This document shows positions 1 through 64,000 of a DNA stretch of 64,000 nucleotides, piece after piece (positions within the stretch are counted from its first letter, which is position 1; every line of letters starts with the position of its first letter). The translations under genes and the position numbers were made by a program. Source of the DNA: Thermoanaerobaculia bacterium. Lineage in GTDB: Bacteria; Acidobacteriota; Thermoanaerobaculia; Multivoradales; UBA5704. A model generated the notes under the pieces. The model saw nothing but the letters and a program-made list of their open reading frames with translations, made no database searches and had not been told where the DNA came from. The stretch lies in NCBI GenBank assembly GCA_045807625.1, contig JBJMHA010000044.1:12319-76318 (forward strand), in the 5' to 3' direction.

Positions 1-592
1 CGGCCTGCTGCAACTCGGGATAGCGGACGCCGGCGGGCAGGACCCCCACGATGGTCTTCTCGCTGTTGTCGAGGCGGATCGTCTTGCCGATGATGGCGGG
101 ATCGCCGCCGAAGCGCCGTTTCCACAGACCGTGGCTGAGAATGATCACGGTCGGGCCCCCGGGTCCGTCCTCCTCGGCGGTGAAGTTCCGTCCGAGGGCC
201 GGCTCGACGCCGAGCAGAGGGAAGAAGTCGCGGTTGACGAACACCCCCATCAGCCGCTCCGGCTCGCCGCTGCCGGTCAGATTGGCGCTCTTGCCCCGGT
301 ACACCGCGAGCCGGGCGAAGACGCGGCTCTGGGCATGCCAGTCGAGGTAGTCGGCGGGCGACACCTGCCCCTCCGTCACCTCCTGCGTGAGATTGGTCCC
401 CCAGATCTTCACGATCCGTTCCGCGTGCGGATAGGGAAGCGGGCGGAGGAGAAGCGTATCGAAGACGCTGAAGACCGCGCTGTTGGCGCCGATCCCCAGC
501 GCCAGGGCCAGCACCGCTGAAAGCGCGAAGCCCGGGCTCCTGGCCAGCAGCCGGGCGGCGAAACGGAAATCCTGCCAGAGGTTTCTGAGCAT
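1..592 (-). CDS. MacB/FtsX-family ABC transporter permease, ADOP-like (acidobacterial duplicated orphan permease type); 5' part only, gene continues past the left edge
   Basis: Not in the ORF track because there is no stop in the window. Hand translation from ATG 592-590 gives MLRNLWQDFRFAARLLARSPGFALSAVLALALGIGANSAVFSVFDTLLLRPLPYPHAERIVKIWGTNLTQEV..YRGKSANLTGSGEPERLMGVFVNRDFFPLLGVEPALGRNF.., open to base 2. It shows an N-terminal TM helix plus the start of a MacB-type periplasmic domain. AGGAGG lies 4 nt upstream. Confidence 0.85.
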   Translation of the reverse strand, partial: MLRNLWQDFRFAARLLARSPGFALSAVLALALGIGANSAVFSVFDTLLLRPLPYPHAERIVKIWGTNLTQEVTEGQVSPADYLDWHAQSRVFARLAVYRGKSANLTGSGEPERLMGVFVNRDFFPLLGVEPALGRNFTAEEDGPGGPTVIILSHGLWKRRFGGDPAIIGKTIRLDNSEKTIVGVLPAGVRYPELQQA

Positions 593-596
593 CGAT

Positions 597-602
597 CCTC
601 CT
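597..602 (-). promoter_or_regulatory. Shine-Dalgarno (AGGAGG) for the permease gene
   Basis: Plus-strand cctcct at 597-602 is AGGAGG on the minus strand. It sits in the 11-nt gap between the NRPS stop (604-606) and ATG 592. Confidence 0.7.
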
Positions 603-603
603 A

Positions 604-3600
604 TCAATCCTCGTCCGTTCGCACGGTCCTGCCGAGGCACTCCGCGAGATGTGTGGCGACGGCCTGGACGAAAGGCTCCTGAAGCAGTGTCTCGTGGTGG
701 CCGGGGATCTCATGGATCTCCAGGGGCTGCTCCACCAGGCGGGACCACCCCTTGGTGAGGTCGTCGACCTCGTACCCGGCGCCGTGCAGCACGTCGAGGA
801 ATTCCCGATCCGCTTCCACGGTGCGAAAGAAGGTGACGGGCCCGGGATAGACCTCCGGCTGATAGCGCTCCGAAGCCAGGTCGCGGGCCTTGACCGCGGC
901 CAGGTAGCGCTCGACCCAGGGCAGGTCCAGCTCCTCGGGGACGAGGCCGGCCGCCTTGCCGTGGTCCAGGGCGAGCCGGATTCCTTCCTCCCGGGGGAGC
1001 GCCGTGATCTCCTCGAAGGAGATGACGAGGGGCACGCCCGCCCGGCGCGCCTGCTCGCGCAGCTCCTGGGCGACCAGGACCCCCTCGTTCAGGCGGCCCG
1101 ACTGCGCCTTGCGGCCCGGCGCTCCGCCGTCCAGCAGGGCGAGCAGGGCGAGCTCTTCGCCCGCGTGCCGGAGCTGCTGGGCCATCTCGAAGGCCACCTT
1201 GGCGCCGAACGAGTAGCCGCCGATGCGGTAGGGGCCCCGCGGCTGGACGATGCGGACAGCCTCGATGTACTGCCGCGCCAGGTCCTCGATCGCGAGCTCG
1301 CGGGAGCCGTCCCCGCTGCCCAGGTGGACCGCCTGCAGGCCGTAGAAGGGCTGGTCCGGCCCCAGGTGCTGGGAGAGGGCGTAGTAGCAGAGCACCTCGC
1401 CGCCGAGCGGATGCACACAGAAGAGGGGAGGCTTCGCACCGAGCGGCTGGATGGGCACCAGCGGCGACTCGGGAGCCCGCTCTCCCCCCTCGTCCGCGAG
1501 GATCCGGGCGAGCTTCTCCACCGTGCCCGCCCGGTAGAGGGTGGCGAGCGGGAGGGAGATCCCGAAGCGCTTGCGGATCTTGGCCATCAGCATCACCACC
1601 AGCAGCGAGTGGCCGCCCAGCGCGAAGAAGTCCTGGTCCACCCCGATCGGACGCATCTTGAGGAGGTCTTCCCAGATGTGCAGCAACTCGAGCTCGAGCA
1701 GCGTGCGGGGGGCGGCGGCCTCGCGGCGGGTCAGCTCCGGCCCGGCTCCCGGCTCCGGCAGCCGGGAGCGGTCGAGCTTGCCGTTGGGAGTCAGCGGCAG
1801 GGACTCCAACTCCACGAAGTGGGAGGGGACCATGTAGTCCGGCAGGTATTCCTTGAGCCAGCCCCGCAGCTCGGTCTCCGGCAGGCCGGGTCGACGGACG
1901 GCCAGGTAGGCGACCAGCCGGGTCTCTCCCGGTTCCTTCTGGCGGGCTGCGACGGCGACCTCCCGCACGTCGGGATGGCAGGCGAGAGCGGCCTCCACCT
2001 CGCCCATCTCGATCCGGAAGCCGCGGATCTTGACCTGGTGGTCGATGCGGCCCAGGAACTCCAGGTTGCCGTCGGGCCGCAGCCGGCCCAGGTCACCTGT
2101 GCGGTAGAGGCGCGAGCCCGGCTCCGGAGCGAAGGGATCGGGCAGGAACCGCTCGGCGGTCAGGTCCGGCCGGTGGAGGTAGCCGCGGGCCAGGCCGGCG
2201 CCCTCGATGCACAGCTCGCCGGGCGTGCCGGCGGGGACCAAGCCGCCCCGGGGATCGAGCAGCAGGACGCGGAGGTTGGGCAGCGGCCTGCCGAGCGGCA
2301 CCACGGCGCCGGCCCCCTGGGGCGGGACGGCGTCCACGCTGAAGGTCAGCGCTCCTACCGTGCTCTCGGTGGGGCCGTAGTGGTTGGCGATGGCGAGCTG
2401 CGGCGCCCGCGCCCGGAGGGACTCGACCTGCCCCCAGTAGCTCGCTTCACCACCGAGGATCAGCCGCCGCCGCGGCAGGGCGGGCGCCGGCCGGGAGGTC
2501 GACTGGAGCGCCATCAGATGGGAGGGCACGATCTTCAGGCAGTCGATCGGGTGGGCGGTGAAATAGTCCGCTGCCGCATCGGGATCGCCCGCTGTGCGCT
2601 CGGCGAGGACATGCAGGCAGCCGCCCGTCGCGAAGGCCGCGAAGACCGAGGTGTTGCCCAGATCGGCCGCAAAGGTGGACACCGTGGCGAACGAGGAGCA
2701 GGCGCCGAGCCCGAGACGGTGGATGACGCCGCCGACGTAGTTGACGATCTGCCGGTGCTCCACCGCCACCCCCTTGGGCGGGCCCGTGGAGCCCGAGGTG
2801 AACAGCACGTAGGCCAGACTCTCTGGGAAGAGCCCGGCCGGCCGCGGGGGCGCCTCCGGAGCGCGGGCGATCTTTGCGGCCCGGGTGTCCAGGCAGACCT
2901 TCTCGAAGGCCCCCGCGGGCAGCTCCTCGGCCAGCGCCGAGCGGGTCAGGACCACCCCGAGCCGCGCCGCCTCGATGGTCAGGCCCAGGCGCCGCTTCGG
3001 GTACATCGGGTCCATCGGTACGTAGGCGCCACCGCTCTTGAGCACGCCCAACAGGGCCACGACGAGATCGAGGGAGCGATCTAGGTAGAGGCCGACGGGG
3101 GTCTCCGGTCCCACCCCCAGCCCATGCAGGAGGTGCGCGACCTGGTTGGCCCGGCGGTCCAGGTCGCCGTAGGTCAGCGTCCGGCCGTCGGAGACCACGG
3201 CGGGGGCGTCGGCGTGGCGCTCCGCCTGGAGCTCGAAGAGCTCGTGCAGCAGGCCCGCCGGCGCCACGGGGGCTTCCGGCTCGCGCCAACCGGCGAGGAT
3301 CTGCTCGCGCTCGTCCGGGGTGAGCACCTCCAGGGTCGAGAGGGGGAGATCCGGATCGGCGAGAGCCGACTCCAGGAGCCGTGCGAAGCGTGCGTGGAGA
3401 CGCTCCACCGTCGCCACGTCGAACAGCTCGGCGGCGAACGCCCAGGCGCCGCTGAACGCCTCGCCCTCGGGCTGCACCGTCAGCATGAGGTCGAAACGCA
3501 CCAGCGTCTCGGCGAGCCCGAAGTCGCGGACGACCAGGGCCGACCGCAGGGGCTCCGCCGGAGGCTCGCCGGCGGCGCTGTTGTAGTTGAAGACCACCTG

Positions 3601-6600
3601 GAAGAGGGGGGAGTGGCTCGTCCCGCGTTCCGGCTTCAGCTCTTCGACCAGCTTGTCGAAGGGGAGGTCCTGATGGGCGATCCCCCCCACCGCTCCCTCG
3701 CGGACCCGGCGCAGCAGGGTGCCGAAATCGGGGTCGCCGGCGGCGTTCGTTCGCAGCACCAGCATGTTGATGAAGAACCCGATCAGATCCTCCACCTCCG
3801 ACCGCGTGCGCCCGGCCACGTCGGAGCCGACGACCACGTCGGCTTCGCCGGTGACGCGGTGGAGGAGGGCCACGAAGGCGGCCAGCAGGGTCATGAACGG
3901 CGTCGCCGAGTGGCGCAGGCTCACGGCCCGCACCGCGCGCGCGAGGGGCTCGTCGAGCCGGAACGGGGAGTACACGCCGCGGTGCGTGCGGACGGCGGGC
4001 TCGGGCCGGTCGGCGGGCAGGCGGAAGATCCCTTCCAGGTCCCCCAGCCGTCCGCGCCAGTACCGTAGCTGCGCCTCCAGCACCTCGCCCTGGAGCCACC
4101 GCCGCTGCCAGTGCGCGAAGTCGGCGTACTGCACGGGCAGCTCGCGCAGGGGGGAGGGGCGGCCGCTGGAGAAGGCGTGGTAGAGGCTCACCACCTCGTG
4201 GCGCAGGATGCCCATGGACCAGGCGTCGGAGGCGAGATGGTGCAGCGTCAGCAGCAACGCGTGCTCGCCGGCGGCGAGGCGCACGAGCTGCGCCCGCAGC
4301 AGCGGCTCGGCCGCGAGGTCGAAGGGGCGCCGGGCCGCAGCCACGGCGAGCCGTCGCGCCTCCTCCCCGCGGGGGGCCTCCGGCAGGCCGCTCAGGTCGA
4401 TCTGCGGCAGCGCGACCTCCGCGGCCGGACGGATCACCTGCCGCGGCTGCCCGTCGGCGGCGGGGAACAGGGTCCGCAGGATCTCGTGGCGCCGGACCAT
4501 TTCGCTCAGCACGCGGCGCAGAGCGACGGTCTCCAGCGGTCCGGACAGGCGCTGGAAGACCGGCACGTTATAGGCTGCGGACTCCGGTTCGAGCTGCTGC
4601 AGGAACCAGAGGCGCTGCTGGGCGAACGACAGGGGCAGCTCCTGGTCTCGCGGCACCGGCACGATGGGCGGCGCCTCCAGGCCCTCGCCGGCTCGTACGG
4701 CCCGCTCGATCTCGGCCGCGAGACGGCCCAGCACGGGCGCGTCGAACAGGCTGCGCAGCGGCAGGTCCACCTGGAAGGCCTCGCGGATGCGGGACAGCAC
4801 CTGGGTCGCGAGCAGCGAGTGCCCGCCCAGCTTGAAGAAGTCGTCGAAGACGCCGATCCCCGTCCGGCCGAGGGCCCCTTCCCAGATCTGCGCCAGCACC
4901 TCCTCGAAGACGTTGCGCGGGGCGACGTGCTCGCGCGCCGAATCCCCCTCGTCCTCGCGCGCCGCCAGAGCCGCGCGGTCGACCTTGCCGTTGCGCGTCA
5001 GGGGGAGGAAGTCGAGGATCGCGAACGAGGCGGGGATCATGTAGCCCGGCAGCCGGTCGCCGAGGAAGGCACGCAGGTCCTGCAGGTCGAGGGCTCCCCT
5101 TTCGCGCGCCACCAGGCAGGCAGCGAGGCGCAACTCGCCCGGCGTCCTCTCGCGCGTCACCACCACGGCCTGGGCCACCGCCGGGTGCTGGGCGAGCGCC
5201 GCTTCGATCTCCTCCAGCTCGATCCGGTAGCCGCGGACCTTGACCTGGAAGTCGCTCCGGCCGAGGAATTCGACCGTGCCGTCCGCGGCGCCGCGGGCGA
5301 GGTCGCCGGTCCTGTACATGCGCCCGCCGGGCACGGTGGAGAAGGGGTCGGGGACGAATCGCTCGGCGGTGAGGTCGGGACGGCCCAGATAGCCGCGGGC
5401 CACGCCGGCGCCGGCGATGTAGAGCTGGCCCGGAGCCATGACGGGCGCCGGCCGCAGATGGCGGTCGAGCAGATACGCGCGCGCGTTGGCGATCGGCCGG
5501 CCGATGGGAAGGGTACGGAAGAGATCCATCCCCTCGCCCGCGGTGGCGCGCCGGGTCAGGGCACCCACTGTGGTCTCCGTGGGGCCGTAGTGGTTGAGCA
5601 CCGCGCACTCCGTGCCGGCGGACAGCAGCTCCTCCGTCCACTCCCGGCGCGAAGCCTCGCCACCCAGCACCAGGAGACGGCGGGGCAGGGCCCAGGGCTG
5701 GCCGGCCGTCTGCAGGGCCTGGAGATGCGAGGGGACGATCTTCAGGCAGTCGATGGCATGGTCGCGCAGGTACCCGGCGAAGGCGCGCGGGTCGGTGGCG
5801 GCCTCCTGGGACAGGACGTGCAGCGTGCCGCCGTTCACCAGCGACGGGAACACGGAGGTGTAGCCCAGATCGGCCGCGAAGGTCGACACCATGGCGTACG
5901 AGGCGCCGTCCGGCAGTCCGAGGACCGCGCTGATGGCGCGCGCGTAGTTGGCGAGTTGGCGGTGCTCGACGGCCACTCCTTTCGGCCGGCCCGTGGAGCC
6001 CGAGGTGAAGATGACGTAGGCCAGGTTCTCTGGCCGCGCGCCGCCGTCGAAGGGGAGGCCGTCGTCCTCACCATTCTCGCTGCCGTCGTCCAGCGCCAGC
6101 AACTCGACGCCGGCCGCCGGCAACCGGTCCAGCAGCGCCCGCTCGGTGAGGACGATGCGCGCGCCGCTGTCCTCGATCATCGCCGCCAGGCGTTCGCGCG
6201 GCTGCGCCGGGTCGAGGGGGACGAAGGCGCCTCCGGCCTTGAGCACCGCCAGCGCCGCGACGATCATGCGTTGGGAGCGGTCGAGACAGACGACCGCCCT
6301 CTCCTCGGGCCGGACCCCCAGCGCGTGCAGCCGGCGGGCGAGCCGGTTGGCGGCGCCGTCGAGCTGGGAAAAGTCGAGCCAGGCCTCCACCGCGACGACG
6401 GCGGTCCGCCCGGGCACCCGCCGCGCCTGCCCGGCGAACAGGTGGTGGACGCAGGCGCCGCCGAAATCTCGCTCCTCGCTGCTCCAAGCCGCGAGGAGGC
6501 GGGCGCTTTCGGCTCCGGGCACGAGATCGAGCTCCCCGGCGGCGGCGGCGGGCCGGCGCGCTGCGTCCGCCAGCAGGGTGAGAAAGGCCTCCGCGAGGCG

Positions 6601-7794
6601 CGCGACGTCGCCGGAGTCGAAGCGGGCCGGATCGTAACGCAACTCCCCGCGGAGGCCGTCCTCGCCGGGGGTCAGGACCAGGCGCAGCTTGACGCCGCTC
6701 GTCGCCAAGTGCCAGGCGCGCAGGGGGAACGCCCCGGTGGCGGGAGCCAGGAAGAGCTCGACGGCCGGGGGAGCCGGCTCCTCGTCCTCGCCGGCCGGCG
6801 GCGGCTGGTAGAACTCCTGCCATCTCTCCGCCTCGGCGCTCTCGGCCGCGATCTTCTTGACCAGGCTGGAGAACGGCAGGCCGGCGTCGAACGCCGCTCG
6901 CACCGGCAGAGTGCGGGCCATGGGTCCCATCACCCCCCGGAGCTCCTCGAACCGGCGGCCGTCGAAGACGCGGTGGACGATGATCTCGTCCTGGCCGCTC
7001 CAGCGCCAGAGGAGCGTCTGCCAGGCCGCCAGCAGGAAGTCGCCGTCCTGGACGCCCAGGCCTGCCGTGGCCTCGCCCAGCGCGCGGACGGTCTCCGGGC
7101 CGATCGCGAACGAGGCGAGGCTGTGGAGACCGCGGGGGGCGGCCGTCCGCTCGAAGGGGAGGCGTGGGACGGCCGCGCTGGGCGCGGGCTGCCGGCGCCA
7201 GAACTCGGGGCCTTCGACCTCCGCCTCGTCCTCGATGAGCTGATACTGCCACTCCGAGAACTGCACGTACTGGACCGCCTCCTCCGCGTTCCTGCCAACG
7301 GCCGTCGCCTCGGTTGCGAGCTCCGCGGCGAGGTTGCGCAGCGTCCACTCGTCGGCACAGAGGACGGGCAGAGCGAGGAGCAGGGCACGCCCACCGGCCC
7401 AGGTGCACAGCGTCGCCCGGAGCAGTGGCCCCCGGGCGAGGTCGAGCGCGGGCTCGGGCCGCGAGAGGAGCAACTCGTGCCACTCCCCGGGCGTGCCGGG
7501 GAAGGGCTCAGGCCGGGTCTCGGTCCGCCACTCGAGCTCGCCGGCCTCCTGGACGACCTGGAGGGGCAACTGCATTCCCGGCCGCATCCGGAACGTGGTC
7601 CGCAGACCTTCGTGGCGGGCGACGACCCTCTGCAGAGCCTGCCGGAGCAGGTCCGGATCCACCGGAGCCGGCACCTCCATGGCACACCGCGCCAGGCGGG
7701 AGGGATCCGCGGCGGCAGCCGGCCAGAGACGCTTCTGCTGCGGCGACAGGCGGAACCCGGCGATGGGCTCCCCGGAGACGGTTTCTACGGACAT
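604..7794 (-). CDS. Terminal NRPS, two modules: interface-type C-like domain - A(Asp-like) - T - C - A(Asp-like) - T - TE
   Basis: 2396-aa track ORF with ATG 7794 and TGA 604-606. The translation shows LPVLCAD in place of HHxxxDG and two A domains (LAYVIFTSGSTGRPKG; LAYVLFTSGSTGPPKG; NHYGPTE twice). It also shows two carriers (FFKLGGHSLL; FFALGGHSLL), a C domain with HHLASDAWS and a thioesterase GYSFG. Confidence 0.95.
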   Translation of the reverse strand: MSVETVSGEPIAGFRLSPQQKRLWPAAAADPSRLARCAMEVPAPVDPDLLRQALQRVVARHEGLRTTFRMRPGMQLPLQVVQEAGELEWRTETRPEPFPGTPGEWHELLLSRPEPALDLARGPLLRATLCTWAGGRALLLALPVLCADEWTLRNLAAELATEATAVGRNAEEAVQYVQFSEWQYQLIEDEAEVEGPEFWRRQPAPSAAVPRLPFERTAAPRGLHSLASFAIGPETVRALGEATAGLGVQDGDFLLAAWQTLLWRWSGQDEIIVHRVFDGRRFEELRGVMGPMARTLPVRAAFDAGLPFSSLVKKIAAESAEAERWQEFYQPPPAGEDEEPAPPAVELFLAPATGAFPLRAWHLATSGVKLRLVLTPGEDGLRGELRYDPARFDSGDVARLAEAFLTLLADAARRPAAAAGELDLVPGAESARLLAAWSSEERDFGGACVHHLFAGQARRVPGRTAVVAVEAWLDFSQLDGAANRLARRLHALGVRPEERAVVCLDRSQRMIVAALAVLKAGGAFVPLDPAQPRERLAAMIEDSGARIVLTERALLDRLPAAGVELLALDDGSENGEDDGLPFDGGARPENLAYVIFTSGSTGRPKGVAVEHRQLANYARAISAVLGLPDGASYAMVSTFAADLGYTSVFPSLVNGGTLHVLSQEAATDPRAFAGYLRDHAIDCLKIVPSHLQALQTAGQPWALPRRLLVLGGEASRREWTEELLSAGTECAVLNHYGPTETTVGALTRRATAGEGMDLFRTLPIGRPIANARAYLLDRHLRPAPVMAPGQLYIAGAGVARGYLGRPDLTAERFVPDPFSTVPGGRMYRTGDLARGAADGTVEFLGRSDFQVKVRGYRIELEEIEAALAQHPAVAQAVVVTRERTPGELRLAACLVARERGALDLQDLRAFLGDRLPGYMIPASFAILDFLPLTRNGKVDRAALAAREDEGDSAREHVAPRNVFEEVLAQIWEGALGRTGIGVFDDFFKLGGHSLLATQVLSRIREAFQVDLPLRSLFDAPVLGRLAAEIERAVRAGEGLEAPPIVPVPRDQELPLSFAQQRLWFLQQLEPESAAYNVPVFQRLSGPLETVALRRVLSEMVRRHEILRTLFPAADGQPRQVIRPAAEVALPQIDLSGLPEAPRGEEARRLAVAAARRPFDLAAEPLLRAQLVRLAAGEHALLLTLHHLASDAWSMGILRHEVVSLYHAFSSGRPSPLRELPVQYADFAHWQRRWLQGEVLEAQLRYWRGRLGDLEGIFRLPADRPEPAVRTHRGVYSPFRLDEPLARAVRAVSLRHSATPFMTLLAAFVALLHRVTGEADVVVGSDVAGRTRSEVEDLIGFFINMLVLRTNAAGDPDFGTLLRRVREGAVGGIAHQDLPFDKLVEELKPERGTSHSPLFQVVFNYNSAAGEPPAEPLRSALVVRDFGLAETLVRFDLMLTVQPEGEAFSGAWAFAAELFDVATVERLHARFARLLESALADPDLPLSTLEVLTPDEREQILAGWREPEAPVAPAGLLHELFELQAERHADAPAVVSDGRTLTYGDLDRRANQVAHLLHGLGVGPETPVGLYLDRSLDLVVALLGVLKSGGAYVPMDPMYPKRRLGLTIEAARLGVVLTRSALAEELPAGAFEKVCLDTRAAKIARAPEAPPRPAGLFPESLAYVLFTSGSTGPPKGVAVEHRQIVNYVGGVIHRLGLGACSSFATVSTFAADLGNTSVFAAFATGGCLHVLAERTAGDPDAAADYFTAHPIDCLKIVPSHLMALQSTSRPAPALPRRRLILGGEASYWGQVESLRARAPQLAIANHYGPTESTVGALTFSVDAVPPQGAGAVVPLGRPLPNLRVLLLDPRGGLVPAGTPGELCIEGAGLARGYLHRPDLTAERFLPDPFAPEPGSRLYRTGDLGRLRPDGNLEFLGRIDHQVKIRGFRIEMGEVEAALACHPDVREVAVAARQKEPGETRLVAYLAVRRPGLPETELRGWLKEYLPDYMVPSHFVELESLPLTPNGKLDRSRLPEPGAGPELTRREAAAPRTLLELELLHIWEDLLKMRPIGVDQDFFALGGHSLLVVMLMAKIRKRFGISLPLATLYRAGTVEKLARILADEGGERAPESPLVPIQPLGAKPPLFCVHPLGGEVLCYYALSQHLGPDQPFYGLQAVHLGSGDGSRELAIEDLARQYIEAVRIVQPRGPYRIGGYSFGAKVAFEMAQQLRHAGEELALLALLDGGAPGRKAQSGRLNEGVLVAQELREQARRAGVPLVISFEEITALPREEGIRLALDHGKAAGLVPEELDLPWVERYLAAVKARDLASERYQPEVYPGPVTFFRTVEADREFLDVLHGAGYEVDDLTKGWSRLVEQPLEIHEIPGHHETLLQEPFVQAVATHLAECLGRTVRTDED
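620..1470 (-). other. Thioesterase (TE) release domain
   Basis: GGYSFG motif with nucleophile Ser codon at 1210-1212. It covers the last ~280 aa after the final carrier domain and has GHH near the C-terminus. Confidence 0.85.
1500..1710 (-). other. Peptidyl carrier (T) domain
   Basis: DFFALGGHSLL; phosphopantetheine Ser codon at 1606-1608. Confidence 0.9.
1765..3260 (-). other. Adenylation domain, hand-read code DLTKIGHVGK (Asp-like)
   Basis: Cores LTYGDLDRRANQVA, TSGSTGPPKG (~2775-2805), FAADLGNTS, DCLKIVPS, LILGGEAS, NHYGPTESTVG and LPLTPNGKLDR. The code was read by aligning to GrsA-PheA numbering. Confidence 0.7.
3330..4665 (-). other. Condensation (C) domain, canonical
   Basis: Starts LPLSFAQQRLWFLQQLEP; HHLASDAWS with HH codons at 4237-4242. 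Confidence 0.85.
4710..4920 (-). other. Peptidyl carrier (T) domain
   Basis: DFFKLGGHSLL; Ser codon at 4816-4818. Confidence 0.9.
4975..6450 (-). other. Adenylation domain, hand-read code DLTKVGHVGK (Asp-like)
   Basis: Cores LAYVIFTSGSTGRPKG (~5975-6020), FAADLGYTS, DCLKIVPS, LVLGGEAS, NHYGPTETTVG and LPLTRNGKVDR. Confidence 0.7.
6470..7770 (-). other. C-superfamily domain lacking the catalytic His motif (interface-type, I-like)
   Basis: N-terminal FRLSPQQKRLW. At the HHxxxDG position the sequence is LPVLCADEW (codons 7351-7371). About 430 aa sit directly in front of an Asp-like A domain and directly after the free-standing hydroxylase gene. Confidence 0.7.
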
Positions 7795-7800
7795 CGATGA

Positions 7801-7804
7801 CCTC
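7801..7804 (-). promoter_or_regulatory. Putative Shine-Dalgarno (GAGG) for the terminal NRPS
   Basis: Plus cctc is GAGG on the minus strand, 6 nt upstream of ATG 7794, inside the 24-nt intergenic gap 7795..7818. Confidence 0.5.
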
Positions 7805-7818
7805 GTTCTCGAAGCGGA

Positions 7819-8868
7819 TCAGGCGGCCATGGAGCTCTTCTCGAACAGCTCCCCCATGGCGACGACGATCTTGCGCTCGCCCTGGAACGGATTGCGGGCG
7901 TGCGCGGTGAGCATGTTATCCACCATCAGGATGTCCCCCTCCTGCCAGGGGAACTGGACGGCGTTCTGCCAGTAGAGATCCAGGATGTGCTGGACCAGGG
8001 AGTCTTCGATCGGCATGCCGTCGCCGTAGCAAACGCTGCGCGGCAGGCCATCCTTGCCCAGGAGCTCCTCCAGGGACTCGCGCACCCCGGGATCCAGGCA
8101 GGCGGCGTGGTGGAGCTGGATCTGGTTGAAGAACACCGTCTCGCCGGTCTTCGGATGCACCATAACAGCCGGCGCGGTCTGGCGCGTGCGCAGGCTCCCT
8201 TCCGGCGTCCATTCGAAGGCCAGGTCGGCGCGGTGGCAGTACTCCTCGACCGCGGACCGGTCGTCGGTGCGGAAGAAGTCCTGCCAGCTCACGTCGAGGC
8301 CCTCGACGAAATGCCGCACGTACATCAGACCCTTGTCCGCGAACCGCTGGCGCACCTCGGGAGCGAGCTGGGAGTAGATCCGCCGGCAGTCGACGATGGG
8401 GGTTTCGCCCCCCTCCCGGGATGGCGTGACGCAGTAGAACCACTGCATCATCGGCCACCGGTGCATGTGTGAGCTCTCGTTGTGGAACAGGATGGTCTTG
8501 TCGTTAGGATAGGGCGTCGACTTGTAGACCCTCTCGCCCTTGGCCTCGCGAGGCAGATCTCCATACTCGCCGAACAGGTTGGGGCAGATCGCCGCGGCGA
8601 ACGCCTCGAACGCGTTCACCGAGGCGAGGCCGAAACCGCGGAACAGGATGGCTCCGTGCCGCCGCAGCTTCTCGTCGAGGAACGCCGTGTTGGCGTGCGC
8701 CCAGCCCACGAGGTCCACGTCCTCCGTCGCGGGCTGGAGCACGAGCGGGAGCTCGGCGTCGTTGAGAGAGCTGGTCCGGACCAGCTCTTCGCCGGAGAAG
8801 GCGACCGCCTTCGGGGCCACCTTGGTGAACTTCTGGAACTTGTCGCGCAGATCGCCTGACTGCGTCAT
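7819..8868 (-). CDS. Fe(II)/2-oxoglutarate dioxygenase, TauD/TfdA family, SyrP-like NRPS-associated aminoacyl beta-hydroxylase (free-standing)
   Basis: 349-aa ORF with ATG 8868 and TGA 7819-7821. The facial triad H-x-E is in FHNESSH (codons 8476-8484), with the distal His in LTAHARNPF (7900-7902), followed by GERK. It shares blocks with the fused domain at 27969..28990: ILFRGFG, GGETPIVD, FPWQEGD and DN.LTAH.RNPF.GERK. Confidence 0.9.
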   Translation of the reverse strand: MTQSGDLRDKFQKFTKVAPKAVAFSGEELVRTSSLNDAELPLVLQPATEDVDLVGWAHANTAFLDEKLRRHGAILFRGFGLASVNAFEAFAAAICPNLFGEYGDLPREAKGERVYKSTPYPNDKTILFHNESSHMHRWPMMQWFYCVTPSREGGETPIVDCRRIYSQLAPEVRQRFADKGLMYVRHFVEGLDVSWQDFFRTDDRSAVEEYCHRADLAFEWTPEGSLRTRQTAPAVMVHPKTGETVFFNQIQLHHAACLDPGVRESLEELLGKDGLPRSVCYGDGMPIEDSLVQHILDLYWQNAVQFPWQEGDILMVDNMLTAHARNPFQGERKIVVAMGELFEKSSMAA

Positions 8869-8875
8869 GATCGGG

Positions 8876-8882
8876 TTCCTCC
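8876..8882 (-). promoter_or_regulatory. Shine-Dalgarno (GGAGGAA) for the hydroxylase gene
   Basis: Plus ttcctcc at 8876-8882, 7 nt upstream of ATG 8868, in the 42-nt gap 8869..8910 (the largest intergenic gap in the window). Confidence 0.65.
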
Positions 8883-8910
8883 GTTTGCGCGGGAGTCGGC
8901 CATTGCCGGC

Positions 8911-11900
8911 TCAGACCCTCGCCACAATGGTTTTGGTTTTCAGGAATTCCTGGAGCTTCGACGCGTCGCGCTCCCGTCGCCGCGCGGTCTCGTCGCCGTC
9001 CGTCACCAGGGAGCTCAGCCGCGCGTCCGGGCGCTCCAGCAACCGGCGCAGCAGCGCCTCGAAGCGTCCATGCAGAGTCTCGATGCGGGAGGGCTCGAAC
9101 AGGTCGGTGCTGTACATCCAGGAACCGGACAGGCCGGCACCGTCTTCGAGCACGATGAGCATCAGATCGAACCGGACCAGCTCCTCCGCCGCCGGAACCT
9201 CGGACAGCGACAGTCCGAGGCTCTCCAGGGGAGTGCCTTCGACGCTGTGCCGCGGAGCGTTGTTGAAGTTCAGCACCACCTGGAAGAGAGGCCTCTGGCT
9301 CCCCTGGTCAGGGCGCAGCTCCCGGACCAGCCGGTCGTAGGAGACGTCCTGGTGGGCGAACGCTCCCAGCACCACCTCGCGGCAGCGCCGCAGCAGCTCG
9401 CGGAAGGTGGGATCCCCCGCAAGGTCCATGCGCATCACCAGCATGTTGATGAAGAAGCCGATCAACCCCTCCGTCTGCCCCTGGGAGCGGCCGGCCATGT
9501 CGGCTCCCACCACCACGTCGTCCTGGGCGGTGTAGCGGTGGATCAGCAGGCTCAGCACGGCGAGCAGGAGCATGAAGAAGGTGACGCCTTCGCTGCGGCA
9601 GAGCTGGCGCAGCTCCGCGGTCTCCTCGGCGGAAAGCCGGAAGGACCGGTGCCGTCCCCGGTGCGTCGGCCGGTCGGGCCGCGGCCGGTCGGATGGCAGC
9701 TCCACCAGGGGAGGAAGCGCGCCGAGCTGCGCCCGCCAATAGGCGAGCTGCCCGCGCAGCGCCTCGCCCTGCATGCGCTCGCGCTGCCAGGCGGCGAAGT
9801 CGCCATACTGGATCTCCAACTCCGGCAGTGGTGAGGGGGCGCCCTGCCGGCGGGCGCCATAGAGCGTGGTGGCCTCCCGCACCAGGACGCCCAGCGACCA
9901 GCCGTCCGCCGCGATGTGGTGCAGCGCCATCAACAGCACGTGGCTGTCGCCGGTCTCCCGCAGGAGGCAGGTGCGGGCGAGCGGCCCCCGGCCGAGGTCG
10001 AACGGCCGGAGGCCCACCTCGGAGGCCAGACGCAGGACCTCGCCGTCACGGGCGTCGGCCGCCAGCGCCGCCAGGTCCACGACGGGGAGCGGCCATTCAC
10101 CATCTGGCACGGCCACCTGGACGGCCTCGTCGGCGAGCGCCTCGAAGCGGGTCCGGAGAACCTCGTGCCGGGCCACCACCTCCCCCAGACTCCAGCGTAG
10201 GGCCTCGACGTCCAGCCGGCCGGTCAGGCGCAGGGCGAGAGGCAGGTTGTAGGCACCGCTGCCGGGCTCGAGCTGGTGGAGGAACCAGAGGCGTTGCTGG
10301 GCGTCCGAAAGGGGGGCCGCCGCGCCGTCCGGCCGTCGTGGGATCCGCTCGACGGCTCCGGCCGCCCCGCCCTGCCGGTGCGCCTCGATCGCCGCCGCCA
10401 TCTCCAGCAGCCGCGGACGCTCGAAGATCAGCCTCAGGGGGAGGTCTAGGCCGAAGGCGTCACGCAGGCGGGACACCAATTGGATGGCCAGCAGGGAGTG
10501 ACCGCCCCGGTCGAAGAAGTCGTCGTCCCTCCCGACCCCTTCGGTGCCGAGTAGCTGCGACCAGATCGCGGCGAGCGTCCCCTCCACCTCGCCATGCGGG
10601 GCGAGGGGAACGTCGCCCTGCTCCGGTCCGGTCCGGTCCGGACCAGGGAGCGCCCGGCGGTCCACCTTGCCGCTGGGCGTGAGCGGCAGCCGGTCCAGGA
10701 ACAGGACGTGGGACGGGACCATGTAGCCCGGCAGGGAGCCGCGCAGAAAGCCGCGCAGCTCCCGGCCCAGCGCGGGCTCCACCGGCGTCGTCCCGGCGGG
10801 GACCACCCAGGCGACGAGGCGCCGGTCCCCCGGTCTCACCTCACGCACGTCCACGACCGCCTGTCCGACCGCCGGATGGTGGGCCAGGTGGGACTCGATC
10901 TCCCCCAGCTCGATGCGATGGGTGCGGATCTTCACCTGCTGGTCGGCCCGCCGCAGGAACTCCAGGGAGCCGTCGGGGCGCCAGCGCGCCAGGTCGCCCG
11001 TCCGGTAGAGGCGCTGTCCCGTCCCTCGCCCTCCCAGGCTACTCAGCGGGTGCGGAAGGAAGGCCGACGCCGTCGATCCCGGACGGTCGAGGTACCCGCG
11101 GGTCACTCCAGAGCCGCCGAGATACAGGTCGCCGGGCACGCCGGCGGGGACCGGCCGCAGGGAGGCGTCGAGGACGAACGCCTCGGCCCCGCCCAGGGGG
11201 CGGCCAATGGACGCTCCGGTTGACGGGAACGCGGCCGGCCTCCCGGCCACGAGAGGGAACACGGTGGCGGTGATGGTCGTCTCGGTTGGACCATAGCAGG
11301 AGAGGAAGAGGCCGCCGTCGTCCGCCACCGCCCGCCACTGCTCCAGCAGATCGCTTCCCAGGCTCTCGCCGCCGGTGATCCAGACGCGGACCGGCGGCCG
11401 GGGGGCGAAGCCGCGGTCCAGCTCGCGGAAGAGCTGGCGCATCAGCTCCATCGGCACTTCCACGACGGTCACCCTCTGCTCGGCGCAGAAGACCAGGAGC
11501 TCGGCCGGCGACAGGCGTCCAGGCGCGGGATGGAGCACCAGGGAGGCGCCGCTGGCGAGGGTGGGGTAGATCTGTTCCGCGGCGGCGTCGAAGGAAATGG
11601 ACAGGAACTGCAAGACCCGGTCGCCGGCGCCGAGACCGGCCACCCGGGCCAGAGCGGACGTGTAGCGGGCGAGCCCGCCATGATGGGCCACGACCCCCTT
11701 CGGCCGCCCGGTGGATCCCGAGGTGTAGATCACGTAGGCCGCCTGCGCCGGGTCGATGCCGCCTCGCGTGAGGTCGCCCGGCGCGCTGCTCGCGAGCTCG
11801 CCGAAGCAGATGCGGCGGACCGGGCGGCCGGTGGCGGGCAGTGCCTGGAGCAGGGACGGCTGGGTGAGCAGCAGCTCGATCCCGGAGTCGTCGAGCAGGA

Positions 11901-14900
11901 TGGCCAGGCGCTCGGCCGGGTACGCGGGATCGAGCGGGACGTAGGCCCCTCCGGCCTTGAGCACGCCGAGGAGCCCCACGATCATCTCCGGAGAGCGCTC
12001 CATGCAGAGGCCGACCCGCGCCTCGGTCCTCACCCCCAGGGCGACCAGTCTGCGGGCGAGGTGCTCCGTCCGCGCCACGAGGTCGCCATAGGTGAGCCGA
12101 TCCCCGCCGCAGACCAGCGCGACCGCGTCGGGGTCGCGCGCGGCCTGAGCCTCGATCAGGCTGACCACGTCGCCGCCGTCGTATCCGGCCTGCGGAGCGG
12201 CGCTCCACTCGCCGGCCAACTGCCAGATCTCCGCCCGGGAGAGCGCCCGGAGGTCCGCCAAGAGGGCCTGGGGATCGGCGGCGGCCGCCTCCAGAAGGTT
12301 GGCCCAGTGCTCCGCCAGGCGGCCCACCGTGGGCGCGTCGAACAGGTCGGTGCTGTAGTCGAAGCGGGTGGCGAGCCGGCCATCGGCCATCTCGGTGACC
12401 GCCAGGGCGAGATCGAGCTTCGCGGGCACATGCTCGCCCCCCAGGAACGGGGAGAAGGAGAGATCCCCCAGCTCCACGCCGCCGGTGCCGGCGTTCTGGA
12501 GCACGAAGAGGACCTGGAACAGGGGCGAGCTCGCGAGATCGCGTTCGGGCTGGATCTCAGCCACGATCTTCTCGAAGGGAAAATCCTGGTACGTGTAAGC
12601 GCCGAGCGCCGCTTCCCGCACCCTGGCCAGCATATCGGTGAACCGGTCCGTACCGGCCAGCCGCCCGCGCAGCACCAGGGTGTTGGCGAAGAAGCCGATG
12701 AGGGGCTCCAGCTCCGCGCAGCCGCGGTTCGCGATGGGCGTGCCCACCAGCAGATCCGCTTGCCCGGTGCTCCGGAAGAGCAGGACGTAAAGCGCGCTCA
12801 GCAGGGTCATGAACAGGGTCGTCCCCTGCTCCCGGCCCAGCGCGGCGAGCGTGGCGGTGAGGCGGGCGGGCAGCACGATCCGCCGGCTGGCGCCGCGGAA
12901 CGAGAGCGCCGCCGGTCGCGGCCGGTCCGCCGGCAACTCCAGCACGTGGGGAGCCCCCGCGAGCTGCTCCCGCCAGTAGGCGAGATGGGCCTCCAGGACC
13001 GGACCGCGCAGCCACTCCTTCTGCCAGGCCGCGAAGTCCGCGTACTGGACGGACAGCTCCGGAAGGGGGGAGGGCTGGTTCCGCACGAAGGCCTGATAGA
13101 GAGTCACGAGCTCGCGGACGAGGACGTCCATGGACCAGCCGTCGCTCACGATGTGGTGGAGCGTGAGGACGATGACGTGCTCGGCCGGCCCTAGGCGGAG
13201 CAGCAGTGTCCGCAGAAGGGGAGCGCGGTCGAGGGCGAACGGGCGGGCAACCTCGGCGGCGGCCAGCCGGCCGGCCACGGTTTCCCGCGCCGTCTCCGGC
13301 AGGGCGGAGAGGTCCACCAGGGGCAGGACGAGACGGAGCTCCGGCAGGATGCGCTGGTAGGGCCGCCCCTGCTCGTTCTCGAAGACCGTCCGCAGCGCCT
13401 CGTGCCGCCGCACCAGCTCGTCCACGCTCCGCTCCAGGGCGGCCAGCTCCAGAGGTCCCCGCAGGCGCAGAGCGGAGTCGATGTTGTACACCGGCAACCC
13501 GGGCTCGAGCTGGTCCAGGAACCAGAGCCGTTCCTGGGCGAAGGAGAGGACCTCGCGGCCGGTGCGAGGGATCCGCCGGATGGGCGGCACGGCCAACCCC
13601 GCCTGGGCGGAACGCGCCTCCTGGATACGGGGCGCCAGGTCGCTCAGGACCGGCGTCTCGAAGATCCAGCGCAAGGGCATCTCCACGCCGAATGCGGCGC
13701 GCACCCGCGAGACGAGCCGGGCCGCCAGGAGGGAGTGCCCGCCCAACTCGAAGAAACCGTCGCCCGCCCCCACCCGCTCCACCTTGAGGAGATCGGACCA
13801 GAGAGCGGCCAGGAGCTCCTCGGCCGGCGTCCGCAGCGCTGCATGTCCACCGGGGGACAGGGCTTCGGAAAGGTTGGGAGCGGGCAGCGCGCGACGATCG
13901 ATCTTGCCGCTCGAGTTGAGCGGCAGCGTGTCGAGGAAGACGAAATGGGCCGGGACCTCGTACTCCGGCAGCACCTCGCGCAGGCCGGCCCGCAGGTCGC
14001 TCGCGCTCAGCTCCGCGCCGTCGGCGGGGACCACGTAGCCGACCAGCCGCTTCTCGCCCGCCACCTCTTGTGCGGTCACCACCGCCGCGTGCACGCCGGC
14101 CAGCCGGGCCAGGGCCACTTCCACCTCGCCGAGCTCGATGCGGAAGCCGCGGACCTTGACCTGGTGGTCGAGCCGGCCGAGGAACTGGAGCGTTCCGTCC
14201 GCCCGCCACGCGACCCGGTCCCCCGTGCGGTAGAGCCGCCCCCCCGGCTCCGTCGCGAAGGGGTCCGGGATGAAGGCCTCCGCGGTCTTCGCGGAATCCT
14301 TCAGGTATCCCCGGCCCACACCGATACCGGAGACGAAGAGCTCCCCCGGAACCCCGACCGGCACCAGCGCGAGCGCGGCATCGAGCAGGTAGAGGCGGAA
14401 GTTGTCCATCGTCCGGCCGATCGGCGCGACGGAATCCACGTCGTCGGGGGGATGACTCACGACCCAGTGGGAGACGTTGTCCGAGCACTCTGTCGGGCCG
14501 TAGGCATTCAACAGCGGGACGTGCGGATAGAGGCCGAGCCAGCGGCGGCAGAGGGCGGCGGGAAGCGCCTCGCCCGTCGGCGAGAGCCAGCGTAGCGCGC
14601 GCAGGGCGGGGCGGTCGTCCTCCCGCCGTTCGATCCCGTCGAGCATCACCCGCAGCAGCGAGGGAACGGTCTCGAGGATCGTGACGCCCTCGCGGTCGAC
14701 CGCCGCGAGCAGTCGTTCCGGATCGCGCGCCGTCTCGTCCGGGAAGATCCGCACCCGTCCGCCGACGAGGAGAGCGGCGAGGAACTCCCAGACGGAGATG
14801 TCGAAGCACTGTGATGCCGTCTGGGCGATCAGGTCGCGATCGTTGAGCCCGAGCTCCGTGACCTTCGCGCGGAGGTGGTTCAGCATGCCGCGATGCTCGA

Positions 14901-17900
14901 CCATGGCCCCCTTGGGAGTGCCGGTCGAGCCGGAGGTGTAGATGACGTAGGCGAGTGACTCCGGCCATGTCCGCGAGGGCGGATTGGCGTCGTCATCGCC
15001 GTCCACGGTCGCGAGCTCGAGCGGCAGGAGCACCGCCCGCTGATCCTCCTGCAACTCGGCGAGCGCCGCCGCGAGGCGCGGCGCGTGCCCGGCGCCGGCC
15101 AGAGCCCATCCGGCACCGCTGCCGGTCAGGATCTGCCGCCATCGCGACGGCGGGTGATGGGGGTCGAGCGGCAGATAGGCGCCGCCCGCCTTGAACACCG
15201 CCAGGATCGCGACCAGGAACGCGCGACCGCGGTCAGCGAGCAGGGCCACCAGCCGGTCGTCGCCGACTCCCGATACGGCCAGGTGCCGCGCCAAGCGGTT
15301 GGCCTGGCGGTTGAGATCCCCGTAGGTCAGGATGCCGTCGTCATCGATCACGGCCACCGATTGCGGGTGGTGCGCCGCCTGGAGCTCGAAGCTGCGCACC
15401 ATCGGAGTCGCCGCGATCCCCACGGCCACATCGTTCCATTCTGCCGTCATCTGGTGCCGTTCGGCCGGCGACAGGAGGGGGATCTCGGGCAGGCGCAGGC
15501 CGGGGTCGGCCGCCACCGCCTCGGCGATACGGGCGAGGCTGCCAAGGAACCGGTCCACGGTGACCGCATCGAAGAGGTCGGTGGAGTATTGGGCCGTGCC
15601 CCGCAACGAGCCCGCCGACTCCTGGAAGAACAGGGTGAGGTCGAACTGCGCCGCGGTCATCTGCGCCGGAATTCCGAGCAGTCGTACGCCGGGGAGCTCG
15701 AAGACCGTTCGCGTGGGGGTCTGCAGTACCAGCATCACCTGGAACAACGGCGAGCGGGCGAGATTGCGCTCGGGCAGCTCCTCGACGAGCTTCTCGAAGG
15801 GCATGTCCTGGTGCGCCTGGGCCTGGAGGACCGTCTCACGCGCCCGCGCCAGGAGATCGCGGAACGGGGGCGCACCCGACAGGTCGGTCCGCAGCACCAG
15901 GGTGTTGACGAAGAACCCGATCAGGTTTTCGGTCTCCGTCCGGTTTCGATTGGCCACCGGGCAGCCGATGCTCAGGTCCTCGGAATGGGTGTATCGGTAG
16001 AGAAAAGCCTGGAAGATCGCCAGCAGCACCATGAAGGTCGTGGCACCCTGCTCGCGTCCGAGCTGTTGCAGGTCCGCCGCGACCGCCGGCGACCATGCGA
16101 AGGTGCGCGTGTCTCCCCGCGAGCTCTGGACCGCCGGCCGCGGCCGGTCGGTGGGCAGGTCGAGCGCCGGCGGTACGCCGGCCAATTGGCGACACCAATA
16201 GGCGAGTTGGCGGTCGAGCACGCTGTCCCGCAGCCAGGCGCGCTGCCAGACCGCGAAGTCGGCGTACTGGACGGGCAGCTCTGGCAGCGGCGACGGCTCC
16301 CCTTGGAGAAAGGCGCTATAGAGCGCGACCGTCTCCTGCGCCAGGACGCCCGCCGACCAGCCGTCGGAGGCGATGTGGTGCACGGCAAGGAACAGATGGT
16401 GGACCTCCTCCTCCAGGCGCAGGAGCACGGCCCGCAAAGGTGCCCCGCTCTCCAGGTCGAAGGGCCGGACGACCTCCCGGGAGGCCAGACGGCGAGCTTC
16501 GCCCTGGCGGAGAGCCGGCGGCAGCGCCGAGAGGTCCATCAGTGGGAATGGCACCTCCGCCGCGGCGAGCACGACCTGCCGGGGCTCTCCGTCCACGGTG
16601 CGGAAGACGGTGCGCAGGACCTCATGGCGCCGCACGATCTCCCGCAGGCTGAGGGCCAGCACGGGGACGTGCAGCCGGCCCTCGAGCCGGAAGAAATTGA
16701 CCAGATGGTAGGCCGGGTTGCCCGGCTGGAGGCGGTCCAGGAACCAGAGGCGCTGCTGGCCGTAGGAGAGCGGCAGCCCGGCGGCATCGCGTACTACACG
16801 GACCAGGGGCGGCGGCGCGAGCTCCCCGCCGTCCGCCTCTGTGGAGCGGCTCGCGAGCCGCAGGCCATGGACCGCCGGGGCCAGCTCCGCGGGAGTCGGG
16901 CGCTCGAAGAGAAGGCGCAGAGGGATCTCGATCGCGAGGCGCTCCCGCAGGCGGGAGAGCACGCGGATGCCCAGCAGGGAGTCGCCCCCGAGCTCGGCGA
17001 AGGCGTCGTGCACGCCGACGCGCTCGAGGCCGAGCACCTCCTGCCAGACGGATGCGATCTCCCGTTCCAGCTCGTCACGGGGCGCCACGTAGGCCTGGGG
17101 CAGGTCCGGCCGCTGGTGGGAGGCGGCGGAGGCCGCCGCGTCTCCCTGCGCGAGGCGCTGCGCCAAGTCGTCGGTGGTCTCCGCGAGCTCGATCACCGTC
17201 TCCAGATCTTGCGGAGAGACCACCACCTGCGCGGCACCGAGGGCAAGGGCACCGCCGAGCGCCTCGATGCCCTCGGCGGGGAGGATGGCCCGTGCGAGCC
17301 GCCGCCGTCGTTGCTCCGGAGATTCGAAGGGGATCTCCGTCCGCGCGGCCATGCCGACCTCTGCCCAGGCGCTCCAGGCCAATGCCACGACCGGCGTACG
17401 ACCATAGGAGGCGCGGGATTGGGCGAAGGCGTCGAGGAAGGAGTTGGCGGCGCAATAGTCGACCTCGCCGACGCCACCGGTGACGGCGGTCAGCGAAGAG
17501 CAGAGCACGAAGAAGTCCAGGGGACGCGGGCCGAGCAGGGCATCGAGCACGAGCGTGCCCCGCACCTTCGGCGCCAGCACGGCCGCCGCTCCGGACTCAT
17601 CCTTGAGCTCGATGAGCCCGCCCCCGGGAACGCCGGCAGCATGGACGACCCCTGCGATGGGACCGAACCGCTCCTCGGCCCGGTGCAGGCAGTCCGCCAT
17701 CGCTCCAGGGTCGGCGACGTCCGCCGCCAGGGCCAGGACTTCGGCCCCCAGCTCCTCCAGCGAGCGAATGGCCCGGAGCGCACCCTCGTCGGCAGGGCCG
17801 GAGCGCGAGACGAGGACCAGGCGGGCCCGGATCCGCCGCGCCAGCTCCCCTGCCAGCGTCAACCCGATACCCCCCAGGCCGCCTGTGATCAGATAGACGC

Positions 17901-20900
17901 CTTCGTCCCGGAGGTTCCATCCGGCGCCGGAAGGGCGAACGGCTTCGAACGCCTGCACCCAGCGACGGCCTCCACGCAGAGCTACCAGGGGCTCCGCTCC
18001 GGCCGCCAGCAGCTCGTCCACGAGCAGCTCGACGCTCTCATTCCCGGTCGCCAGATCGAGACTCCGGCAGACCACGTCCGGCCGCTCCCGCGGCAGGACG
18101 CGGACGGGACCGAGGAGCAGCGCCCTGGCCGGCTCGATCTCCTCGTCCCCTACGACGCGCTGGAGCCCGCTCGATATGATGTCCAGCCGCGTCCGCCGTC
18201 CGGCCATCCGCGGCAGCGCCTGCGCCAGGAAGAGCAGGCTGTAGAAGGCCCGGGTCTCCGCCGTGGCAAGGTCTGCGAGAGCCGTTCTCCCCGCCGCCCC
18301 GAGATTCCACAGATGGACGATCCGGTCCGGCAGCGGGCCGCGCCGGCGCAGCTCCGCGAAGAGCGCGGTGTAGTCGCCGGAGCGCCGCGGATCGAGCGTG
18401 AGCCGCTCTTCTCCAGCGGAGAAGCCCCTCCCGGGGAACACTTCCGTGACCTGCTCGCCCCGCTGGCGCAACCGTTCGGCCACCGCTGCCGCCGGGCCGT
18501 CGGGCTCCGAGAAGAGTAGCCAGCTCCCCCCGGCCGCCTTGTCGGCAGGCGGGGGAGCCTGCGCCTGCCGCCAGGCCGGCAGATAGAGCCAGTCCGCCAC
18601 GTCCGATCGCTTCTCCAGCATCCGCCGCGCGGGCCGTGCCCCGCTCGGCTTCAAGTCGACCCAGTAGCGCTGGCGCTCGAAGGGGTAGGTGGGCAGGGAC
18701 AGGCGCCGCCGCCCTTGGCCGGCATGCAGCCGGTCCCAGGCCACCGGCACTCCGGCCGTCCAGAGGCTGCCCAGGGCCTGCAGGAGGACCCGCAGATCCT
18801 CGTCTTCCTCGCGAGGGCTCCGCATGGAGGGGACTGCCAGCAATCCGCTCGCTGCCTCTCCCTGTCGTCGGGCCAGCCGGCTCAGCGAGTCTCCCGGTCC
18901 GACCTCCAGGAAGATCCGGCCGGGCTCCGTGGCCAGCGTCGCGAGGCCGGCGGAGAACCGGACCGTCTGGCGAAGATGGCGGGCCCAGTAGCCGGGATCG
19001 GTGGCCTCCCCGGCGGTGATCCAGGTGCCGGTGAGATTGGAGACGAAGGGGATGCGGGGGGGCGACAGGGGGATCCGGCGCACCGCCGCCGCGAACCTCT
19101 CCATGGCGGGTTCCATCAGGCGCGAGTGGAACGCATGGGAGGTGTGGAGGGAACGGTGCTCGATTCCCGCTTCTCCCAGACGCCGGGCCAGCCCTGCGAC
19201 CGCCTCTCCCGCACCCGACACGACGCACGCCGCCGGACCGTTGACCGCCGCGAGAGAGAGATCGTCGCCCAGCAAAGGGAGAACCTCCTCCTCCGGCAGG
19301 CCGACCGCCAGCATGACACCGGCAGGGAGCTCCTGGATCAGCCGCCCCCGCTCGGCGACCAGGCCGAGGGCATCGTCGAGTGTGAAGACCCCGGCCAGGC
19401 AGGCGGCTACGTACTCCCCGACGCTGTGGCCGAGCAGAGCTTCCGGGCGGACCCCCCGCTCCATCCAAAGTGTCGCGAGGGCGTGCTCGATTACGAACAG
19501 GGCTGGCTGCGCCAGGCGGGTTTCACGGAGCAGATCGGCGGAGCCCGCCTCCGGTTGCGCGAACAGGGCTGCGCGCAGATCGAAGCCCAGGGGGGCGCGC
19601 AACGTCTCACAGCAACGGTCCACGGCGTCGCGGAATGCGGGCTCCTCCCGGTAAAGGCCCAGGGCCATACCGGGATGCTGCGCCCCCTGGCCGGGGAACA
19701 GGAAGGCGACCGGCCGGTGGCGCGGCTCCTCGGCGCGCGTGATCACCTTGCGTGAGCCGGTCTCGGCCAGCGTCCGGGCGGCGTCGCGAGCGTCGCTGCA
19801 GACCGCGATCCGTCGGTGCTGGAACGCCTTGCGGCCGACCTGCAGCGTATGGGCCACGTCGGCGAGATCGACATCGGGCCGTTCTTCAAGAAAACGGCTC
19901 AGATTGGCGGTGGCGGTCTCCAGGGTGGACGCGGTGCGGGCGGAGAGCGCCAGCAGGTGCCAGGGCCGCGCGGGGCCAGGAGGGGGTGGCGCCGGCGCCT
20001 CCTCGAGGACCGCGTGGGCATTGGTGCCGCCGATCCCGAACGAGCTGACGCCGGCCCGCCGGGGGGAGCCGTCCGTCCGCCATTCCCGCAGCTTGTCGAC
20101 GACGAAGAACGGGCCTCCTGCGAAATCGACGTTGGGATTGGGTCGCTCGAAATGGAGCGTGGGGGGGAGCAGCCTCTGCTCGAGGGCGAGCACGGTCTTG
20201 ATGAAGCCGGCGACGCCCGAGGCCGTGTCCAGGTGGCCGATGTTGCTCTTCACCGAGCCGATGCCGCAGCGCCCGCCTTCTCCCGGCCCGAAAGCCTCCG
20301 TGAGCGCCGCGATCTCGATCGGATCTCCCAGGGCCGTGCCGGTGCCGTGGGTCTCGACGTAGGAGACGGACGCGGGGTCGACCTCCGCCAAGGCGAGAGC
20401 CTCCACGATCACCGCCGCCTGCCCCTCGACGCTGGGGGCTGTGAAGCCGACCTTGCCGGCGCCGTCGTTGTTGATCGCGGTCCCCCGTACGACGGCGTGG
20501 ACTTGGTCGCCGTCTGCCAAGGCCTCCTTGAGCCGCTTGAGCACCACGATGCCGAGACCGTTGCCGCCGACGGTCCCCGCGGCGCGGGCATCGAAAGGCC
20601 GGCAGTGTCCGTCGGGGGAGTGGATCCCCCCTTCCTGATAGACGTAGCCGGCCTTCTGGTGAGCGCTGAACGACACCCCGCCGGCCAAGGCCATGTCGCA
20701 CTCGCCGTTGAGCAGCGCCTGGCAGGCCAGATGGATCGCCACGAGGGAGGTCGAGCAGGCCGTCTGCACGCAGACCGCGGGACCGCGGAGGTCCAGCTTG
20801 TAGGCGGTCCAGGCGGCGAGATAGTCCTTGTCGTTGCCGTGGATGGTCCGGAAGCGGCCCACCGCCTCCATGGCGGCCGGATTCGAGTAGAGGTTGAACA

Positions 20901-21303
20901 GGTAGGTGTTCATCCCCACGCCGGCGTAGACCCCGATGAGCCCGCGGTAGGCGGAGGGGTCGTAGCCTGCGTCTTCGAGGGTCTCCCAGGCGCACTCCAG
21001 AAACAGGCGTTGCTGCGGATCCGTGATCTCCGCCTCGCGGGGTGTAAGACCGAAGAAGGGAGCATCGAACAGCTCGATCCCGTCCAGGACGGCACACGCC
21101 TTGACGTAGCCCGGCTTCGCCAGGAGACGGGGATCGACTCCCGCTTCCCGGAGCTCCTCGTCGGTGAAGAAGGTGATGCTCTCGACTCCGCTCCGCAGGT
21201 TCTCCCAGAAGGTCCTAACCCCCGCCCCTCCGGGGAAACGGCCGGCCAAGCCGATCACGGCCACGGACGACTCGAGCCGCAGGTGCAGATCGGATTCGTG
21301 CAT
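8911..21303 (-). CDS. Hybrid PKS/NRPS: KS-AT-KR-ACP-C-A-T-C-A-T-C
   Basis: 4130-aa track ORF with ATG 21303 and TGA 8911-8913. It has KS (TACSTS), AT (GHSVG, HAFH), KR (TGGLGGIG, YCAANSF) and three carriers (GGDSLL, GGHSLL twice). It also has three C domains (HHIASDGWS, HHIVSDGWS, HHIAADGWS) and two A domains. Confidence 0.95.
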   Translation of the reverse strand: MHESDLHLRLESSVAVIGLAGRFPGGAGVRTFWENLRSGVESITFFTDEELREAGVDPRLLAKPGYVKACAVLDGIELFDAPFFGLTPREAEITDPQQRLFLECAWETLEDAGYDPSAYRGLIGVYAGVGMNTYLFNLYSNPAAMEAVGRFRTIHGNDKDYLAAWTAYKLDLRGPAVCVQTACSTSLVAIHLACQALLNGECDMALAGGVSFSAHQKAGYVYQEGGIHSPDGHCRPFDARAAGTVGGNGLGIVVLKRLKEALADGDQVHAVVRGTAINNDGAGKVGFTAPSVEGQAAVIVEALALAEVDPASVSYVETHGTGTALGDPIEIAALTEAFGPGEGGRCGIGSVKSNIGHLDTASGVAGFIKTVLALEQRLLPPTLHFERPNPNVDFAGGPFFVVDKLREWRTDGSPRRAGVSSFGIGGTNAHAVLEEAPAPPPPGPARPWHLLALSARTASTLETATANLSRFLEERPDVDLADVAHTLQVGRKAFQHRRIAVCSDARDAARTLAETGSRKVITRAEEPRHRPVAFLFPGQGAQHPGMALGLYREEPAFRDAVDRCCETLRAPLGFDLRAALFAQPEAGSADLLRETRLAQPALFVIEHALATLWMERGVRPEALLGHSVGEYVAACLAGVFTLDDALGLVAERGRLIQELPAGVMLAVGLPEEEVLPLLGDDLSLAAVNGPAACVVSGAGEAVAGLARRLGEAGIEHRSLHTSHAFHSRLMEPAMERFAAAVRRIPLSPPRIPFVSNLTGTWITAGEATDPGYWARHLRQTVRFSAGLATLATEPGRIFLEVGPGDSLSRLARRQGEAASGLLAVPSMRSPREEDEDLRVLLQALGSLWTAGVPVAWDRLHAGQGRRRLSLPTYPFERQRYWVDLKPSGARPARRMLEKRSDVADWLYLPAWRQAQAPPPADKAAGGSWLLFSEPDGPAAAVAERLRQRGEQVTEVFPGRGFSAGEERLTLDPRRSGDYTALFAELRRRGPLPDRIVHLWNLGAAGRTALADLATAETRAFYSLLFLAQALPRMAGRRTRLDIISSGLQRVVGDEEIEPARALLLGPVRVLPRERPDVVCRSLDLATGNESVELLVDELLAAGAEPLVALRGGRRWVQAFEAVRPSGAGWNLRDEGVYLITGGLGGIGLTLAGELARRIRARLVLVSRSGPADEGALRAIRSLEELGAEVLALAADVADPGAMADCLHRAEERFGPIAGVVHAAGVPGGGLIELKDESGAAAVLAPKVRGTLVLDALLGPRPLDFFVLCSSLTAVTGGVGEVDYCAANSFLDAFAQSRASYGRTPVVALAWSAWAEVGMAARTEIPFESPEQRRRRLARAILPAEGIEALGGALALGAAQVVVSPQDLETVIELAETTDDLAQRLAQGDAAASAASHQRPDLPQAYVAPRDELEREIASVWQEVLGLERVGVHDAFAELGGDSLLGIRVLSRLRERLAIEIPLRLLFERPTPAELAPAVHGLRLASRSTEADGGELAPPPLVRVVRDAAGLPLSYGQQRLWFLDRLQPGNPAYHLVNFFRLEGRLHVPVLALSLREIVRRHEVLRTVFRTVDGEPRQVVLAAAEVPFPLMDLSALPPALRQGEARRLASREVVRPFDLESGAPLRAVLLRLEEEVHHLFLAVHHIASDGWSAGVLAQETVALYSAFLQGEPSPLPELPVQYADFAVWQRAWLRDSVLDRQLAYWCRQLAGVPPALDLPTDRPRPAVQSSRGDTRTFAWSPAVAADLQQLGREQGATTFMVLLAIFQAFLYRYTHSEDLSIGCPVANRNRTETENLIGFFVNTLVLRTDLSGAPPFRDLLARARETVLQAQAHQDMPFEKLVEELPERNLARSPLFQVMLVLQTPTRTVFELPGVRLLGIPAQMTAAQFDLTLFFQESAGSLRGTAQYSTDLFDAVTVDRFLGSLARIAEAVAADPGLRLPEIPLLSPAERHQMTAEWNDVAVGIAATPMVRSFELQAAHHPQSVAVIDDDGILTYGDLNRQANRLARHLAVSGVGDDRLVALLADRGRAFLVAILAVFKAGGAYLPLDPHHPPSRWRQILTGSGAGWALAGAGHAPRLAAALAELQEDQRAVLLPLELATVDGDDDANPPSRTWPESLAYVIYTSGSTGTPKGAMVEHRGMLNHLRAKVTELGLNDRDLIAQTASQCFDISVWEFLAALLVGGRVRIFPDETARDPERLLAAVDREGVTILETVPSLLRVMLDGIERREDDRPALRALRWLSPTGEALPAALCRRWLGLYPHVPLLNAYGPTECSDNVSHWVVSHPPDDVDSVAPIGRTMDNFRLYLLDAALALVPVGVPGELFVSGIGVGRGYLKDSAKTAEAFIPDPFATEPGGRLYRTGDRVAWRADGTLQFLGRLDHQVKVRGFRIELGEVEVALARLAGVHAAVVTAQEVAGEKRLVGYVVPADGAELSASDLRAGLREVLPEYEVPAHFVFLDTLPLNSSGKIDRRALPAPNLSEALSPGGHAALRTPAEELLAALWSDLLKVERVGAGDGFFELGGHSLLAARLVSRVRAAFGVEMPLRWIFETPVLSDLAPRIQEARSAQAGLAVPPIRRIPRTGREVLSFAQERLWFLDQLEPGLPVYNIDSALRLRGPLELAALERSVDELVRRHEALRTVFENEQGRPYQRILPELRLVLPLVDLSALPETARETVAGRLAAAEVARPFALDRAPLLRTLLLRLGPAEHVIVLTLHHIVSDGWSMDVLVRELVTLYQAFVRNQPSPLPELSVQYADFAAWQKEWLRGPVLEAHLAYWREQLAGAPHVLELPADRPRPAALSFRGASRRIVLPARLTATLAALGREQGTTLFMTLLSALYVLLFRSTGQADLLVGTPIANRGCAELEPLIGFFANTLVLRGRLAGTDRFTDMLARVREAALGAYTYQDFPFEKIVAEIQPERDLASSPLFQVLFVLQNAGTGGVELGDLSFSPFLGGEHVPAKLDLALAVTEMADGRLATRFDYSTDLFDAPTVGRLAEHWANLLEAAAADPQALLADLRALSRAEIWQLAGEWSAAPQAGYDGGDVVSLIEAQAARDPDAVALVCGGDRLTYGDLVARTEHLARRLVALGVRTEARVGLCMERSPEMIVGLLGVLKAGGAYVPLDPAYPAERLAILLDDSGIELLLTQPSLLQALPATGRPVRRICFGELASSAPGDLTRGGIDPAQAAYVIYTSGSTGRPKGVVAHHGGLARYTSALARVAGLGAGDRVLQFLSISFDAAAEQIYPTLASGASLVLHPAPGRLSPAELLVFCAEQRVTVVEVPMELMRQLFRELDRGFAPRPPVRVWITGGESLGSDLLEQWRAVADDGGLFLSCYGPTETTITATVFPLVAGRPAAFPSTGASIGRPLGGAEAFVLDASLRPVPAGVPGDLYLGGSGVTRGYLDRPGSTASAFLPHPLSSLGGRGTGQRLYRTGDLARWRPDGSLEFLRRADQQVKIRTHRIELGEIESHLAHHPAVGQAVVDVREVRPGDRRLVAWVVPAGTTPVEPALGRELRGFLRGSLPGYMVPSHVLFLDRLPLTPSGKVDRRALPGPDRTGPEQGDVPLAPHGEVEGTLAAIWSQLLGTEGVGRDDDFFDRGGHSLLAIQLVSRLRDAFGLDLPLRLIFERPRLLEMAAAIEAHRQGGAAGAVERIPRRPDGAAAPLSDAQQRLWFLHQLEPGSGAYNLPLALRLTGRLDVEALRWSLGEVVARHEVLRTRFEALADEAVQVAVPDGEWPLPVVDLAALAADARDGEVLRLASEVGLRPFDLGRGPLARTCLLRETGDSHVLLMALHHIAADGWSLGVLVREATTLYGARRQGAPSPLPELEIQYGDFAAWQRERMQGEALRGQLAYWRAQLGALPPLVELPSDRPRPDRPTHRGRHRSFRLSAEETAELRQLCRSEGVTFFMLLLAVLSLLIHRYTAQDDVVVGADMAGRSQGQTEGLIGFFINMLVMRMDLAGDPTFRELLRRCREVVLGAFAHQDVSYDRLVRELRPDQGSQRPLFQVVLNFNNAPRHSVEGTPLESLGLSLSEVPAAEELVRFDLMLIVLEDGAGLSGSWMYSTDLFEPSRIETLHGRFEALLRRLLERPDARLSSLVTDGDETARRRERDASKLQEFLKTKTIVARV
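9010..10340 (-). other. Terminal condensation (C) domain (acceptor module lies on the next NRPS, 604..7794)
   Basis: PLSDAQQRLWFLHQLEP; HHIAADGWS (codons 9901-9921). Only a ~30-aa tail follows. Confidence 0.85.
10390..10600 (-). other. Peptidyl carrier (T) domain
   Basis: DFFDRGGHSLL; Ser codon at 10495-10497. Confidence 0.9.
10650..12180 (-). other. Adenylation domain, hand-read code DAEEIGCITK (unassigned; two acidic pocket residues suggest a cationic substrate)
   Basis: Cores AAYVIYTSGSTGRPKG (~11695-11745), SFDAAAEQ, VTVVEVP, WITGGESL, SCYGPTETTIT and LPLTPSGKVDR. Confidence 0.6.
12240..13580 (-). other. Condensation (C) domain, canonical
   Basis: LSFAQERLWFLDQLEP; HHIVSDGWS (codons 13138-13158). 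Confidence 0.85.
13630..13840 (-). other. Peptidyl carrier (T) domain
   Basis: GFFELGGHSLL; Ser codon at 13732-13734. Confidence 0.9.
13890..15420 (-). other. Adenylation domain, hand-read code DIWESTADNK (tentatively 2,4-diaminobutyrate-like)
   Basis: Cores LAYVIYTSGSTGTPKG (~14907-14960), QCFDISVWE, TILETVPS, LSPTGEAL, NAYGPTECSDNV and LPLNSSGKIDR. It resembles the DIWELTADDK-type code I recall for the Dab module of PvdL; this is from memory and needs checking. Confidence 0.5.
15475..16800 (-). other. Condensation (C) domain accepting the ACP-bound polyketide-extended chain
   Basis: LPLSYGQQRLWFLDRLQP; HHIASDGWS (codons 16360-16380). Confidence 0.85.
16880..17090 (-). other. Acyl carrier (ACP) domain
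   Basis: AFAELGGDSLL; Ser codon at 16978-16980. Confidence 0.9.
17348..18535 (-). other. Ketoreductase (KR) domain including the structural subdomain
   Basis: Rossmann VYLITGGLGGIGL (~17856-17900), catalytic Tyr in VDYCAANSFLD (codon 17455-17457), and it ends WSAWAEVGMA. Confidence 0.85.
18830..19720 (-). other. Acyltransferase (AT) domain, malonyl-type
   Basis: FLFPGQGAQ; GHSVG with Ser codon at 19423-19425; HAFH motif at codons 19126-19137 (malonyl signature rather than YASH). Confidence 0.85.
20005..21265 (-). other. Ketosynthase (KS) domain
   Basis: VAVIGLAGRFPG; active-site Cys in TACSTS at codon 20755-20757; HGTGT; NIGHLDTASG; GGTNAH. Confidence 0.9.
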
Positions 21304-21320
21304 GCCCGTCCCTTCGACCC

Positions 21321-24300
21321 TCAGCTCGACCGCCGCCGTTGGCGGATCTCGCGCTGCCGCTGCGCGTCGGAGGCACGACCGCCGCGGCGGTCCGGTTCAG
21401 GACGTGCGGGGACCGCGGCCCCGTCCGAGAGCCGCTGGGCCAAGGCTCCGACCGTGGGATAGCGGAACAGGTCGGTGATCGGCACCTTGACCCCGAGGGC
21501 CTGCATCTTCTTGTAGACCTGGAGCAGGAGGAGCGAATCGCCGCCGAGCTCGAAAAAGCTGTCGCTGACTCCCACCCGTTCCAGGCGCAGAACCTCGCGC
21601 CAGACCGCGGCGAGCCGCTGCTCCATCTCCGACCTGGGCGCGAGGTAGCTCTGGTCGATCTCGCGGCGGCCTTCGTCGGGCGCGGGGAGACGGGCGCGAT
21701 CCACCTTGCCGTTGCTCGTCAGAGGGAGCTCCGGCAGCGGGACGACGACGGCGGGAACCATGTAGTCGGGCAGGCGCAGGCGCAGGAAGCTCCGTACCTC
21801 TGCGGGCTTCAGCCCTGGGTCGTTGGGGACGACATAGGCGACCAGCCGCCGTTCGCCGGGGCCGTCCTGGCGCGCCATGACCACGGCCTCGCGAATCCCG
21901 GCATGGTCCTCCAGACAGGACTCGACCTCTCCCGGCTCGATCCGGTAGCCGCGGATCTTGACTTGGTCGTCGTTGCGCCCGAGAAACTCCAGGGTGCCAT
22001 CGGGGAGGTGGCGGGCCAGATCGCCGGTGCGGTAGAGGCGTCCTCCCGGTTCGGTGCCGAAAGGATCGGGCACGAAGCGCCCGGCCGTCAGCTCCGGCCG
22101 GCGATGGTAGCCACGCGCCACTCCGTCGCCTCCGATGTAGAGCTCCCCCGGCGAGCCGACGGGAACGAGATGGAGGTCGCGGCCCAGGATATAGACCCGG
22201 GTGTTGGCGATCGGACGGCCGATCGCCACGGAGCCGGCCGCGGGAGTGCCGGGCGAAACCTCGTGGACCGTGCAGCCCACCACCGTTTCCGTGGGGCCAT
22301 ACTCGTTGAAGAGCCTGGTGTTCGGGGCGTGGCGGCGCCAGGGGGCGAGCGTCTCCGCACGCAGGGCCTCGCCGCCGATGACCAGGATCCGTGCGGCGTC
22401 CGCCAACTGTCCGGCGGGGATCTGCGCGTCGAGAAGCGCCACGTGGGCGGGCGTGAGCTTGACCAGGCGATCCCCACCCGGCTCCTGGAGTAAGCGGCCC
22501 AGCGCATCCCCCGAGGCCTTCTCGGGCAGCAGGGCCACCGTGCCACCGGACAGCAGGGGCGCGAAGAGGCTCGTGAGGGTGAGGTCGAAGGCGAGCGAGG
22601 AGTGCACGGGAGCGCTCCAGCCCGCCTGGATACCGTAGGCCCCGATGCACCAGGAGAGATAGTTCACCAGTCCCCGGTGGGGGACCATGACCCCTTTCGG
22701 CGTGCCGGTCGATCCGGAGGTGTACATCACATAGGCCAGGTTCTCCGGATCTGTGACGGGCGGGGAGTCGTCCTTCCGTTCACCGGCGAGCGCGGGCAGA
22801 AGCTCATCAAGGAGCAGCGTCTCGAGGCCGTCCGGGGCCGGCCCTGCGACCCGCCGGCTCGTGGTGAGCACCCGGGAGGCGCCGGATTCCCCGAGGACGA
22901 GGAGATGGCGCTGGCGGGGATATCCGGGATCCAGGGAGACGTAGGCGCCTCCCGCCTTGAGAACGGCGAGGATCGCGATCACCATCTCGGGAGACCGTTC
23001 GAGCAGCAGGCCCACCCGGTCCTCGGGCTGTATTCCCGTCCGGCGGAGATGGCGCGCGAGCCGGTTGGCCCATGCGTTCAGCTCACCGTACGTCAGGCGC
23101 CGCTCTCCGGCGGTGATCGCCAGGCTCTCCGGCGACCGGGCGGCCTGCCGCTCGAACAGCTCGTGAACGCAGCGGTCGCGCTCATAGCCGGATCCCGTCT
23201 CGTTCCACTGGACAGCCACCTGGTGCCGCTCGGTATCCGAGAGGAGGCTGCGGGCGTCGTGACGCTCCTCCGGGCTCTCCAGCATCGCGTCGAGCGCCCG
23301 CAGGATGTAGCCGCAGAGGGCGTGCACCTGTTCGGTCCCGATCTCGCGGGTGTCGAACTCCGGAAAGAGACGCAGCCTGCCGAGCGAGACGGCGCTGCTC
23401 TCGAAAGTCACCAGCAGCTTGTAGTGGGTCACCGAGTAGTCGCTGTGCCCACCCCGGGCAGGCACGACCTTGCCCTGCTCCACGGCAGCACCGATGGCAT
23501 GGAAGTGCAGGTAGCTGAACGCCGTCTCGAAGAGCACGCCCGGGCCCCAGCGGCGCTGCACCGCGGGAATGGGGTACTGGCGGTAGGGCAGCATCTCGAC
23601 CTCAGCGGCGAAGGTGCTCCGGATGAGGTCGAGCCAGGAGCCCGCGGGGAGCTCGAAGCGCAGGGGGAGGGTGTTCAGGAACAGGCCCCGCACCTGGTCC
23701 CCGTCCAGTGTGTCCGGACGCCCGTGGAAGACCAGGCCGGTCAGCAGGTCGCGCTGGCCGGACAGCAGGCTCAGCACCTTGAGATAGGAAGCGAGCAAAA
23801 CGCTCTTCAGCGGCACGCCGACCTCGCGGGCCAGCCCTTGCAGGCGCTCGACCTTCTCCCGCGGGACAGGGTAGTAGATCTTGCTGTCCCGCGGCGCCGC
23901 GCCGCGGAATTCCTCCGGCCAGCGCGGCAGGGTCAGCACCGAGCAACCGGCGAGCTTGCCCTCCCAGAACGCCCGCGCCTCCGCCGACTCCAGCATCTTT
24001 CTCTCCATGAAGATGAAGTGGCGGTAGCTGGTCGCGGGCGGTGGCTGCTCCAGAGGCGTCTCGCCTCGCAGGAATGCCGAGTAGAGGAACGCGATCTCCG
24101 ACAGGGTGCTCATCGTGCTCCAGCCATCGGAGATCGGATGGGGCTCGGTGAGGGTGAACTGGAATCTCTCCTCGCTGCGCCGGTGGACGGTGAAGTGCAC
24201 CAGGGGCGGCCTGGCCAGATCCACGAGGGTCCGGTTCTCCTGCTCGATGAACTCCTCGATGACCCGCTCCTGGGTCTCCGGCGCGAGGCCGCGGAGATCG

Positions 24301-24740
24301 AGCACGGGGATCGCGAGCGAGGCCTGCCGGTGCACCAGTTGGAGGGGCTCGCTGTAGGTGGTGAGGTCGAAGGACGTCCTCAGCACGGCGTGGCGGCGCA
24401 CGACCTGGTCCACGGCCCGTTGCAGGAGCGCCTGCGCGAACGGGAGCGACAGGTGCCAGCTGTTGACGTTGTGGTAGGCCGGCGTCGGCTGATCCGGCGT
24501 CAGCTCCATGTGGTAGAGCATCCCGAGCTGCACCATGGACAGCGGGAACGCGTCTTCCAGCCCCGGCGGCAGCTTGGCGCGGTCTTCCTCCGCGATCATG
24601 CAGAAGGGCGGCACCTCAGGGACGGCCGGTCCGGCGGCCGGCTGAACCGGCGCGGCCTTGCGGCGCTTCTCCAGCATCAGCTCCAGCAGCCGCTGGCGCT
24701 CCGGAGACAGCGAGGAGGCTCGATCCAGGGCGCCGCTCAT
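21321..24740 (-). CDS. NRPS, one module: divergent C - A(Asx, Asn-like code) - T
   Basis: The track ORF is 21321..24902. I place the start at ATG 24740 (MSGALDRASSLSPERQRLL..) because it forms an ATGA overlap with the upstream stop (24737-24739) and the extra 54 aa are Arg/Gly junk. Motifs seen are PHPISDGWS, LAYVMYTSGSTGTPKG and FFELGGDSLL. Confidence 0.9.
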   Translation of the reverse strand: MSGALDRASSLSPERQRLLELMLEKRRKAAPVQPAAGPAVPEVPPFCMIAEEDRAKLPPGLEDAFPLSMVQLGMLYHMELTPDQPTPAYHNVNSWHLSLPFAQALLQRAVDQVVRRHAVLRTSFDLTTYSEPLQLVHRQASLAIPVLDLRGLAPETQERVIEEFIEQENRTLVDLARPPLVHFTVHRRSEERFQFTLTEPHPISDGWSTMSTLSEIAFLYSAFLRGETPLEQPPPATSYRHFIFMERKMLESAEARAFWEGKLAGCSVLTLPRWPEEFRGAAPRDSKIYYPVPREKVERLQGLAREVGVPLKSVLLASYLKVLSLLSGQRDLLTGLVFHGRPDTLDGDQVRGLFLNTLPLRFELPAGSWLDLIRSTFAAEVEMLPYRQYPIPAVQRRWGPGVLFETAFSYLHFHAIGAAVEQGKVVPARGGHSDYSVTHYKLLVTFESSAVSLGRLRLFPEFDTREIGTEQVHALCGYILRALDAMLESPEERHDARSLLSDTERHQVAVQWNETGSGYERDRCVHELFERQAARSPESLAITAGERRLTYGELNAWANRLARHLRRTGIQPEDRVGLLLERSPEMVIAILAVLKAGGAYVSLDPGYPRQRHLLVLGESGASRVLTTSRRVAGPAPDGLETLLLDELLPALAGERKDDSPPVTDPENLAYVMYTSGSTGTPKGVMVPHRGLVNYLSWCIGAYGIQAGWSAPVHSSLAFDLTLTSLFAPLLSGGTVALLPEKASGDALGRLLQEPGGDRLVKLTPAHVALLDAQIPAGQLADAARILVIGGEALRAETLAPWRRHAPNTRLFNEYGPTETVVGCTVHEVSPGTPAAGSVAIGRPIANTRVYILGRDLHLVPVGSPGELYIGGDGVARGYHRRPELTAGRFVPDPFGTEPGGRLYRTGDLARHLPDGTLEFLGRNDDQVKIRGYRIEPGEVESCLEDHAGIREAVVMARQDGPGERRLVAYVVPNDPGLKPAEVRSFLRLRLPDYMVPAVVVPLPELPLTSNGKVDRARLPAPDEGRREIDQSYLAPRSEMEQRLAAVWREVLRLERVGVSDSFFELGGDSLLLLQVYKKMQALGVKVPITDLFRYPTVGALAQRLSDGAAVPARPEPDRRGGRASDAQRQREIRQRRRSS
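21430..21640 (-). other. Peptidyl carrier (T) domain
   Basis: SFFELGGDSLL; Ser codon at 21534-21536. Confidence 0.9.
21695..23190 (-). other. Adenylation domain, hand-read code DLTKVGEVGK (Asp/Asn family, Asn-like)
   Basis: Cores TSGSTGTPKG (~22683-22740), LAFDLTLTS, LVKLTPAH, LVIGGEAL, NEYGPTETVVG and LPLTSNGKVDR. It differs at one position from the canonical Asn code DLTKLGEVGK. Confidence 0.6.
23220..24565 (-). other. Divergent condensation domain (first His of HHxxxDG replaced: PHPISDG)
   Basis: It starts EDAFPLSMVQLGMLYH (the DCL-like N-terminal motif type). The motif TEPHPISDGWS is at codons 24123-24143. A ~60-aa N-terminal extension precedes it. Confidence 0.75.
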
Positions 24741-27700
24741 CCAGCGCTCTCCTGTCCGGAGAGAGCGGCGGATGCCGCCTGCAGCCTGGCCGCGACCTCC
24801 TCGTCGGAGAGTCCTTCGAGCTCTGCGAGCAACCCTTCCAGGTCTTCGGCGGCCGTCTCCTCCCTCCCGTGCGGTGGAGACATGGTCCGCAGCAGGTCGC
24901 ACAGATCCGCGATCCGGTGTCGCTGGTACAACTGCTGGACCGTGAACTCGAAGCCCCTTTCCTTGGCCAGGGCTACCAGTCGCACACTGCGGATCGAGTC
25001 ACCACCGAGAGCGAAGAAGCTGTCGAGCACTCCGACCCGGTCGACCCCCAGCACCTCGGACCAGAGCTCGGCTAGGACGCTCTCCTCGGGTGTCCGGGGA
25101 GCCACGTAGTTGGTCTGCAGCACCGGCCGCTCGGTGCTGGGCGCGGGCAGGGCCTTGCGGTCCACCTTGCCGTTGGCGGTCAGGGGGAAGGCGTCCATGG
25201 GCACGAAGTGCGCCGGAATCATGAAGTCGGGGAGGCGCTCGGCCAGAAACCGGCGGAGGTCGTCGACGCCGGCACTGCCGCCGGTCACGATGTAGGCGAC
25301 GAGACGCCGTTCGCCGCGCTCATCCTCGCGCGCCAGCACGGCCGCCTCCCGTACCGCCGGATGGCCCGCCAGGACGCTCTCGATCTCGCCGAGCTCGATG
25401 CGGAAACCTCGCACCTTCACCTGCTGATCGTTGCGGCCGAGGTATTCCAGGTTGCCGTCCGCCAGGTACCGGACGACGTCGCCCGTTTTGTAGAGTCGCC
25501 CGCCGGGCACCGGCGCGAACGGATCGGGCACGAAGCGCTCGGCGGTGAGCTCGGGCCGCGACAGGTACCCGCGGGCCAGGCCCTCGCCGCCGATGTACAG
25601 CTCGCCGGACATGCCGAACGGCACCGGCCGCGAACGCTCGTCGAGAACGAACAGCCGCGTGTTCGCGATCGGCCGGCCGATCGGTACAGGACCGGCCGGA
25701 AGCGTGCCGGCGGGCACTTCGTAAACGCAACAGCCGACCACCGTTTCGGTGGGCCCATACTCGTTGATCAGGCGGATCTCCGGCGCGACCTGCCGCCACC
25801 AAGCGAGCCCCTCGCCGAACAGAGCCTCCCCGCCGAGCACGAGCGTCCTGGTCCCGACTGCGGCTCCGGCCGCGGCGAGATTGTGCCGCAGCAGCTCGAG
25901 GTGCGCGGGCGTGAGCTTGACCAAGCTGTAGTCCTCGCCGCCGCCGATCGCCCCGGCCAGCCGGGACAGGTCGCCATCGTCAGGGATCAGCCGTACCCGG
26001 CGCCCGGTCGCCAGGGGAGAGAAGAGGCTCGTCACCGTCAGGTCGAAGCCGAGGGGAGAGTGGACCGGCGCTCCCTGGCCCGCCGCGACCGCGTAGGCTT
26101 CCGCGCACCAGGAGAGGTAGTTCACGACGCTCCGGTGGGGCACCATCACCCCCTTGGGCCGGCCGGTCGAGCCCGAGGTGTAGATGACGTAGGCCAGGTG
26201 GTCCTCGCCGGCGCTCGCCGCCAGGTTGTCTGCGCTGCGCTGCGCGACCGCGGACCAGTCGGCATCGAGACGGAGGACCGGGACGTCGCCCGCGGGTAGG
26301 GACGCGGCCAGCGTCTCCTGCGTCAGGAGGACAGACGGACGGGCGTCTTCGACGATGAGCGCCAGCCGTTCCCGCGGATAGGTGGGATCCAGGGGCAGGT
26401 AGGCGGCCCCGCTCTTCAAGACCCCGAGCGCCCCGATCACCATCTCGGGAGTACGGTCGAGATACAGCCCGATCAGGCTCTCCGGGCCCACCCCGCGGCT
26501 GCGCAATTCGTGGGCGAGCTGATTGGCCTTCCGGTTCAGCTCGGCGTACGTTAGCCGCGCTCCGTCGGCCTCCACCGCGACGGCTGCGGGGGAGAGATCG
26601 GCCTGGCGCTCGAAGAGACGATGCACGGCGTTCGCGCCCTCCGCCCGGCCAGCGCGCGTATCGTTGAGCGTCACCACCAACTCGTGCTCTTCCTCCGTGC
26701 CCAGGATCCGCAAGTCGGCGATCGGAGCGCCGGGAGCGTCGAGCGCACTGGCGACGATTTCACGGAAGCGGAAGGCGAACGCCTGGAACGCCCTCTCCGG
26801 GAACAGTCCTTCGAGAGATTCGACACGGATGGTCAGCGCGCCATCCCGGGCGATGCACGTCAGCTTCAGGCGGCAGGGCGCGAGCGGTCCCCGCAGATCC
26901 GCGAGAGAGAGCTCCAGCTCCCGGGCTGCGCGAGCGGAGGGCCAGGGGAGGAGCTCGAAGCCGGGGGACCAGTCGCGGACCGGCGCCATGGGCTCCCAGT
27001 GCTCCTCCGGCACGAAGGAATCCTGCCCTTCGACCGTTTCGCGAACCTGCTCGTCCAGGCGGGCCACCGCTTCGGCGAAGGAGGTCGCCGTGGTGAAACG
27101 GCCCTGCACGGGGAGGGCGCTGGCGAAAGGACCCACCGAAGCGCGTAGCGGCTCGTACTTCCTGCCATCGCAGACCAGGGCGATCGCGGGCGGCGCGCTG
27201 CCCCCTCCCAGACGCGTGAGCAGGACGGTCCAGGCGGCGAGCAGGAAGGATTCCACCCCGAGCCCCGACGCTTCGATCCGGGCCGCCGTGTCGGAAGGGA
27301 GCGGCAGCTCGAAAGTGTGGACTGCCGCCGCTTCCGAGGGGCCGGTCATCGCCTCCAGGGGGAGGACGGTCCGGGATGAGGCGCCCTGGCCCTGCCAGCG
27401 TTGCTTCGCCTCCGCGGCATCCTCCGATTCGAGCAGCTCGTGCTGCCATTCCGAGAACTGGAGATACTGCACGATCTCCTCTTCACTCTCCTTCTCCGGG
27501 TGGTCGATCAACTCGGCCAGGTCGCCCAACAGGTTGCCGAAGCTCGCGGCGTCGGCCGTGAGGGCGGAGCAGGAGAGGGCGAGGACGTGCTCCCGCTCGT
27601 CCAGGCGGAACAGCGTCGCGTCGATCAACGGGCCGCGCTCGAGGTCGCAGGCGGGTTCCGGCAGGTCCGCAGACCACGGGCCCTCGATCTCTCGCCAGTT

Positions 27701-27949
27701 CACCGCCGCGTCTTCGCGGACGCTCTGGACCGGAATCCGGATTCCCGGCGTGCGGTGAAAGACAGTGCGCAGGGCCTCGTGGCGCGCCGCCGCCCGCTGC
27801 AGGGCCGTCCGCAGGGCCATGGCTTGGAGCGGGCCCCGGAGGCGGACGGCGCAGCGGGCGCGGCAGGCGTCACGGACACCCCGGGCATGCAGCAGCCAGA
27901 GCCAGCGCTGCTGCGGTGAAAGCCGGAACCCATGAATCTCGTCGGACAT
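24737..27949 (-). CDS. NRPS, one module: interface-type C-like domain - A(Asx, Asn-like code) - T
   Basis: 1070-aa track ORF with ATG 27949 (GGAG 5 nt upstream) and TGA 24737-24739. It has N-terminal FRLSPQQRWLW, SCSALTAD in place of HHxxxDG, LAYVIYTSGSTGRPKG, FFALGGDSIR and an acidic helical C-terminal tail. Confidence 0.92.
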   Translation of the reverse strand: MSDEIHGFRLSPQQRWLWLLHARGVRDACRARCAVRLRGPLQAMALRTALQRAAARHEALRTVFHRTPGIRIPVQSVREDAAVNWREIEGPWSADLPEPACDLERGPLIDATLFRLDEREHVLALSCSALTADAASFGNLLGDLAELIDHPEKESEEEIVQYLQFSEWQHELLESEDAAEAKQRWQGQGASSRTVLPLEAMTGPSEAAAVHTFELPLPSDTAARIEASGLGVESFLLAAWTVLLTRLGGGSAPPAIALVCDGRKYEPLRASVGPFASALPVQGRFTTATSFAEAVARLDEQVRETVEGQDSFVPEEHWEPMAPVRDWSPGFELLPWPSARAARELELSLADLRGPLAPCRLKLTCIARDGALTIRVESLEGLFPERAFQAFAFRFREIVASALDAPGAPIADLRILGTEEEHELVVTLNDTRAGRAEGANAVHRLFERQADLSPAAVAVEADGARLTYAELNRKANQLAHELRSRGVGPESLIGLYLDRTPEMVIGALGVLKSGAAYLPLDPTYPRERLALIVEDARPSVLLTQETLAASLPAGDVPVLRLDADWSAVAQRSADNLAASAGEDHLAYVIYTSGSTGRPKGVMVPHRSVVNYLSWCAEAYAVAAGQGAPVHSPLGFDLTVTSLFSPLATGRRVRLIPDDGDLSRLAGAIGGGEDYSLVKLTPAHLELLRHNLAAAGAAVGTRTLVLGGEALFGEGLAWWRQVAPEIRLINEYGPTETVVGCCVYEVPAGTLPAGPVPIGRPIANTRLFVLDERSRPVPFGMSGELYIGGEGLARGYLSRPELTAERFVPDPFAPVPGGRLYKTGDVVRYLADGNLEYLGRNDQQVKVRGFRIELGEIESVLAGHPAVREAAVLAREDERGERRLVAYIVTGGSAGVDDLRRFLAERLPDFMIPAHFVPMDAFPLTANGKVDRKALPAPSTERPVLQTNYVAPRTPEESVLAELWSEVLGVDRVGVLDSFFALGGDSIRSVRLVALAKERGFEFTVQQLYQRHRIADLCDLLRTMSPPHGREETAAEDLEGLLAELEGLSDEEVAARLQAASAALSGQESAG
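24890..25100 (-). other. Peptidyl carrier (T) domain
   Basis: SFFALGGDSIR; Ser codon at 24995-24997. Confidence 0.9.
25150..26640 (-). other. Adenylation domain, hand-read code DLTKVGEVGK (Asp/Asn family, Asn-like)
   Basis: Cores TSGSTGRPKG (~26141-26200), LGFDLTVTS, LVKLTPAH, LVLGGEAL, NEYGPTETVVG and FPLTANGKVDR. Confidence 0.6.
26650..27925 (-). other. C-superfamily domain lacking the catalytic His motif (interface-type, I-like)
   Basis: LSCSALTADAAS at the HHxxxDG position (codons 27551-27574). It follows the C-TauD fusion protein encoded 16 nt upstream. Confidence 0.7.
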
Positions 27950-27954
27950 CTCTT

Positions 27955-27958
27955 CTCC
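27955..27958 (-). promoter_or_regulatory. Putative Shine-Dalgarno (GGAG)
   Basis: Plus ctcc at 27955-27958, 5 nt upstream of ATG 27949, in the 16-nt gap 27950..27965. Confidence 0.5.
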
Positions 27959-27965
27959 GCGCGGC

Positions 27966-30764
27966 TCAGGCCTGGAGGTCGTCGAAGCTGGTCATCTCGC
28001 CCATGGCGACGAGGATCTTGCGTTCACCGGTGAACGGGTTGCGACCGTGGGCCGTCAGCAGGTTGTCGAGCATCATGACGTCCCCCTCCTGCCAGGGGAA
28101 CGAAACCTCCAGCGAGCGGTAGGCCGCGAGGACCTCCGCCATCTCCGCATCCTCGATGACGCCTCCGTCGCCGAACCGGCACTGTCTGGGCAGCTCCTCT
28201 TGTCGGAAGACGGAGAGCAGCGACTGGCGGGTGAACGGGTCGAGGCAGGAGATGTGCCAGTGCTGGGCCTGGTTGAACCAGGACATGGCATCCGTCTTCG
28301 GATCCCGGACCACCGCCGGGCGGAAGGCATAGGTCTTCAGCCGGTCCTCATCCAGCCACTCGAACTGGAGGCGCTGCTCGGCGCAACGCCCTGCGACCTC
28401 TTCCTGCTCGTCAATCTGCAGGACCGCCCTCCAGTCCAGCCCCAGCCCCGTGCCATAGGTGCGTACGTACTGCACCTGCAGCTCGGCGAAGCGGTCGACC
28501 AGCTCGGGGCGGAGCCGCTGGTACACCTGCCGGCTGTCGACGATCGGCGTCTCGCCGCCGATCTCCGGCGCCTTGGCGCAGCAGAAGAAGATCTTCCGCG
28601 GCCAGCGATGGTTGAAGGAGTTCTCGTTGTGCCACAGGAGCTGTTGATCGGGGGGGAAGAACACCGGCGTGTAGACCTTGCCGCTCACCGACTGGCGGGG
28701 GTGCTCGCCGTTCTCGTTGAAGAGATCGGAGCAGAATGACGAGGCCAGCCGTTCGAAGGGCTCGGGCGAGTCGATGCCGAATCCCCGGAAGAGGATGCCG
28801 CCATGCCGCAGGAGGTCCGCTTCCAGGGCCTCGCGATGGCTCACCACCCAATCCACCAGATCGATGCCGGGCAGAGCGGGCCGCAGCACCAGGGGCAGGG
28901 TCTGCCCCTGAGAGAGGAGCTCGCGGATGACGACCTCGCCGCCCGGAATGGCCACCGCTTTGGGCTTCATGCTCCGGAGCTTGGAAAAGTCCGGCTGCGG
29001 GCGTCCGCCCTCTGCCTGGTGCTGTTTCTTGTCGGTTTGCATCAAGGCCTCCATCAGTTCTCCGACGTGGGCATGGGGACGGGCCGTCGCTGCCCGCATC
29101 AGACTCTCGAATTCGGAGCCGAGCCGGGCGATCGTGCCCTCGGAGAACAGGTCGGTTCGGTAGTTGGTCCAGCCCGTGAGCCCCGCCGGCAGATCCCACA
29201 GGGCCAGCGTGAGGTCGAGGTTGGCGGCTGTATTGTCCACCTCGATGGAGCTGAGCGTCAGCTCGGGGAGCTCGACCCGGCCCTCCGGTGCGTTCTGCAG
29301 GATGAGTTTGGCCTGGAACAGAGGAGGGTGGCTGAGGCTGCGCTCCACCTGGAGCCCTTCCACCAGCCGGTCGAAGGGCAGGTCCTGGTGGGAGTAGGCT
29401 TCGAGCGTCACCTGCCGGATGCGGGCCAGCAGCTCGCGGAAGGTGGGATCTCCGCTCAGGTCCACCCGCAGCACGAGCTGGTTGACGAAGAAGCCGATGA
29501 GCCCCTCCGTCTCGATCCAGTTCCGGTTCGCGACGTCGGTGCCGATCAGCATGTCCTTCTGCCCTGAACGGCGGTGCAGCAGCAGCGCGAAGACCGCCAG
29601 GAGCGCCATGAAGAGCGTCACCCCCTCACGGCGCGCCAGAGCCTTGAGCGGCTCGGCGATGGCCGCATCGAGGCTGAGACGACGCGTCGCCCCGCGAAAG
29701 CTCTGGATCTCCGGGCGCGGCCGGTCGGGGCGAAGGTCGAGCAGACCGGGAGCTCCCTGGAGCCGGCCACGCCAGTAGGAGAGCAGCCGCTCTCCCTTCT
29801 CGCGCAGCCACTCGCGCTGCCAGTGCGCGAAGTCGGTGTACTGGACGGGCAACTCCGCAAGCTCGCGACGGTTCCCGGACATGGCAGCCATGTAGAGCGC
29901 CGTGAGCTCCCGCACCAGCACGCCGAGCGACCAGCCGTCGCCGGCGATGTGGTGCAGGAGGACGATCAGCACATGCTCCCGCGACTCCATCCGCAGGAGC
30001 ATCGAACGCAGGAGAGGACCTCGGGCGAGGTCGAACGGACGCCGGGACTCCCGCGCCGTCAGGATACGGCTCTGTGCCTCGCGCTCACCCGCGCCCAGGC
30101 CGGACAGGTCGACGATAGGGAGAGGGAGGGCTCCGGGAGGACGGACCTCCACCACCGGACCTCCGTCCCGGCTGGGAAACGACGACCGCAGGATCTGGTG
30201 GCGGCGCACGACCTCGGAGAGGGCCCGCCGCAGGGACGTGACGTCGAGCCGCCCCTGCAGCCGCACGGCCAGGGGGATGTTGAAAGCCGGGCTCCCCGGC
30301 TCCAGATGATCGAGGAACCAGAGGCGTTGCTGGGCGAAGGAGAGCGGCGGCGGGATCCCCGCGGGCCGCCGCGGGATGGGCGCCACCGTTTCCAGCCCCG
30401 TGTCCCGGGTCTCGGCGATGCGAGCGGCCAGGCCGGCCACCGTCGGACCGGCGAAGAAGTCGCTCAACGAGAGGTCGGCTCCCAACGATGCGCGAAGCCG
30501 CGAAAGCACCTGGGTCGCCAGCATCGAATGGCCGCCGAGGTCAAAGAAATTATCGTTTACGCCCACCCGGTCGAGGGCCAGCACGTCGGCGACGATCCCC
30601 GTCACCAGCTCCTCGACGGAATTGCGGGAGGCGGCATAGGCCGCCGCGAGATCCGGACGGGCACGGCGTTCCCGCGCCGCAATCCGTTGGGCCAACTGCT
30701 CGGGATCCGACAGCTCGGTCGCGATCCTTTGCAGCAGGGAGGCTCGGGGACTCCTGCTCAGCAT
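27966..30764 (-). CDS. NRPS fragment with fused hydroxylase: T - C - TauD/TfdA-family Fe(II)/2OG dioxygenase domain
   Basis: 932-aa track ORF. ATG 30764 overlaps the upstream stop by 7 nt (ATGCTGA). It has FFDLGGHSML and HHIAGDGWS, then a ~340-aa TauD domain with WHNENSF and LTAHGRNPF. Confidence 0.92.
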   Translation of the reverse strand: MLSRSPRASLLQRIATELSDPEQLAQRIAARERRARPDLAAAYAASRNSVEELVTGIVADVLALDRVGVNDNFFDLGGHSMLATQVLSRLRASLGADLSLSDFFAGPTVAGLAARIAETRDTGLETVAPIPRRPAGIPPPLSFAQQRLWFLDHLEPGSPAFNIPLAVRLQGRLDVTSLRRALSEVVRRHQILRSSFPSRDGGPVVEVRPPGALPLPIVDLSGLGAGEREAQSRILTARESRRPFDLARGPLLRSMLLRMESREHVLIVLLHHIAGDGWSLGVLVRELTALYMAAMSGNRRELAELPVQYTDFAHWQREWLREKGERLLSYWRGRLQGAPGLLDLRPDRPRPEIQSFRGATRRLSLDAAIAEPLKALARREGVTLFMALLAVFALLLHRRSGQKDMLIGTDVANRNWIETEGLIGFFVNQLVLRVDLSGDPTFRELLARIRQVTLEAYSHQDLPFDRLVEGLQVERSLSHPPLFQAKLILQNAPEGRVELPELTLSSIEVDNTAANLDLTLALWDLPAGLTGWTNYRTDLFSEGTIARLGSEFESLMRAATARPHAHVGELMEALMQTDKKQHQAEGGRPQPDFSKLRSMKPKAVAIPGGEVVIRELLSQGQTLPLVLRPALPGIDLVDWVVSHREALEADLLRHGGILFRGFGIDSPEPFERLASSFCSDLFNENGEHPRQSVSGKVYTPVFFPPDQQLLWHNENSFNHRWPRKIFFCCAKAPEIGGETPIVDSRQVYQRLRPELVDRFAELQVQYVRTYGTGLGLDWRAVLQIDEQEEVAGRCAEQRLQFEWLDEDRLKTYAFRPAVVRDPKTDAMSWFNQAQHWHISCLDPFTRQSLLSVFRQEELPRQCRFGDGGVIEDAEMAEVLAAYRSLEVSFPWQEGDVMMLDNLLTAHGRNPFTGERKILVAMGEMTSFDDLQA
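27969..28990 (-). other. Integrated TauD/SyrP-like beta-hydroxylase domain
   Basis: H-x-E in WHNENSFNHRW (codons 28623-28631); distal His in LLTAHGRNPF (28047-28049); GERK. It is a paralogue of the free-standing gene 7819..8868. Confidence 0.88.
29050..30375 (-). other. Condensation (C) domain, canonical
   Basis: PLSFAQQRLWFLDHLEP; HHIAGDGWS (codons 29934-29954). Confidence 0.85.
30420..30630 (-). other. Carrier (T) domain with no cognate A domain; presumed acceptor of the FkbH-derived unit
   Basis: NFFDLGGHSML with Ser codon at 30525-30527. It lies 80 aa from the N-terminus, immediately downstream of the FkbH domain encoded on the previous polypeptide. Confidence 0.8.
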
Positions 30765-33700
30765 TGCGGAGCCTCCCCGGAGACACCAGGTCGCGCCATC
30801 CGCGGCGGCGCGAGCAGCCCCGGCGCGCCGCTCTCTTCGGCGGTCGACTCACCCTCCAGAAAACGGCGGGTGAGCCCCTCGAGGAGCCGGACCGGCAGCC
30901 GGTACGCGAACCCGTCGTCTACCGTCTCGCCAGGCTCCTCACCGAAGCTCGCGAGGAAATCCCGGGCGGGCTGGTTGCGGGCCGTGGGGACAAAAGCGAG
31001 GTCGACTCGCGAGAGCCCGCGAGCTGCCGCGATCCGGCCCAGTTCCTCCAGGACCCGGTGCTCCACGCCCCGACCCAGCACTCGGCAACTGAGCAGCAGG
31101 GTCTCGACCTCCAATGCCGCCGGAGAGGCCCCGTAGATCACAACTCCGGTGAGCCCGTAGTCGCCGAACCGATCCTGTACGCTCACGACGAGGCAGTGGC
31201 GTTCCGGCGAACGGATGATCTCCTCGATCTCGTTCTCGCTATGACGGATCGTCGTCAGGTTGAACTGGTTGGTGCGATGAGACAACTGCGCCACTCTCCT
31301 GACGTGTTGCGGCTGGAGGAAAGACACATCGACGTTAATTCTCAAATCCTTTAGGAATTCACGAAAGGAATGTGAGTTGGCCCTTAAATTTTCTCTTTCC
31401 TCATTCTGTCGATACAACTCAGTGCGGCTGCGGTCCTCATCCGTGACAGGGAGGCGGTCGAAGGCCCAGACGTTCCGCAGCAGAGCCGGGATTTCAGCCG
31501 GATCGGCGGGTAGCGCGACCACCAGGACCTCCGGGCAGGCGGCCTGAACCTCGGCGCATTCGACAGGATTGTCATCAATGAAGATGAAGGCATCGAGACC
31601 GAGCCGGAGCTCGGCGGCCAGGGCCGCGAGATTCTCCGACTTGGGACGCCAGTTCGCCCGCCAGCCGACGACATGCTGCCGGCGCAGAGGCATGTCGGCG
31701 CGGGTGTCGAAGACATCGAGCACGTCCCGCTCGTTGTTCTTGCTACAGACGCAGATCAGCATCCCGGCTTCATGCTGCGCGACCAGGAGCTCCTGCAGGG
31801 CCCGGCGCGGCGTGTCCAGCTCGACGCCCTGGGGCCCATCCTCCGCACAAATCCCTTTCCACAGCGTACCGTCGCAATCGACGGCGATGACTTTGTAGGG
31901 TGGGATCCGCAGGGCGAAGAAGCGGCGCGCCACCATCGTGGCGAGCGCGTTGAAGAACGCCGGGGTGTAAGGGATGCGCCCCAGCTCGTCGCCGTGGGGA
32001 TCGTAATACCCCAGCACGGGATAGACCGCCGCGAGCCCGGCGGAGGTCACGAGATGGACTCCGCCGGCAGCGGCGAGCTCCGCCGTCAGGAGATCCGCGG
32101 CTTCACGAGCGAGGTCGGCCGCTCCGGGCTCCGCCAGGTTGGCGGGAGAGCCTGGGCACACGAGGACCAGGAACGGCACCTTCGATCGCGAGGCGGCCGA
32201 CCGCAGGGCGCCGGCGAGGTCGAGCACGTTGCGTCGCAAATCGTCCGCGGCGAAGGGGCGGCCGCGCCCCCAGTCCTCGAAGCGGACGAGGATCACGTTG
32301 AGCCCGTCCGCGTTCCTCGCCAGGCTCCCGGCCCCCAGCAGCTCCTGGAAGACCTGGCCATAGGGTGCGAAGACGATCTCTGTATCGAACCCCAGCTCTT
32401 CCATCCAGAACCGCAGGGGCCTTTCGAGAGGCTCCGCGGTGAACGTGGCTGCGATGGCGATCTCCGGCCTGCGCTCGCGGTCCCTGGCCGCTGCGGCCTG
32501 CCGCTCCAGCCGCTCGGGCAGCGGCATTCCGGAGAGCGCTCTCTCCGGTCCCTCGGCAAGCCACGCGAGGGCCTGCTCGTAGGCATCCAATAAGAGCTCG
32601 GCGGTCTCCCCGGCGAACAGGTCTGTGCGGTATTCGAGCGAGATCTGCAGACCGCCCGCCGACTCCCAGGCCACGAGCCGGAGATCGAGCAGCGACGACC
32701 GCAGGTCGACGGGGACGAAGGCGGCGGTCAACCCCTCTCCGGCGGCGGGGCGTGGCTGCGTCTGGAGCAGGAACCCGACGTTGAAGAGCGGATTGGAACC
32801 CGAGCGGCGGTCCGGATTGACCGCCTGGACCAGCTTTTCGAACGGGCAGTCCTGGTGCGAGTAGGCATCCAGGACCGCGCTCCTCACCCGCGCCAGGAGC
32901 TCCAGACCCGATTCGTCCGCCCGGGAGCGGAGCCGCAGCGGGAGGAAGTTCATGAAGCAACCGATCAGGGGCTCGATCTCCGCCCGCATGCGGTTCGCGA
33001 TGACGGTCCCCAGGACGAGATCGTCCTGGCCGGTCCAGCGCGACAGGACCGCCTCGAAGGCCTCCAGAAGGACCATGAAGAGGGTGGCCCCAGCGCGCCG
33101 GCCCAGCTTGCGCAACCGCGCGGAGAGGTCCTCGCCGATTCGCCGGGAGCGGGCCGCGCCGCGCAGGGCCGCCCGCTCCGGCCGTGGGAAGTCGGTGGGC
33201 AGCTCGACGCGCGCGGGGGCTCCCGCGAGAGCCTCCGTCCAGTACCCGATCCGGGTGTCGAGGGCCGCGCCCTGAAGCCAGCTCCGCTCCCACCGCGCGA
33301 AGTCGGAGTATTGGACCGCGAGCTCCGGCAGCGGGGAGCGCTCGCCCAGGGAGAAGGCGCGGTAGAGGATCGCCAACTCGTCGAGCAGCAGGCTCATCGA
33401 CCAGCCGTCCGACACGATGTGATGGAGCGTGACCGAGAGGACGTGGTCCTCGGGACCCATGGCGATCAGGGCGACCCGCAACAGGGGCCCTCGCGCGAGA
33501 TCGAAGGGGCGCCGCCCCAGATCCTGCAGCAGGGCCGGCAGGAGAGCTTCCCGGCGGCCTGCCAGGACGGCGAGGAGGTCGATCCGGAAGAGCGCCGGCG
33601 GCGCGAGTGGTTGGACCACCTGCCGTGGCGTCCCGCCCTCCGAGGGGAAGCAGGTGCGCAGCACCTCGTGCCTGCGCGCGACCTCGGCCAGGCTCCGCTC

Positions 33701-36700
33701 CAACACCCGGTGGTCGAGCGGCCCCGAGAAGCGCACGGCGAGCGGCAGGTGATAAGCGCCTGCCCCGGGCTGCATCTGCTCCAGCAGCCAGAGCCTCTGC
33801 TGGGCATAGGAGAGAGGGGGATCGTCGCCGCGGCCGGCGGGTCTCAGCGGCGGTGGCGCCTGGGTTGCGGAGCGCAGGAGCCCCTCGATCTCGTCCGCCA
33901 GCTCCGCGACGGTCGGGTGCTCGAAGAGGGCGCGGACCGGGAAGTCGATCTGGAAGGCCTGCCGCAGCCGCGAGACGACCCGGATCGCCAGCAGGGAGTG
34001 GCCTCCGAGCTCGAAGAAGTCGTCCCGGGCCGCCGTGACCGGCCGCCCCAGGACCTCGCTCCAGACCATCGCCACGATCTCCTGGACCGGGCTGCGCAGC
34101 GCCGCGCCCTCACGCTCCGAAGCGGCAGGGCTCTCAGGGGTGGGCAGGGCCTTCCGGTCGATCTTGCCGTTGGGCAGGAGCGGCATTCTGGAGAGCTGGA
34201 CCACCCGGGACGGCACCATGGCTTCGGGCAGCCTGCGGCCGAGATCGGAGCGGACCTCCGCCTCGTCGAGGTCCGCGCTCCCGGCCGGCACAGCATAGGC
34301 CACGAGACGCTTGTCCCCGCCGTCGTCCGCGAGGACCACGGCCATCGCCTCGCGGACGGACGGATGCCGGAGGAGCGCGGACTCGACCTCGGAAAGCTCG
34401 ATGCGCACACCGCGGATCTTGACCTGATGGTCCGTCCGTCCGAGGAACTCGATCGCTCCGTCGGGCAGGCGCCGGGCGAGGTCTCCGGTCCGGTAGAGCC
34501 GCTGTCCCGGCTGCTCGCCGAAGGGGTCGGGGACGAACTTGTCCGCCGTGAGGTCCGGCCGGCCGGTATACCCGCGGGCCAGCCCCACCCCGCCGATGAG
34601 CAGCTCTCCGGGCACCCCGACCGGCGTGAGCTGGAAGCCGCTGTCGGCGAGGTGCACCCGGTCATTGGCGATCGGCCTGCCGATCACGACCACGGGCCTC
34701 ACGGCGTCACGCCGGCACGGCCAGTGGGTGGCATCGATGGCCGCTTCGGTGGGCCCGTAGAGGTTGTGCAGGTCCGAGCCCGCCACTCGCGCGAAGAAGC
34801 GTTCCTGGAGATGGGGCGTCAGAGCCTCCCCGCCGCAGAAGACCCGGCGCAGGGAGCGGACCTCCCGCAGCCGCGGCTCTTCGAGGAACACCTGAAGCAT
34901 CGAGGGAACGAGCTGCAGGATCGTCACCTGCTCCCGGGCGATCAGGTCCGCCAGGTAGGCGGTGTCCCGGTGTCCGTCGGGCGCGGCGACGACCAGTCGC
35001 AGGCCTGTGGTCCACGGGAGGAAGAGCTCCCAGATGGAGGCGTCGAAGCTGAACGGGGTCTTCTGGACGATCACGTCGTCCGCCTGTAGCGTCATCACCT
35101 CGTGCATCCAGAGCACGCGGTTCACGATGGCGCGATGCGGCACCATCACTCCCTTGGGCCGGCCGGTCGACCCCGACGTGAAGATGATGTACGCCAGGTG
35201 GTCGGGCTGCACGCCGGAGGACACCGGGGTGGTACGGGGGGCCGCGGGGTCCGGGGGATCGGCCTGCGGCTCCAGGACCGCGCACCCCTGCGCGGGCAGC
35301 AGCCCGCGCAGGTGGGGCTGCACGAGGAGCACCGCGGGCGCGGCGTTCTCCAGGATCGCCTCCAGCCGTTCCCGGGGATGGACGGGATCCAGGGGGACGT
35401 AGGCTCCCCCTGCTTTCAGCGTGCCGAGGAGCGCCACCATCATCTCCAGCGAGCGCTCCATGCACAGCCCGACGCGGACCTCGGGCCCGACCCCCGCGGC
35501 TCTCAGCCTTCCGGCCAGCCGGTTCGCCAGCTCATCGAGCTCGCCGTAGGTGAGGGAACGCCCCTCGAAGGTTACGGCCGGGCGGTCAGGCGCCAGCGCC
35601 GCCTGCTCCTCGAAGAGCTGATGGAGGCAGCGGGCCGGATTCAACCCGGTGGGCACGTCGTTCCACTCCACCAGGACCTGCTGGCGTTCCCCCGGTATCA
35701 GCAGGGAGAGATCGCCGACCCGTTGCTCAGGGCCCGCGACGGCGAGGCCCGACAGCACCGCTCCCAGATGCTCCAGCATGCGGAGCACCGTCGGCTCGTC
35801 GAACCGGGAGCCGTCGTACTTGATCTGGAGCCAGAGCTCGGAAGCCGGCACCGCCACCAGAGCCAACGGGTACTGGGTGTACTCGCGATGGTCGACTTCA
35901 CGGACGGCGACCGACCGCATCGCCCGGACGTTCACTTCCAGCGGGTAGTTCTCGAAGACCAGCAGCTTGTCGAAGATCACAGGCAGCGAGCTCCAGGCCT
36001 GGACCCTGGCGAGCGGCGTGTGCTCGAACTGGCTCAGCTCCGCCTGATCCATCTGCACTCCGGCGAGCCAGCGCACGACGGCGAGATCCGCGGGCACGGC
36101 GACCCGCGCCGGGAGCGTGTTGACGAAGACTCCGACCATCGAGTCGGCCCCGGGCAGCGCGCTGGGGCGCCCCGCCAGGGTCACGCCGAACACCGCCTCG
36201 GTGCTCCCACCGTAACGGGCCAGGAGCAGCGCCCAGGCGCCCTGGACGAGGGTGTTGATGGTTAGCCGGTGGCGGCGCGCGAAGCCCCGGAGCTCTTCGC
36301 TGCGCCGGAGGGACTGCCGCCCGTGCCGTTCGGCGAAATCCTTGTCGTCGGGCTCCCCGGAGTGAGGGTGGGCCTCGACCGGCAGGGAGGGGGGCGCGCC
36401 GGTTCCCTCCAGCCTGCGGCGCCAGTAGGCCTCGGCGGACGCCAGGCTCTGCCGCTGCAGCCACGCCACGTACTCCCGGTAGGGCCGCGGCGCCGGCAGC
36501 GCCGGCTCCTCACCGCGGGTGAGGGCGTTGTAGAGGGCGAAGACCTCCCGCAACAGGATCGAGTTGCTCCAGCCGTCGACCAGCAGGTGGTGGAAGCTCC
36601 AGATGAGCCGCCACTCCTCGTCGGCCACACGCAGGAGGGTGATCCGCATCAACGGGGCCCGGGAGGGCTTGAAGCCCTGTTCGCGGTCGGCCTCGCAGAG

Positions 36701-37021
36701 CTCGCGCCACCGTTGCTCCCGCTCGCGCGGCGGGAGCTCCCGCCAGTCCTCCCACCGGAAAGGCAGCCGGACCTTGCGGCCGACGACCTGGAGCGGCTCC
36801 TCCAGGCCCTCCCAGGCGAAGGCCGTGCGGAGCACCGCGTGCCGCTCGACGAGCCGCTGCCAGGAGCGCTCGAAGGCCGTCTCGTCGAGGGGACCGGCCA
36901 GGGTGCAGGTGAGCTGCTGGAAGTAGGCCCTCGAATCAGGGGCGAATAGGCAACGGAACAGCAACCCCTGCTGCAGGGGGGACAACGGATAGTAGGCCTC
37001 GATCTGCTGCTGCTCGCTCAT
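30758..37021 (-). CDS. NRPS: C(DCL-type) - A(Gln) - T - C - FkbH-like domain
   Basis: 2087-aa track ORF. ATG 37021 directly abuts the upstream TGA (TGAATG). It has YYPLSPLQQGLLF, HHLLVDGWS, LAYIIFTSGSTGRPKG, FFELGGHSLL and HHIVSDGWS. A ~570-aa FkbH/HAD-IIIC-like C-terminus follows (VIAVDCDGTLWKG, CVCSKNN, FIFIDDNP). Confidence 0.93.
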   Translation of the reverse strand: MSEQQQIEAYYPLSPLQQGLLFRCLFAPDSRAYFQQLTCTLAGPLDETAFERSWQRLVERHAVLRTAFAWEGLEEPLQVVGRKVRLPFRWEDWRELPPREREQRWRELCEADREQGFKPSRAPLMRITLLRVADEEWRLIWSFHHLLVDGWSNSILLREVFALYNALTRGEEPALPAPRPYREYVAWLQRQSLASAEAYWRRRLEGTGAPPSLPVEAHPHSGEPDDKDFAERHGRQSLRRSEELRGFARRHRLTINTLVQGAWALLLARYGGSTEAVFGVTLAGRPSALPGADSMVGVFVNTLPARVAVPADLAVVRWLAGVQMDQAELSQFEHTPLARVQAWSSLPVIFDKLLVFENYPLEVNVRAMRSVAVREVDHREYTQYPLALVAVPASELWLQIKYDGSRFDEPTVLRMLEHLGAVLSGLAVAGPEQRVGDLSLLIPGERQQVLVEWNDVPTGLNPARCLHQLFEEQAALAPDRPAVTFEGRSLTYGELDELANRLAGRLRAAGVGPEVRVGLCMERSLEMMVALLGTLKAGGAYVPLDPVHPRERLEAILENAAPAVLLVQPHLRGLLPAQGCAVLEPQADPPDPAAPRTTPVSSGVQPDHLAYIIFTSGSTGRPKGVMVPHRAIVNRVLWMHEVMTLQADDVIVQKTPFSFDASIWELFLPWTTGLRLVVAAPDGHRDTAYLADLIAREQVTILQLVPSMLQVFLEEPRLREVRSLRRVFCGGEALTPHLQERFFARVAGSDLHNLYGPTEAAIDATHWPCRRDAVRPVVVIGRPIANDRVHLADSGFQLTPVGVPGELLIGGVGLARGYTGRPDLTADKFVPDPFGEQPGQRLYRTGDLARRLPDGAIEFLGRTDHQVKIRGVRIELSEVESALLRHPSVREAMAVVLADDGGDKRLVAYAVPAGSADLDEAEVRSDLGRRLPEAMVPSRVVQLSRMPLLPNGKIDRKALPTPESPAASEREGAALRSPVQEIVAMVWSEVLGRPVTAARDDFFELGGHSLLAIRVVSRLRQAFQIDFPVRALFEHPTVAELADEIEGLLRSATQAPPPLRPAGRGDDPPLSYAQQRLWLLEQMQPGAGAYHLPLAVRFSGPLDHRVLERSLAEVARRHEVLRTCFPSEGGTPRQVVQPLAPPALFRIDLLAVLAGRREALLPALLQDLGRRPFDLARGPLLRVALIAMGPEDHVLSVTLHHIVSDGWSMSLLLDELAILYRAFSLGERSPLPELAVQYSDFARWERSWLQGAALDTRIGYWTEALAGAPARVELPTDFPRPERAALRGAARSRRIGEDLSARLRKLGRRAGATLFMVLLEAFEAVLSRWTGQDDLVLGTVIANRMRAEIEPLIGCFMNFLPLRLRSRADESGLELLARVRSAVLDAYSHQDCPFEKLVQAVNPDRRSGSNPLFNVGFLLQTQPRPAAGEGLTAAFVPVDLRSSLLDLRLVAWESAGGLQISLEYRTDLFAGETAELLLDAYEQALAWLAEGPERALSGMPLPERLERQAAAARDRERRPEIAIAATFTAEPLERPLRFWMEELGFDTEIVFAPYGQVFQELLGAGSLARNADGLNVILVRFEDWGRGRPFAADDLRRNVLDLAGALRSAASRSKVPFLVLVCPGSPANLAEPGAADLAREAADLLTAELAAAGGVHLVTSAGLAAVYPVLGYYDPHGDELGRIPYTPAFFNALATMVARRFFALRIPPYKVIAVDCDGTLWKGICAEDGPQGVELDTPRRALQELLVAQHEAGMLICVCSKNNERDVLDVFDTRADMPLRRQHVVGWRANWRPKSENLAALAAELRLGLDAFIFIDDNPVECAEVQAACPEVLVVALPADPAEIPALLRNVWAFDRLPVTDEDRSRTELYRQNEERENLRANSHSFREFLKDLRINVDVSFLQPQHVRRVAQLSHRTNQFNLTTIRHSENEIEEIIRSPERHCLVVSVQDRFGDYGLTGVVIYGASPAALEVETLLLSCRVLGRGVEHRVLEELGRIAAARGLSRVDLAFVPTARNQPARDFLASFGEEPGETVDDGFAYRLPVRLLEGLTRRFLEGESTAEESGAPGLLAPPRMARPGVSGEAPQC
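30761..32470 (-). other. FkbH-like domain (HAD-IIIC phosphatase plus acyl-loading region; glyceryl-carrier-forming family)
   Basis: HAD motif I DxDGT in VIAVDCDGTLWKG (codons 31865-31879), motif II region CVCSKNNERDV and motif IV FIFIDDNPVE. The C-terminal GNAT-like part reads LLSCRVLGRGVEHRVL. Confidence 0.85.
32510..33840 (-). other. Condensation (C) domain immediately upstream of FkbH
   Basis: PLSYAQQRLWLLEQMQP; HHIVSDGWS (codons 33404-33424). Confidence 0.85.
33890..34100 (-). other. Peptidyl carrier (T) domain
   Basis: DFFELGGHSLL; Ser codon at 33995-33997. Confidence 0.9.
34150..35640 (-). other. Adenylation domain, hand-read code DAWQFGLIDK (identical to the canonical Gln code)
   Basis: Cores TSGSTGRPKG (~35145-35200), FSFDASIWE, TILQLVPS, VFCGGEAL, NLYGPTEAAID and MPLLPNGKIDR. 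Confidence 0.7.
35690..37000 (-). other. Condensation domain, DCL-type (follows the upstream E domain)
   Basis: YYPLSPLQQGLLF N-terminal motif; HHLLVDGWS (codons 36572-36592). The preceding protein ends with an epimerase. Confidence 0.8.
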
Positions 37022-40000
37022 TCAGATCTCGAACTCGACGTTCTCCAGCAGATGGCTGAGCCGCTCGTCGTCGAGCGCGGTCTCGGACGGGCCGGCGAGC
37101 AGGGCCCGGAGCGCCTTCAGGATGTCCGTGGCCAGGGCCTCGATGCTCTCCCGCCGGTGAAGGCCGCGGCTGTAGATCAGTGCGACGCGGAGGCGGTCTC
37201 CCGCCACCGCCGCGTTGACCTCCAGGACGTGAGACCGTCGCTGCCGCGGGCTCTTCGTGGGACCCACGGACTCTCCGGCCGCTCCGAACAGGGCGGAAGC
37301 CGCTCCGGTGCCGAGCCGGCCCAGGTAGTTGAAGACCATCTCCGGCTGGGGCAACTCGCGGAGACGCACCGCGGCCGCGCCGCCGAAGCGCAGGAGGCCG
37401 TAGCCGATCCCCTGTCGGGGGACCTCGCGCATCCTCCGGTCGATCTGCCGCAGGGCCCCGGTGGGCCCGTCGATCTCCGACAGGTCGACCAGCATGGGGT
37501 AGAGCGTGGTGAACCAGCCCACCGTGCGGGTCAGGTCGACGGGTAGGCCGATCTCGTCGTTGTCGTTGTCGCGGCCGTGCCCCTCGAGGTCGATCCCCAC
37601 GGTCGTGCCCGGAGCCCAGCGGGCGAGGGCGCTCGCGAAAGCGGCGAGGAGTGCCTGGCCGGCCCCCACCTGGAAGCGCTCCGGCATCTCCTGGAGGAAG
37701 GCCCGTGTCTCCTCCGGCTCCAGAGACGCCGAGACGATGTCCGCCGAGGCCTCGTCGTTCTCTCCCGCCCGATCCTGGGGAAGGGGGGAGACATCGTGCC
37801 AGGTGGCCTGAGCCCAGTAGTCGAGCTCGGCGGCGGTCTCCGGAGACTGGGCCTGCCCGGCGAGCAGCCCGGCCCAGCGCTGGAACGAGGTCGCCTTGGC
37901 CGGGAGCCGTGGCTCCTCGCCGCGCTCGAAGCCCAGGAGCAGCGCTTCCAGGTCCTCCAGCACGACGTGCCAGGAGACGGCGTCGGTCAGCAGGTGGTGG
38001 ATCACCAGGAGAATCCGGCCGCTCTCCCCTGGGCCTGAGTCGAAGACCGCCACCCGCGTCAGGGGACCACGGGTCAGATCGAGGCTCCCCTGGAGGGCCG
38101 CGGCAGCGCTTTCGATCGCCGCGCCGCGCCCGGCCGCGGGCACGGCCGAAAGGTCGATCCAGGCCAGCGGGATGCCGACCTCAAGCCCCAGGCACTCCTG
38201 CCGCCATCCGTCCTCGCCCGGCGTGAAACGGAGCCGGAGGGCGTCATGGTGGGCCGCCAGCGCGCACAGAGCCCGCTCCCAGGAGGCGGGACTGCCGACC
38301 TGGTGGAGAGCCAGCAGCAGGGATTGGTTGTAGTGGTGGAGGTCGACGGTCACCTGCTCGAAGAAGCGTCGCTGGATCGGGGTCAGAGGCACCGGCCCGA
38401 CCACCGTCCCCTGCTGCTCCTCCGGTCCGCTCACGCTCCCCGCGGCCGCGGCCAAGGCGGCGACGGTCTGGTGCTGGAACACCTGGCGGGGCACGAGCCG
38501 GACGCCGGCCCGCTGAGCCCTGGAGACGACCTGGAGCGCCAGGATGGAGTCCCCTCCCAGCTCGAAGAAGTTGTCGTGGATCCCGACCCGGTCCAGTTTC
38601 AGGAATTCCGCCCAGAGCTCCGCCAGGAGCTTCTCCGTCTCGTTGCGCGGCGCCTCATAGGTGGACCCCGATTTGCCCCGCTCGTCCGGGGGAGGGAGCG
38701 CCGACCGGTCGACCTTGCCGTTGGAGGTCAGCGGAAGCGAGGGCAGGATCACGAAAGAGGAGGGGACCATGTACCTCGGGAGCTCGCGCTCCAGGGCCTC
38801 CCGGAGTCCAGGGGCCCTCAGCTCCTCTCCCGGACCCAGCACGACGTAGCAGACCAGACGCCGTTGCCCCTCGCTGCCCAGGGTAGCGGTGACTACGGCC
38901 TCCAAGACCCCGGGCTGCCGTCCTGCGGCGGCCTCGATCTCGCCGAGCTCGATCCGGAAGCCGCGGATCTTCACCTGATGGTCCCGCCGCCCGAGATAGA
39001 CGAGCTCACCCTCCTGGTCCAGGGCGGCCAGATCGCCTGTCCGGTAAAGGCGCCGCCCCGGCCGTCCGTCGAAGGGATCGGGCACGAAGCGCTCGGCGGT
39101 CAGGCCGGGGAGCCCCGAATAGCCGCGGGCCACACCGTCGCCGCCGACGTACAGCTCCCCGGGAGTTCCCGGCGGCACAGGAGCGAAGCTGGCATCCAGC
39201 AGGTAGAGCGCGGCGTTCGCGATGGGTCTGCCGATGGGTACCGGGCCCGGTGCGGGAGGGCCGGGGGGGAGCTCGTATACGCTGCAGCCCACCACGGTCT
39301 CGGTGGGCCCATACTCGTTGAAGATCCGCATCGAGGGCGAGCTCGCCCGCCACTGCGAGAGGCTTTCCCCCCGCAAGGCCTCTCCGCCCAGAATGACCGA
39401 GCGGAGCCTGGGGGCCGTGGCGAAGGCGTCCGGCAGGTGCCGCAGGCCGTCCAGGTGGGCCGGTGTCAGCTTCACCAGGTTGTACTCGCGCCCTCCCGCG
39501 AGGAGCGAGCTCAGGGCTTCGATCCCGTCGGCCTCTGGAATGATCAGCACCGTGCCACCGGCGAGGAGCGGCGCGAAAAGGCTGGTGAGGGTGAGGTCGA
39601 ACCCGAGCGGCGAATGCACGGGGACGACAGAGCCCGGAGCGAGCGAGTATGCATCCCGGCACCAGCTCAGATAGTTTGTGAGCCCCTGGTGGGGGACCAT
39701 GACCCCCTTGGGCCGGCCGGTGGAGCCCGACGTGTAGATCACGTAGGCGAGCTGTTGCGGCCCCACCACGACGGGCGCGCAAGGGGAGGGGGCGGGATCG
39801 GCTTCGAGAGCGCCGTCGAGGGAGAGGGTCTCGACCGGCAGGACGGGGAGGCGATGAGTCAGCCGATCGTGGGCCAGGATCAGGCGGGGCCGGGCGTCCG
39901 CGAGGATCGCCGCCAGGCGCTCCGTGGGCTGGAAGCTGTCGAGGGGCAGGAAAGCCGCTCCGGCCTTGAGGATCCCCAGCAGGGCCACCAGCGTTTCAGG

Positions 40001-41539
40001 AGAGCGTTCCGCCAGCAGGGCGACCGTCTGCTCGGGCCCCGCGCCCGCCTGGGAGAGGCGGTCCGCCAACCGGTCAGCCAGGGCGTCCAGCTCCGCATAG
40101 GTGAGCCTCCGGTCGCCGGCTTCGACCGCCACCCGGCCGGGGGATCGCCGGGCCTGCTCCGCGATCAGCTCGGCGACGCTCCGGTCCGCTGGATAGGGCG
40201 CGGCGGTCCGGTTGAAGCCGGTCAGCAGCTCTCTCTCCTCGGCCTCCCCGAGGGCCGGCAGATGGCTGCCGGGGCGCAGCGGATCCTTGATGGCGGCGGC
40301 CAGGAGGGCCTGGAAGCCCGTGGCGAGCCGCTCCAGGGTTGCCGCGGGAACGACCTCGGGATCCGCCGCCAGTGCCAGCGTCAGCCGTTCGCCGAGGGAT
40401 CCCGCGGCGAGCCGCAGGTGGAACCTCTCGAGCACGGCCCGGCGCAGCCGGGGTGAGATCGTCAGACTCCCCGCCGTCAAGGGGCCCGGGTCGCGGTCGA
40501 AGTCGAAGAGGAACGGAAAGAACCCGCCCTCCTCCGGCCACTCGAAGAACTCCTGCCACTCCGCAAGCGAGCTGCGCGCCTCCGCAATCCGCCGCGCCGC
40601 CTCCGCGAAGGACGGGTCGTCGGCGAGCCCGACCGCGACCGGCAGAGAGCGGGCGAAGAGTCCCAGAGCCTCGTCCAGGCCTTCGTACCTCCGCCCCGCG
40701 AAGGCGACCCCCACCGTGATCCCGCCCTCGCCGGTCCGCTTCTCCAGAAAGATTCTCCAGGCGGCCAGGAGGAAGTCCTCGACGTCTATGCCGGCAACTC
40801 CCGCCGCCCGGAGGAGCCGTTCCTCCAGGCCGGGTTCCAGGAAAAGCTCCCGGACCAGCGGCCAGAAAGCCGAGCCGGGAGGGGCCGGTGTGGAGAAGGG
40901 GAGCCTCGGCGCTTCGACCGACGCCGGATCCCAGGACCGCCAATAGCTCCGGCCGTCGGCCGTATCCTCCGCGATCAGGAGGTCGTTGAGGACCTCGGAC
41001 ACGTCGGCGTATTGAACAGGATCGGGTCCCGGATCATCCGGCGGCTGCAGGGCGGCCGCCAGCTCGCGAGCCAGGTTGGCCATGGACAGGAGATCGGCAC
41101 AGAGCGCCGGCAAGGTGAGCAGAAGGGCATGCCGTCCGGGGGAGAGCTCCTGCAAGGTCGCCCGCAGGACCGGACCGGAGGCGAGATCGAACGGCTGGCC
41201 AGCGATCTTCAAGAGCAGCGCTCCGGGATCCTCTTCCGCGGTAACGCGGAGCCACTCGACCGCCGGCTCCGCGATGACCTGGACGGGATCGGTCAGCCCC
41301 GGGATCTGCCGGTAGACGGTGCGCAGGATCTCGTGCCGCGCCACCACCGATTCCAGGGCCTGCCGGAGCGCCGCCGGATCGAGGTCCCCCGTGAGCAGCC
41401 AGGCTCCCTGAACGAGGAATCCACTCCCGCCGCTCGCCTTCAGCAGCGACCACGCGCGCCGCTGCTGTGGAGAGAGCTGAAAGCCCTGGTCGGTCGTCGG
41501 GGGGGCCGCCGGGAGAACGTTCGTCGGTGCGCCTGTCAC
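37022..41539 (-). CDS. NRPS, one module: interface-type C-like domain - A(Asx, Asn-like code) - T - E
   Basis: 1505-aa track ORF. The GTG start at 41539 forms a GTGA overlap with the upstream stop (41536-41538), and no in-frame ATG is nearby. It has FQLSPQQRRAW, LPALCAD, LAYVIYTSGSTGRPKG, FFELGGDSIL and the epimerase motif HHLLTDAVSW. Confidence 0.9.
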   Translation of the reverse strand: MTGAPTNVLPAAPPTTDQGFQLSPQQRRAWSLLKASGGSGFLVQGAWLLTGDLDPAALRQALESVVARHEILRTVYRQIPGLTDPVQVIAEPAVEWLRVTAEEDPGALLLKIAGQPFDLASGPVLRATLQELSPGRHALLLTLPALCADLLSMANLARELAAALQPPDDPGPDPVQYADVSEVLNDLLIAEDTADGRSYWRSWDPASVEAPRLPFSTPAPPGSAFWPLVRELFLEPGLEERLLRAAGVAGIDVEDFLLAAWRIFLEKRTGEGGITVGVAFAGRRYEGLDEALGLFARSLPVAVGLADDPSFAEAARRIAEARSSLAEWQEFFEWPEEGGFFPFLFDFDRDPGPLTAGSLTISPRLRRAVLERFHLRLAAGSLGERLTLALAADPEVVPAATLERLATGFQALLAAAIKDPLRPGSHLPALGEAEERELLTGFNRTAAPYPADRSVAELIAEQARRSPGRVAVEAGDRRLTYAELDALADRLADRLSQAGAGPEQTVALLAERSPETLVALLGILKAGAAFLPLDSFQPTERLAAILADARPRLILAHDRLTHRLPVLPVETLSLDGALEADPAPSPCAPVVVGPQQLAYVIYTSGSTGRPKGVMVPHQGLTNYLSWCRDAYSLAPGSVVPVHSPLGFDLTLTSLFAPLLAGGTVLIIPEADGIEALSSLLAGGREYNLVKLTPAHLDGLRHLPDAFATAPRLRSVILGGEALRGESLSQWRASSPSMRIFNEYGPTETVVGCSVYELPPGPPAPGPVPIGRPIANAALYLLDASFAPVPPGTPGELYVGGDGVARGYSGLPGLTAERFVPDPFDGRPGRRLYRTGDLAALDQEGELVYLGRRDHQVKIRGFRIELGEIEAAAGRQPGVLEAVVTATLGSEGQRRLVCYVVLGPGEELRAPGLREALERELPRYMVPSSFVILPSLPLTSNGKVDRSALPPPDERGKSGSTYEAPRNETEKLLAELWAEFLKLDRVGIHDNFFELGGDSILALQVVSRAQRAGVRLVPRQVFQHQTVAALAAAAGSVSGPEEQQGTVVGPVPLTPIQRRFFEQVTVDLHHYNQSLLLALHQVGSPASWERALCALAAHHDALRLRFTPGEDGWRQECLGLEVGIPLAWIDLSAVPAAGRGAAIESAAAALQGSLDLTRGPLTRVAVFDSGPGESGRILLVIHHLLTDAVSWHVVLEDLEALLLGFERGEEPRLPAKATSFQRWAGLLAGQAQSPETAAELDYWAQATWHDVSPLPQDRAGENDEASADIVSASLEPEETRAFLQEMPERFQVGAGQALLAAFASALARWAPGTTVGIDLEGHGRDNDNDEIGLPVDLTRTVGWFTTLYPMLVDLSEIDGPTGALRQIDRRMREVPRQGIGYGLLRFGGAAAVRLRELPQPEMVFNYLGRLGTGAASALFGAAGESVGPTKSPRQRRSHVLEVNAAVAGDRLRVALIYSRGLHRRESIEALATDILKALRALLAGPSETALDDERLSHLLENVEFEI
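37040..38400 (-). other. Epimerization (E) domain
   Basis: PLTPIQRRFFE start; VIHHLLTDAVSWHV (HH codons 37993-37998). About 500 aa after the carrier Ser. Confidence 0.85.
38440..38650 (-). other. Peptidyl carrier (T) domain
   Basis: NFFELGGDSIL; Ser codon at 38546-38548. Confidence 0.9.
38700..40190 (-). other. Adenylation domain, hand-read code DLTKIGEVGK (Asp/Asn family, Asn-like)
   Basis: Cores TSGSTGRPKG (~39700-39755), LGFDLTLTS, LVKLTPAH, VILGGEAL, NEYGPTETVVG and LPLTSNGKVDR. Confidence 0.6.
40200..41480 (-). other. C-superfamily domain lacking the catalytic His motif (interface-type, I-like); no hydroxylase at this junction
   Basis: LTLPALCADLLS at the HHxxxDG position (codons 41093-41113). 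It has the same architecture as the domains at 6470..7770 and 26650..27925. Confidence 0.65.
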
Positions 41540-44500
41540 CGCGTGCTGACCACCTTTCGCCGGATCTGGGTGAATTTCTCTTCGCGCGCCTGGCGCAGCC
41601 GCTGCTCCCTCTCGACACGCCGCCGCTCCGCCTCCTCGCGGCGGCAGGCATCGAGCCGGCTCAACGGAGCCTCCGGATCGGCTACGGCGGTACGCAGGAT
41701 CGATTCGAAGTCGGCCAGGATCTCACGGATGGTCGCTTCGGTATAGAGGTCGGTGCTGTATTCGAGCGAGCCGCGGATGCCGTCCGGGGTTTCGACGACG
41801 TTGAACAGGAGATCGAACTTGGCCTTCCAGGCGGGGACGCTCTCCGGAACCACGGTGAGCGAGTGCCTGCGCTGCGCCAGCCGGGGGATGTTCTGGAGCA
41901 CGAACTTCACCTGGAACAGCGGGGTCCTGCCGGGATCGCGCCCGGGCCGCAGGGCTTCGAGCAGCTTGTCGAAGGGGAGATCCTGGTGGAGATAGGCTCC
42001 CATCGCCGCCTTCCGGACCCTGTGGATCAGCTCGCTGAAGCCGGGATCCCCGGATAGGTCGGAGCGGAGGACGACCTGATTGACGAAGAAGCCGATCATG
42101 CCCTCGGTCTCGCGGCGGTTCCGGTTGGCCACGTCGGTGCCCACCACCACATCCTCCAGGCCGGACCGCTGGCCCACGAGCACGCAGCAGGCGGCGAACA
42201 GGGTCATGAAGAGGGTTGCCCCCTGCCGCTGGCCGAGGGACCGGAGCTGCTCGGACAGCGGCGCGGGCAGCTCGAAGCTCACGCTCGCGCCATCGAGGGC
42301 CCGCGTCTGAGGCCGCGGCAGGTCGCCCGGGATCTCCACGACCTCGGGGGCTCCGGCGAGAGCCGCCCGCCAGTAGTCCAGCAGGCGTTCCAGGGCCTCT
42401 CCCTGGAGCCACTCCCGCTGCCAGACCGCGAAATCGACGTATTGGAGGATCGGCTCGGAGAGAGGGGACGGCCGGCCGGCGACCATGGCCTCGTAGAGCG
42501 CCGCCGTCTCCGACAGGAGCACCTGGAGCGACCAGCGGTCCGAGATGATGTGATGCAGAGCCAGGAGCAACAGGTGCTCCTCCCCGCTCAGACGCAGCAG
42601 GAGGATCCGGAACAGAGGTCCGCTGCCCAGGTCGAAAGAGCGCTCCGCGTCTTCTCTGAGCAGGCGCCGGGCCAGCGAACGGGCGCGCTCGGCCGGCAGG
42701 CCTCCCAGGTCCACCATCGTGAGATCGCAGGCGGCGGGCGGGTTGATGATCTGCACCGGCTGGCCGTCGCGGTCCGCGAAGGTGGTGCGGAGCGACTCAT
42801 GGCGCCGCACCACCTCGGACAGCGCGCGGGCGAGGCTCTGCGTCGAGAGTGGGCCGAGGAGACGGACGGGCAGCGGCACGTTGTAGGCCGAGCCGTCCGT
42901 TCCGAGCTGGTCCAGAACCCAGAGGCGGTTCTGCGCGAACGAGACGGGCAGGCTCCCCTGGCGCGGCGCGGGCTGGATGGGCGGTAGCTCCAGCCCCTGC
43001 CGGGCTTCCAGCAGAGCCGCCAGCCGCGCCGCCATGTCTGCGAGGCTCTCGGCCCCCAGGACCTCGGGGAGCGGCAGCTCGACGCCCAGGGCCTGCCGCA
43101 CCCGGGAGGCGACCTGGGTGGCGAGCAGGGAGTGACCGCCGAGGGAGAGGAAATTGTCCGCGTGGGACGGCCGTCCGGAGCCGAGCACCTCGGCCCAGAT
43201 GCCCGCCAGGATCTCCGCGACCGGCTGGGAGGGAGATTCGGCGATCTCGCGCTCCTCCCCCTCGCGGCCCGTCGCCGGCGCTGCCGGCAGGGCGTCGCGG
43301 TCGATCTTGCCGTTCACCGTCAGCGGGAAGCGGTCCAGGGTCACGAAGGCCGCTGGCAGCATGTACTCGGGGAGACGGGCCGCGAGGTGCTCCCGCAGCT
43401 CCGGCGTCCCCGGCGCGCTGGCGGGTCCGGGCACCAGATAGGCCACCAGCCGGCGCTCCCCTCCGGGGCCGTCGTCGCGGGCCACGACGAGCGCCTCACG
43501 CACCGCCGGGTGGGTGGCGAGCGACGCTTCGATTTCGCCGAGCTCGATGCGGAAGCCGCGGATCTTGACCTGATGGTCGATCCGGCCCAGGTAGTCCACG
43601 TCGCCGTTGGACAGACGCCGGGCCAGGTCTCCCGAGCGATACAGGCGGGAGCCGGCGGGGCCCCAGGGATCCGGCACGAAGCGCTCGGCGGTGAGGTCCG
43701 GGCGGCCGAGATACCCCAGCGCGAGCCCCTCGCCCCCGACGAACAGCTCGCCAGGCACCCCGACCGGCTGAGGGCGCAGCCGGGGGTCGAGCACAAAGAG
43801 GGAGAGATCGGGAATGGGAGCGCCGATCGGGCTGCCTCCGGCGGACGAATCGGCGCGGCTCAGCGGTCGCCAGGTCACGTGCACGGTGGTCTCGGTGATG
43901 CCGTACATGTTGACCAGCCGGGGCCGCTCGTCACCATGGCGCTCGAACCAGGGGGCGAGGCTCGCCGGCTCCAGGGCTTCGCCGCCGAAGATCACCCAGC
44001 GCAACGCCAGGTCGGAAGGCTCGCCGCCGAGCACCGCTTCCTCCGCCCAGAGGAGCTGGCGAAACGCGGAAGGGGTCTGGTTGAGCACGGTCACCCGCTC
44101 CTCGCGCAGCAGGCGATAGAACGCCTCGGGCGAGCGGCTCTCCCAATACGGCACGACCACCAGCCGGCCGCCGTAGAGCAGAGCTCCCCAGATCTCCCAG
44201 ACCGAGAAGTCGAAGGCGTAGGAGTGGAAGAGGGTCCACACGTCGTCCGGGCCGAAGCCGAACCAGGCGTCGGTCGCGGTCAGCAGGCGGTCCACGTTGC
44301 GGTGCGAGACCACCACCCCCTTGGGCCTGCCGGTCGAGCCGGAGGTGTAGATCACGTAGGCCGGCTGCTCCGGATCGATCTCCACCCCCAGCCACTCGGC
44401 GCTGCATCCCGCGATCTCCTCGCGCTCGGCGTCGAGCCTCACCAACCGGACGGCGCCGTCCGCCAGGCCGTCCGCCAGGCCATCCTGGGTGATCAACAGC

Positions 44501-47500
44501 GGCGCGCCGCTGTCCGTCAGCGCGAAGGTGAGGCGTTCCAGGGGGTGGGCGGGATCGAGGGGCAGGTAGCAGGCGCCCGTCTTGAGCACCGCCAGGATGG
44601 CGACCACCATGTCCGCCGACCGTTCCAGACAGAGGCCCACCGGCTGCCCCGGACGGAGCCCCTGGGCGAGCAGGTGGCGGGCGAGCCGGTTGGCCCGCCC
44701 ATCCAGCTCCCGGTAGGTGAGCCGTTCACCGCTCGCCGTAACGGCCATCGCCTCGGGAGCCCGGTCCACCCGTTCCTCGAAGCGCCTGGGCAGGGGAGAG
44801 GACGGGCCACTCTCGCCCGGGATCGCCATGGACGAGACCTGGACCCGCTCGGCCGGATCGAGGATCTCCAGGCCCTCGACCGGCGCCTCTAGCCGCGAGG
44901 CGGCGCTCGCCAGCAGAACGCGGAAGCGGCGCAGCATCCGCCGGACCTCCGGCTCGGACAGCACCGCGTTGTCGTAGGCCAGGTCGAGAACGATCCTGCC
45001 GGGGTCTGGGGTCACGGCGAGCCGCAGCTTGAACCGGTCGCTCCGTGAGCTCTCCCGCTCGACGGACCAGCGGACATCCGCGGTCTGCAGCGGCGGACGG
45101 ATCGCCCGCGCCTCGAACTGGATGGGCGGCCAGCCCTCGGCGGCGCTCTCGTAGAGCTGCTGCCATCCCGCGTGTTCCCGCAGGACCTCCTCGGTACGGC
45201 GGACGGTCACGGCCAGCGGCTCCTCCTCGCTCACCCGCAGGACCACCGGCAGATGCCGGGCCAGGGAGCCCACCGCAGCGCCGAGCGGCTCCAGGGTCCG
45301 TCCCGGGAATGCCACACCCACCGCGATCTCCTGGCGGCCGGCAAGCCGCGACAGCAAGAGCTGCCAGGCGGTGAGGAGGAAGGCCGTGAGGGACGCACCG
45401 GTCGCTCGCGCGGCAGCCGCGAGCCCGTCCGAGGTCTCGAAGTCGAGGGTCTCGCCCACGTCCTGTGGCATGAAGCCGGCGCGGCCTCGCTCCTCGAACG
45501 GGAGCTCGACGTCCCAGAGCTGAGGCCGCGCGTGCTCCCGCCAGTACCGGCGGGCCTCCGCCGACGCCTCCGAACGGAGGATTCCGGCCTGCCATGCCGC
45601 CAGGAGGGGCCAGGGTGGAGCCGGCGGAGGCGGGCTTCCACCTTCCACCAGAGCTCCATACAGGAAGGCCGTTTCGGCCAGCAGATTCCAGAGCCCTTCG
45701 CCGTCCAGGGCGAGGGCCGGAGCGCTGACCTCCAACCGGTAGACGTCCTCTCCCAGGCTCTCCAACTGGAACGCCAGCGCGCCGGGGGCGAGGTGAGGAT
45801 GGCGCTCGCGGGCCTGCCGGACCGCCTCGTGGAAGGCCTCGGCATGGAGCGGTCCTTCGAGCCGGGCCGAGCATTCCGTGAGGTGAGGCCCTGCGAGCGG
45901 CGCAGGCGAAAGAGTCTCTGAAGGAAGGGGGGCGGAGAGCGCCCGTTCGAGGTCGCGTGCCAGGATCTCCCGGATGCTCGCGAGGCGTTCCTCGCGCCGT
46001 CTCCGCTCCGCACCGGCGATCGTTTCCAGGAGGTCCGCGACCCGGGCGCCGGAGGACTCGGGGATCGCCTCCAGGAGCAGAGCCAGATCCTCGATCAGGG
46101 AAGCGGCCGTGGCCGGCTCGAACCGTCCGCCGTCGTAGGTCAGGCGCAGGGAGAGCCCGCGCCCCGGCACGGCCAGCAGGCTCAGGGGGTAGTTGGTCCG
46201 CGTCCCATAGCGGACCTCCCGGATCTGGAGGTCGCCGTCCGCGCGGCGGAGGGCGGCGTCCACCGGATGGTTGACGAAGGCCAGGATGGAATCGAACAGG
46301 GGCCCGCCGCCAGGGATCTCGCTCCAGCCCTGGATTTCGAGCAGGGAGCTGCCCTCGTGACGGCGCATCTGGAGCTGGCGGGCCTGGTGTTGCTTGAGCC
46401 AGGGGAGGAGCCCTTCTCCGGTCCTCACCCGGACCCGGACGGGAAGGCTGCTGACGAAGAGGCCGACCATGGATTCCACCCCTTCGAGATCGTCCGTCCT
46501 GCCGGATGTCGCGGCTCCGAAACAGACGTCCTCACGACCGGTGCGGTGGCTCAGGACGACGGCCCAGGCGGCTTGTAGGAGGGTGCTGACGGTCAATTGG
46601 CTCCGGCGGGCGAAAGCCTGCAGCGCTTCGGTGCGGTCCGGCGGTAGCGAGACTCGAGCTTCCCCGTGCTCCGCCCCCCGGTCCGCCGCCGGCCGCTCGC
46701 GGTCCCCCGGCACGCGGGTGGGCGAGCGCAACCCCGCCAGCTCGCGCCGCCAATACTCCTCCGCCTCCTGGAGATCGCGGTCGCGCAGCCGGTCGATGAA
46801 GTCCCGGTAAGGGCGGACGGTCTCCAGGCGCGGCTCGATCCCCTGGCGCAGGGCCTGGTAGACCACCACCACGTCCCGGAGGACGACGGCCACCGACCAG
46901 GCGTCCATCAGGATGTGGTGATAACTCAGGACGAAGCCGCGGAGCCCCGGCTCCAGGTCGAAGAGGGCGAGCCGCATCAGCGGGGGGGCGGACATCTCGA
47001 AGCCGCGCTCGCGGTCCTCGCGAAGGAAGGCCGCGACCCGTTCCTGGCGCGCCTCTGGCGCCACCGCCCGCCAGTCCGACTCCTCGATGCGCAGCTCCAC
47101 CTGCTTCAGCACGGCCTGGACGTTCCGCCCCTGGCGATCGGTGAGGAAGGCCGTCCGCAGGACCGGATGGCGCTCCACGACGCGCAGCCAAGCGCGGCGG
47201 AACGCGGTCGGGTCGAAGCCGCCGCCCAGCGCGAGCTCTCCGCTCAACTGGTCGAAGTAGAGGCCGGACCGCGGGTTGGCCAGGCTGTGGAAAAGCATCC
47301 CTTCCTGGAGCGGCGAGAGGGGATAGACGTCCTCGACCGCGCCGGCGCCGCCGACGTGGTCCAGCACCTCCGCGAGCTCTCCCGGCCCCAGCCCCGGCAC
47401 CGCGAAGCGCTCCGGCCCGGTGCCGTCCCCCGCCCGGGCCTGCGCCGGCTCCGGGCCGCGCGCCGCCGCAGCCAGCTCCGCGACCGTCTGGCGCTCGAAG

Positions 47501-50500
47501 AGCTGGCTGGTGGTGAGTTGCAGGCCGAGTTGGCGCGCCCGGGAGAAGAGCTGGATTCCCAGCACCGAGTCGCCGCCCAGCTCGAAGAAGTTGTCGTGTA
47601 CGCCCACACGGTCGAGGCCCAGGAGCTCCCGCCACAGCCCGGCCAGCTTCTCCTCCACCGGGTCGCGTGGCGCGGCGTAGGGGGTTTCCAGGGCGGGCCG
47701 TGGGTGGGAGGGCCGGACGGGAGCGCCCGGCGCCGAGGCCGCCGGTCTCGCCGGGATCGCCGCTACGGGCTCCGCGACCGCTGCGGGCGTCGCGCCGGGC
47801 CCCCCGCGCAGGAGCTCCGGCAGGTCGCGGGGAGAGACCGCGACCTGTGACAGGGAGAGGGCGCCGAGCAGGCGCATCCAGGCCTCGGCCCCCTCCCCGG
47901 GCTGGATGCGCCGGCCGGCCGGCGCCGACGAGATGGCGGGCCGCGGCGCCGCGCTCTCGCTGCCCAACCGGCGCAGGACGATCTCCTCCACGGCCACCCG
48001 CTCCGTCCCTTCCTCGTCCAGCAGGGTGACGCGATAGCGCATCTCCCCGCCTCCCTCGCCCACGAGCCGTGCATGGCTGTAGAGACGCCGGGGCAGCGGG
48101 CCGTGGACCGTGACGCCACGATAGGAGACCGGGAGATGGCCGCCCTTTCCCAGGTGCAGATGGGCGAAGCTGGTTCCCACGTCCAGCAGGGCGGGATGAA
48201 GGGGATAGTCCTCCAGGTCGTCGGCGAAAAGCTCCGGGATCTCGAGGAGGGCCAGAGCCTCCCCGCTCCCGAGACGGACCTCGCGGACGCAATCCCAGCG
48301 GGCCCCCCACTCGACGGCTCCCCGCCCTCCCTGTCTGGCGTCCGGAGGCGGCCGGTCGCTGCAACTGGCGAGGAGTTCGGCCACCTCGTGGCGCGGCACC
48401 GTGCCCGCGGGGCCGAGCCGCGCCCGGCCGCGGGCGTGCTCCCGCCACTCCTCCCCCTCGGATGTGCGGCCGAGCACCCGGACCGACACCGCGTCGCCGT
48501 CCGGGCGCAGCTCCGTCCAGAGCTCGCGTCCGCCCTCGGCCACCACGCAGGGGGATAGGAGCTCCAGCTCCAGGATCTCCAGCCGGTCTCCGGGCGTGGG
48601 CCGGAGCGCCGCCCGGACGATCTCCAGGTAGGCCGTCCCCGGCAGGATGGACGAGCCCAGGACGCGGTGCTCCGCGACCGGCCAGGGGTCCGCCGGCGTC
48701 AGCTTGGCGATGAAGCCTTGGCCGTCGCTCCGGGGGGAGCCGAGCAGCGGGTGATCGGCGGTCGAGCGGCCCGGCGTGGAGCCGTGGCGGAGGGCGGGTC
48801 CGCGGGCCCGCATGCCGACCCCTTCCCAGCCATCCCAATCGACGGACAGGGTGAAGGCGCCGCGCTGTGAGCGATGGTGGGCGAAGGTGTCGAGGAATGC
48901 GTTGGCCGCCGAGTAGTCGACCAAGCCGACGCCGCCGTGCAGGGCGAAGGTCGATGAACAGAGGATCAGGAAGTCCAGCGGCCGGTAGCGGAAGACTTCG
49001 TCGAGAACCCTGGCCCCGTCGATCTTGGGCGCGAAGACGGCCTCGACCGCCCGCCGGTCCTTGCGCTGGATGAGGCCGCCGCCCGGCTCGCCCGCGGCGT
49101 GGAACACGCCATGGATGGCGCCGAACCGACCTTCCGCCAAGCTTACGACCTCCTCCATGCGAGCGGCATCCGTGACGTCGGCGCCCAGCACCAGCACCTC
49201 CGCGCCGAGAGCCTCCAGGTCCAGCAGCTTGCGGTCCCACCGCTCGCGCTCGGGCAGGGCCGAGCGTCCGGTCAACACCAGGCGCGCCCCGGCCGCGCGC
49301 GCCAGCGCCTCGGCGAGGACCAGACCGAGACCCCCGAGACCGCCGGTGATGAGGTAGGTCCCGCCCGGGCGCAGGCGGACCGGTTTCCCGGCCTCGCGTT
49401 CGAGTCGCACCGGCGACCAGTCGCGCTCCCAGCGGTGCCGGCCCCGCAGCGCCACGGCGGGCTCCCGACCGTCCCGCCCCATCTCGTCCAGGAGGTGGGC
49501 CGCCGTGGCGTCCACAGCCGGCCCATCCTCCGGCGGCGGCCAGACATCCACGGCGCGGCAGAGGAAGCCGGGATACTCCTGGGCGATGGTCAGCACGGGC
49601 CCCAGCAGGGTCGCCTTCTCAGGGTTGAGCTCCTCTTCGCCGGTGACCTCGTGGATGCCGTTCGACACGGCGATCAGCCGTGCCTCCTGTCCGCCCAGGG
49701 TCTGGGCGAGGTGGAGCAGGCTGAAGAAGCCGAGGTCCCTGGCCTCGGCGGGAGAGGATCTGCGGTCGTCGGCGGTGAGCGACCAGAGGTGAACGATCCG
49801 GTCCGGCAGCGCTCCGCGAGAGCGGAGCTCGGCCACCAGCGCTCGGTAATCCGCCGGGTTGCGGGGATCGAGACTGTAGCGATCGTCCGCCGTGCGGTCG
49901 AAGGCCGTGGCCGGGGTCACCCGCACGACGCGGACGCCCTGTTGCTGCAACTGCCCGGCCATCCGCGCGCCAACCCCGAGGGAATCTTCGAAGAGCAGGC
50001 AGTCGCCGGTGGAGGCCACCGCCGCGGCCGCCGGCAGCGAGCGGCGCCAGATGGGGGCGTAGAACCAGTCGGCCAGCTCTCGCCGCGCGGGGGCCGCCGG
50101 CAGCGCGACGCCCGGAGTGCCGCCGGGCTCGATCCAGTAGGCGCGGCGCTCGAAGGGGTAACTGGGCAGGCGCACGCGCCGCCGCCGATAAGGCGCGTGA
50201 AAGGCCTCCCAGTCCGGGGAGACCCCCTGGAGCCAGAGCTGCCCCACGGCGGCCGTCAGCGCGCGGGCTTCCGGCTCGGCTCCGCTCTCGCGGGGGAGCG
50301 AGGAGACGACCGCGCGGCCGGCCAGCGCCGGGTGCCGGCGCGCCAAGCCGCTCAGGGTCTGTCCCGGCCCCACTTCGAGGAGCACGGCCTCCGGCCGGGC
50401 CGCCAGGATGGCGAGCCCCGCGGCGAAGCGGACGGTATCCCGCAGGTGGCCGGCCCAGTAGCGGGGGTCTGTGGCCTCCTCGGGACGAATCCAGGAGCCG

Positions 50501-52764
50501 GTCCGGTTGGACAGGAACGGGACTCGGGGCGGCTGCCGGCGGACGCGCGCGACCTGCTCGCGGAACGGCTCGACCGCAGGATCCATCATCGCCGAGTGGA
50601 AGGCGTGGGAGGTGCGCAGGGGGCGCGCCTCGAGGCCGCGCTCCCGGACGCGGGCGGCGAGGGCCTCGACCGCGCCGGCCTCACCCGAGACGATGCACAG
50701 CGAGGGGCCGTTCTCCGCGGCGAGGGCCAGGCTCCCGGCGGCTTCGGCGAGCAACGGCTCCAACTCCCCGGCGGACAGCGGCACGCTGCGCATCGAGCCC
50801 GCGGGAAGGGCCTGCATCAGCCGTCCCCGCGCCGCGACCAGCGCGAGCGCGTCCTCCAGGGAGAAGACTCCGGCCAGGCAGGCGGCTACGTACTCACCGA
50901 GGCTGTGGCCGATCATCGCCGCCGGCTTGACTCCCCACTTCATCCACAGGCGGGCCAGGGCGTATTCGAAGCTGAACAGGGCCGGCTGCGCCAGGGCCGT
51001 CCGCTCCAGGAGGCCGCCGGCGCCGGGATCGAACAGGGCCTCGCGCACGTCGAGCCCGAGCCGTGGCTGGAGCAGCGCGGCGCAGCGGTCGATCTCCGCC
51101 CGGAACACGGGCTCCGCGTCGTACAGCTCGCGCCCGGCGCCCGCCTGCTGCGCCCCCTGGCCGGGGAACAGGAAGACGATCCAGGGATCGGCCTCTCCCG
51201 CCTTGACGGCGGCGCCCGCCGGCAGCTCCAGGGCGGCGGCGGCCTCCCCGGCGCTCCGGCAGACCACCGTCCGCCGGTGCTCGAAGTCGGTCCGGCCGGT
51301 CTGCAGGGTATAAGCGGCGTCGGCGAGGTCGAGATCCGGGTGCCCCCGGAGATGCGCCGCCAGGTTGGCGGCGGCCTTCTCCAGGGCCGAGGGGGTGCGG
51401 GCCGACAGCGGGAGGAGCTGCCAGGGCCGGGCGGAGTCCGCCGGCGCCTCGGGGGGAGCCTCCTCGAGGATCACGTGGGCGTTGGTGCCGCCGATGCCGA
51501 AGGAGCTGACGCCGGCGCGCCGGGGGCCGCCCTCGGAGCGCCAGGGCAGCGGCTCGGCGCTCACGAAGAACGGGCTCTCCTCCAGGCGCAACTGCGGGTT
51601 GGGTCGCTCGAAGTGCAGGGTCGGCGGAATGCAGCCGTGGCGCAGGGCGAGCACGGTCTTGATCAGCCCCGCCACCCCCGCGGCCGTGTCCAGGTGGCCG
51701 ATGGAGCTCTTGGCCGAGCCGACGGCGCAGAAGCCCCGCCGCTGGGTGCCGGCGCGGAAGGCCTTGGTCAGGGCGGAGATCTCGATGGGGTCGCCCAGCG
51801 GCGTGCCGGTGCCATGGGCCTCGATATAGGAGATCGAATCCGGGTCCACCTCCGCCAGCCGGAGTGCCTCGGAGATCACCGCCACCTGACCCTCCGCACC
51901 GGGAGCCGTGTAGCCCACCTTGACGGAGCCGTCGTTGTTCACGGCCGAGCCGAGGATCACCGCGAGGATCGGGTCGCGGTCCTCGATGGCTTCCTCAAGC
52001 CGCTTGAGCACCACCGCTCCGAGCCCGCTGCCGAATACCGTCCCCTGCGCCCGGCTGTCGAAAGGCCGGCAGTGGCCGTCGGGCGAGACGATCCCCCCCT
52101 CCTGGAAGCGGTAGCCCGCCCGTCCCTGGGGCTTGAGCGAGACTCCGCCGGCGAGGGCGAGGTCGCACTGGTAATCGAGCAGGCCCTGGCAGGCCAGATG
52201 CACCGCCACCAGCGAGGTCGAGCACGCGGTTTGCACGCTGAGGCTGGGCCCCCGCAGGTTGAGCTTGTAGGAGACGCGGGTGCACAGGTAGTCCTTGTCC
52301 GCCCCCAGGGTGAGCTGGAGGGTGGGCACCGAGGCCACCAGCCCGGGGTTGGAGAGCAGGTTGAACAGCAGGTAGTAGTTCATCCCGCAGCCGGCGTAGA
52401 CGCCGATCGAGCCGCCGAACTTGGCCGGCGAGCAGCCGGCGCTCTCCAGAGCCTCCAAGGCGCACTCCAGGAACAGCCGGTGCTGGGGATCGGTCAGCTC
52501 GGCCTCCCGCGGAGTCATGTCGAAGAAGCCGGCGTCGAACAGCGGCACTCCCTCCAGGAGGGGCTCGGCTCTGACGAAGGACGGATCCCGGAGCGACTGG
52601 GGATCTGCCAGGTGGGCGACCTCGTCTTCGCTCAGGAAGGTGATCCCCTCGACACCCTCGCGCAGGTTGTCCCAGAAGCGCTCGAGATCCGGCGCGCCGG
52701 GGAAGCGGCCGGCCATGCCGATGATGGCGACGCCCGGAATGCCGGCGGGCGGGCTTTCACTCAT
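41536..52764 (-). CDS. Hybrid PKS/NRPS: KS-AT-KR-DH-ACP-C-(degenerate C-like)-A(Thr)-T-C
   Basis: The track ORF is 41536..52884. I place the start at ATG 52764 (MSESPPAGIPGVAIIGMAGRFPG), which overlaps the upstream stop in ATGAGTGA; the 40 extra codons are Arg/Ala-rich. It has TACSTS, GHSLG, HAFH, TGGLGGLG, YSAANAF and DH HRVLGSSILP. It also has GGDSVL, HHILMDAWS, APALALDG, TSGSTGRPKG, GGHSLL and HHIISDRWS. Confidence 0.92.
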   Translation of the reverse strand: MSESPPAGIPGVAIIGMAGRFPGAPDLERFWDNLREGVEGITFLSEDEVAHLADPQSLRDPSFVRAEPLLEGVPLFDAGFFDMTPREAELTDPQHRLFLECALEALESAGCSPAKFGGSIGVYAGCGMNYYLLFNLLSNPGLVASVPTLQLTLGADKDYLCTRVSYKLNLRGPSLSVQTACSTSLVAVHLACQGLLDYQCDLALAGGVSLKPQGRAGYRFQEGGIVSPDGHCRPFDSRAQGTVFGSGLGAVVLKRLEEAIEDRDPILAVILGSAVNNDGSVKVGYTAPGAEGQVAVISEALRLAEVDPDSISYIEAHGTGTPLGDPIEISALTKAFRAGTQRRGFCAVGSAKSSIGHLDTAAGVAGLIKTVLALRHGCIPPTLHFERPNPQLRLEESPFFVSAEPLPWRSEGGPRRAGVSSFGIGGTNAHVILEEAPPEAPADSARPWQLLPLSARTPSALEKAAANLAAHLRGHPDLDLADAAYTLQTGRTDFEHRRTVVCRSAGEAAAALELPAGAAVKAGEADPWIVFLFPGQGAQQAGAGRELYDAEPVFRAEIDRCAALLQPRLGLDVREALFDPGAGGLLERTALAQPALFSFEYALARLWMKWGVKPAAMIGHSLGEYVAACLAGVFSLEDALALVAARGRLMQALPAGSMRSVPLSAGELEPLLAEAAGSLALAAENGPSLCIVSGEAGAVEALAARVRERGLEARPLRTSHAFHSAMMDPAVEPFREQVARVRRQPPRVPFLSNRTGSWIRPEEATDPRYWAGHLRDTVRFAAGLAILAARPEAVLLEVGPGQTLSGLARRHPALAGRAVVSSLPRESGAEPEARALTAAVGQLWLQGVSPDWEAFHAPYRRRRVRLPSYPFERRAYWIEPGGTPGVALPAAPARRELADWFYAPIWRRSLPAAAAVASTGDCLLFEDSLGVGARMAGQLQQQGVRVVRVTPATAFDRTADDRYSLDPRNPADYRALVAELRSRGALPDRIVHLWSLTADDRRSSPAEARDLGFFSLLHLAQTLGGQEARLIAVSNGIHEVTGEEELNPEKATLLGPVLTIAQEYPGFLCRAVDVWPPPEDGPAVDATAAHLLDEMGRDGREPAVALRGRHRWERDWSPVRLEREAGKPVRLRPGGTYLITGGLGGLGLVLAEALARAAGARLVLTGRSALPERERWDRKLLDLEALGAEVLVLGADVTDAARMEEVVSLAEGRFGAIHGVFHAAGEPGGGLIQRKDRRAVEAVFAPKIDGARVLDEVFRYRPLDFLILCSSTFALHGGVGLVDYSAANAFLDTFAHHRSQRGAFTLSVDWDGWEGVGMRARGPALRHGSTPGRSTADHPLLGSPRSDGQGFIAKLTPADPWPVAEHRVLGSSILPGTAYLEIVRAALRPTPGDRLEILELELLSPCVVAEGGRELWTELRPDGDAVSVRVLGRTSEGEEWREHARGRARLGPAGTVPRHEVAELLASCSDRPPPDARQGGRGAVEWGARWDCVREVRLGSGEALALLEIPELFADDLEDYPLHPALLDVGTSFAHLHLGKGGHLPVSYRGVTVHGPLPRRLYSHARLVGEGGGEMRYRVTLLDEEGTERVAVEEIVLRRLGSESAAPRPAISSAPAGRRIQPGEGAEAWMRLLGALSLSQVAVSPRDLPELLRGGPGATPAAVAEPVAAIPARPAASAPGAPVRPSHPRPALETPYAAPRDPVEEKLAGLWRELLGLDRVGVHDNFFELGGDSVLGIQLFSRARQLGLQLTTSQLFERQTVAELAAAARGPEPAQARAGDGTGPERFAVPGLGPGELAEVLDHVGGAGAVEDVYPLSPLQEGMLFHSLANPRSGLYFDQLSGELALGGGFDPTAFRRAWLRVVERHPVLRTAFLTDRQGRNVQAVLKQVELRIEESDWRAVAPEARQERVAAFLREDRERGFEMSAPPLMRLALFDLEPGLRGFVLSYHHILMDAWSVAVVLRDVVVVYQALRQGIEPRLETVRPYRDFIDRLRDRDLQEAEEYWRRELAGLRSPTRVPGDRERPAADRGAEHGEARVSLPPDRTEALQAFARRSQLTVSTLLQAAWAVVLSHRTGREDVCFGAATSGRTDDLEGVESMVGLFVSSLPVRVRVRTGEGLLPWLKQHQARQLQMRRHEGSSLLEIQGWSEIPGGGPLFDSILAFVNHPVDAALRRADGDLQIREVRYGTRTNYPLSLLAVPGRGLSLRLTYDGGRFEPATAASLIEDLALLLEAIPESSGARVADLLETIAGAERRRREERLASIREILARDLERALSAPLPSETLSPAPLAGPHLTECSARLEGPLHAEAFHEAVRQARERHPHLAPGALAFQLESLGEDVYRLEVSAPALALDGEGLWNLLAETAFLYGALVEGGSPPPPAPPWPLLAAWQAGILRSEASAEARRYWREHARPQLWDVELPFEERGRAGFMPQDVGETLDFETSDGLAAAARATGASLTAFLLTAWQLLLSRLAGRQEIAVGVAFPGRTLEPLGAAVGSLARHLPVVLRVSEEEPLAVTVRRTEEVLREHAGWQQLYESAAEGWPPIQFEARAIRPPLQTADVRWSVERESSRSDRFKLRLAVTPDPGRIVLDLAYDNAVLSEPEVRRMLRRFRVLLASAASRLEAPVEGLEILDPAERVQVSSMAIPGESGPSSPLPRRFEERVDRAPEAMAVTASGERLTYRELDGRANRLARHLLAQGLRPGQPVGLCLERSADMVVAILAVLKTGACYLPLDPAHPLERLTFALTDSGAPLLITQDGLADGLADGAVRLVRLDAEREEIAGCSAEWLGVEIDPEQPAYVIYTSGSTGRPKGVVVSHRNVDRLLTATDAWFGFGPDDVWTLFHSYAFDFSVWEIWGALLYGGRLVVVPYWESRSPEAFYRLLREERVTVLNQTPSAFRQLLWAEEAVLGGEPSDLALRWVIFGGEALEPASLAPWFERHGDERPRLVNMYGITETTVHVTWRPLSRADSSAGGSPIGAPIPDLSLFVLDPRLRPQPVGVPGELFVGGEGLALGYLGRPDLTAERFVPDPWGPAGSRLYRSGDLARRLSNGDVDYLGRIDHQVKIRGFRIELGEIEASLATHPAVREALVVARDDGPGGERRLVAYLVPGPASAPGTPELREHLAARLPEYMLPAAFVTLDRFPLTVNGKIDRDALPAAPATGREGEEREIAESPSQPVAEILAGIWAEVLGSGRPSHADNFLSLGGHSLLATQVASRVRQALGVELPLPEVLGAESLADMAARLAALLEARQGLELPPIQPAPRQGSLPVSFAQNRLWVLDQLGTDGSAYNVPLPVRLLGPLSTQSLARALSEVVRRHESLRTTFADRDGQPVQIINPPAACDLTMVDLGGLPAERARSLARRLLREDAERSFDLGSGPLFRILLLRLSGEEHLLLLALHHIISDRWSLQVLLSETAALYEAMVAGRPSPLSEPILQYVDFAVWQREWLQGEALERLLDYWRAALAGAPEVVEIPGDLPRPQTRALDGASVSFELPAPLSEQLRSLGQRQGATLFMTLFAACCVLVGQRSGLEDVVVGTDVANRNRRETEGMIGFFVNQVVLRSDLSGDPGFSELIHRVRKAAMGAYLHQDLPFDKLLEALRPGRDPGRTPLFQVKFVLQNIPRLAQRRHSLTVVPESVPAWKAKFDLLFNVVETPDGIRGSLEYSTDLYTEATIREILADFESILRTAVADPEAPLSRLDACRREEAERRRVEREQRLRQAREEKFTQIRRKVVSTR
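41640..42975 (-). other. Terminal condensation domain with HHxxxDR variant
   Basis: LPVSFAQNRLWVLDQL; LHHIISDRWS (codons 42535-42555), with Arg where Gly is usual. Confidence 0.8.
43025..43235 (-). other. Peptidyl carrier (T) domain
   Basis: NFLSLGGHSLL; Ser codon at 43129-43131. Confidence 0.9.
43290..44810 (-). other. Adenylation domain, hand-read code DFWNIGMVHK (identical to the canonical Thr code)
   Basis: Cores TSGSTGRPKG (~44314-44370), YAFDFSVWE, TVLNQTPS, VIFGGEAL, NMYGITETTVH and FPLTVNGKIDR. Confidence 0.75.
44860..46000 (-). other. Degenerate C-like domain (no catalytic His motif) inserted between a functional-looking C domain and the Thr A domain
   Basis: SAPALALDGEGLW at the HHxxxDG position (codons 45700-45723). 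The N-terminal lobe is shortened and has no LSPQQ..W start. The C-terminal lobe keeps the C-fold pattern (RYWREH.., LTAFLLTAWQLLLSRL). Confidence 0.6.
46010..47340 (-). other. Condensation domain accepting the ACP-bound polyketide intermediate
   Basis: VYPLSPLQEGMLFHS; YHHILMDAWS (codons 46900-46920). Confidence 0.85.
47470..47680 (-). other. Acyl carrier (ACP) domain
   Basis: NFFELGGDSVL; Ser codon at 47566-47568. Confidence 0.9.
47960..48756 (-). other. Dehydratase (DH) domain located after the KR
   Basis: HxxxGxxxxP in AEHRVLGSSILPGTAYLE (His codon 48667-48669); second-site Asp in LHPALLDVGTS (48181-48183). No clear GYxYGPxF motif was seen. Confidence 0.7.
48810..50010 (-). other. Ketoreductase (KR) domain including the structural subdomain
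   Basis: Rossmann TYLITGGLGGLGL (49321-49362), catalytic Tyr in VDYSAANAFLD (codon 48913-48915), and it ends WDGWEGVGM. Confidence 0.85.
50300..51185 (-). other. Acyltransferase (AT) domain, malonyl-type
   Basis: FLFPGQGAQ; GHSLG with Ser codon at 50902-50904; HAFH at codons 50596-50607. Confidence 0.85.
51460..52735 (-). other. Ketosynthase (KS) domain
   Basis: VAIIGMAGRFPG; Cys of TACSTS at codon 52222-52224; HGTGT; SIGHLDTAAG; GGTNAH. Confidence 0.9.
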
Positions 52765-55700
52765 CCGTGGGATCCTCGGGCATCCCCGGCCGCGGCCGGC
52801 GCCGTTGCTCTTTCTGGCGCGCCGCCTCGCGCCGGCGGTCGGCGCGGTCCTGGCCGCGCTCGACGCCGACGGCGTCGGCGACACCTTCCCGGTCGGAGAG
52901 ATGGCGGGCGAGCGAGCTCGCGGTGGGATGCTCGAACAGCGTGACCAGCGGGATGTCCCCGCCGAGGATCTCGCGCAACTGGTTGTAGACCTGGATCATG
53001 GTGACCGAGTTGCCGCCCAGCTCGAAGAAATTGTCGTGGCGCCCCACCGTCTCGAGCTGGAGCACACGCTTCCAGACTTCCAGGATGGAGCGCTCCACGT
53101 CGTTCTCGGCGGGCAGATGGCCGCCGCCCGTGGTCTCGCCGTGGAGGTCCGGTTCGGGCAGGGCCCGCCGGTCGACCTTGCCGTTCGAGGTGAGCGGCAG
53201 GGTATCGAGGAGGAGGAAGGCGGTGGGGACCATGTAGTGGGGCAGCTTGCCGGCGAGGAAACGCCGCAGGCGCCCGCTCAGGTCCTCCCCTGCGGAGGCC
53301 GGACGCCCGGAGACGGCTGCGGGCGAGGCGGTCTCGTCGACCGGACCGGCGAGGAAGGCATGGAGGAAGCAGTGGCTCGGCTTCAGGTCGAACAGCAGGC
53401 GTAGCGGCTCGAAGTCCATCCGGCCGACAGGGCAGAGACCGATCCCCGACTCCAGCGAGGTGGTCATCAGCAACTGTCCCACGTACCCCGCTTCCAGCAG
53501 GCAGAAGTCGCGGGCCATGTCGCCGTAGACCGGCGCGATGGCATCCAGGTCGCCGACCAGGAGGAGGATCAGGCCCGCGGCGTCGGCCACCGCCCGATTC
53601 ACCGGCGAATGCGCGTCCCGGTCGATGAGCGCCCCCTCGACGAGCGGGACGAGGGCGTGTTCCGCCGGGTTGTAGTAGTAGGTGCCGGCCGGCAGGCCCT
53701 CGACGGCGCCCGGCTTGAGATGGAGATAGACCTGCACCGGATAGAGGCTGCCGGCCGACGCGTAGAGATGACCGGGCAGTCGGCGGGATGCCAGGGGGAC
53801 CTGCGCGAGCTGGAGCAGCATACCGCCCAGGCGAGAGGCGGACAGGGCCGCCGGCGAGAAGCTCCGGCGCGAGCGGCGCCGCTCGTAGGCTTCCAGGAGA
53901 TCGAAATCGCCGTTCTGCCTGGAGAAGGGGAGCAGAGGCCTGTCCGGCTCCCGCCGCAGGCTCGGCTGGCCGAGCTTGAACTCCAGGGCCTGGAGGGGAT
54001 CGAGACGCCCGCCCTCCGCCTGGCCTTCCGGAGGCGGGAGAGGCGCGGGCGCCGGGGGCGCCGGTCCGGCGGCCCGGGATGGCGGCTCCGGATGGCGCTC
54101 GGGGACGACATAGGCCACGAGCCGTCGGCTCGTCCCGCTGCCCACTGGATTGACCACCGCGGTGCGCACGTCCGGATGCTGCAGCAGCGCCGACTCGATC
54201 TCTCCCAACTCGATCCGGTGGCCTTGGACCTTGACCTGGAAGTCCTCGCGCCCCAGGAACTCGATGTCGCCGCTCGGCAGGTAACGCCCGAGGTCGCCGG
54301 TGCGGTACAGCCGCTCGCCGGTAGCCGGATGGGTGATGAAGCTGCGGGCCGTCTTTTCCGGATCGCGCCAATACCCCTTGGCGAGACCGATGCCGCCGAT
54401 GTACAGCTCGCCGGGGACCCAGGTGGGCGACGGATCGAGCCTCTCGTCGAGCACGTGGAAGGTCTGGTTCACCATCGCCTTGCCGTAGGGGATGCTCCGC
54501 CAACTCGGATCGACCTCCCCGATCGGGTAGAGGATCGACCAGATCGAGGCCTCGGTGGCCCCGCCCAGGCTCCGCACGCAGATGTCGGGCGCCAGGGTCC
54601 GGATGCGTGCCGGCAGCCCCACCGGGATCCAGTCGCCGCTTATCATGACCAGCCGCAGCGAGGGAGGCATGGGCCGCCCGCAGCCCTCCAGGTACTCGAC
54701 CAGCATCTCCATCAGGGCCGGCACCGTGTTCCAGACCGTCACCCGGTGGTCGAGCAGCAACCGCTCCCAGCGCGAGGGGTCGCGGCGCTCCCCTGGATCG
54801 GGCAGCACCAGGGCTCCGCCGGCGGCGAGCAGCCCGAAGATGTCGTAGACGGAGAGGTCGAAGTTCAGGGCCGAGAGCCCCAGCACCCGGTCCTCCTCAC
54901 CGATGGCGAAGCGCTCGTTGAGGTCGACGAGAGTATTGAGCGCGCCGCGGTGGTCGGTCATCACGCCTTTCGGGACGCCGGTCGATCCGGAGGTGAAGAT
55001 CACATAGGCGAGATCCTCCGGATCCTGCGGCGGCTGCGGGGCATGGGCCACGGGCGCCGCGGGCGGCGCCGGGTCGACGGCGATCCGCCGGACCTCCTCG
55101 GGCCACTCCAGCTCGGCGTCGAAACGCGGTTGGGTGATGGCGACCTCCACCTCGCCCTGGCGCAGGAGGTACCAGAGCCGCTCCTGCGGCAGCTCGGCAT
55201 CGATCGGCAGGTAGGCGCCGCCCGCGCGCAGGATGGCGAATACGGCGACGGTCTGCTCCCAGCCCTTTTCCATCACCACGCCCACCAGGCGGTTCGGCCG
55301 CGTGCCGAGGGCGCGGAGGGTCTGCGCCAGGGCCTCGGCCCGCTGGTCGAGCTCGCCGTAGGTCAGCACCCGCTCGCCGCAGATCACGGCGATCCGATCG
55401 GGATTGCGGCGGACCTGATCCGCGAACGGCTCGTGGAGCAGGCCGGGCGGGATGGGCGCCGCGGTGTCGTTCGCGGCGTTGCGCGGCGCGAGCTGGCTCC
55501 CGGTCACTAGGCGGAACGACCGTTCCTGCCAGCCGTCGCCGTCGGCGAGGCGGCCCAGGAACGCCTGATAGGCCTCGAACATCTCGTCCAGGTAACCCGG
55601 TGGGAAGACCTCCTCGACCGCGTCCCAGTTCAGCACCAGACTGCCCTGGCGCTCGGCGGCCTGGTGGTCCAGCAGCACCTGCGGGGTTTGGGAAACGCCG

Positions 55701-58700
55701 TACACGACCCGGCCCGGCAGCGCGGGCGCGGAGCCGCCTGCCGCCTCCCGCAGGTCCAGGGTGCTGGTGAACACGATCGGGGTGATGGACCGCAGCCGGC
55801 CGCCCTGGCGGCTGGCCAGCTCCCGCATCACCTGCACGCCGCTGAAGTAGCGGTGGTCCAGATCGCTCCACAGCCGCTCCTGGAGCCGGCGGGCCCGGGC
55901 CTCGAAGGTCTCGGCCTCGCCGCGCTCCACGGTCAGCAGGGTGGTGGAGGTGAAGTCGCCCACCAGATCGTTCACCTGCCGGTGCAGGGGCAGCCGACCG
56001 AAGAGGGTCAGGACGAGGCTGAACCGGGGGCTGCGGGTCCAGATGCCCAGCACCTCCGAGAAGACGGCGAGGAGCAGGCCCGAGGGCGTGAGCCCAGCGG
56101 CGGCCCCCCGCGCCTTGAGCCGCCGCCAGGCCTCCGGCTCCAGCCGGGCCCTGCGGCGGGCGAAACGCTGCTCTGCGAGCAGGGCGGGGTCGCGCACCAG
56201 GGGGAGCTCCGGGCCGCCGGGGAGCGAAGGCAGCCGCTCCCGCCAATAGTCGCGGGCCCGCGTGTAGAGGTCCGACCCACGCAGGCGCTCCAGCGCCATC
56301 ACGTAGTCGCGGAACGACAGCTCCAGAGGCGGCAGGGTGGCCGCGGGATCGTGGTAGAGCCAAAGCAGCTCCCGCAGCAGGACCTGGAAGCTCCAGGCGT
56401 CGCCGATCAGGTAGTCGAAGCTGAAGAAGAGACGCACGCGCCCCTCCGCCAGCCGGCAGGTCCGGATCTCGAACAGCGGCCAGCGGTCGGTGCAGAAGAC
56501 CTGATGCGACAGCTCCTCCCGCAGGTCCGCCAGACGCATCTCCGCCACCGCCGCCGGCAGAACGGAGAGGTCCTCGGCCGCGATGGCGTAGGCGGGAACC
56601 TCGGTCAGGATGCGCTGTCGTCCGTCGGCGTCGACCACGGCACGGAGCATGCCGTGGCGGGCGATCAGGCACCGCCAAGCGTGGGCCAAGCGGTCGACGT
56701 CCAGGTCCTCGCTCTCCAGCTCCAGGTAGCGATGGGAGGCCACCTTGCCGAGCTCGATCGCGCCGGTGCGGCCGACCCAGTAGGCCTGCTGCACGTCGGT
56801 CATGGGGAAGGGAAGGCCGAGGTCCGCCGGAGCGGGCTCGATGCTGGGCAGTGTGGCGCCGTCTCCGGCGGGCCGTCCGAGGCGCTCTCGCAGGACCGTG
56901 GCGATCCCCGCGGCCGTGGGCGCCAGGAAGACTTCGCGCAGGGAGAGGCTCACGCCGAAGGCCGTTTCGACCTGCGCCAGCAGGCGGGCCGCCAGGAGGG
57001 AGTGGCCGCCCAGCTCGAAGAAGCTCGCGCTCCGGCCGACCCGCTCCCGACCCAGGAGCTCGGCGAGGATTTCGCAGACCACCTCCTCGATCGGATCCTG
57101 CAACGGGTCGACAGGCCCGGCCTCCGGAGCGGCGCTCCAGTCCGGCGCGGGCAGCCGGCGGCGGTCCAGCTTGCCGTTGGGCGTCAGCGGCAGGGCCGGC
57201 AACTCGACGAAGGCCGCAGGAACCATGTAATCGGGGAGCCGTTGGCCCAGGAAGGTCCGCAGCTCAGCGGCCGGCGGCGCCGTCGCATCGTTGGGGACGA
57301 CGTAGGCCGCCAGGCGCTTCTCTCCGGCCGCGGTCTCCAGCAGTAGCACCGCCGCCGTGAGTACCCGCGGATGCGCCGCGAGGGCCGCCTCGATCTCCCC
57401 CAACTCGATCCGGAAGCCGCGCAGCTTCACCTGCCCGTCCTTTCGGCCGGCGAACTCCACCGTGCCGTCCGGGAGGTAGCGCCCCAGGTCTCCCGTGCGG
57501 TAGAGCCTGTTGGCCAGGAAACGTTCGCGGGTCAGTGCCTCGTCCCCGAGATAGCCTTGGGAAAGATAGGGGGTCCGGATGTGGATCTCACCGCTCTCGC
57601 CGATGCCTGCGAGGTCTCCGGAGGCGTTGAGCACCAGGAGCTGGACCCCCTCGATGCCCCGGCCGACGGGTACCTCCTCGCGGCCGGACGGCGCTGCATC
57701 CAAAGGGAGCCAGCCCATGGCCTGAGGGGTCTCGGTGGCGCCGTAGAAGTTGACGCAGGCGGCGGCACCGGCCAGGCGCCGCAGCCCTTCGACGGTGCGC
57801 CGCCGCAGCAGGTCGCCGCCGAAGAACGCATGGCGCAGAGAGGGAACGCCGTTCTCCGCCGGAGCCGTGGCCAGGAGCTCGGCCAGAGCCGGGGTCAGGT
57901 GGGAGACGGTGACCCCCTGCCCGCCCATCCAGCCGGCGAGGCGCCTGCCGCTCTCCATCTCCTGCGCATCCGGGATGCACAGGGTCGCACCCACCCAAAG
58001 GGGGGTGAAGACATCGCGCAACAGCGGGTCGTGGGCGAGTCCCGAGAGCAGGCTGAAGCGGTCGTCTTCCGTCAGTCCGAAGGTGCGGGAGTGCCATCCC
58101 AGGAAGTGGGACAGCGGCCCGTGGCTGCCCAGGATCCCCTTCGGCTCGCCCGTCGATCCCGAGGTGAAGGCGACGTAGGCGAGGTCGTCCGGCCCGACCG
58201 CCACCTCACCGCAGTCCGGGAACGAGGCGAACGCGGCGCCGGCCGCGGCCGGCGTGCCCGGCAGGTCGATCCGGCAGCGCAGGGGGAGCCCGCTGAGCGC
58301 TTCCTCGACCTCGGCGGCCGGGGCGGGCGCGGCCTCCAGGCGCAGCCAGGCCACCGGCTTCGCCAGGCGGAGCGCGGCGGCCAGACGGGCCGGCGGATAG
58401 GCGGGATCGAGCACCGCGAACGCGGCTCCCGCGCGGTGGGCTCCGGCCAGCGCCAGGGCCAGGGCGGCGCTGCGGTGCGCCCACACGGCCACCACATCGC
58501 CGTGCCCCACGCCCGCTTCGCGCAGGCGGCCGGCGAGCCGGCCGGTGAGGGCGCCGAGCTCGGCGTAGGTCCACTCCCCCCGCCGGTCGGCCAGCGCCAC
58601 GTGCCGCGGTCGCCGGACCGCGTGGCGGGAGAGGGCCTGGTGTGCGGGCCCTGCCCAGACCGGCTCGATAGGCTGCTGCGGATCGGGGAGCACGGCGACG

Positions 58701-61700
58701 GCCTCGGGGGTCAGCAGCGACAGGCGATCGACCGGCCGGGCCGGGTCGGCGGCCGCCTGGGCCAGCACGGAGGCGAGCTGGCGCAGCATCTCCTCCACGC
58801 GTCCGGGGAGGAAGAGATCGGCGTTGTACACCAGATCGAGGCGGAGGCTGCCCTCCCGCTCGGCGGCGTAGAGCGTCAGGTCGAACTTGGAAGGCATCTC
58901 GCCGGAAGCGAGCGCCTTGAGCTTGCAGCCGGGCAGCCGCAGCTTGCGGGGCTCCAGGTTGAGCATGTTGAGGAAGACCTGGAACAACGGGGTGCGGCCC
59001 GCGTCGCGCTCCGGCTGTACCCGGGCGAGGATCGCCTCGAAGGGGACCTCCTGGTGGGCATAGGCCTCGATCGCCACCTCCCGAACCCGCGCCAGCAGAT
59101 CCTGGAAGGAGGGGTTCCCCGAGAGGTCGACGCGCAGCGCGAGCGTGCTCACGAACACGCCGATCATCCCCTCCACCTCGGGCTGCGTGCGGCCCGCCAC
59201 CGGCGAGCCGACGATCAGGTCCTTGGCGCCGCTCCAGCGGCGGAGCAGGATGGAGAAGCCGGCGAGGAGGACCATGAAGGGGGTCGCGCCGGAGCTTCGG
59301 GCGAGTTCCGTGAGGTCGCCGGTCAGGCCGAGCGGCAGGGTGAGGGAACGGCGTCCGCCGCGATAGGTCTGGACGCGCGGCCGCGGGAAGTCCGTGGGCA
59401 GGTCGAGCGGCGGCGGCGGATTCCCCAGACGAGCGGTCCAGTGCCCGAGCTCCCTCTCGAGGGTGTCGCCGCGCAGCCGGTCCCGCTGCCACTCCGCGAA
59501 GTCGGCGTACTGGAGCGGGAGATCCGGGAGGGACGGGGTCCCGCCGTCCAGCGCCGCCGGGTAGAGGGCGGTGATCTCGTCGATCAGGACCCCCACCGAC
59601 CAGCCGTCGGCCACGATGTGGTGGAGCGTGAGGAGGAGCCGGTGCTCGCTCTCGCAGAGCCGCAGGGCGGCGGCGCGGAAGAGCGGCCCCACCGCTAGGT
59701 CGAAGGGTCGGACGGCCTCCTCCGCGGCGAGGCGCGCCGCCTCCCGCTCGCGCCCGGCCGGCGGCAGCGCCGACAGGTCGACCACCTCCAGGCGCACCGG
59801 CGCGGAGGGCTCGACTCTCTGATAGGGGACTCCTGCCTCGTCACGGAAGACCGTGCGTAGGCTCTCGTGGCGGCGGACGACCTCGGCGAGGGCCCGCCCG
59901 AGAGCCTGGACGTCGAGCCGGCCGCGCAGGGCCACCGCGGCCGGCATGTTGTAGGCCGCGCCGGGCTCGAGCCGGTCGAGCAGCCAGAGCCTCTCCTGGG
60001 TGAAGGAGAGGCAGCCGCGCTCGCCGCGCTCCCGGGGGCGGAGCGGGGGCGCCTCGGCGGCCGCCTGGTAGGTGTCGAGCCGGGCGGCCATCTCCTCCAG
60101 CGTTGGGGCCTCGAACAGCTCCCGCAGCGGGGGATCGATTCGGAAGGTCTGGCGGATCCGCGCCAGCAGCCGCGTCGCCATGAGGGAGTGCCCGCCGAGC
60201 TCGTAGAAGTCGTCGTCGACGGCGATGGCGACGGGGTCGCGCCGCAGGAGACCGGCCCAGAGGACCGCGAGGGCCGCCTCCGTGGGGGTGCGGGGCGCCA
60301 CGGCGGACGAGGTCCGGCCCGCTCGGGTGCCGTGGCGCTCGGGGAGGGCTTGGCGGTCGATCTTGCCGTTCGGCGTCAGGGGGAGTTCCGGCACCAGGAG
60401 GATGTCGCCCGGCACCATGGGATCGGGCAGAGCGCCGACGAGGTGCTGGCGCAGCTCCTCCGGAGTCGCGGCTCCGTTCAGGGTCACGTAGGCCACCAGC
60501 CGCGCGCCGCTCCCCGGCTCGTCCTCCACCGCGAGCACGGCGGCCTGGCGCACGGCGGGGTGGGCGCCCAGGGCCACCTCGACCTCGCCGGGCTCCACCC
60601 GGAAGCCGCGGATCTTGACCTGGAAGTCGATCCGGCCGAGGAACTCCAGGTCCCCGGAGGGGAGGAGCCGCCCGCGGTCGCCGGTGCGGTAGAGGCGGCT
60701 CCCCGGCTCGTCCGCCAGCGGGTCCGGCACGAAGCGCTCGGCGGTGAGGTCGGGCCGGCCCAGGTAGCCGCGCCCGACGCCCACCCCGCCGACGTAGATC
60801 TCGCCGGGGGCCCCCTTCGGCACCGGCCGCAGGTCGCCGTCGAGCAGGACAACGCGCAGGTTGGTGACGGGGCGGCCGATGGGGGGCGCGGACTCCCCCT
60901 CCTCGCCCGGCGTCAGCACGGCGAAGGTGCTGACCACGGTGACCTCCGAGGGGCCGTACAGGTTCACCAGCACGAACGGCAGCTCGGGCCGCAGCCAGCG
61001 ATGGAGCCGGTCACCGCCGGTGGCCAGGACCCGCAGGGACAGCCCCTCCTCCGGCAGCGGCTCCTCCATGGCCGCCTCGGCGACCGGCGTCGAGAGGAAG
61101 CCGAGCGTGATCCGTTCCTCCGCCATCCAGCGCCAGAGGGCGGCGGGAGAGCGCTGGAGGTCGCGGTCCACGCAGTGGAGCGACGCTCCGGCGCACAGGG
61201 GGGGCCAGAGGTCGAGAATCGAGACGTCGAAGGCCGGACCGGCGAGCTGCGTCACCCGGTCCGAGGGGGCCATCCGGCAGGTCTCCAGGTACCAGTCGGT
61301 CAGGTTGGCCAGCCCGGCGTGGGTCAACAGGGACCCCTTGGGCCGTCCGGTCGATCCCGAGGTGTAGATGACGTAGGCGGCGGCCTCCGGCGGCACCTCG
61401 ATCCCCAGCCCCTCCCCGCCCGGATGCCCCGGCTCCGGCGGTCCCCCCGCCTCGTCCAGGGAGAGGACGGGCACCCCCTCGGGGGCCACGCCGCGCAGGG
61501 CGGGGCTGGTCACCAGCGCGGCCACCGACGCGTCTTCCAGGGTCAGCGCCAGGCGCTCGGCCGGATGGGCCGGATCGAGCGGGAGATAGGCGGCGCCGGC
61601 CTTGAGCGCGGCGAGGCAGGCGACCACCCGCTCCGGGCAGGGCTCGAAGAGCACCCCCACGACCCGGTCGGGGCCGGCGCCCCGGGCGCGCAGCTCGCGG

Positions 61701-64000
61701 GCCACGCGGTTGGCCCAGCGGTCCAGGGCGGCGTAGGTCAGCCGGCGGCCTCCGTGTGCTACCGCCAGCGCGCCCGGAGCCCGCCGCGCCCGCTCCTCGA
61801 TGCGCCTGTACACCGGCACCGGAGCCGGGCGTCCGCCCTGCGCCTCGGCCGCCGCCCCACCCTCGACGACCAACTCGCCGATCTCCGCCGAGCTGAGGAG
61901 GGGGAGGTCGGTGAGCCGGGTGCCGGGTGCCGCGGCGGCGCCGCGCAGGAGCTCCGCGAAGTGGGCGAGGATCCGCCTCGCCGTGGCCCGCTCGAAGCGG
62001 TCGGTGCTGTATTCCAGCAGCAGGCTCAGGCTCTCCCCCTCTCCCAACGTCACCAGGCTGAGGTCGAACTTCGAGGTGCCGTGCTCGAGGCTCCGCAGCT
62101 GCGTCGAGAGGCCCGGGAGCCGCAGGGCGAGAGAGGTCTCCTGGTGCGCGAAGATGGCCTCAAACAGCGCCTTGCGGCCGGCGCCACGGCCGGGGCGCAG
62201 CTCCTCCACCAGCAGCTCGTAGGGCACGTGCCGGCGCTCGTGCGCGGCGAGGGCGCTCTCACGCACCCGGGCGATCAGCTCGGCGAACGGCTGGTCGCCG
62301 AACGGGCGGGCGCGCATCACCAGCATGTTCACGAAGAACCCGATCAGCCCCTCGAGCTCGCGGCGGTCACGCTGGGCGACCGGCGTGCCGATGGCGAAGT
62401 CGCGCTGGCCGGTATAGCGGTAGAGGAGGGCCTGGAACGCCGCGAGCAGGACCATGAAGCGGGTGGCCCCGGCCTGGCTCGCCAGCTCCTCCAGCCTGCC
62501 GACGGTCTCCGGCGCGAGCGCCAGGGTCTCGACGGCGCCCCGCGAGCGGGCGGCGGCGGGGCGTGCGTGGTCGGCCGGCAGCTCGAGGGCCGGCAGCTCC
62601 GCCAGGCGGTCCCGCCACCAGGCGAGCGGGTGGGTGAGGGTCTCGGGGGTGAGCGTCCGCCGCTGCCACACCGCGAAGTCGGCGTACTGGACCGGCAGCT
62701 CCGGCAGGGGGGGCTCCGGGACGCCGGCGGCGAGGCCGGCATAGAAGGTCTCGAGCTCGCGCAGGAACAGCTCGACGGAGCCGCCGTCGGCCACCAGGTG
62801 ATGGACGGTCAGCAGGAGAGCCGATCGGCTGGCGGAGCACTGGACCACCCTCGCCCGCAACATCGGTCCGGTCTCGACATCGAAGGGGCGGACCGCCTCC
62901 TCGCGGCTCAGGCGGTCGAGCTCGGCGGCGGCCCGGTCCGCCCGGAGATGGCGGAGGTCGATCCGGGGAATCTCCAGGCCGGCGGCCGGAGGGGTGGCGA
63001 TCTGAGAGGGCTCCTCGCTGAGGAGCGGGAAGCGGGAGCGCAGCACCTCGTGGCGGCGGACGATGTCCCGCAGGGCGCCGGCCAGGGCCGGCAGGTCGAG
63101 CGGCCCGTCGATCTCCAGGACGACCGGCATGTTGTACGACGCGCTGTCCGGCTCCAGCCGGGCGAGGAACCAGAGCCGCCGCTGGACCAGCGACAGCGGC
63201 ATGGCGCCGTCGCCCGGGCGAGGGACCGGCAGGACCGGCGGCAGCTCGGAGGCGGGCCCGCCGCCGCGCAGCTCCATCACGCGGCCGGCCAGGGCCTCGA
63301 CGGTGGGGGCCTCGAAGAGCGCGCGCAGCGGCAGGTCGACGCCGAGCGTCTCGCGGATGCGGGAGGCCACCCGCACGGCGGCCAGGGAGTGGCCGCCCAA
63401 CTCGAAGAAGTCTACGTCGCGGTCGGGGCGCGGGACGCCGAGCGTCTCGGACCAGAAGCCGGCGATCAGCTCCTCCACGGGCCCCTGGAGGAGGGCGGCG
63501 CCCCCGGCGCCCGTCTCGCGCTCGGGCTGCAGGGCCGCCAGGGCCCGGCGGTCGATCTTGCCGGTGGTCGTCAGCGGCATCTCGCCCAGCACGGTGAAGG
63601 TGGCGGGGACCATGTAGGACGGCAGGTGGCGGCCCAGGGCGGCCCGGACCTCCTCCAGAGCGCCGGCCGCCGCCGAGGGCTCGGGCACCAGGAACGCGGC
63701 CAGGGCGGCGTCGCCGGTGCCGTCCTGGCGGGCCACGACGACGGCCTGGCGCACCGCCGGATGCGCGCGCAGCGCCTCCTCGATCTCCCCCAGCTCGATG
63801 CGGAAGCCGCGGACCTTGACCTGATGGTCGATCCGGCCGAGGTAGTCGAGGTCGCCGTCCGGCCGGTGGCGCGCCAGGTCTCCGGTCCGGTAGAGCCGGC
63901 CGCCCGGCTCCCGTCCGAAGGGATCGGGGAGGAAACGCTCGGCGGTGAGGTCGGGACGGTCCAGATACCCGCGCGACAGGCCGGCGCCGCCCAGGAAGAG
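52757..64000 (-). CDS. NRPS, 5'-truncated by the window edge: ..A-T-C-A-T-C-A-T-Cy-A(Cys)[Ox]-T
   Basis: The track ORF is 52757..63754, but the same frame stays open to 64000. There it reads LFLGGAGLSRGYLDRPDLTAERF..LYRTGDLAR..QVKVRGFRIELGEIE (A-domain cores A7-A8), so the gene starts beyond the window. Four carriers, two C domains, one Cy domain and an oxidase insert are visible. Confidence 0.93.
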   Translation of the reverse strand, partial: LFLGGAGLSRGYLDRPDLTAERFLPDPFGREPGGRLYRTGDLARHRPDGDLDYLGRIDHQVKVRGFRIELGEIEEALRAHPAVRQAVVVARQDGTGDAALAAFLVPEPSAAAGALEEVRAALGRHLPSYMVPATFTVLGEMPLTTTGKIDRRALAALQPERETGAGGAALLQGPVEELIAGFWSETLGVPRPDRDVDFFELGGHSLAAVRVASRIRETLGVDLPLRALFEAPTVEALAGRVMELRGGGPASELPPVLPVPRPGDGAMPLSLVQRRLWFLARLEPDSASYNMPVVLEIDGPLDLPALAGALRDIVRRHEVLRSRFPLLSEEPSQIATPPAAGLEIPRIDLRHLRADRAAAELDRLSREEAVRPFDVETGPMLRARVVQCSASRSALLLTVHHLVADGGSVELFLRELETFYAGLAAGVPEPPLPELPVQYADFAVWQRRTLTPETLTHPLAWWRDRLAELPALELPADHARPAAARSRGAVETLALAPETVGRLEELASQAGATRFMVLLAAFQALLYRYTGQRDFAIGTPVAQRDRRELEGLIGFFVNMLVMRARPFGDQPFAELIARVRESALAAHERRHVPYELLVEELRPGRGAGRKALFEAIFAHQETSLALRLPGLSTQLRSLEHGTSKFDLSLVTLGEGESLSLLLEYSTDRFERATARRILAHFAELLRGAAAAPGTRLTDLPLLSSAEIGELVVEGGAAAEAQGGRPAPVPVYRRIEERARRAPGALAVAHGGRRLTYAALDRWANRVARELRARGAGPDRVVGVLFEPCPERVVACLAALKAGAAYLPLDPAHPAERLALTLEDASVAALVTSPALRGVAPEGVPVLSLDEAGGPPEPGHPGGEGLGIEVPPEAAAYVIYTSGSTGRPKGSLLTHAGLANLTDWYLETCRMAPSDRVTQLAGPAFDVSILDLWPPLCAGASLHCVDRDLQRSPAALWRWMAEERITLGFLSTPVAEAAMEEPLPEEGLSLRVLATGGDRLHRWLRPELPFVLVNLYGPSEVTVVSTFAVLTPGEEGESAPPIGRPVTNLRVVLLDGDLRPVPKGAPGEIYVGGVGVGRGYLGRPDLTAERFVPDPLADEPGSRLYRTGDRGRLLPSGDLEFLGRIDFQVKIRGFRVEPGEVEVALGAHPAVRQAAVLAVEDEPGSGARLVAYVTLNGAATPEELRQHLVGALPDPMVPGDILLVPELPLTPNGKIDRQALPERHGTRAGRTSSAVAPRTPTEAALAVLWAGLLRRDPVAIAVDDDFYELGGHSLMATRLLARIRQTFRIDPPLRELFEAPTLEEMAARLDTYQAAAEAPPLRPRERGERGCLSFTQERLWLLDRLEPGAAYNMPAAVALRGRLDVQALGRALAEVVRRHESLRTVFRDEAGVPYQRVEPSAPVRLEVVDLSALPPAGREREAARLAAEEAVRPFDLAVGPLFRAAALRLCESEHRLLLTLHHIVADGWSVGVLIDEITALYPAALDGGTPSLPDLPLQYADFAEWQRDRLRGDTLERELGHWTARLGNPPPPLDLPTDFPRPRVQTYRGGRRSLTLPLGLTGDLTELARSSGATPFMVLLAGFSILLRRWSGAKDLIVGSPVAGRTQPEVEGMIGVFVSTLALRVDLSGNPSFQDLLARVREVAIEAYAHQEVPFEAILARVQPERDAGRTPLFQVFLNMLNLEPRKLRLPGCKLKALASGEMPSKFDLTLYAAEREGSLRLDLVYNADLFLPGRVEEMLRQLASVLAQAAADPARPVDRLSLLTPEAVAVLPDPQQPIEPVWAGPAHQALSRHAVRRPRHVALADRRGEWTYAELGALTGRLAGRLREAGVGHGDVVAVWAHRSAALALALAGAHRAGAAFAVLDPAYPPARLAAALRLAKPVAWLRLEAAPAPAAEVEEALSGLPLRCRIDLPGTPAAAGAAFASFPDCGEVAVGPDDLAYVAFTSGSTGEPKGILGSHGPLSHFLGWHSRTFGLTEDDRFSLLSGLAHDPLLRDVFTPLWVGATLCIPDAQEMESGRRLAGWMGGQGVTVSHLTPALAELLATAPAENGVPSLRHAFFGGDLLRRRTVEGLRRLAGAAACVNFYGATETPQAMGWLPLDAAPSGREEVPVGRGIEGVQLLVLNASGDLAGIGESGEIHIRTPYLSQGYLGDEALTRERFLANRLYRTGDLGRYLPDGTVEFAGRKDGQVKLRGFRIELGEIEAALAAHPRVLTAAVLLLETAAGEKRLAAYVVPNDATAPPAAELRTFLGQRLPDYMVPAAFVELPALPLTPNGKLDRRRLPAPDWSAAPEAGPVDPLQDPIEEVVCEILAELLGRERVGRSASFFELGGHSLLAARLLAQVETAFGVSLSLREVFLAPTAAGIATVLRERLGRPAGDGATLPSIEPAPADLGLPFPMTDVQQAYWVGRTGAIELGKVASHRYLELESEDLDVDRLAHAWRCLIARHGMLRAVVDADGRQRILTEVPAYAIAAEDLSVLPAAVAEMRLADLREELSHQVFCTDRWPLFEIRTCRLAEGRVRLFFSFDYLIGDAWSFQVLLRELLWLYHDPAATLPPLELSFRDYVMALERLRGSDLYTRARDYWRERLPSLPGGPELPLVRDPALLAEQRFARRRARLEPEAWRRLKARGAAAGLTPSGLLLAVFSEVLGIWTRSPRFSLVLTLFGRLPLHRQVNDLVGDFTSTTLLTVERGEAETFEARARRLQERLWSDLDHRYFSGVQVMRELASRQGGRLRSITPIVFTSTLDLREAAGGSAPALPGRVVYGVSQTPQVLLDHQAAERQGSLVLNWDAVEEVFPPGYLDEMFEAYQAFLGRLADGDGWQERSFRLVTGSQLAPRNAANDTAAPIPPGLLHEPFADQVRRNPDRIAVICGERVLTYGELDQRAEALAQTLRALGTRPNRLVGVVMEKGWEQTVAVFAILRAGGAYLPIDAELPQERLWYLLRQGEVEVAITQPRFDAELEWPEEVRRIAVDPAPPAAPVAHAPQPPQDPEDLAYVIFTSGSTGVPKGVMTDHRGALNTLVDLNERFAIGEEDRVLGLSALNFDLSVYDIFGLLAAGGALVLPDPGERRDPSRWERLLLDHRVTVWNTVPALMEMLVEYLEGCGRPMPPSLRLVMISGDWIPVGLPARIRTLAPDICVRSLGGATEASIWSILYPIGEVDPSWRSIPYGKAMVNQTFHVLDERLDPSPTWVPGELYIGGIGLAKGYWRDPEKTARSFITHPATGERLYRTGDLGRYLPSGDIEFLGREDFQVKVQGHRIELGEIESALLQHPDVRTAVVNPVGSGTSRRLVAYVVPERHPEPPSRAAGPAPPAPAPLPPPEGQAEGGRLDPLQALEFKLGQPSLRREPDRPLLPFSRQNGDFDLLEAYERRRSRRSFSPAALSASRLGGMLLQLAQVPLASRRLPGHLYASAGSLYPVQVYLHLKPGAVEGLPAGTYYYNPAEHALVPLVEGALIDRDAHSPVNRAVADAAGLILLLVGDLDAIAPVYGDMARDFCLLEAGYVGQLLMTTSLESGIGLCPVGRMDFEPLRLLFDLKPSHCFLHAFLAGPVDETASPAAVSGRPASAGEDLSGRLRRFLAGKLPHYMVPTAFLLLDTLPLTSNGKVDRRALPEPDLHGETTGGGHLPAENDVERSILEVWKRVLQLETVGRHDNFFELGGNSVTMIQVYNQLREILGGDIPLVTLFEHPTASSLARHLSDREGVADAVGVERGQDRADRRREAARQKEQRRRPRPGMPEDPTDE
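52900..53110 (-). other. Peptidyl carrier (T) domain
   Basis: NFFELGGNSVT; Ser codon at 53006-53008. Confidence 0.9.
53165..55480 (-). other. Adenylation domain, hand-read code DLYNMSLIWK (Cys; 9 of 10 identical to DLYNLSLIWK), interrupted by an oxidase insert
   Basis: Cores TSGSTGVPKG (~54962-55015), NFDLSVYD, TVWNTVPA, MISGDWIP, SLGGATEASIW and QVKVQGHRIELGEIE (~54195-54245). After the insert comes LPLTSNGKVDR (~53165-53205). Confidence 0.8.
53340..54000 (-). other. FMN-dependent oxidase (Ox, nitroreductase-like) domain inserted between A-domain cores A8 and A10
   Basis: About 220 aa: RRSRRSF..GHLYASAGSLYPVQVYL..GTYYYNPAEHAL..LLEAGYVGQLL..GLCPVG. The placement is as in EpoB/MtaD-type thiazole-forming modules. 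Confidence 0.8.
55500..56815 (-). other. Heterocyclization (Cy) domain
   Basis: FPMTDVQQAYWVGR start; DxxxxD motif FDYLIGDAWS (codons 56399-56416) in place of HHxxxDG. Confidence 0.88.
56895..57105 (-). other. Peptidyl carrier (T) domain
   Basis: SFFELGGHSLL; Ser codon at 56999-57001. Confidence 0.9.
57160..58680 (-). other. Adenylation domain with an HDP-type A4 core, hand-read code DPRHFGFQAK (unassigned)
   Basis: Cores FTSGSTGEPKG (~58135-58185), LSGLAHDPLLRDVFTPL, VTVSHLTPA, AFFGGDLL, NFYGATETPQAMG and LPLTPNGKLDR. Confidence 0.7.
58710..60045 (-). other. Condensation (C) domain, canonical
   Basis: LSFTQERLWLLDRLEP; HHIVADGWS (codons 59603-59623). Confidence 0.85.
60080..60290 (-). other. 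Peptidyl carrier (T) domain
   Basis: DFYELGGHSLM; Ser codon at 60185-60187. Confidence 0.9.
60350..61850 (-). other. Adenylation domain, hand-read code DVLFAGLVVK (unassigned, hydrophobic pocket)
   Basis: Cores AAYVIYTSGSTGRPKG (~61330-61385), PAFDVSILD, ITLGFLSTP, LATGGDRL, NLYGPSEVTVV and LPLTPNGKIDR. Confidence 0.65.
61890..63225 (-). other. Condensation (C) domain
   Basis: MPLSLVQRRLWFLARLEP; HHLVADGGS (codons 62783-62803). Confidence 0.85.
63280..63490 (-). other. Peptidyl carrier (T) domain
   Basis: DFFELGGHSLA; Ser codon at 63386-63388. Confidence 0.9.
63545..64000 (-). other. C-terminal part of an adenylation domain (N-terminal part lies outside the window)
   Basis: GYLDRPDLTAERF, LYRTGDLAR, QVKVRGFRIELGEIE, LPSYMVPATF and MPLTTTGKIDR, all read in the CDS frame. 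Confidence 0.85.

Follow-up and report, generated by a model that had tools for sequence, protein, structure and literature searches.

The window, the whole stretch of 64,000 nucleotides analysed here (contig JBJMHA010000044.1 of a Thermoanaerobaculia bacterium), is occupied from position 604 to 64000 by ten large ORFs, all on the minus strand, that together encode an NRPS–PKS hybrid containing 16 carrier domains. This bears out the original prediction of a >63-kb operon of ten one-strand biosynthetic genes with that number of carriers. Distances at the junctions range from −8 to +42 nt, and the third-position GC of the called frames of the ten synthetase genes is 0.86–0.92. All plus-strand ORFs are antisense to this high-GC coding sequence and were rejected as genes; comparison with phage, plasmid or E. 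coli was set aside as irrelevant. Re-examination of the start sites places the true starts of g1 and g6 at ATG 52764 and ATG 24740, respectively. The reading frame of g0 runs on past the right edge of the window, which truncates the N-terminus and leaves the start of the line outside; the colinear order and the truncated start had both been described correctly. The features are as follows.

52757..64000, minus strand: g0, modules 1–4, A1 (partial)–T1–C–A2–T2–C–A3–T3–Cy–A4 (Cys, with Ox at 53372–53884)–T4, from Pfam, domain map, motifs and codes
41536..52764, minus strand: g1, modules 5–6 and the C domain of module 7, KS–AT (HAFH)–KR–DH–T5–C (HHILMDA)–Cx–A6 (Thr)–T6–C (HHIISDR)
37022..41539, minus strand: g2, module 7, I (PALCADL)–A7 (Asn code DLTKIGEVGK)–T7–E, from Pfam, map, motifs and codes
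30758..37021, minus strand: g3, module 8 and the catalytic domains of module 9, which is A-less, DCL-type C–A8 (Gln, DAWQFGLIDK)–T8–C (HHIVSDG)–FkbH (30938–31897)
27966..30764, minus strand: g4, the carrier of module 9, the C domain of module 10 and, fused to it, a predicted Asn-type β-hydroxylase, T9–C (HHIAGDG)–TauD (28005–28868)
24737..27949, minus strand: g5, module 10, I (SALTADA)–A10 (Asn, DLTKVGEVGK)–T10, from Pfam, map, motifs and code
21321..24740, minus strand: g6, module 11, CmodAA-type C (23193–24596; EPHPISDG, KSVLLASY, YRQYP)–A11 (Asn)–T11, from PDB search and motifs
8911..21303, minus strand: g7, modules 12–14 and the C domain of module 15, KS–AT (HAFH)–KR–T12–C–A13 (DIWESTADNK)–T13–C–A14 (DAEEIGCITK)–T14–C
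7819..8868, minus strand: g8, a free-standing TauD-family Fe(II)/2-oxoglutarate hydroxylase (HNE…H), Pfam 166.9 bits
604..7794, minus strand: g9, modules 15–16, I (PVLCADE)–A15 (Asp, DLTKVGHVGK)–T15–C (HHLASDA)–A16 (Asp, DLTKIGHVGK)–T16–TE (GYSFG)
1..592, minus strand: 5′ portion of a MacB-like permease gene of the ADOP family, with matches to PF12704 and TIGR03434

The permease gene starts at ATG 592, 11 nt past the stop codon of g9, with a GGAGGA ribosome-binding site ahead. The match to PF12704 (78.9 bits) is above the cut-off of that profile; the match to TIGR03434 (ADOP) reaches 243 bits over profile positions 1–188, below the full-length cut-off of 622 bits, with 198 residues of the protein inside the window. 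The permease is probably an exporter, co-transcribed with the synthetase genes. It is the only non-synthetase gene identified by the Pfam and NCBIfam profiles in the 64-kb window, in which they detected no receptor or uptake gene.

Domains were called with Pfam and NCBIfam profiles and mapped within the window by phmmer. There are 16 PP-binding domains, every one with its serine, 12 complete A domains and one partial, an E domain in g2 (motifs HHLLTDA, EGHGR, RTVGWF and FNYLG) and a single TE in g9. The locus has the hallmarks of a modular hybrid NRPS–PKS, namely repeated C–A–T and KS–AT–(KR/DH)–ACP modules, intact catalytic residues and carrier serines, and a release domain. The two KS–AT–KR modules both have an AT with HAFH, in agreement with the malonyl specificity assigned to them previously, and one, in g1 (TACST/HGTGT/HAFH/HRVLGSSILP), has the expected DH, although it is placed after the KR and not before it. 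Neither an LDD nor a W motif was found in the KR domains as an indication of stereochemistry. The first C domain of g3, which follows the E domain of g2, is the best match to C domains located after E domains in many loci. Both histidines of HHxxxDG are missing in four C-like domains (PALALDG in g1, PALCADL in g2, SALTADA in g5 and PVLCADE in g9), where three or four such domains had been anticipated. The g1 copy, Cx, is a truncated interface-like domain (44854–45843) ahead of the Thr-specific A6. For FkbH, Ox and the HHxxxDG motifs of these I-like domains, the points on which the original prediction had offered itself to contradiction by software, the profile and motif calls agree with the hand annotation.

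The Stachelhaus codes in g0 are DVLFAGLVVK and DPRHFGFQAK, together with DLYNMSLIWK, the Cys code of A4; for the specificity of A2 and A3, PDB similarity returned only generic matches to NRPS A domains. The codes of A6 (DFWNIGMVHK) and A8 correspond to Thr and Gln, and those of A13 and A14 are tentatively read as Dab-like and basic-looking. All these assignments stand as they had been read by hand. The five positions that had been left as Asx are now resolved: modules 7, 10 and 11 have an Asn code (DLTK[IV]GEVGK) and only modules 15 and 16 an Asp code.

The Cy–A(Ox)–T module, the FkbH module, the E domain and the TE, all listed in the original prediction, were confirmed by the Pfam and NCBIfam calls and by their motifs. 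The oxidase is of the nitroreductase type (PF00881, 36.6 bits, cut-off 23.5) and is inserted in the Cys-specific A domain between A8 and A10. As in EpoB, MtaC/MtaD and the bleomycin system, a Cy domain with DxxxxD is combined with a Cys code and an FMN-type oxidase at this site, with no notable difference from these examples. FkbH scores 304.8 bits against TIGR01686 (cut-off 146.65) and has the HAD motif DCDGTL; its carrier, T9, opens the next protein. The glycerate module is therefore A-less, located in mid-chain and split over two proteins, C–FkbH in g3 and T–C–TauD in g4. FkbH would load a glyceryl unit from 1,3-bisphosphoglycerate onto T9, and the C domain of module 9 would join the peptidyl chain to the glycerate hydroxyl, generating an ester (depsipeptide) link. 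C–FkbH–T modules, in which FkbH replaces the A domain, are known from cystomanamide and vioprolide, for vioprolide with ester formation (PMC8949500). In both Cystobacter systems the FkbH in the place of the A domain loads glycerate onto the T domain, and in vioprolide the neighbouring C domain makes the ester, but the FkbH module in the window sits between Gln and Asn and is divided between two proteins. Among the related NRPS loci that were compared with the window (the L loci), the uncharacterised metagenome locus L081 has the same protein split, C–FkbH followed by T–C–TauD, and the cyanobacterial loci L007 and L064 have a related order, FkbH–C–TauD–I.

Two TauD domains (PF02668) are present, one fused in g4 (156 bits) and one free-standing in g8 (166.9 bits), as had been reported, and both have the HNE…H triad. 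They are 45.7% identical to each other, and g8 is 54–59% identical to in-line TauD domains of other loci. The TauD subtype follows the A-domain code, with the g4 type associated with Asn in 12/12 loci and the g8 type with Asp in 9/10. By its sequence, g8 is an unfused copy of the interface-partnered, Asp-type TauD, and it is flanked by g7, which ends in a C domain, and g9, which opens with an I domain. The I domains in the window were assigned by the loss of the HHxxxDG histidines together with position. The g4 enzyme, positioned by the inactive C-like I domain of g5, would hydroxylate Asn on T10, and g8, working with the I domain of g9, would generate β-OH-Asp on T15. At the junction of g1 and g2 there is no hydroxylase, even though g2 opens with an I domain. 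A partner-specific grouping of this orphan I domain was considered and rejected: the I domains are mutually 30–39% identical and do not cluster by partner.

antiSMASH 8 now includes the TauD/interface pair among its standard profiles (PMC12230676). The g4–g5 junction resembles the cupriachelin, alterobactin and pyoverdine GB-1 systems, in which one NRPS ends in a C domain with a TauD domain fused behind it and the next NRPS opens with an HHxxxDG-less C-like domain and A–T. The junction of g7, g8 and g9 has the same layout, except that the hydroxylase has its own gene. There are also several differences from the cupriachelin-type systems. The partner A domain in g5 is Asn-coded and not Asp-coded, as is that in g2, with only the g9 domain having an Asp code; no siderophore context is seen in the window; the I-like domains of g2 and g1 have no adjoining hydroxylase; and one of the predicted hydroxylated residues is passed to a CmodAA domain.

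This domain opens g6. In the PDB search it aligned end to end with McyA (8jbr, 345 bits) and AmbE (7r9x, 211 bits), and the next matches scored ≤129 bits. It is 39% identical to McyA and 35% to AmbE, versus 28–29% to the LCL and DCL domains of the window itself. On these matches, the C domain that opens g6 is assigned to the dehydrating condensation domains of the CmodAA clade. Its original listing as part of '(OH)Asx–Asx' overlooked this, and dehydro-Asn–Asn is the more likely sequence at these positions. The motifs that define CmodAA domains are [K/R]SVLLAAH before C5, an invariant DG and an R at the start of C6 (PMC11342130). The g6 domain has the K, the DG and the R; in its EPHPISDG motif the first His is Pro and the catalytic second His is kept. 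It deviates in having Tyr for the His of the first motif (KSVLLASY) and Q for the second Arg of C6. Of 50 CmodAA references, 7 have also lost the first His and 48 have the [K/R]SVLLAAH His (PMC11342130). Given the Tyr and Q replacements, the g6 domain might catalyse only condensation, without dehydration.

The CmodAA domains of McyA, AmbE, AlbB and Crz1-C2 (Patteson et al. 2022; PMC11342130) follow the carrier of a β-hydroxy residue. The g6 domain sits directly after T10, the carrier of the Asn module served by TauD and I, where β-hydroxylation is presumed, and it would dehydrate the donor-bound β-hydroxy residue while condensing it with the next Asn. In the AMB pathway, Fe/2-oxoglutarate oxygenases work with a CmodAA domain (PMC10880069), and installation of the hydroxyl by such an oxygenase is what is proposed for the window. 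Unlike in the known cases, a TauD/I pair would here supply the substrate in cis, as β-OH-Asn. The literature searched contained no example of β-OH-Asn made in cis for a CmodAA domain, no dehydro-Asn or dehydro-Asp in a nonribosomal peptide and nothing relevant on hydroxylase plus CmodAA logic beyond AMB.

The same arrangement recurs elsewhere. Blocks of the form C–TauD (g4 type)–I–A (Asn code)–T–CmodAA are found in L001, L033, L082–L086, L097, L110, L114 and L116, with variants in L087, whose I domain is called as two pieces, and L089, which has two TauD domains in tandem. Among the 37 modules that precede a CmodAA domain, an I domain is present in 17 of the 18 that are Asn- or Gln-coded versus one of the 19 that are Ser- or Thr-coded (Fisher p = 2e-8, for loci that are not phylogenetically independent, as L085 and L110 appear almost the same and one family comprises L001, L082, L084 and L114). 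In 14 of those 17 Asn/Gln modules the I domain is immediately preceded by a TauD domain, in two cases beyond a split I call; L088 and L111 have none. This bias of I domains to Asn/Gln modules before CmodAA supports hydroxylation followed by dehydration to dehydro-Asn, and the g4–g5–g6 block probably makes a dehydro-asparagine residue. Hydroxylation alone does not imply dehydration, since in many loci (L002, L007, L014, L036, L040 and L048) TauD–I–A (Asn)–T comes together with an LCL domain of the ordinary kind.

These LCL-containing lines, which retain β-OH-Asn, are consistent with a simpler reading in which the N-terminal domain of g6 is an ordinary condensation domain and position 10 stays β-OH-Asn. 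The intact catalytic second His and DG of g6, and its two substitutions at CmodAA motif positions, would fit such a domain. We regard this as somewhat unlikely: the end-to-end alignment with the McyA and AmbE domains scores far above that with any ordinary C domain, and the association of I and TauD with Asn/Gln modules before CmodAA would be hard to explain if the hydroxyl were ignored. Alternatively, g6 might use β-OH-Asn for conjugate addition or heterocycle formation, as do bleomycin-type subclades. CmodAA subclades are known that carry out conjugate addition, pyrimidine formation and pyrrolizidine formation (PMC11342130), and a distinctive motif, TEPH.I.DGWST, is common to the domains located after Asn modules. 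Such chemistry appears quite improbable, as conjugate-addition CmodAA domains lack both His and g6 keeps the second, and the domains after Asn modules are no closer to one another (45–51% identity) than to the Thr-following one in L001 (46–47%).

Formation of dehydro-Asn by g4–g5–g6 is preferred, and it can be extended, tentatively but plausibly, to the related loci. C–TauD, I–A(Asn)–T and CmodAA may constitute a widespread uncharacterised cassette, mainly in lines of high-GC soil bacteria of the acidobacterial type, that installs α,β-dehydro-Asn, or dehydro-Gln with Gln-coded modules, by β-hydroxylation of a residue lacking a hydroxyl of its own and then CmodAA dehydration. The I-like domains before A domains with Thr, Gln and Tyr codes would in that case serve more generally to dock tailoring enzymes acting in trans, beyond the Asp and His hydroxylases. 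The main value of the window lies in its clean and complete example of this hydroxylase–interface–CmodAA cassette, which appears to widen the formation of dehydro-amino acids from Ser/Thr to Asn, and to Gln in related loci. If so, structure-prediction tools must call such positions dehydro and not β-hydroxy, and NRPS engineers would have a portable route to electrophilic dehydro residues at positions other than Ser/Thr.

With domains, motifs and gene order read from the sequence, and the chain predicted from colinearity and specificity codes, the product would begin X1–X2–X3–thiazole (Cy, Cys, Ox)–C2 enoyl unit (KS–AT–KR–DH)–Thr–D-Asn–Gln–glycerate. It would continue with Asn, converted to β-OH-Asn and then 2,3-dehydro-Asn, followed by Asn–C2 β-hydroxy unit–Dab-like–basic–β-OH-Asp–Asp, and be released by the TE through hydrolysis or macrocyclisation. 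It is likely that the operon is intact and translationally coupled, with the ADOP permease gene next to it, and that it encodes a colinear NRPS–PKS hybrid, with 16 modules or more, that makes this chain by the special steps proposed. That the assembly is instead a decayed or chimeric product that makes no compound is hardly credible. The source is uncultured and the same sequence was not recovered elsewhere, either by exact look-ups of g8 and g4 or by an exact 50-nt search of JGI metagenomes, but the frames are uninterrupted over 63 kb with the high third-position GC noted above, no catalytic motif is disrupted, each of the 16 carriers has its serine, and the junctions are consistent, with the E domain followed by a DCL-type C domain and each TauD by an I domain.

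The product had been pictured as very acidic and metal-chelating, and a siderophore or metallophore in which the thiazole and several α-hydroxy-carboxylate ligands chelate iron would fit that picture. It was in siderophore clusters that TauD/interface pairs were originally defined (Reitz et al. 2019, as cited in PMC12230676), and the predicted chain contains a thiazole and, from module 15, one β-OH-Asp with an Asp beside it. A very acidic product is not expected, however, because modules 7, 10 and 11 are Asn-coded, leaving an Asp code at only two of the five Asx positions and just one of these served by a hydroxylase. β-OH-Asn is not an α-hydroxy-carboxylate, and only a single β-OH-Asp ligand is predicted. 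Typical β-OH-Asp siderophores are made by assembly lines far shorter than 16 modules, and a line of at least 16 modules is well beyond them. No gene for a TonB-dependent receptor, periplasmic binding protein or reductase is present in the window, only the exporter-type ADOP permease, and many long lines of lipopeptide-like type, from Streptomyces, cyanobacteria and Chloroflexota, contain the same TauD–I block. TauD/interface pairs are thus not to be taken as siderophore markers. A siderophore is improbable, and an exported bioactive depsipeptide is the more likely product.

The closest relatives of the window proteins, 41–51% identical, are all from uncultured organisms, and the top homologues belong to MAGs of Pyrinomonadaceae and Thermoanaerobaculia. 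For g3, the best full-length relative among 5.8 billion proteins is 41% identical, and for g4 the best among 185,579 species genomes is 51% identical, in keeping with the original statement that the domain combination could not be mapped to a characterised pathway. The combination of features was also said to be unusual; it does have no close counterpart, but the claim was overstated, as the individual oddities, such as C–FkbH–T and TauD/interface, all have precedents. The line is an orphan member of an ordinary class, in which the g4–g5–g6 cassette may be new; it is useful for genome mining and, as an orphan megasynthase of an uncultured soil lineage, unsurprising. The nearest locus, L001, is from an Acidobacteriota MAG with a GC content of 0.72 and has the same block order. 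Together with the ADOP match and the top homologues, this points indirectly to a high-GC source that most likely belongs to the Acidobacteriota. L001, L082, L084 and L114 are uncharacterised Acidobacteriota lines with no product known, which differ from the window in being without E, Gln and FkbH modules and in having Gln-coded I-modules and a second CmodAA domain. They resemble it in GC content (0.72–0.76), in domain identities of 45–55% and in the order (PKS DH–T)–C–I–A–T–C–…–C–TauD–I–A(Asn)–T–CmodAA–A–T.

The window has a GC content of 71%, and ten large minus-strand ORFs (g0 to g9, numbered from right to left in line order) tile positions 604–64000 with third-position GC of 0.86–0.92 in the called frames. 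With the starts of g1 and g6 corrected to ATG 52764 and ATG 24740, respectively, all g0–g9 junctions are overlaps of ≤8 nt or gaps of ≤42 nt. The g0 frame runs open to the right edge and so, as originally predicted, the line starts outside the window. An eleventh gene, preceded by a GGAGGA site, begins 11 nt past the g9 stop codon and exits the left edge. Its matches are to the periplasmic core domain of MacB and to the ADOP family of duplicated permeases (Pfam, NCBIfam).

1-592, minus strand: ADOP-family permease gene (partial), in close translational spacing behind g9

An ADOP gene also adjoins an NRPS-PKS in another Acidobacteriota locus (L044, 1614-2186), a hint that such a permease may be a lineage-typical exporter for these products.

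The domain map was obtained with Pfam, NCBIfam and in-window phmmer mapping; I denotes a C-like interface domain, Cx a truncated interface-like domain, C* the opening C domain of g6 and TauD an Fe(II)/2-oxoglutarate hydroxylase.

Domain order of the ten genes (all minus strand)
g0 (52757..64000): [A]-T-C-A-T-C-A-T-Cy-A(Ox)-T
g1: KS-AT-KR-DH-T-C-Cx-A-T-C
g2: I-A-T-E
g3: C-A-T-C-FkbH
g4: T-C-TauD
g5: I-A-T
g6: C*-A-T
g7: KS-AT-KR-T-C-A-T-C-A-T-C
g8: TauD
g9 (604..7794): I-A-T-C-A-T-TE

The inventory in the original prediction is confirmed by this map, namely a Cy-A(Ox)-T module, two KS-AT-KR modules (one with a DH), FkbH, E and TE domains, hydroxylases both fused (g4) and free-standing (g8), and 16 carrier domains, all of which retain the Ser. 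Of the three or four C-like domains predicted to lack the HHxxxDG His pair, four are present, with PALALDG in g1 Cx (from which the N-terminal third is also missing), PALCADL in g2, SALTADA in g5 and PVLCADE in g9. In the Cys A domain of g0, the Ox is inserted between motifs A8 and A10 and belongs to the nitroreductase family. The FkbH match reaches 304.8 bits (cut-off 146.65), and the motif DCDGTL is present. The Cys-His-His set is complete in each KS domain, as are GHSxG and HAFH in each AT domain. Motifs E2 and E4–E7 are present in the g2 E domain, and the C domain that follows it, in g3, is the window domain best matched by the post-E C domains of many other loci. The g1 DH, with HxxxGxxxxP and the Asp of HPALLD, is positioned after the KR rather than between AT and KR (47953-49950, catalytic motifs intact), an order also found in a Blastocatellia MAG locus (L012, 19128-21654); a further locus, L001, opens with DH-T-C (8-1039).

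The most interesting element of the line, missed in the original prediction, is a hydroxylase–interface–CmodAA cassette. The g6 C domain is ≤28% identical to all other C domains in the window, and aligns over its full length with the C domain of McyA (PDB 8jbr; 345 bits, 39% identity) and the AmbE CmodAA (7r9x; 211 bits, 35% identity), the next PDB match having 129 bits. In the dehydrating CmodAA clade, [K/R]SVLLAAH precedes C5, DG is strictly conserved, an Arg begins C6 and the first His is dispensable in 7 of 50 domains (PMC11342130). At the corresponding positions g6 has KSVLLASY, EPHPISDG (DG kept) and YRQYP (Arg present), and by homology its C domain is a predicted CmodAA with one atypical position, Tyr for His. 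The substrate of such domains, as reportedly described by Patteson et al., is the residue on the donor carrier. In this line the donor carrier is predicted to be T10 of g5, whose Asn module is served by the g4-fused TauD together with the g5 I domain. The g4 TauD and g5 I domain would hydroxylate Asn on T10, and the g6 CmodAA would then consume the new hydroxyl, generating dehydro-Asn. Fe/2-oxoglutarate oxygenases followed by a CmodAA in the AMB pathway provide a biochemical precedent (PMC10880069). No nonribosomal peptide with dehydro-Asn or dehydro-Asp turned up in literature searches.

The prediction of dehydro-Asn has comparative support. Scanning species genomes with g4 identified 80 loci, and scanning metagenomes with an alignment of three CmodAA domains added 36; all were annotated using the window's own domains as queries and their A-domain codes read. 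Directly upstream of a CmodAA there are 37 modules, 18 Asn/Gln-coded and 19 Ser/Thr-coded, with an I domain in 17/18 of the former versus 1/19 of the latter (Fisher p = 2e-8, the loci not being independent); of these 17, 14 have a TauD immediately upstream. This pattern is expected if CmodAA consumes a newly made hydroxyl. In short, the I domain appears to be found where a hydroxyl has to be supplied: a residue with its own β-hydroxyl requires nothing more, and one lacking it is accompanied by a hydroxylase. In three soil contigs of lower GC (0.55-0.60) the same logic is applied to Gln, with TauD(g8 type)-I-A(Gln code DAWQ.GLIDK)-T-CmodAA (L093 5611-10010, L104 5994-10007, L109 613-4823). In L089 (876-3001), one I-A(Asn)-T-CmodAA block has a tandem pair of TauDs in front of it, one of the g4 and one of the g8 type. 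A second line family (L085, L097 and L110, about 9600-21000; L085 and L110 look nearly identical) joins the cassette with thiazole modules, TauD-I-A(Asn)-T-CmodAA being followed by A-T-KS-AT-T-Cy-A(Ox)-T-Cy. Actinomycete NRPS from Streptomyces pacificus (P0133) and Phytohabitans flavus (P0130) have consecutive CmodAA-A-T modules and may make runs of dehydro residues.

The order C–TauD–I–A–T, the layout of known integrated-hydroxylase systems, is widespread, occurring in Streptomyces, Ktedonobacteraceae, Nostocales, Chloroflexia and many Acidobacteriota. The g4 TauD and g8 are 45.7% identical; TauDs closest to g4 pair with an Asn code (12/12), and those closest to g8 with an Asp code (9/10), the sole exception being a TauD-I-A with the Glu code DAKDLGVVDK (L012, 11702-15769). 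TauDs of the g8 type are mostly in-line in these loci, and g8 is thus an unfused version of the hydroxylase type that pairs with Asp codes and has an interface domain as partner.

The g2 I domain (40217-41488) and the truncated g1 Cx (44854-45843) have no adjacent hydroxylase, and in related loci I domains without a TauD also precede Gln-, Tyr- and Thr-coded A domains.

TauD-less interface-like domains in relatives (locus, position)
L001: 2595, 7193
L082: 1071
L084: 1091
L114: 1094
L093: 126
L096: 1802

In the window and relatives together, the codes behind such domains are Thr, Asn, Gln and Tyr-like, which suggests that the interface domain serves for docking more generally than its described role with Asp/His hydroxylases. 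The I domains compared did not cluster by partner.

Substrates were assigned from canonical Stachelhaus codes, and internal consistency across the 116 related loci supports the assignments.

A-domain codes (all minus strand)
A2 (g0, 60362-61795): DVLFAGLVVK
A3 (g0, 57170-58615): DPRHFGFQAK; core A4 is HD, not FD
A4: DLYNMSLIWK, Cys
A6: DFWNIGMVHK, Thr
A7: DLTKIGEVGK, Asn
A8: DAWQFGLIDK, Gln
A10, A11: DLTKVGEVGK, Asn
A13: DIWESTADNK, presumably resembling the Dab code
A14: DAEEIGCITK
A15: DLTKVGHVGK, Asp
A16: DLTKIGHVGK, Asp

No substrate could be assigned to A2 or A3, for which PDB similarity was uninformative. Acidic pocket residues suggest a basic substrate for A14. The original prediction stands in its domain inventory and is partly supported in its interpretation. 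With two Asp predicted, beside three positions derived from Asn and two residues that are probably basic, the peptide would not be 'very acidic'. That it is siderophore-like, as the predicted metal-chelating appearance implied, is a weak reading because a single β-OH-Asp is predicted, Asn codes occupy three positions, the line is at least 16 modules long and the sole accessory gene in the window encodes a probable exporter; moreover, the TauD–I block is also present in many non-siderophore-looking lines.

The relatives found have at most about 55% domain-level identity and none is characterised. The nearest, L001, is from an uncultured Acidobacteriota MAG (GC 0.72) with the order DH–T–C–I–A–T–C–I–A–T–C–TauD–I–A(Asn)–T–CmodAA–A(Thr)–T–CmodAA–A–T–C, and L082, L084 and L114 belong to the same family. 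Taken with the ADOP gene, these relatives suggest, but do not prove, an origin of the window in the Acidobacteriota. In the protein collection searched, the proteins of the window itself all lie on one contig of 126,733 nt. Every unusual part of the line has precedents and, judged from its sequence, the line appears to be an orphan addition to the hybrid NRPS–PKS class.

FkbH stands in for an A domain in the window, as documented for cystomanamide and for vioprolide, where a C domain forms an ester (PMC8949500). Since glycerate has no amine, the C domain preceding FkbH would have to form an ester. The same C–FkbH | T split is present in a metagenomic locus (L081), which encodes the only full-length g3 relative (41% identity). 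In lines of the cyanobacteria Nostoc (L007, 8830-13870) and Pelatocladus (L064, 8855-14105) the order is FkbH-C-TauD-I-A(Asn), with no carrier detected between FkbH and C by annotation with the window domains. Their FkbH domains are 26-27% identical to that of the window, and the FkbH/TauD neighbourhood is thus not unique to the window.

Follow-up and report, generated by a model that had tools for sequence, protein, structure and literature searches.

The free-standing hydroxylase gene of this stretch of DNA (the window, 64 kb) probably encodes an Fe(II)/2-oxoglutarate aspartyl β-hydroxylase of a type that is normally fused C-terminally after an NRPS condensation (C) domain, and that is made here as a separate polypeptide with its own start codon. 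On the strength of sequence comparisons, we give this interpretation a probability of about 0.68. The gene, designated G9 (positions 7819-8868), codes for a β-hydroxylase of the TauD/TfdA family (349 aa). All genes in the window lie on the minus strand.

As the earlier note observed, G9 occupies the gap of a split module. The upstream gene G8 (8911-21303) encodes a PKS/NRPS with the architecture KS-AT-KR-T-C-A-T-C-A-T-C. Its terminal C domain (8959-10326), the C half of the split Asp module, is of the catalytic kind, with an intact HHIAADGWS motif and scores of 616 bits with the C-HMM vs 210 bits with the I-HMM. The downstream NRPS gene G10 (604-7794) encodes the architecture I-A-T-C-A-T-TE. 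Here an N-terminal interface-type (I) domain (6469-7776), in which LPVLCAD replaces HHxxxDG, is followed by an A domain with the Asp code DLTKVGHVGK (4984-6438) and by a T (carrier) domain (4714-4896) that presumably carries the hydroxylated Asp. The remainder of G10 (604-4653) comprises an Asp module of the ordinary kind, lacking an I domain, and then release, C-A(DLTKIGHVGK, Asp)-T-TE.

In the mechanism that we propose, L-Asp would be loaded by the first A domain of G10 onto its first T domain. The noncatalytic I domain at the N terminus of G10 would then recruit G9, and C3 of the carrier-bound Asp would be hydroxylated. Recruitment of a hydroxylase to a carrier-bound substrate is the function proposed for I domains in the literature. 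Finally, the terminal C domain of G8 would act across the protein boundary, condensing the upstream chain with the hydroxy-Asp thioester.

Several features indicate that G9 is an intact, separately encoded enzyme. The protein matches Pfam family PF02668 with 166.9 bits (cut-off 27) over residues 47-337, which places it in the TauD/TfdA family. The iron and 2-oxoglutarate ligands H129, E131, H323, and R332 are kept, and these residues and R325 are invariant among 13 aligned homologs, both window enzymes among them. Between the TGA stop of G8 and the ATG of G9 lies a spacer of 42 nt (8869-8910) that is free of stops and in frame with both genes, and it holds a ribosome-binding site, GGAGGA (8877-8882), 8 nt ahead of the ATG. 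The first 25 residues of G9 show homology to the linker that fused enzymes have. Likewise, the C-terminal tail of G8 (8911-8958), which ends ..DASKLQEFLKTKTIVARV before the TGA, is similar to the first half of the C-TauD linker of fused homologs. The best database matches of G9 are 346-350 aa long, and the protein is nested in a sublineage of ∼35-40 sequences, every one of which is free-standing. No promoter-like or terminator-like sites were found around G9, which fits its co-transcription with the neighboring genes.

The operon holds a second hydroxylase that is fused to an NRPS, so both configurations are present, as the earlier note stated. This enzyme forms the end of G5 (27966-30764; T-C-TauD, with the TauD region at 27969-28949) and is 45% identical to G9. 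The gene that comes after it, G6 (24737-27949), encodes an I-like-A-T protein that starts with an I-type domain (26651-27949, motif CSALTAD).

A free and a fused hydroxylase in one operon, with the free enzyme in this same slot, are already known from the cyanochelin B cluster of Leptolyngbya sp. NIES-3755 (AP017310.1). Its gene order is CcsFGH (fused TauD), CcsI, and CcsJ, CcsK (free TauD), CcsL. There too, the free enzyme is encoded between an NRPS gene and an NRPS gene that starts I-A(Asp)-T, with the motif LPSLCAD. CcsL (I-A-T-E, 1505 aa) also equals the window protein G3, described below, in architecture and length. However, the two free enzymes are of different kinds. G9 has 56.6% identity to the fused CcsFGH TauD domain vs 41.8% to the stand-alone CcsK.

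The same division is seen in a bootstrapped neighbor-joining tree of 402 TauD domains, sampled with the two window proteins as seeds. In this tree, G9 falls into a clade (A, 87/100, with low bootstrap support inside it) that also contains the CcsFGH domain and three fused enzymes of proteobacteria. CcsK falls into another (clade C, 97/100, or 193/200 with an OrbG-like anchor), which excludes G9 and includes three stand-alone enzymes of proteobacteria and an OrbG-like enzyme whose gene order is of the ornibactin type. The anchors of clades A and C come from one characterized cluster, that of cyanochelin B, and from uncharacterized proteobacterial clusters that were picked by architecture and gene order and serve as proxies for the named references AltH, CucF, DelD, and SyrP. 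Judged by these proxies, G9 groups with the NRPS-fused Asp hydroxylases (the IbetaH_Asp type) and not with the stand-alone OrbG/DelD/CcsK-like clade (the TbetaH_Asp type). The fused G5 enzyme lies apart from both, in clade B (99/100).

Relatives of G9 are mostly fused. Among cluster representatives at 50% identity, about 140 of the best 150 are C-terminal NRPS fusions, and the hydroxylase is fused in 79 of the 80 best loci among species-representative genomes. These comparisons indicate that G9 is, by sequence, the normally fused type come unfused. Fusion state is nevertheless mixed in each clade, with 92 free and 145 fused enzymes in clade A, 113 free and 27 fused in clade B, and 5 free and 7 fused in clade C.

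The partner NRPS proteins carry signatures that follow the hydroxylase clades. In clade A loci, the downstream NRPS begins with an LPxLCAD I domain in 62 of 63 cases, and residue 322 is His (Asp) in 58 of 59 readable partner A codes. G10 fits both features, and its I domain and Asp-specific A domain (LPVLCAD, DLTKVGHVGK) are what an IbetaH_Asp enzyme has in the next NRPS. In clade B loci, all 31 readable partner codes have Glu322, in the form DLTKxGEV[C/G]K. The same is true for G6, whose A domain had been described as Asp-like; its code is actually DLTKVGEVCK, with Glu at position 322. This code matches the textbook Asn code at 9 of 10 positions. Judged by the specificity code, the substrate of clade B partners is probably Asn.

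Because the A domain that adjoins the fused enzyme has an Asn-like code, each hydroxylase probably acts on a different amino acid. G9 and the fused enzyme of G5 therefore probably differ mainly in clade and in substrate, Asp vs Asn. The latter enzyme is a paralog from a different clade, paired with the I domain and the Asn-code A domain of G6. The operon product most likely contains one β-OH-Asp and at least one β-OH-Asn, which would arise from two substrate-dedicated pairs of hydroxylase and I domain.

Only two TauD genes, G9 and G5, are present in the window, whereas four C-homologous domains have lost HHxxxDG. Besides those of G10 and G6, these are the N-terminal domain of G3 (40199-41503, LPALCAD), a protein with the architecture I-A(DLTKIGEVCK)-T-E, and an internal domain of G2 (44824-45876, APALALD) in a C-I-A(Thr code)-T module. 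Scores with the I-HMM and C-HMM are 364 and 140 bits for G10, 369 and 128 for G6, 378 and 176 for G3, and 211 and 100 for G2. The I-type domains of the window cluster with the N-terminal domains of CcsI and CcsL and not with catalytic C domains; the I clade is separated from the catalytic C outgroups with a support of 86/100. No hydroxylase gene adjoins G3 within the 64-kb window.

An association of I domains with a hydroxylase clade of the Asn type apparently has not been described. We tentatively consider a joint reading, to which we give well below even odds, in which clade B is an undescribed family of I-domain-dependent asparaginyl β-hydroxylases, the I domain is a general landing pad, and two substrate-dedicated hydroxylases service the four I-type domains. 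If true, I domains would receive hydroxylases generally rather than being Asp/His-specific, and those served would include the orphan I-A(Asn)-T-E protein and the internal C-I-A(Thr-code)-T module. This would require that at least one hydroxylase act in trans, and distantly. A confirmed link between clade B and Asn also would provide a simple genomic rule for predicting β-hydroxy-Asn in nonribosomal peptides.

A related proposal, which would add to the preferred explanation rather than replace it, is that G9 is free because a tethered domain could not reach several I domains. Besides G10, G9 would dock on the orphan I domains in G3, G2, or both. The excess of I-type domains over hydroxylase genes speaks for this, as does the lack of a hydroxylase beside G3, upstream of which G2 ends in a linker-like tail exactly at the expected TauD start. 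However, the A code of G3 is Asn-like and goes with clade B and not clade A enzymes (31/31 other loci), and the I-domain tree assigned G3 to neither hydroxylase type. Moreover, the window is 64 kb of a 126.7-kb contig, so a further hydroxylase may sit outside it. We consider service to several modules unlikely.

Less likely still is that G9 represents the stand-alone subtype (DelD/CucE-like) with a C3 configuration opposite to that of the fused enzyme, such that the operon would yield both β-OH-Asx diastereomers, as in cupriachelin. G9 is indeed free-standing, it is only 45% identical to the G5 enzyme and differs from it in clade, and CcsK, free in the same slot of the cyanochelin B cluster, is assigned the C3 configuration opposite to that of its fused counterpart. 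Against this stand the position of G9 outside the CcsK/OrbG-like clade C and its greater identity to the fused cyanochelin domain than to CcsK (57% vs 42%). In addition, G10 has the I domain that is typical of the partners of fused proteobacterial enzymes, whereas the sampled proteobacterial stand-alone enzymes are followed by NRPSs that have a catalytic HH-motif C domain. Finally, the Asn-like partner code of the fused enzyme makes it improbable that both act on the same amino acid.

The rule behind that expectation, with 3S from fused and 3R from stand-alone enzymes, had been quoted as later papers cite Reitz et al. 2019, and it rests on two phylogenetic subtypes. The earlier note had predicted both diastereomers from gene layout. 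The two enzymes do fall into separate clades (A and B), and the same-clade outcome that would have invalidated the prediction did not occur. Its premise, that the stand-alone gene encodes the erythro-making type, fails with the placement of G9 in the fused-type clade A (87/100) outside the stand-alone clade C. Layout alone does not predict both stereoisomers because G9 is by sequence the normally fused type. Each clade contains both fused and free enzymes, and whether an enzyme is fused is therefore uninformative about stereochemistry. From the clade of G9, 3S (L-threo) is predicted for the Asp product, a prediction that covers Asp alone. L-threo is the configuration associated with the fused enzyme of cyanochelin B (PMC12628792). 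However, the β-OH-Asp of cyanochelin C is reportedly L-erythro (preprint), which means that clade is not a fully safe guide to stereochemistry. Layout varies within the cyanochelin family as well: cyanochelin B has this slot split, and cyanochelin C has it fused.

As improbable as the stand-alone-subtype reading is one in which G8 and G9 are a single C-TauD fusion gene, with the TGA (8911-8913) due to an error in sequencing or to a nonsense mutation of very recent date; G9 would then not be a true stand-alone enzyme. The 14 sense codons that join the two genes in frame with no other stop, the fused state of 79 of the 80 best genome relatives, and the alignment of the G9 N terminus to the linker of fused forms are outweighed by the presence of a well-placed GGAGGA and an ATG and by the ∼35-40 free-standing proteins of 346-350 aa that share this N terminus. 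A shared frame is expected by chance in one of three cases, and 14 stop-free codons are unremarkable at 70% G+C. In two free relatives that follow an NRPS gene (L001 and L002), the length of the gap is not divisible by three, and read-through here would give two copies of a linker motif (G8 tail and G9 head) vs one in fused homologs.

As a normally fused enzyme that is encoded separately, G9 can be compared with other known systems. It shares its sequence clade (by proxies) with IbetaH_Asp/I domain systems (Reitz et al. 2019, as cited in PMC12971057, PMC12230676, and PMC7100376), and in both the hydroxylase comes directly after a C domain and the partner NRPS starts with a noncatalytic C-like domain and then an Asp-code A domain. 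Unlike those enzymes, G9 is not covalently joined; a stop codon, the 42-nt spacer, and its own ribosome-binding site and start codon follow the C domain. With TbetaH_Asp enzymes (DelD, CucE, PtcA, OrbG), G9 shares the state of a separate gene in an NRPS cluster, but it differs in clade, and in the proteobacterial examples examined, a catalytic HH-motif C domain and not an I domain stands at the start of their partner NRPS. SyrP (syringomycin) is stand-alone, like G9, and reportedly hydroxylates carrier-bound Asp (Singh et al. 2008); its gene is not known to be wedged in a split module. SyrP-type stand-alone enzymes (SBH_Asp) nest inside the integrated IBH_Asp clade (PMC12971057).

Both in genome-mining tools and in several structure papers, the fused or free state of the hydroxylase is used to infer the C3 configuration of β-hydroxy-Asp. 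The present locus is a clear counter-example to inference from layout only, with its free enzyme in a fused-type clade and its fused enzyme in an often-free clade, and fusion state switches frequently in every clade. The survey of related loci suggests that hydroxylase clade and partner A residue 322 (His in 58/59 for clade A, Glu in 31/31 for clade B) are more reliable predictors. In the cyanochelin B cluster, unlike here, both partner A domains have Asp codes. An uncharacterized cluster on plasmid pNOS3756_1 of Nostoc sp. NIES-3756 combines a clade A and a clade B hydroxylase, each preceding an I-domain NRPS, with His322 (clade A) and Glu322 (clade B) codes as here. Its fusion states are reversed relative to the window: the clade A enzyme is fused, and the clade B enzyme is free after a separate C protein of 506 aa.

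The hydroxylase genes lie in a single long operon on the minus strand of the window, which has a G+C content of ~70%. Domains were mapped with Pfam, NCBIfam, and in-window phmmer searches. The first NRPS gene, G1 (52757 to beyond 64000, minus strand; ...T-C-A-T-C-A-T-Cy-A(Cys-like)-Ox-T), is truncated by the window, since its frame remains open to the edge (63754-64000, minus strand), where it codes for the last part of an A domain. It includes a thiazole module, Cy-A(Cys-like)-Ox-T, whose A domain is interrupted by an Ox domain of the nitroreductase type. All on the same strand are G2 (41536-52884; KS-AT-KR-DH-T-C-[I-like]-A(Thr code)-T-C), G3 (37022-41539; I-A-T-E), G4 (30758-37021; C-A(Gln)-T-C-FkbH), G5 (27966-30764; T-C-TauD), G6 (24737-27949; I-A-T), G7 (21321-24902; C-A-T), G8 (8911-21303; KS-AT-KR-T-C-A-T-C-A-T-C), G9 (7819-8868; TauD, 349 aa), and G10 (604-7794; I-A-T-C-A-T-TE).

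To read the A-domain codes, each A domain was aligned to a GrsA fragment, which as a control returned the correct Phe code. By this alignment, both A domains of G10 carry Asp codes (DLTKVGHVGK and DLTKIGHVGK), and those of G3, G6, and G7 carry DLTK[IV]GEVCK. The hallmark of Asn codes is Glu at position 322.

The window holds only two TauD genes, and the arrangement described in the earlier note, with a free hydroxylase at a split module and both hydroxylase layouts in one operon, is borne out. G9 is free, and the second hydroxylase (hereafter G5T) is fused to the end of G5. The free enzyme is a full TauD/TfdA protein with a conserved iron triad and a conserved Arg for binding 2-oxoglutarate. 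It is preceded by a catalytic C domain at the end of G8 (HHIAADGWS) and followed by the I domain of G10, an interface-type, C-like domain that has LPVLCAD where HHxxxDG would stand, and then by an Asp-code A domain. The G9 start lies 42 nt from the G8 stop, in the same frame, and the stretch that separates them is free of other stops. A single interrupted gene comprising G8 and G9 can largely be rejected, however, since G9 has its own GGAGGA site 8 nt ahead of its ATG and nests among free-standing proteins. A scan for promoters and terminators around G9 found none.

The two hydroxylases are 45% identical to each other. No orthologous cluster was found, the closest relative of G9 being 63% identical among 5.8 billion proteins and 62% among species-representative genomes. 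Among solved structures there are only two distant TauD-like matches (E ~1e-35 to 1e-37), neither from the G9 subfamily. The top relatives in the larger set are 55-63% identical and mix free proteins of ~350 aa with C-TauD fusions. C-terminal NRPS fusions make up ~140 of the best 150 representatives of 50%-identity clusters, a library that may favor long representatives. The two representatives that score highest for G9, P0241 and P0242 (~680 aa), are made up of two tandem TauD domains; they belong to clade C, a group described below. In species-representative genomes, the hydroxylase is fused in 79 of the best 80 loci. The downstream NRPS at these loci opens with an LPxLCAD I domain in 62/63 cases, and His322, indicating Asp, is present in 58/59 readable A codes; G10 carries exactly this signature. 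The cluster representatives, the best 80 loci, and the partner signature show that the family around G9 is mainly fused.

A neighbor-joining tree of 402 aligned, HMM-trimmed TauD domains (Kimura-corrected distances, 100 bootstraps) resolves into three groups. Clade A (246 sequences, bootstrap 87; 92 free and 145 fused) contains G9, the fused CcsFGH domain of the cyanochelin B cluster, and fused enzymes from siderophore-like clusters of Janthinobacterium, Azospirillum, and Eleftheria. G5T falls in clade B (144 sequences, bootstrap 99; 113 free and 27 fused). Clade C (12 sequences, bootstrap 97; five free and seven fused) comprises cyanochelin CcsK together with the enzymes that stand alone in those three proteobacterial clusters. 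Burkholderia sp. SFA1 has a TauD gene in the order sigma factor-MbtH-TauD-ABC transporter, an order recognizable as that of the ornibactin cluster, whose TauD gene is orbG. Because this protein joins clade C (193/200), we take clade C to be the stand-alone (TbetaH-like) type. Fused enzymes of the proteobacterial clusters sit ahead of I-domain NRPSs. Of the three stand-alone enzymes, those of Janthinobacterium and Azospirillum are followed by an NRPS with an Asp code and a C domain that is catalytic, with the HH motif; for Eleftheria, the motif was not readable at the HH position.

Since G9 groups in clade A with fused enzymes and apart from clade C, its sequence identifies it as an integrated-type enzyme that stands free. 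The group to which it belongs inside clade A, ~35-40 sequences, is entirely free-standing, with weakly supported internal nodes. The phylogeny proposed earlier thus places the two hydroxylases in different clades, but the free one is not of the stand-alone type. Elsewhere in clade C, a Pyrinomonadaceae MAG (DASTTB010000024.1, locus L089, 17611-21056) has a hydroxylase flanked on one side by a free C protein of 498 aa and on the other by an NRPS opening with an LPALCVD I domain, followed by an A domain with the Gln code DAWQFGLID; this suggests I-domain-linked Gln hydroxylation.

Hydroxylase/I-domain systems are already known, and close precedents are cyanochelin B and, according to the literature, SyrP. 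In Leptolyngbya sp. NIES-3755, tblastn of plasmids recovered the cyanochelin B cluster. There, the fused CcsFGH hydroxylase ahead of CcsI is assigned L-threo (3S), and the self-standing CcsK between CcsJ and CcsL is assigned 3R, giving D-threo after epimerization (PMC12628792). CcsI and CcsL each start with an I domain and each have the Asp code DLTKIGHVGK. This cluster is a direct precedent for the window: a single operon combines the two layouts, and its free enzyme occupies the same slot. G9 is 56.6% identical to the fused CcsFGH domain and 41.8% to the free CcsK; the corresponding values for G5T are 46.8% and 38.4%. In the cyanochelin C preprint, CcsJK is one fused ORF, whereas CcsJ and CcsK are separate in cyanochelin B; the preprint also reports a beta-OH-Asp of L-erythro configuration. 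Exceptions exist even to the published rule relating layout to stereochemistry, which citing papers attribute to Reitz et al. 2019.

Cyanobacteria and Acidobacteriota supply the proteins closest to G5T, most of them free and ~345 aa long. In all three contexts read directly, the TauD gene is followed by an I(LPALC[AST]D)-A(DLT[KH]IGEVCK)-T NRPS. A metagenome scan yielded 66 loci at ≥50% identity (36 fused, 28 free), with Glu322 in 31/31 readable partner A codes. Several of these codes are DLTKVGEVGK, the textbook Asn code. The partners of clade B thus carry Glu322 and those of clade A His322, so that the clade of the hydroxylase goes with the code of its partner A domain (Asp versus Asn-like) rather than with fusion state. 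A plasmid of Nostoc sp. NIES-3756 has clade A and clade B enzymes in one cluster, as the window does, with the fusion states reversed. The link between clade and A-domain code, together with an apparent I-domain-linked Asn hydroxylase clade in clade B, is the most useful by-product of the analysis. CloD of clovibactin was considered as a possible anchor for clade B, but no link emerged, the top Eleftheria match to a clade B query being the fused clade A gene.

The proposal that both beta-OH-Asx diastereomers can be predicted from gene organisation is unsupported, because the free G9 belongs to the integrated-type clade and fusion state varies within each clade. Clade membership instead predicts 3S hydroxylation of Asp; no configuration is predicted for Asn. 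In the mechanism we propose, the first A domain of G10 would load Asp onto the first T domain, and the I domain would hold G9 while it hydroxylates the carrier-bound Asp at C3. The terminal C domain of G8 would then form the peptide bond across the protein boundary. Another Asp, probably left unmodified, would be added by G10 before the TE releases the chain. G5T and G6 would carry out the equivalent reaction on Asn.

Gene layout is evolutionarily fluid. At its N-terminus, G9 has 25 residues (DLRDKFQKFTKVAPKAVAFSGEELV) that align with the linkers between C and TauD in G5 and CcsFGH, and the tails of G8, G2, and CcsJ contain a motif like it, K-[LF]-x-x-[FL]-x-K. The linker motif is thus duplicated between the G8 tail and the G9 head, as seen at the protein level only. 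Seven C-TauD didomain proteins outside any larger NRPS are found among the metagenome loci (L111, L113, L116, L120, L131, L144, and L159), with ~480-720 aa preceding the TauD match. Such proteins are an intermediate state, neither fully fused nor with the hydroxylase free. On the Nostoc plasmid the split is complete: the C protein has 506 aa, the TauD protein 342 aa, and their genes overlap by 4 nt.

Scores from an I-domain HMM built without window sequences and a C-domain HMM built from the window's own C domains reveal four I-type domains: G10 (364/140 bits), G6 (369/128), G3 (378/176), and one that lies inside G2 (211/100). Each of these groups with the CcsI and CcsL N-terminal domains, and with ~100 other I domains they form one clade against catalytic C domains (86/100). 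The relevant nodes for the window domains are all <30/100, the sequences being too divergent to place within this clade, and the tree does not tie the I domain of G3 to either hydroxylase. Two of the four lack an adjoining hydroxylase, namely those of G3 (Asn-like code) and G2 (Thr code); they may be served in trans, be relics, or depend on a gene beyond the window.

The G2 domain (44824-45876, minus strand), in which APALALD replaces HHxxxDG, follows a catalytic C domain and precedes an A domain whose code is that for Thr, DFWNIGMV-K, giving a C-I-A-T module. G3, I-A(DLTKIGEVCK)-T-E, matches CcsL in both architecture and length (1505 aa) but lacks a hydroxylase gene ahead of it. The linker-like tail of G2 (41536-41600, minus strand; ..EEKFTQIRRKVVSTR) ends precisely at the expected TauD start. 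The G2/G3 junction looks like one whose hydroxylase was lost.

The module of G7 has an Asn-like A code, as in G3 and G6, yet lacks an I domain; its C domain (~23200-24570, minus strand) has the active site PHPISDGWS, with Pro for the first His of HHxxxDG. An FkbH domain missed by Pfam (TIGR01686, E = 6.8e-91) occupies the C-terminus of G4 (30758-32560, minus strand). With the T domain of G5, it makes up a glycerate-type loading module within the NRPS, directly ahead of C-TauD. Downstream of G10, an N-terminus that starts at ~1-500 (minus strand) resembles duplicated MacB/FtsX permeases, a family abundant in Acidobacteriota. Such duplicated permeases also flank several related clusters (L001, L003, L005, and L088).

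Follow-up and report, generated by a model that had tools for sequence, protein, structure and literature searches.

According to Reitz et al. in 2019, an integrated aspartyl beta-hydroxylase (IbetaH_Asp) reportedly occurs together with an interface domain in proteobacterial siderophore NRPSs. The interface (I) domain is a recognised subtype of the condensation (C) domain, and positioning of the hydroxylase by this domain is a published proposal. The mechanism is still at the proposal stage, as in the literature searched we found no experimental test of the positioning role and no experiment or solved structure showing an I–hydroxylase contact. Siderophores of this system include cupriachelin, taiwachelin, serobactin, potashchelin, variochelin, and alterobactin (PMC7100376; PMC10999976). 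A 2022 review described the TauD domains of NRPSs as being always beside Asp-selective A domains (PMC8949500). For cyanochelin B, beta-OH-Asp was assigned to exactly the C-TauD/I-A-T and C/TauD/I-A-T modules, in which slashes mark protein boundaries (PMC12628792).

The hydroxylase–interface pairing, already known from these iron-scavenging peptides, was found in a large, uncharacterised giant PKS/NRPS cluster of a Thermoanaerobaculia bacterium, in which it is apparently retargeted to Asn. The analysis covered a stretch of 64,000 nt, referred to as the window. The junction under study lies between g5 (27966..30764, minus strand, 932 aa), which has the architecture T-C-TauD as judged from Pfam and our own HMM map, and g6 (24737..27949, minus strand, 1070 aa), which has the architecture C-like (I)-A-T. 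After the stop codon TGA of g5, exactly 16 nt (gccgcgcggagaagag, RBS-like) precede the ATG of g6 at 27949. The domains on both sides of this junction are as follows.

30411..30617, minus strand: T (carrier) domain of g5, from our own HMM map; GGHSM with its serine at 30522-30536; Pfam PP-binding, 57 bits
29016..30359, minus strand: C domain of g5; intact HHIAGDG at 29934-29954; Pfam Condensation, 314 bits
27969..28922, minus strand: C-terminal TauD/TfdA-type Fe(II)/2-oxoglutarate hydroxylase domain of g5; HNE at 28623-28631, LTAHGRNPF at 28032-28058; Pfam TauD, 156 bits
27950..27965, minus strand: g5-g6 intergenic spacer of 16 nt, RBS-like, GGAGAAGAG, from direct sequence reading
26660..27949, minus strand: N-terminal I domain of g6, with a C fold; SCSALTAD at 27551-27574 in place of HHxxxDG; I-family motifs GFRLSPQQ at 27908-27928 and QYLQFSEWQ at 27443-27469
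25160..26614, minus strand: A domain of g6; code DLTKVGEVGK, Asn-type (E322)
24884..25087, minus strand: T domain of g6; GGDSI at 24992-25006; presumed site holding Asn during hydroxylation

The T, C and TauD domains of g5 occupy aa 50-118, 136-583 and 615-932, respectively. The preliminary description had proposed that g5 ends in an integrated TauD domain with an HNE triad and the LTAHGRNPF motif, and this was confirmed by the Pfam match. The hydroxylase domain is thus fused C-terminally, behind the C domain, and its iron site HxE...H..R and 2-oxoglutarate Arg are intact; the H, E, H and R residues are invariant in all 67 aligned TauD domains. The FkbH domain of g4 lies just upstream of the g5 T domain, which is the carrier of a split C-FkbH/T module. 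The g5 C domain sits among ordinary C domains in the tree, with 591 bits for the ordinary C model (Cext) against 236 bits for the I-family model (Iext). It is a real C domain, and should couple the donor bound to the g5 T domain to the (hydroxy)Asn bound to the g6 T domain.

The N-terminal domain of g6 (aa 1-430) matches Pfam Condensation PF00668 with 128 bits over aa 10-309, and its SCSALTAD sequence aligns with the HHxxxDG motif of C domains. Sequence, Pfam and alignment all bore out the earlier claim that the protein beginning 16 nt downstream of g5 starts with a C-fold domain of about 430 aa with SCSALTAD for HHxxxDG. Using HMMs built without window sequences, I and C domains were separated by >200 bits both ways. 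The g6 domain scored 345 bits with Iext and 113 bits with Cext, and chance resemblance is excluded by this difference on window-free models. In the I family as a whole, the consensus LPALCAD stands where HHxxxDG should be; the catalytic His is kept in none of 80 members and the Asp in all 80. With the I-family HMM, the full copies of the window (g3, g6 and g10) gave 480-502 bits, and the I domains of variochelin-type Variovorax and Janthinobacterium gave 128-214 bits. The best annotated match of the g6 domain was CcsI of cyanochelin B, with 30.6% identity over 99% of the query. Protein word-index searches with g6 yielded only short, mostly partial proteins of at most 41% identity (one 8%-coverage fragment aside), and no named classical siderophore NRPS was among these matches. 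In public assemblies, no exact match to the g6 or g9 sequence was obtained.

In a neighbour-joining tree with Poisson correction, the I domains of g3, g6 and g10 fell into a clade consisting purely of His-less C-like domains (80/80, zero ordinary C). Support for the whole clade was moderate, with a bootstrap value of 62%, which rose to 89.5% once two low-scoring rogue sequences were pruned. The clade takes in the N-terminal domain of CcsI, from the characterised cyanochelin B cluster, and also the domains behind the C-TauD fusion of the variochelin-type Variovorax and Janthinobacterium siderophore clusters (LPALVAD). The cyanochelin, variochelin-type and Janthinobacterium homologues served as tree anchors, standing in for the antiSMASH 8 I profile and for the I domains of cupriachelin, alterobactin and delftibactin. 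Only three plasmid records matched the I domain of Variovorax, and they added no cupriachelin or alterobactin references. The clustering supports assignment of the g3, g6 and g10 domains, by sequence, to the I subtype of the NRPS condensation superfamily, apart from the LCL, DCL, E and Cy subtypes; the opposite outcome, grouping with ordinary active C domains, was not observed.

The AF2 model of the g6 I domain is a complete C fold (pLDDT 88.9, pTM 0.90), with TM 0.75-0.85 to C domains, and its sequence matches in PDB are C domains, such as Txo1 at 1e-20. Sequence and fold searches with this domain revealed no solved I-domain structure in PDB. The complete fold of the model, together with the dispensability of the first His in a few C-family members, might suggest a non-canonical yet active condensation domain. 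Both histidines are, however, missing in 80 of 80 I-family members, and g5 already brings an intact C domain to the junction, so that an I domain with condensation activity would be superfluous there. We consider condensation activity of the g6 I domain extremely improbable. Among its top matches was also the X domain of glycopeptide-antibiotic NRPSs (PDB 4TX2, 4TX3, 6M7L; sequence E = 1.4e-18, fold TM 0.80-0.83). As proposed for the I domain, the X domain has a C fold without condensation activity and brings oxygenases acting in trans to a substrate held on a carrier. In contrast to the I domain, it recruits cytochrome P450s, lies behind T at the C-terminus of the final module, and carries other motifs. 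The likeness is a functional analogy between different subfamilies.

The preliminary description counted three I-like domains. The full copies in g3, g6 and g10 agree with this count, and a fourth, truncated copy was found inside g2. The additional I domains and their neighbours are listed below.

44836..45852, minus strand: truncated I-like domain inside g2, in cis between C and a Thr-type A domain; APALALDG at 45700-45723; Iext 218 vs Cext 88 bits
41620..42960, minus strand: C-terminal C domain of g2, preceding the g3 I domain (C/I arrangement)
40226..41491, minus strand: N-terminal I domain of g3; LPALCAD at 41093-41113; Iext 361 vs Cext 142 bits
8977..10326, minus strand: C-terminal active C domain of g8 (HHIAADG), handing over to g10 across a stand-alone hydroxylase gene
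7819..8868, minus strand: stand-alone TauD hydroxylase g9, between g8 and g10; HNE at 8476-8484, LTAHARNPF at 7885-7911; Pfam TauD, 167 bits
6496..7761, minus strand: N-terminal I domain of g10; LPVLCAD at 7351-7371; Iext 355 vs Cext 144 bits

All three known arrangements, C-TauD/I, C/TauD/I and C/I, are therefore present in the window, the stand-alone-hydroxylase arrangement being that of g8, g9 and g10. Behind the I domain, g10 carries an A domain with the Asp-type code DLTKVGHVGK, and g3 carries an A domain with the Asn-type code DLTKIGEVGK followed by T and E. Neither neighbour of g3 is a hydroxylase gene. A possible frameshift at the start of g1 was rejected, as the ORF merely continues beyond the edge of the window.

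The association between I domains and hydroxylases was then examined in 82 external loci. A TauD hydroxylase directly preceded 60 of 68 I-A pairs and none of 135 ordinary C-A pairs (Fisher p = 4e-43, a value that overstates independence because the loci are mutually related). The genomic tie of I domains to TauD is near-exclusive. The I-A-T order was observed for g3, g6, g10 and the 68 external cases. As 8 of these 68 and g3 are without an adjacent hydroxylase, the I domain is able to occur with no partner gene beside it. Such cases would fit the possibility that the His-less domain is a mere inter-subunit docking element or structural relic that keeps the C:A platform, with the upstream C domain acting in trans, no hydroxylase-specific role, and the TauD neighbourhood as a by-product of the position at which the gene was split. 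Also in line with this possibility, 74 of the 76 external I domains stand at the N-terminus of a polypeptide of their own, and C or C-TauD is invariably found at the end of the protein upstream. Against it stand the 60/68 versus 0/135 difference, the use of normal C domains by split modules of ordinary kind in the same loci, and the persistence of the I family's own conserved motifs across several phyla. A docking relic is, on this evidence, an unlikely explanation.

From these features, g5 and g6 probably constitute a single NRPS module distributed over two polypeptides, in which the g6 I domain serves as a non-catalytic platform that brings the g5 TauD domain to carrier-bound Asn. The g6 A domain would load L-Asn, its predicted substrate, onto the g6 T domain. 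The I domain, with a condensation fold and its catalytic histidines lost, would fill the usual C-domain place beside A and, as a platform, bind g5 at its C-TauD terminus. In this way the Fe(II)/2-oxoglutarate hydroxylase could reach the carrier-bound Asn for hydroxylation at C-beta, and the intact C domain of g5 would join the donor on the g5 T domain, a glycerate-derived unit plus the upstream chain, to beta-OH-Asn. We infer both the physical I–TauD contact and hydroxylation on the carrier. The same logic may operate twice more in the cluster, in g8 C/g9 TauD/g10 I-A(Asp)-T and, with no hydroxylase adjacent, in g2 C/g3 I-A(Asn)-T-E.

Hydroxylation might alternatively take place on free Asn before activation, as for AsnO, or on the peptide once complete, with selection of the hydroxylated residue by the A domain. 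Free-Asn hydroxylases are known, AsnO and OcfG being examples (summarised in PMC8471579), and the timing of hydroxylation is not fixed by sequence. The g5 hydroxylase is, however, covalently fused beside the C domain that accepts the carrier of g6, and the g6 code is the canonical Asn code, identical to that of g7, which has no I domain. Action on carrier-bound residues was reported for related enzymes, namely the cupriachelin/SyrP-type enzymes (PMC8949500) and HynE (PMC12819058). Hydroxylation of free Asn or of the finished peptide is thus very unlikely. SyrP (Asp) and HynE, CloD and PflD (Asn), which hydroxylate T-bound Asp or Asn, share fold and chemistry with the TauD domains of g5 and g9; they are described as free-standing, and in the texts examined no I domain was reported for their partner NRPSs.

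Of the known systems, cyanochelin B has a layout identical to that of g5/g6: CcsFGH (…C-TauD) is followed after a short intergenic gap by CcsI (I-A(Asp)-T) on plasmid 2 of Leptolyngbya sp. NIES-3755 (AP017310; PMC12628792). CcsI carries LPALCAD, and the cyanochelin B cluster, like that of the window, combines PKS and NRPS parts and includes a thiazoline/thiazole-forming module. Cyanochelin B differs in its Asp-type code DLTKIGHVGK and in being a beta-OH-Asp siderophore, whereas the g6 code is Asn-type. Besides the cyanochelin B cluster, L. boryana pLBX has the C-TauD/I-A-T and C/TauD/I-A-T layouts, which are also shared with potashchelin (PMC7100376) and the variochelin-type cluster. As in g5/g6, the proteobacterial siderophore NRPSs have an (ACP/T)-C-TauD protein followed by a protein starting C-like-A-T, but these systems are more distant from the window; their substrate is Asp, and they make iron chelators, with genes for TonB receptors close by. 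An iron-chelator context of this kind with TonB-receptor genes was not visible in the window. The integrated beta-hydroxylase and interface arrangement predicted in the preliminary description is supported by the I clade and by the genomic coupling, except that Asn, rather than Asp, is the predicted partner residue; the closest relatives are cyanobacterial and acidobacterial, not the alterobactin or cupriachelin producers. The DLTK-type A domain was likewise present, its 'Asx' specificity being refined to Asn-type, and the T domain, placed at 24890..25100, was found within close limits of that position. For the plasmid TauD matches of Burkholderia sp. YI23 and Tistrella mobilis, the flanks fetched contained no I domain, and these matches were left out of the analysis.

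Asn as the g6 substrate is predicted solely from the 10-residue code. In contrast to the statement of the 2022 review (PMC8949500), of 60 external A domains linked to I domains in public genomes, 14 have Asn-type codes, and the hydroxylases of these form clades of their own. The g5 TauD domain belongs to a clade of five (bootstrap 100), of which the other four members all precede Asn-type A codes; this clade is sister to a 23-member Asp-associated clade. The g5 domain is 48% identical to fused cyanobacterial Asp-partner hydroxylases (e.g. L. boryana pLBX), which lie in a separate clade. Members of IbetaH_Asp have a partner A domain selecting Asp, and the g6 code is Asn-type; because of this code and of its Asn-partner clade, the g5 TauD domain was not filed as IbetaH_Asp, and is predicted to represent an Asn-associated sister group. 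The Asn-directed version is a modest new point, itself predicted; in other respects the locus conforms, as expected, to an architecture already known. The cyanobacterial Asn-type cases were also considered as laxaphycin-type beta-OH-Asn clusters, a candidate that was rejected since laxaphycin-type clusters use cupin hydroxylases.

A wider reading, for which the chances appear about even, is that the g5 hydroxylase and the g6 I domain belong to a branch of the integrated beta-hydroxylase/interface system that is directed at Asn and has not been described before. This branch would make carrier-bound beta-OH-Asn in non-siderophore peptides and be served downstream by a dedicated C subtype (g7 type, PHPISDG), with one hydroxylase shared in trans with the I-A(Asn) of g3. 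For genome mining, TauD plus an I domain alone should not be read as a beta-OH-Asp siderophore. Because fused, stand-alone and no-adjacent arrangements and both Asn and Asp partners occur in one assembly line, the cluster is a handy natural test set for hydroxylase recruitment and substrate choice.

Hydroxylase clade was found to co-vary with A-domain code, and appears to be predictive of Asn versus Asp in genome mining. The g9 hydroxylase falls into the clade of 23 (bootstrap 100), in which all 17 known partner codes are Asp-type. Although g9 is stand-alone with an Asp-type partner code, 19 of the 23 members of its clade are fused, and in this tree, built without reference sequences of the stand-alone, phylogenetically separate aspartyl beta-hydroxylases (TbetaH_Asp), the L. 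boryana TauD, a fused domain, stands closest to it (62%).

Nearly the whole window (approximately 70% G+C) is occupied by ten co-directional genes, g1 to g10, encoding a hybrid PKS/NRPS assembly line. Domains were mapped by using Pfam and HMMs constructed from the window's own domains; C-like (or I, interface) stands for a C-fold domain that has lost HHxxxDG, TauD for the Fe(II)/2-oxoglutarate hydroxylase family, and a slash for a protein boundary.

Genes of the assembly line (window positions)
g1, 52757-63754, cut by the window end, minus strand: ...A-T-C-A-T-C-A-T-Cy-A(Cys, Ox)-T
g2, 41536-52884, minus strand: KS-AT-KR-DH-ACP-C-(truncated C-like)-A(Thr)-T-C
g3, 37022-41539, minus strand: C-like-A-T-E
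g4, 30758-37021, minus strand: C-A(Gln)-T-C-FkbH
g5, 27966-30764, minus strand: T-C-TauD
g6, 24737-27949, minus strand: C-like-A-T
g7, 21321-24902, likely start 24740, minus strand: C-A-T
g8, 8911-21303, minus strand: KS-AT-KR-ACP-C-A-T-C-A-T-C
g9, 7819-8868, minus strand: stand-alone TauD
g10, 604-7794, minus strand: C-like-A-T-C-A-T-TE

All three I-domain arrangements known elsewhere are present: C-TauD / I (g5/g6), C / TauD / I (g8/g9/g10) and C / I (g2/g3). The preliminary description had proposed an interface-domain pairing between g5 and g6, and every element of it was found. In g5, an intact HHIAGDG C domain is followed by the TauD domain, located at the C-terminus; of its motifs HNE and LTAHGRNPF, the H, E, H and R were invariant in 67/67 related TauD domains aligned. 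The stop codon of g5 is followed by a 16-nt gap with the RBS-like GGAGAAGAG and then by the g6 ATG. The N-terminal 430-aa domain of g6 was recognized as Pfam Condensation (128 bits), with SCSALTAD aligned to HHxxxDG. A-domain codes were read by alignment to the GrsA-PheA reference positions; this reference gave back DAWTIAAICK. The code of g6 was DLTKVGEVGK. Among Stachelhaus codes, E322/V330 is the signature of Asn and H322 that of Asp; by these signatures g3, g6 and g7 are of Asn type and both A domains of g10 of Asp type.

Relatives of the g6 C-like domain, mostly from Acidobacteriota and cyanobacteria, were distant only (41% identity or less, except one fragment of 8% coverage). Their alignment reveals a coherent family with G[FY]RLSPQQ at its N-terminus; LPALCAD stands where HHxxxDG would be, and QYxQFSEWQ is a further motif. 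Under HMMs constructed from external sequences only, with the window excluded, the C-like domains of g3, g6 and g10 scored 345-361 bits for the I family vs 113-144 for ordinary C, and the nine standard-type HHxxxDG C domains of the window gave the opposite pattern (229-261 vs 489-596); DCL-like g4 C1, g2 C1, g7 C, Cy and E were low under both, the C model still being higher. A total of 181 C-family domains, taken from the window, from 82 external loci and from two proteobacterial clusters, were placed in a neighbour-joining tree; the 80 true I-family members all fell into a single clade with no ordinary C domain within (bootstrap 62%, or 89.5% with two low-scoring sequences pruned). AF2 modelled the g6 domain with confidence (pLDDT 88.9, pTM 0.90) as a complete C fold. 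Compared with Txo, TycC, LgrA and the glycopeptide X domain, the TM values were 0.75-0.85; identity to PDB entries was never above 25%. An active, odd C domain would share such a fold, but it is the less likely reading of a family in which the catalytic-position His was found in 0/80 members and the Asp was kept in 80/80. The g6 domain is thus an I-family member lacking this His. A further I-like domain, in g2 (aa 2345-2683; 44836-45852, minus strand), lacks the N-terminal ~100 aa and carries the motif APALALDG. It scored 218 bits for the I family vs 88 for ordinary C, is flanked in cis by an intact C domain and an A domain of Thr type, and is perhaps a relic, perhaps a cis variant.

A one-genome-per-species scan with the I-domain alignment, in which loci were selected by I-domain patterns alone, gave 572 loci, the best 80 of which were mapped. 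TauD was located directly before 60/68 external I domains that had an A domain after and the upstream domain in view, and before 0/135 ordinary C-A pairs of the same loci (Fisher p = 4e-43, an upper bound on significance because the loci are not independent). I domains were N-terminal on the polypeptide in 74/76 external cases, the upstream protein terminating in C or C-TauD. I domains are thus genomically coupled to TauD, and a relic serving for docking only, without a role in hydroxylation, is less likely. The I domain of g3 (40226-41491, minus strand) is full-length and precedes an Asn-type A-T-E; no hydroxylase gene lies beside it, the TauD genes in the window being two only. C / I without an adjacent hydroxylase was also found in 8/68 external cases.

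The published interface mechanism is the best-supported reading of g5/g6. The A domain would load T with the residue, and the dead C-like domain would hold its place beside A and serve as the binding site for C-TauD, or for C with free TauD, of the upstream subunit. Hydroxylation would take place while the residue is on the carrier, and the intact upstream C domain would condense afterwards. That the domains touch, that the reaction occurs on the carrier and that Asn is the substrate are inferred, in part from reports on cupriachelin/SyrP-type enzymes (PMC8949500) and HynE (PMC12819058); hydroxylation of the free amino acid is less likely.

A codes following external I domains were 33 Asp-type, 14 Asn-type, 5 His-type and 8 other, and the hydroxylases grouped according to the partner codes. 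The g5 TauD belongs to a clade of five (bootstrap 100), the remaining members of which all precede I-A(Asn-type), fused or free-standing. The g9 clade (23 members, bootstrap 100) has Asp-type partners in 17/17 known cases. These clades are sisters, g5 and g9 being 45% identical. Since hydroxylase clades sort with partner codes, the g5 hydroxylase is most likely dedicated to g6-Asn and that of g9 to g10-Asp. Though stand-alone, g9 is closest to a fused TauD of L. boryana pLBX (62% identity), and 19/23 members of its clade are fused; fused or free status has therefore switched within the clade rather than tracking phylogeny, which matters for stereochemistry predictions from gene organisation. 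His-type codes (DSALIAEVWK) follow five I domains (external loci L008, L014, L021, L034 and L058), each with a stand-alone TauD, and four of these five hydroxylases form their own bootstrap-100 clade. As Gln-, Glu- and unknown-type codes also follow external I domains, the His-, Gln- and Glu-type partners extend the substrates of the family beyond Asp. The C domain of g7 (23214-24557, minus strand; PHPISDG at 24123-24143) is a distinct subtype with Pro for the first His, scoring low on both HMMs. Three of its best four relatives (37-46% identity; L059, L025, L033) directly follow I-A(Asn-type)-T, and 0/20 C domains located after I-A(Asp-type)-T resembled it; this subtype may serve beta-OH-Asn donors specifically, or may modify them.

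The C-TauD / I-A-T arrangement is already known, and g5/g6 is a further example. The best annotated match in the plasmid collection, the N-terminus of CcsI (BAU16012; Leptolyngbya sp. NIES-3755 plasmid 2), lies in a locus mapped here as C-A-T-C-A-T-C-TauD / C-like-A-T, the same order as in g5/g6. L. boryana pLBX carries both C / TauD / I-A-T and C-TauD / I-A-T, adjoined by an acylase and a TonB receptor, and a Janthinobacterium siderophore cluster carries C-TauD / I(LPALVAD)-A-T. On a Variovorax plasmid, a PKS-T-C-TauD protein precedes I-A-T, in agreement with published VarG with its embedded TauD (PMC10999976); potashchelin synthetase was reported as FAAL-ACP-C-TauD-C-A(Asp)-PCP... (PMC7100376). 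NRPS Motif Finder and antiSMASH 8 now list "I (interface)" among their standard C subtypes. Less ordinary are the predicted Asn partner of g6, the g3 I domain without a neighbouring hydroxylase together with the truncated in-cis copy in g2, and the setting, a very large, probably acidobacterial hybrid cluster. According to a 2022 review, NRPS TauD domains always adjoin Asp-selective A domains (PMC8949500). The literature searched yielded no account of an integrated TauD/I pair dedicated to Asn; at least 14 public loci have such a pair with an Asn-type partner code.

Immediately downstream of g10, which carries the TE, is the start of a gene for an ADOP-family duplicated permease (2-592, minus strand; TIGR03434, 243 bits across the first 188 profile positions), a possible exporter. 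ADOP permeases are a hallmark of Acidobacteriota. The acidobacterial origin is considered probable on account of this gene, which starts at 592, and of the closest relatives, which belong to Thermoanaerobaculia and Pyrinomonadaceae. The window shows neither a TonB receptor nor any other gene for siderophore uptake. The A codes DVLFAGLVVK, DPRHFGFQAK, DIWESTADNK and DAEEIGCITK match no substrate known to us. A Cy-A-T module of g1 (aa ~2315-3621) has the Cys code DLYNMSLIWK and a nitroreductase-type Ox inserted in the A domain, and the predicted product should therefore contain a thiazole. The C-terminal 577 aa of g4 (aa 1511-2087; 30761-32491, minus strand) had no Pfam match, yet form an FkbH domain (NCBIfam TIGR01686, 305 bits vs cutoff 147). 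The C-FkbH / T module is divided between g4 and g5, and the T domain of g5 (30411-30617) probably carries a glycerate-derived unit; ester formation would therefore be required of g4 C2 (32489-33829), and the product may be a depsipeptide.
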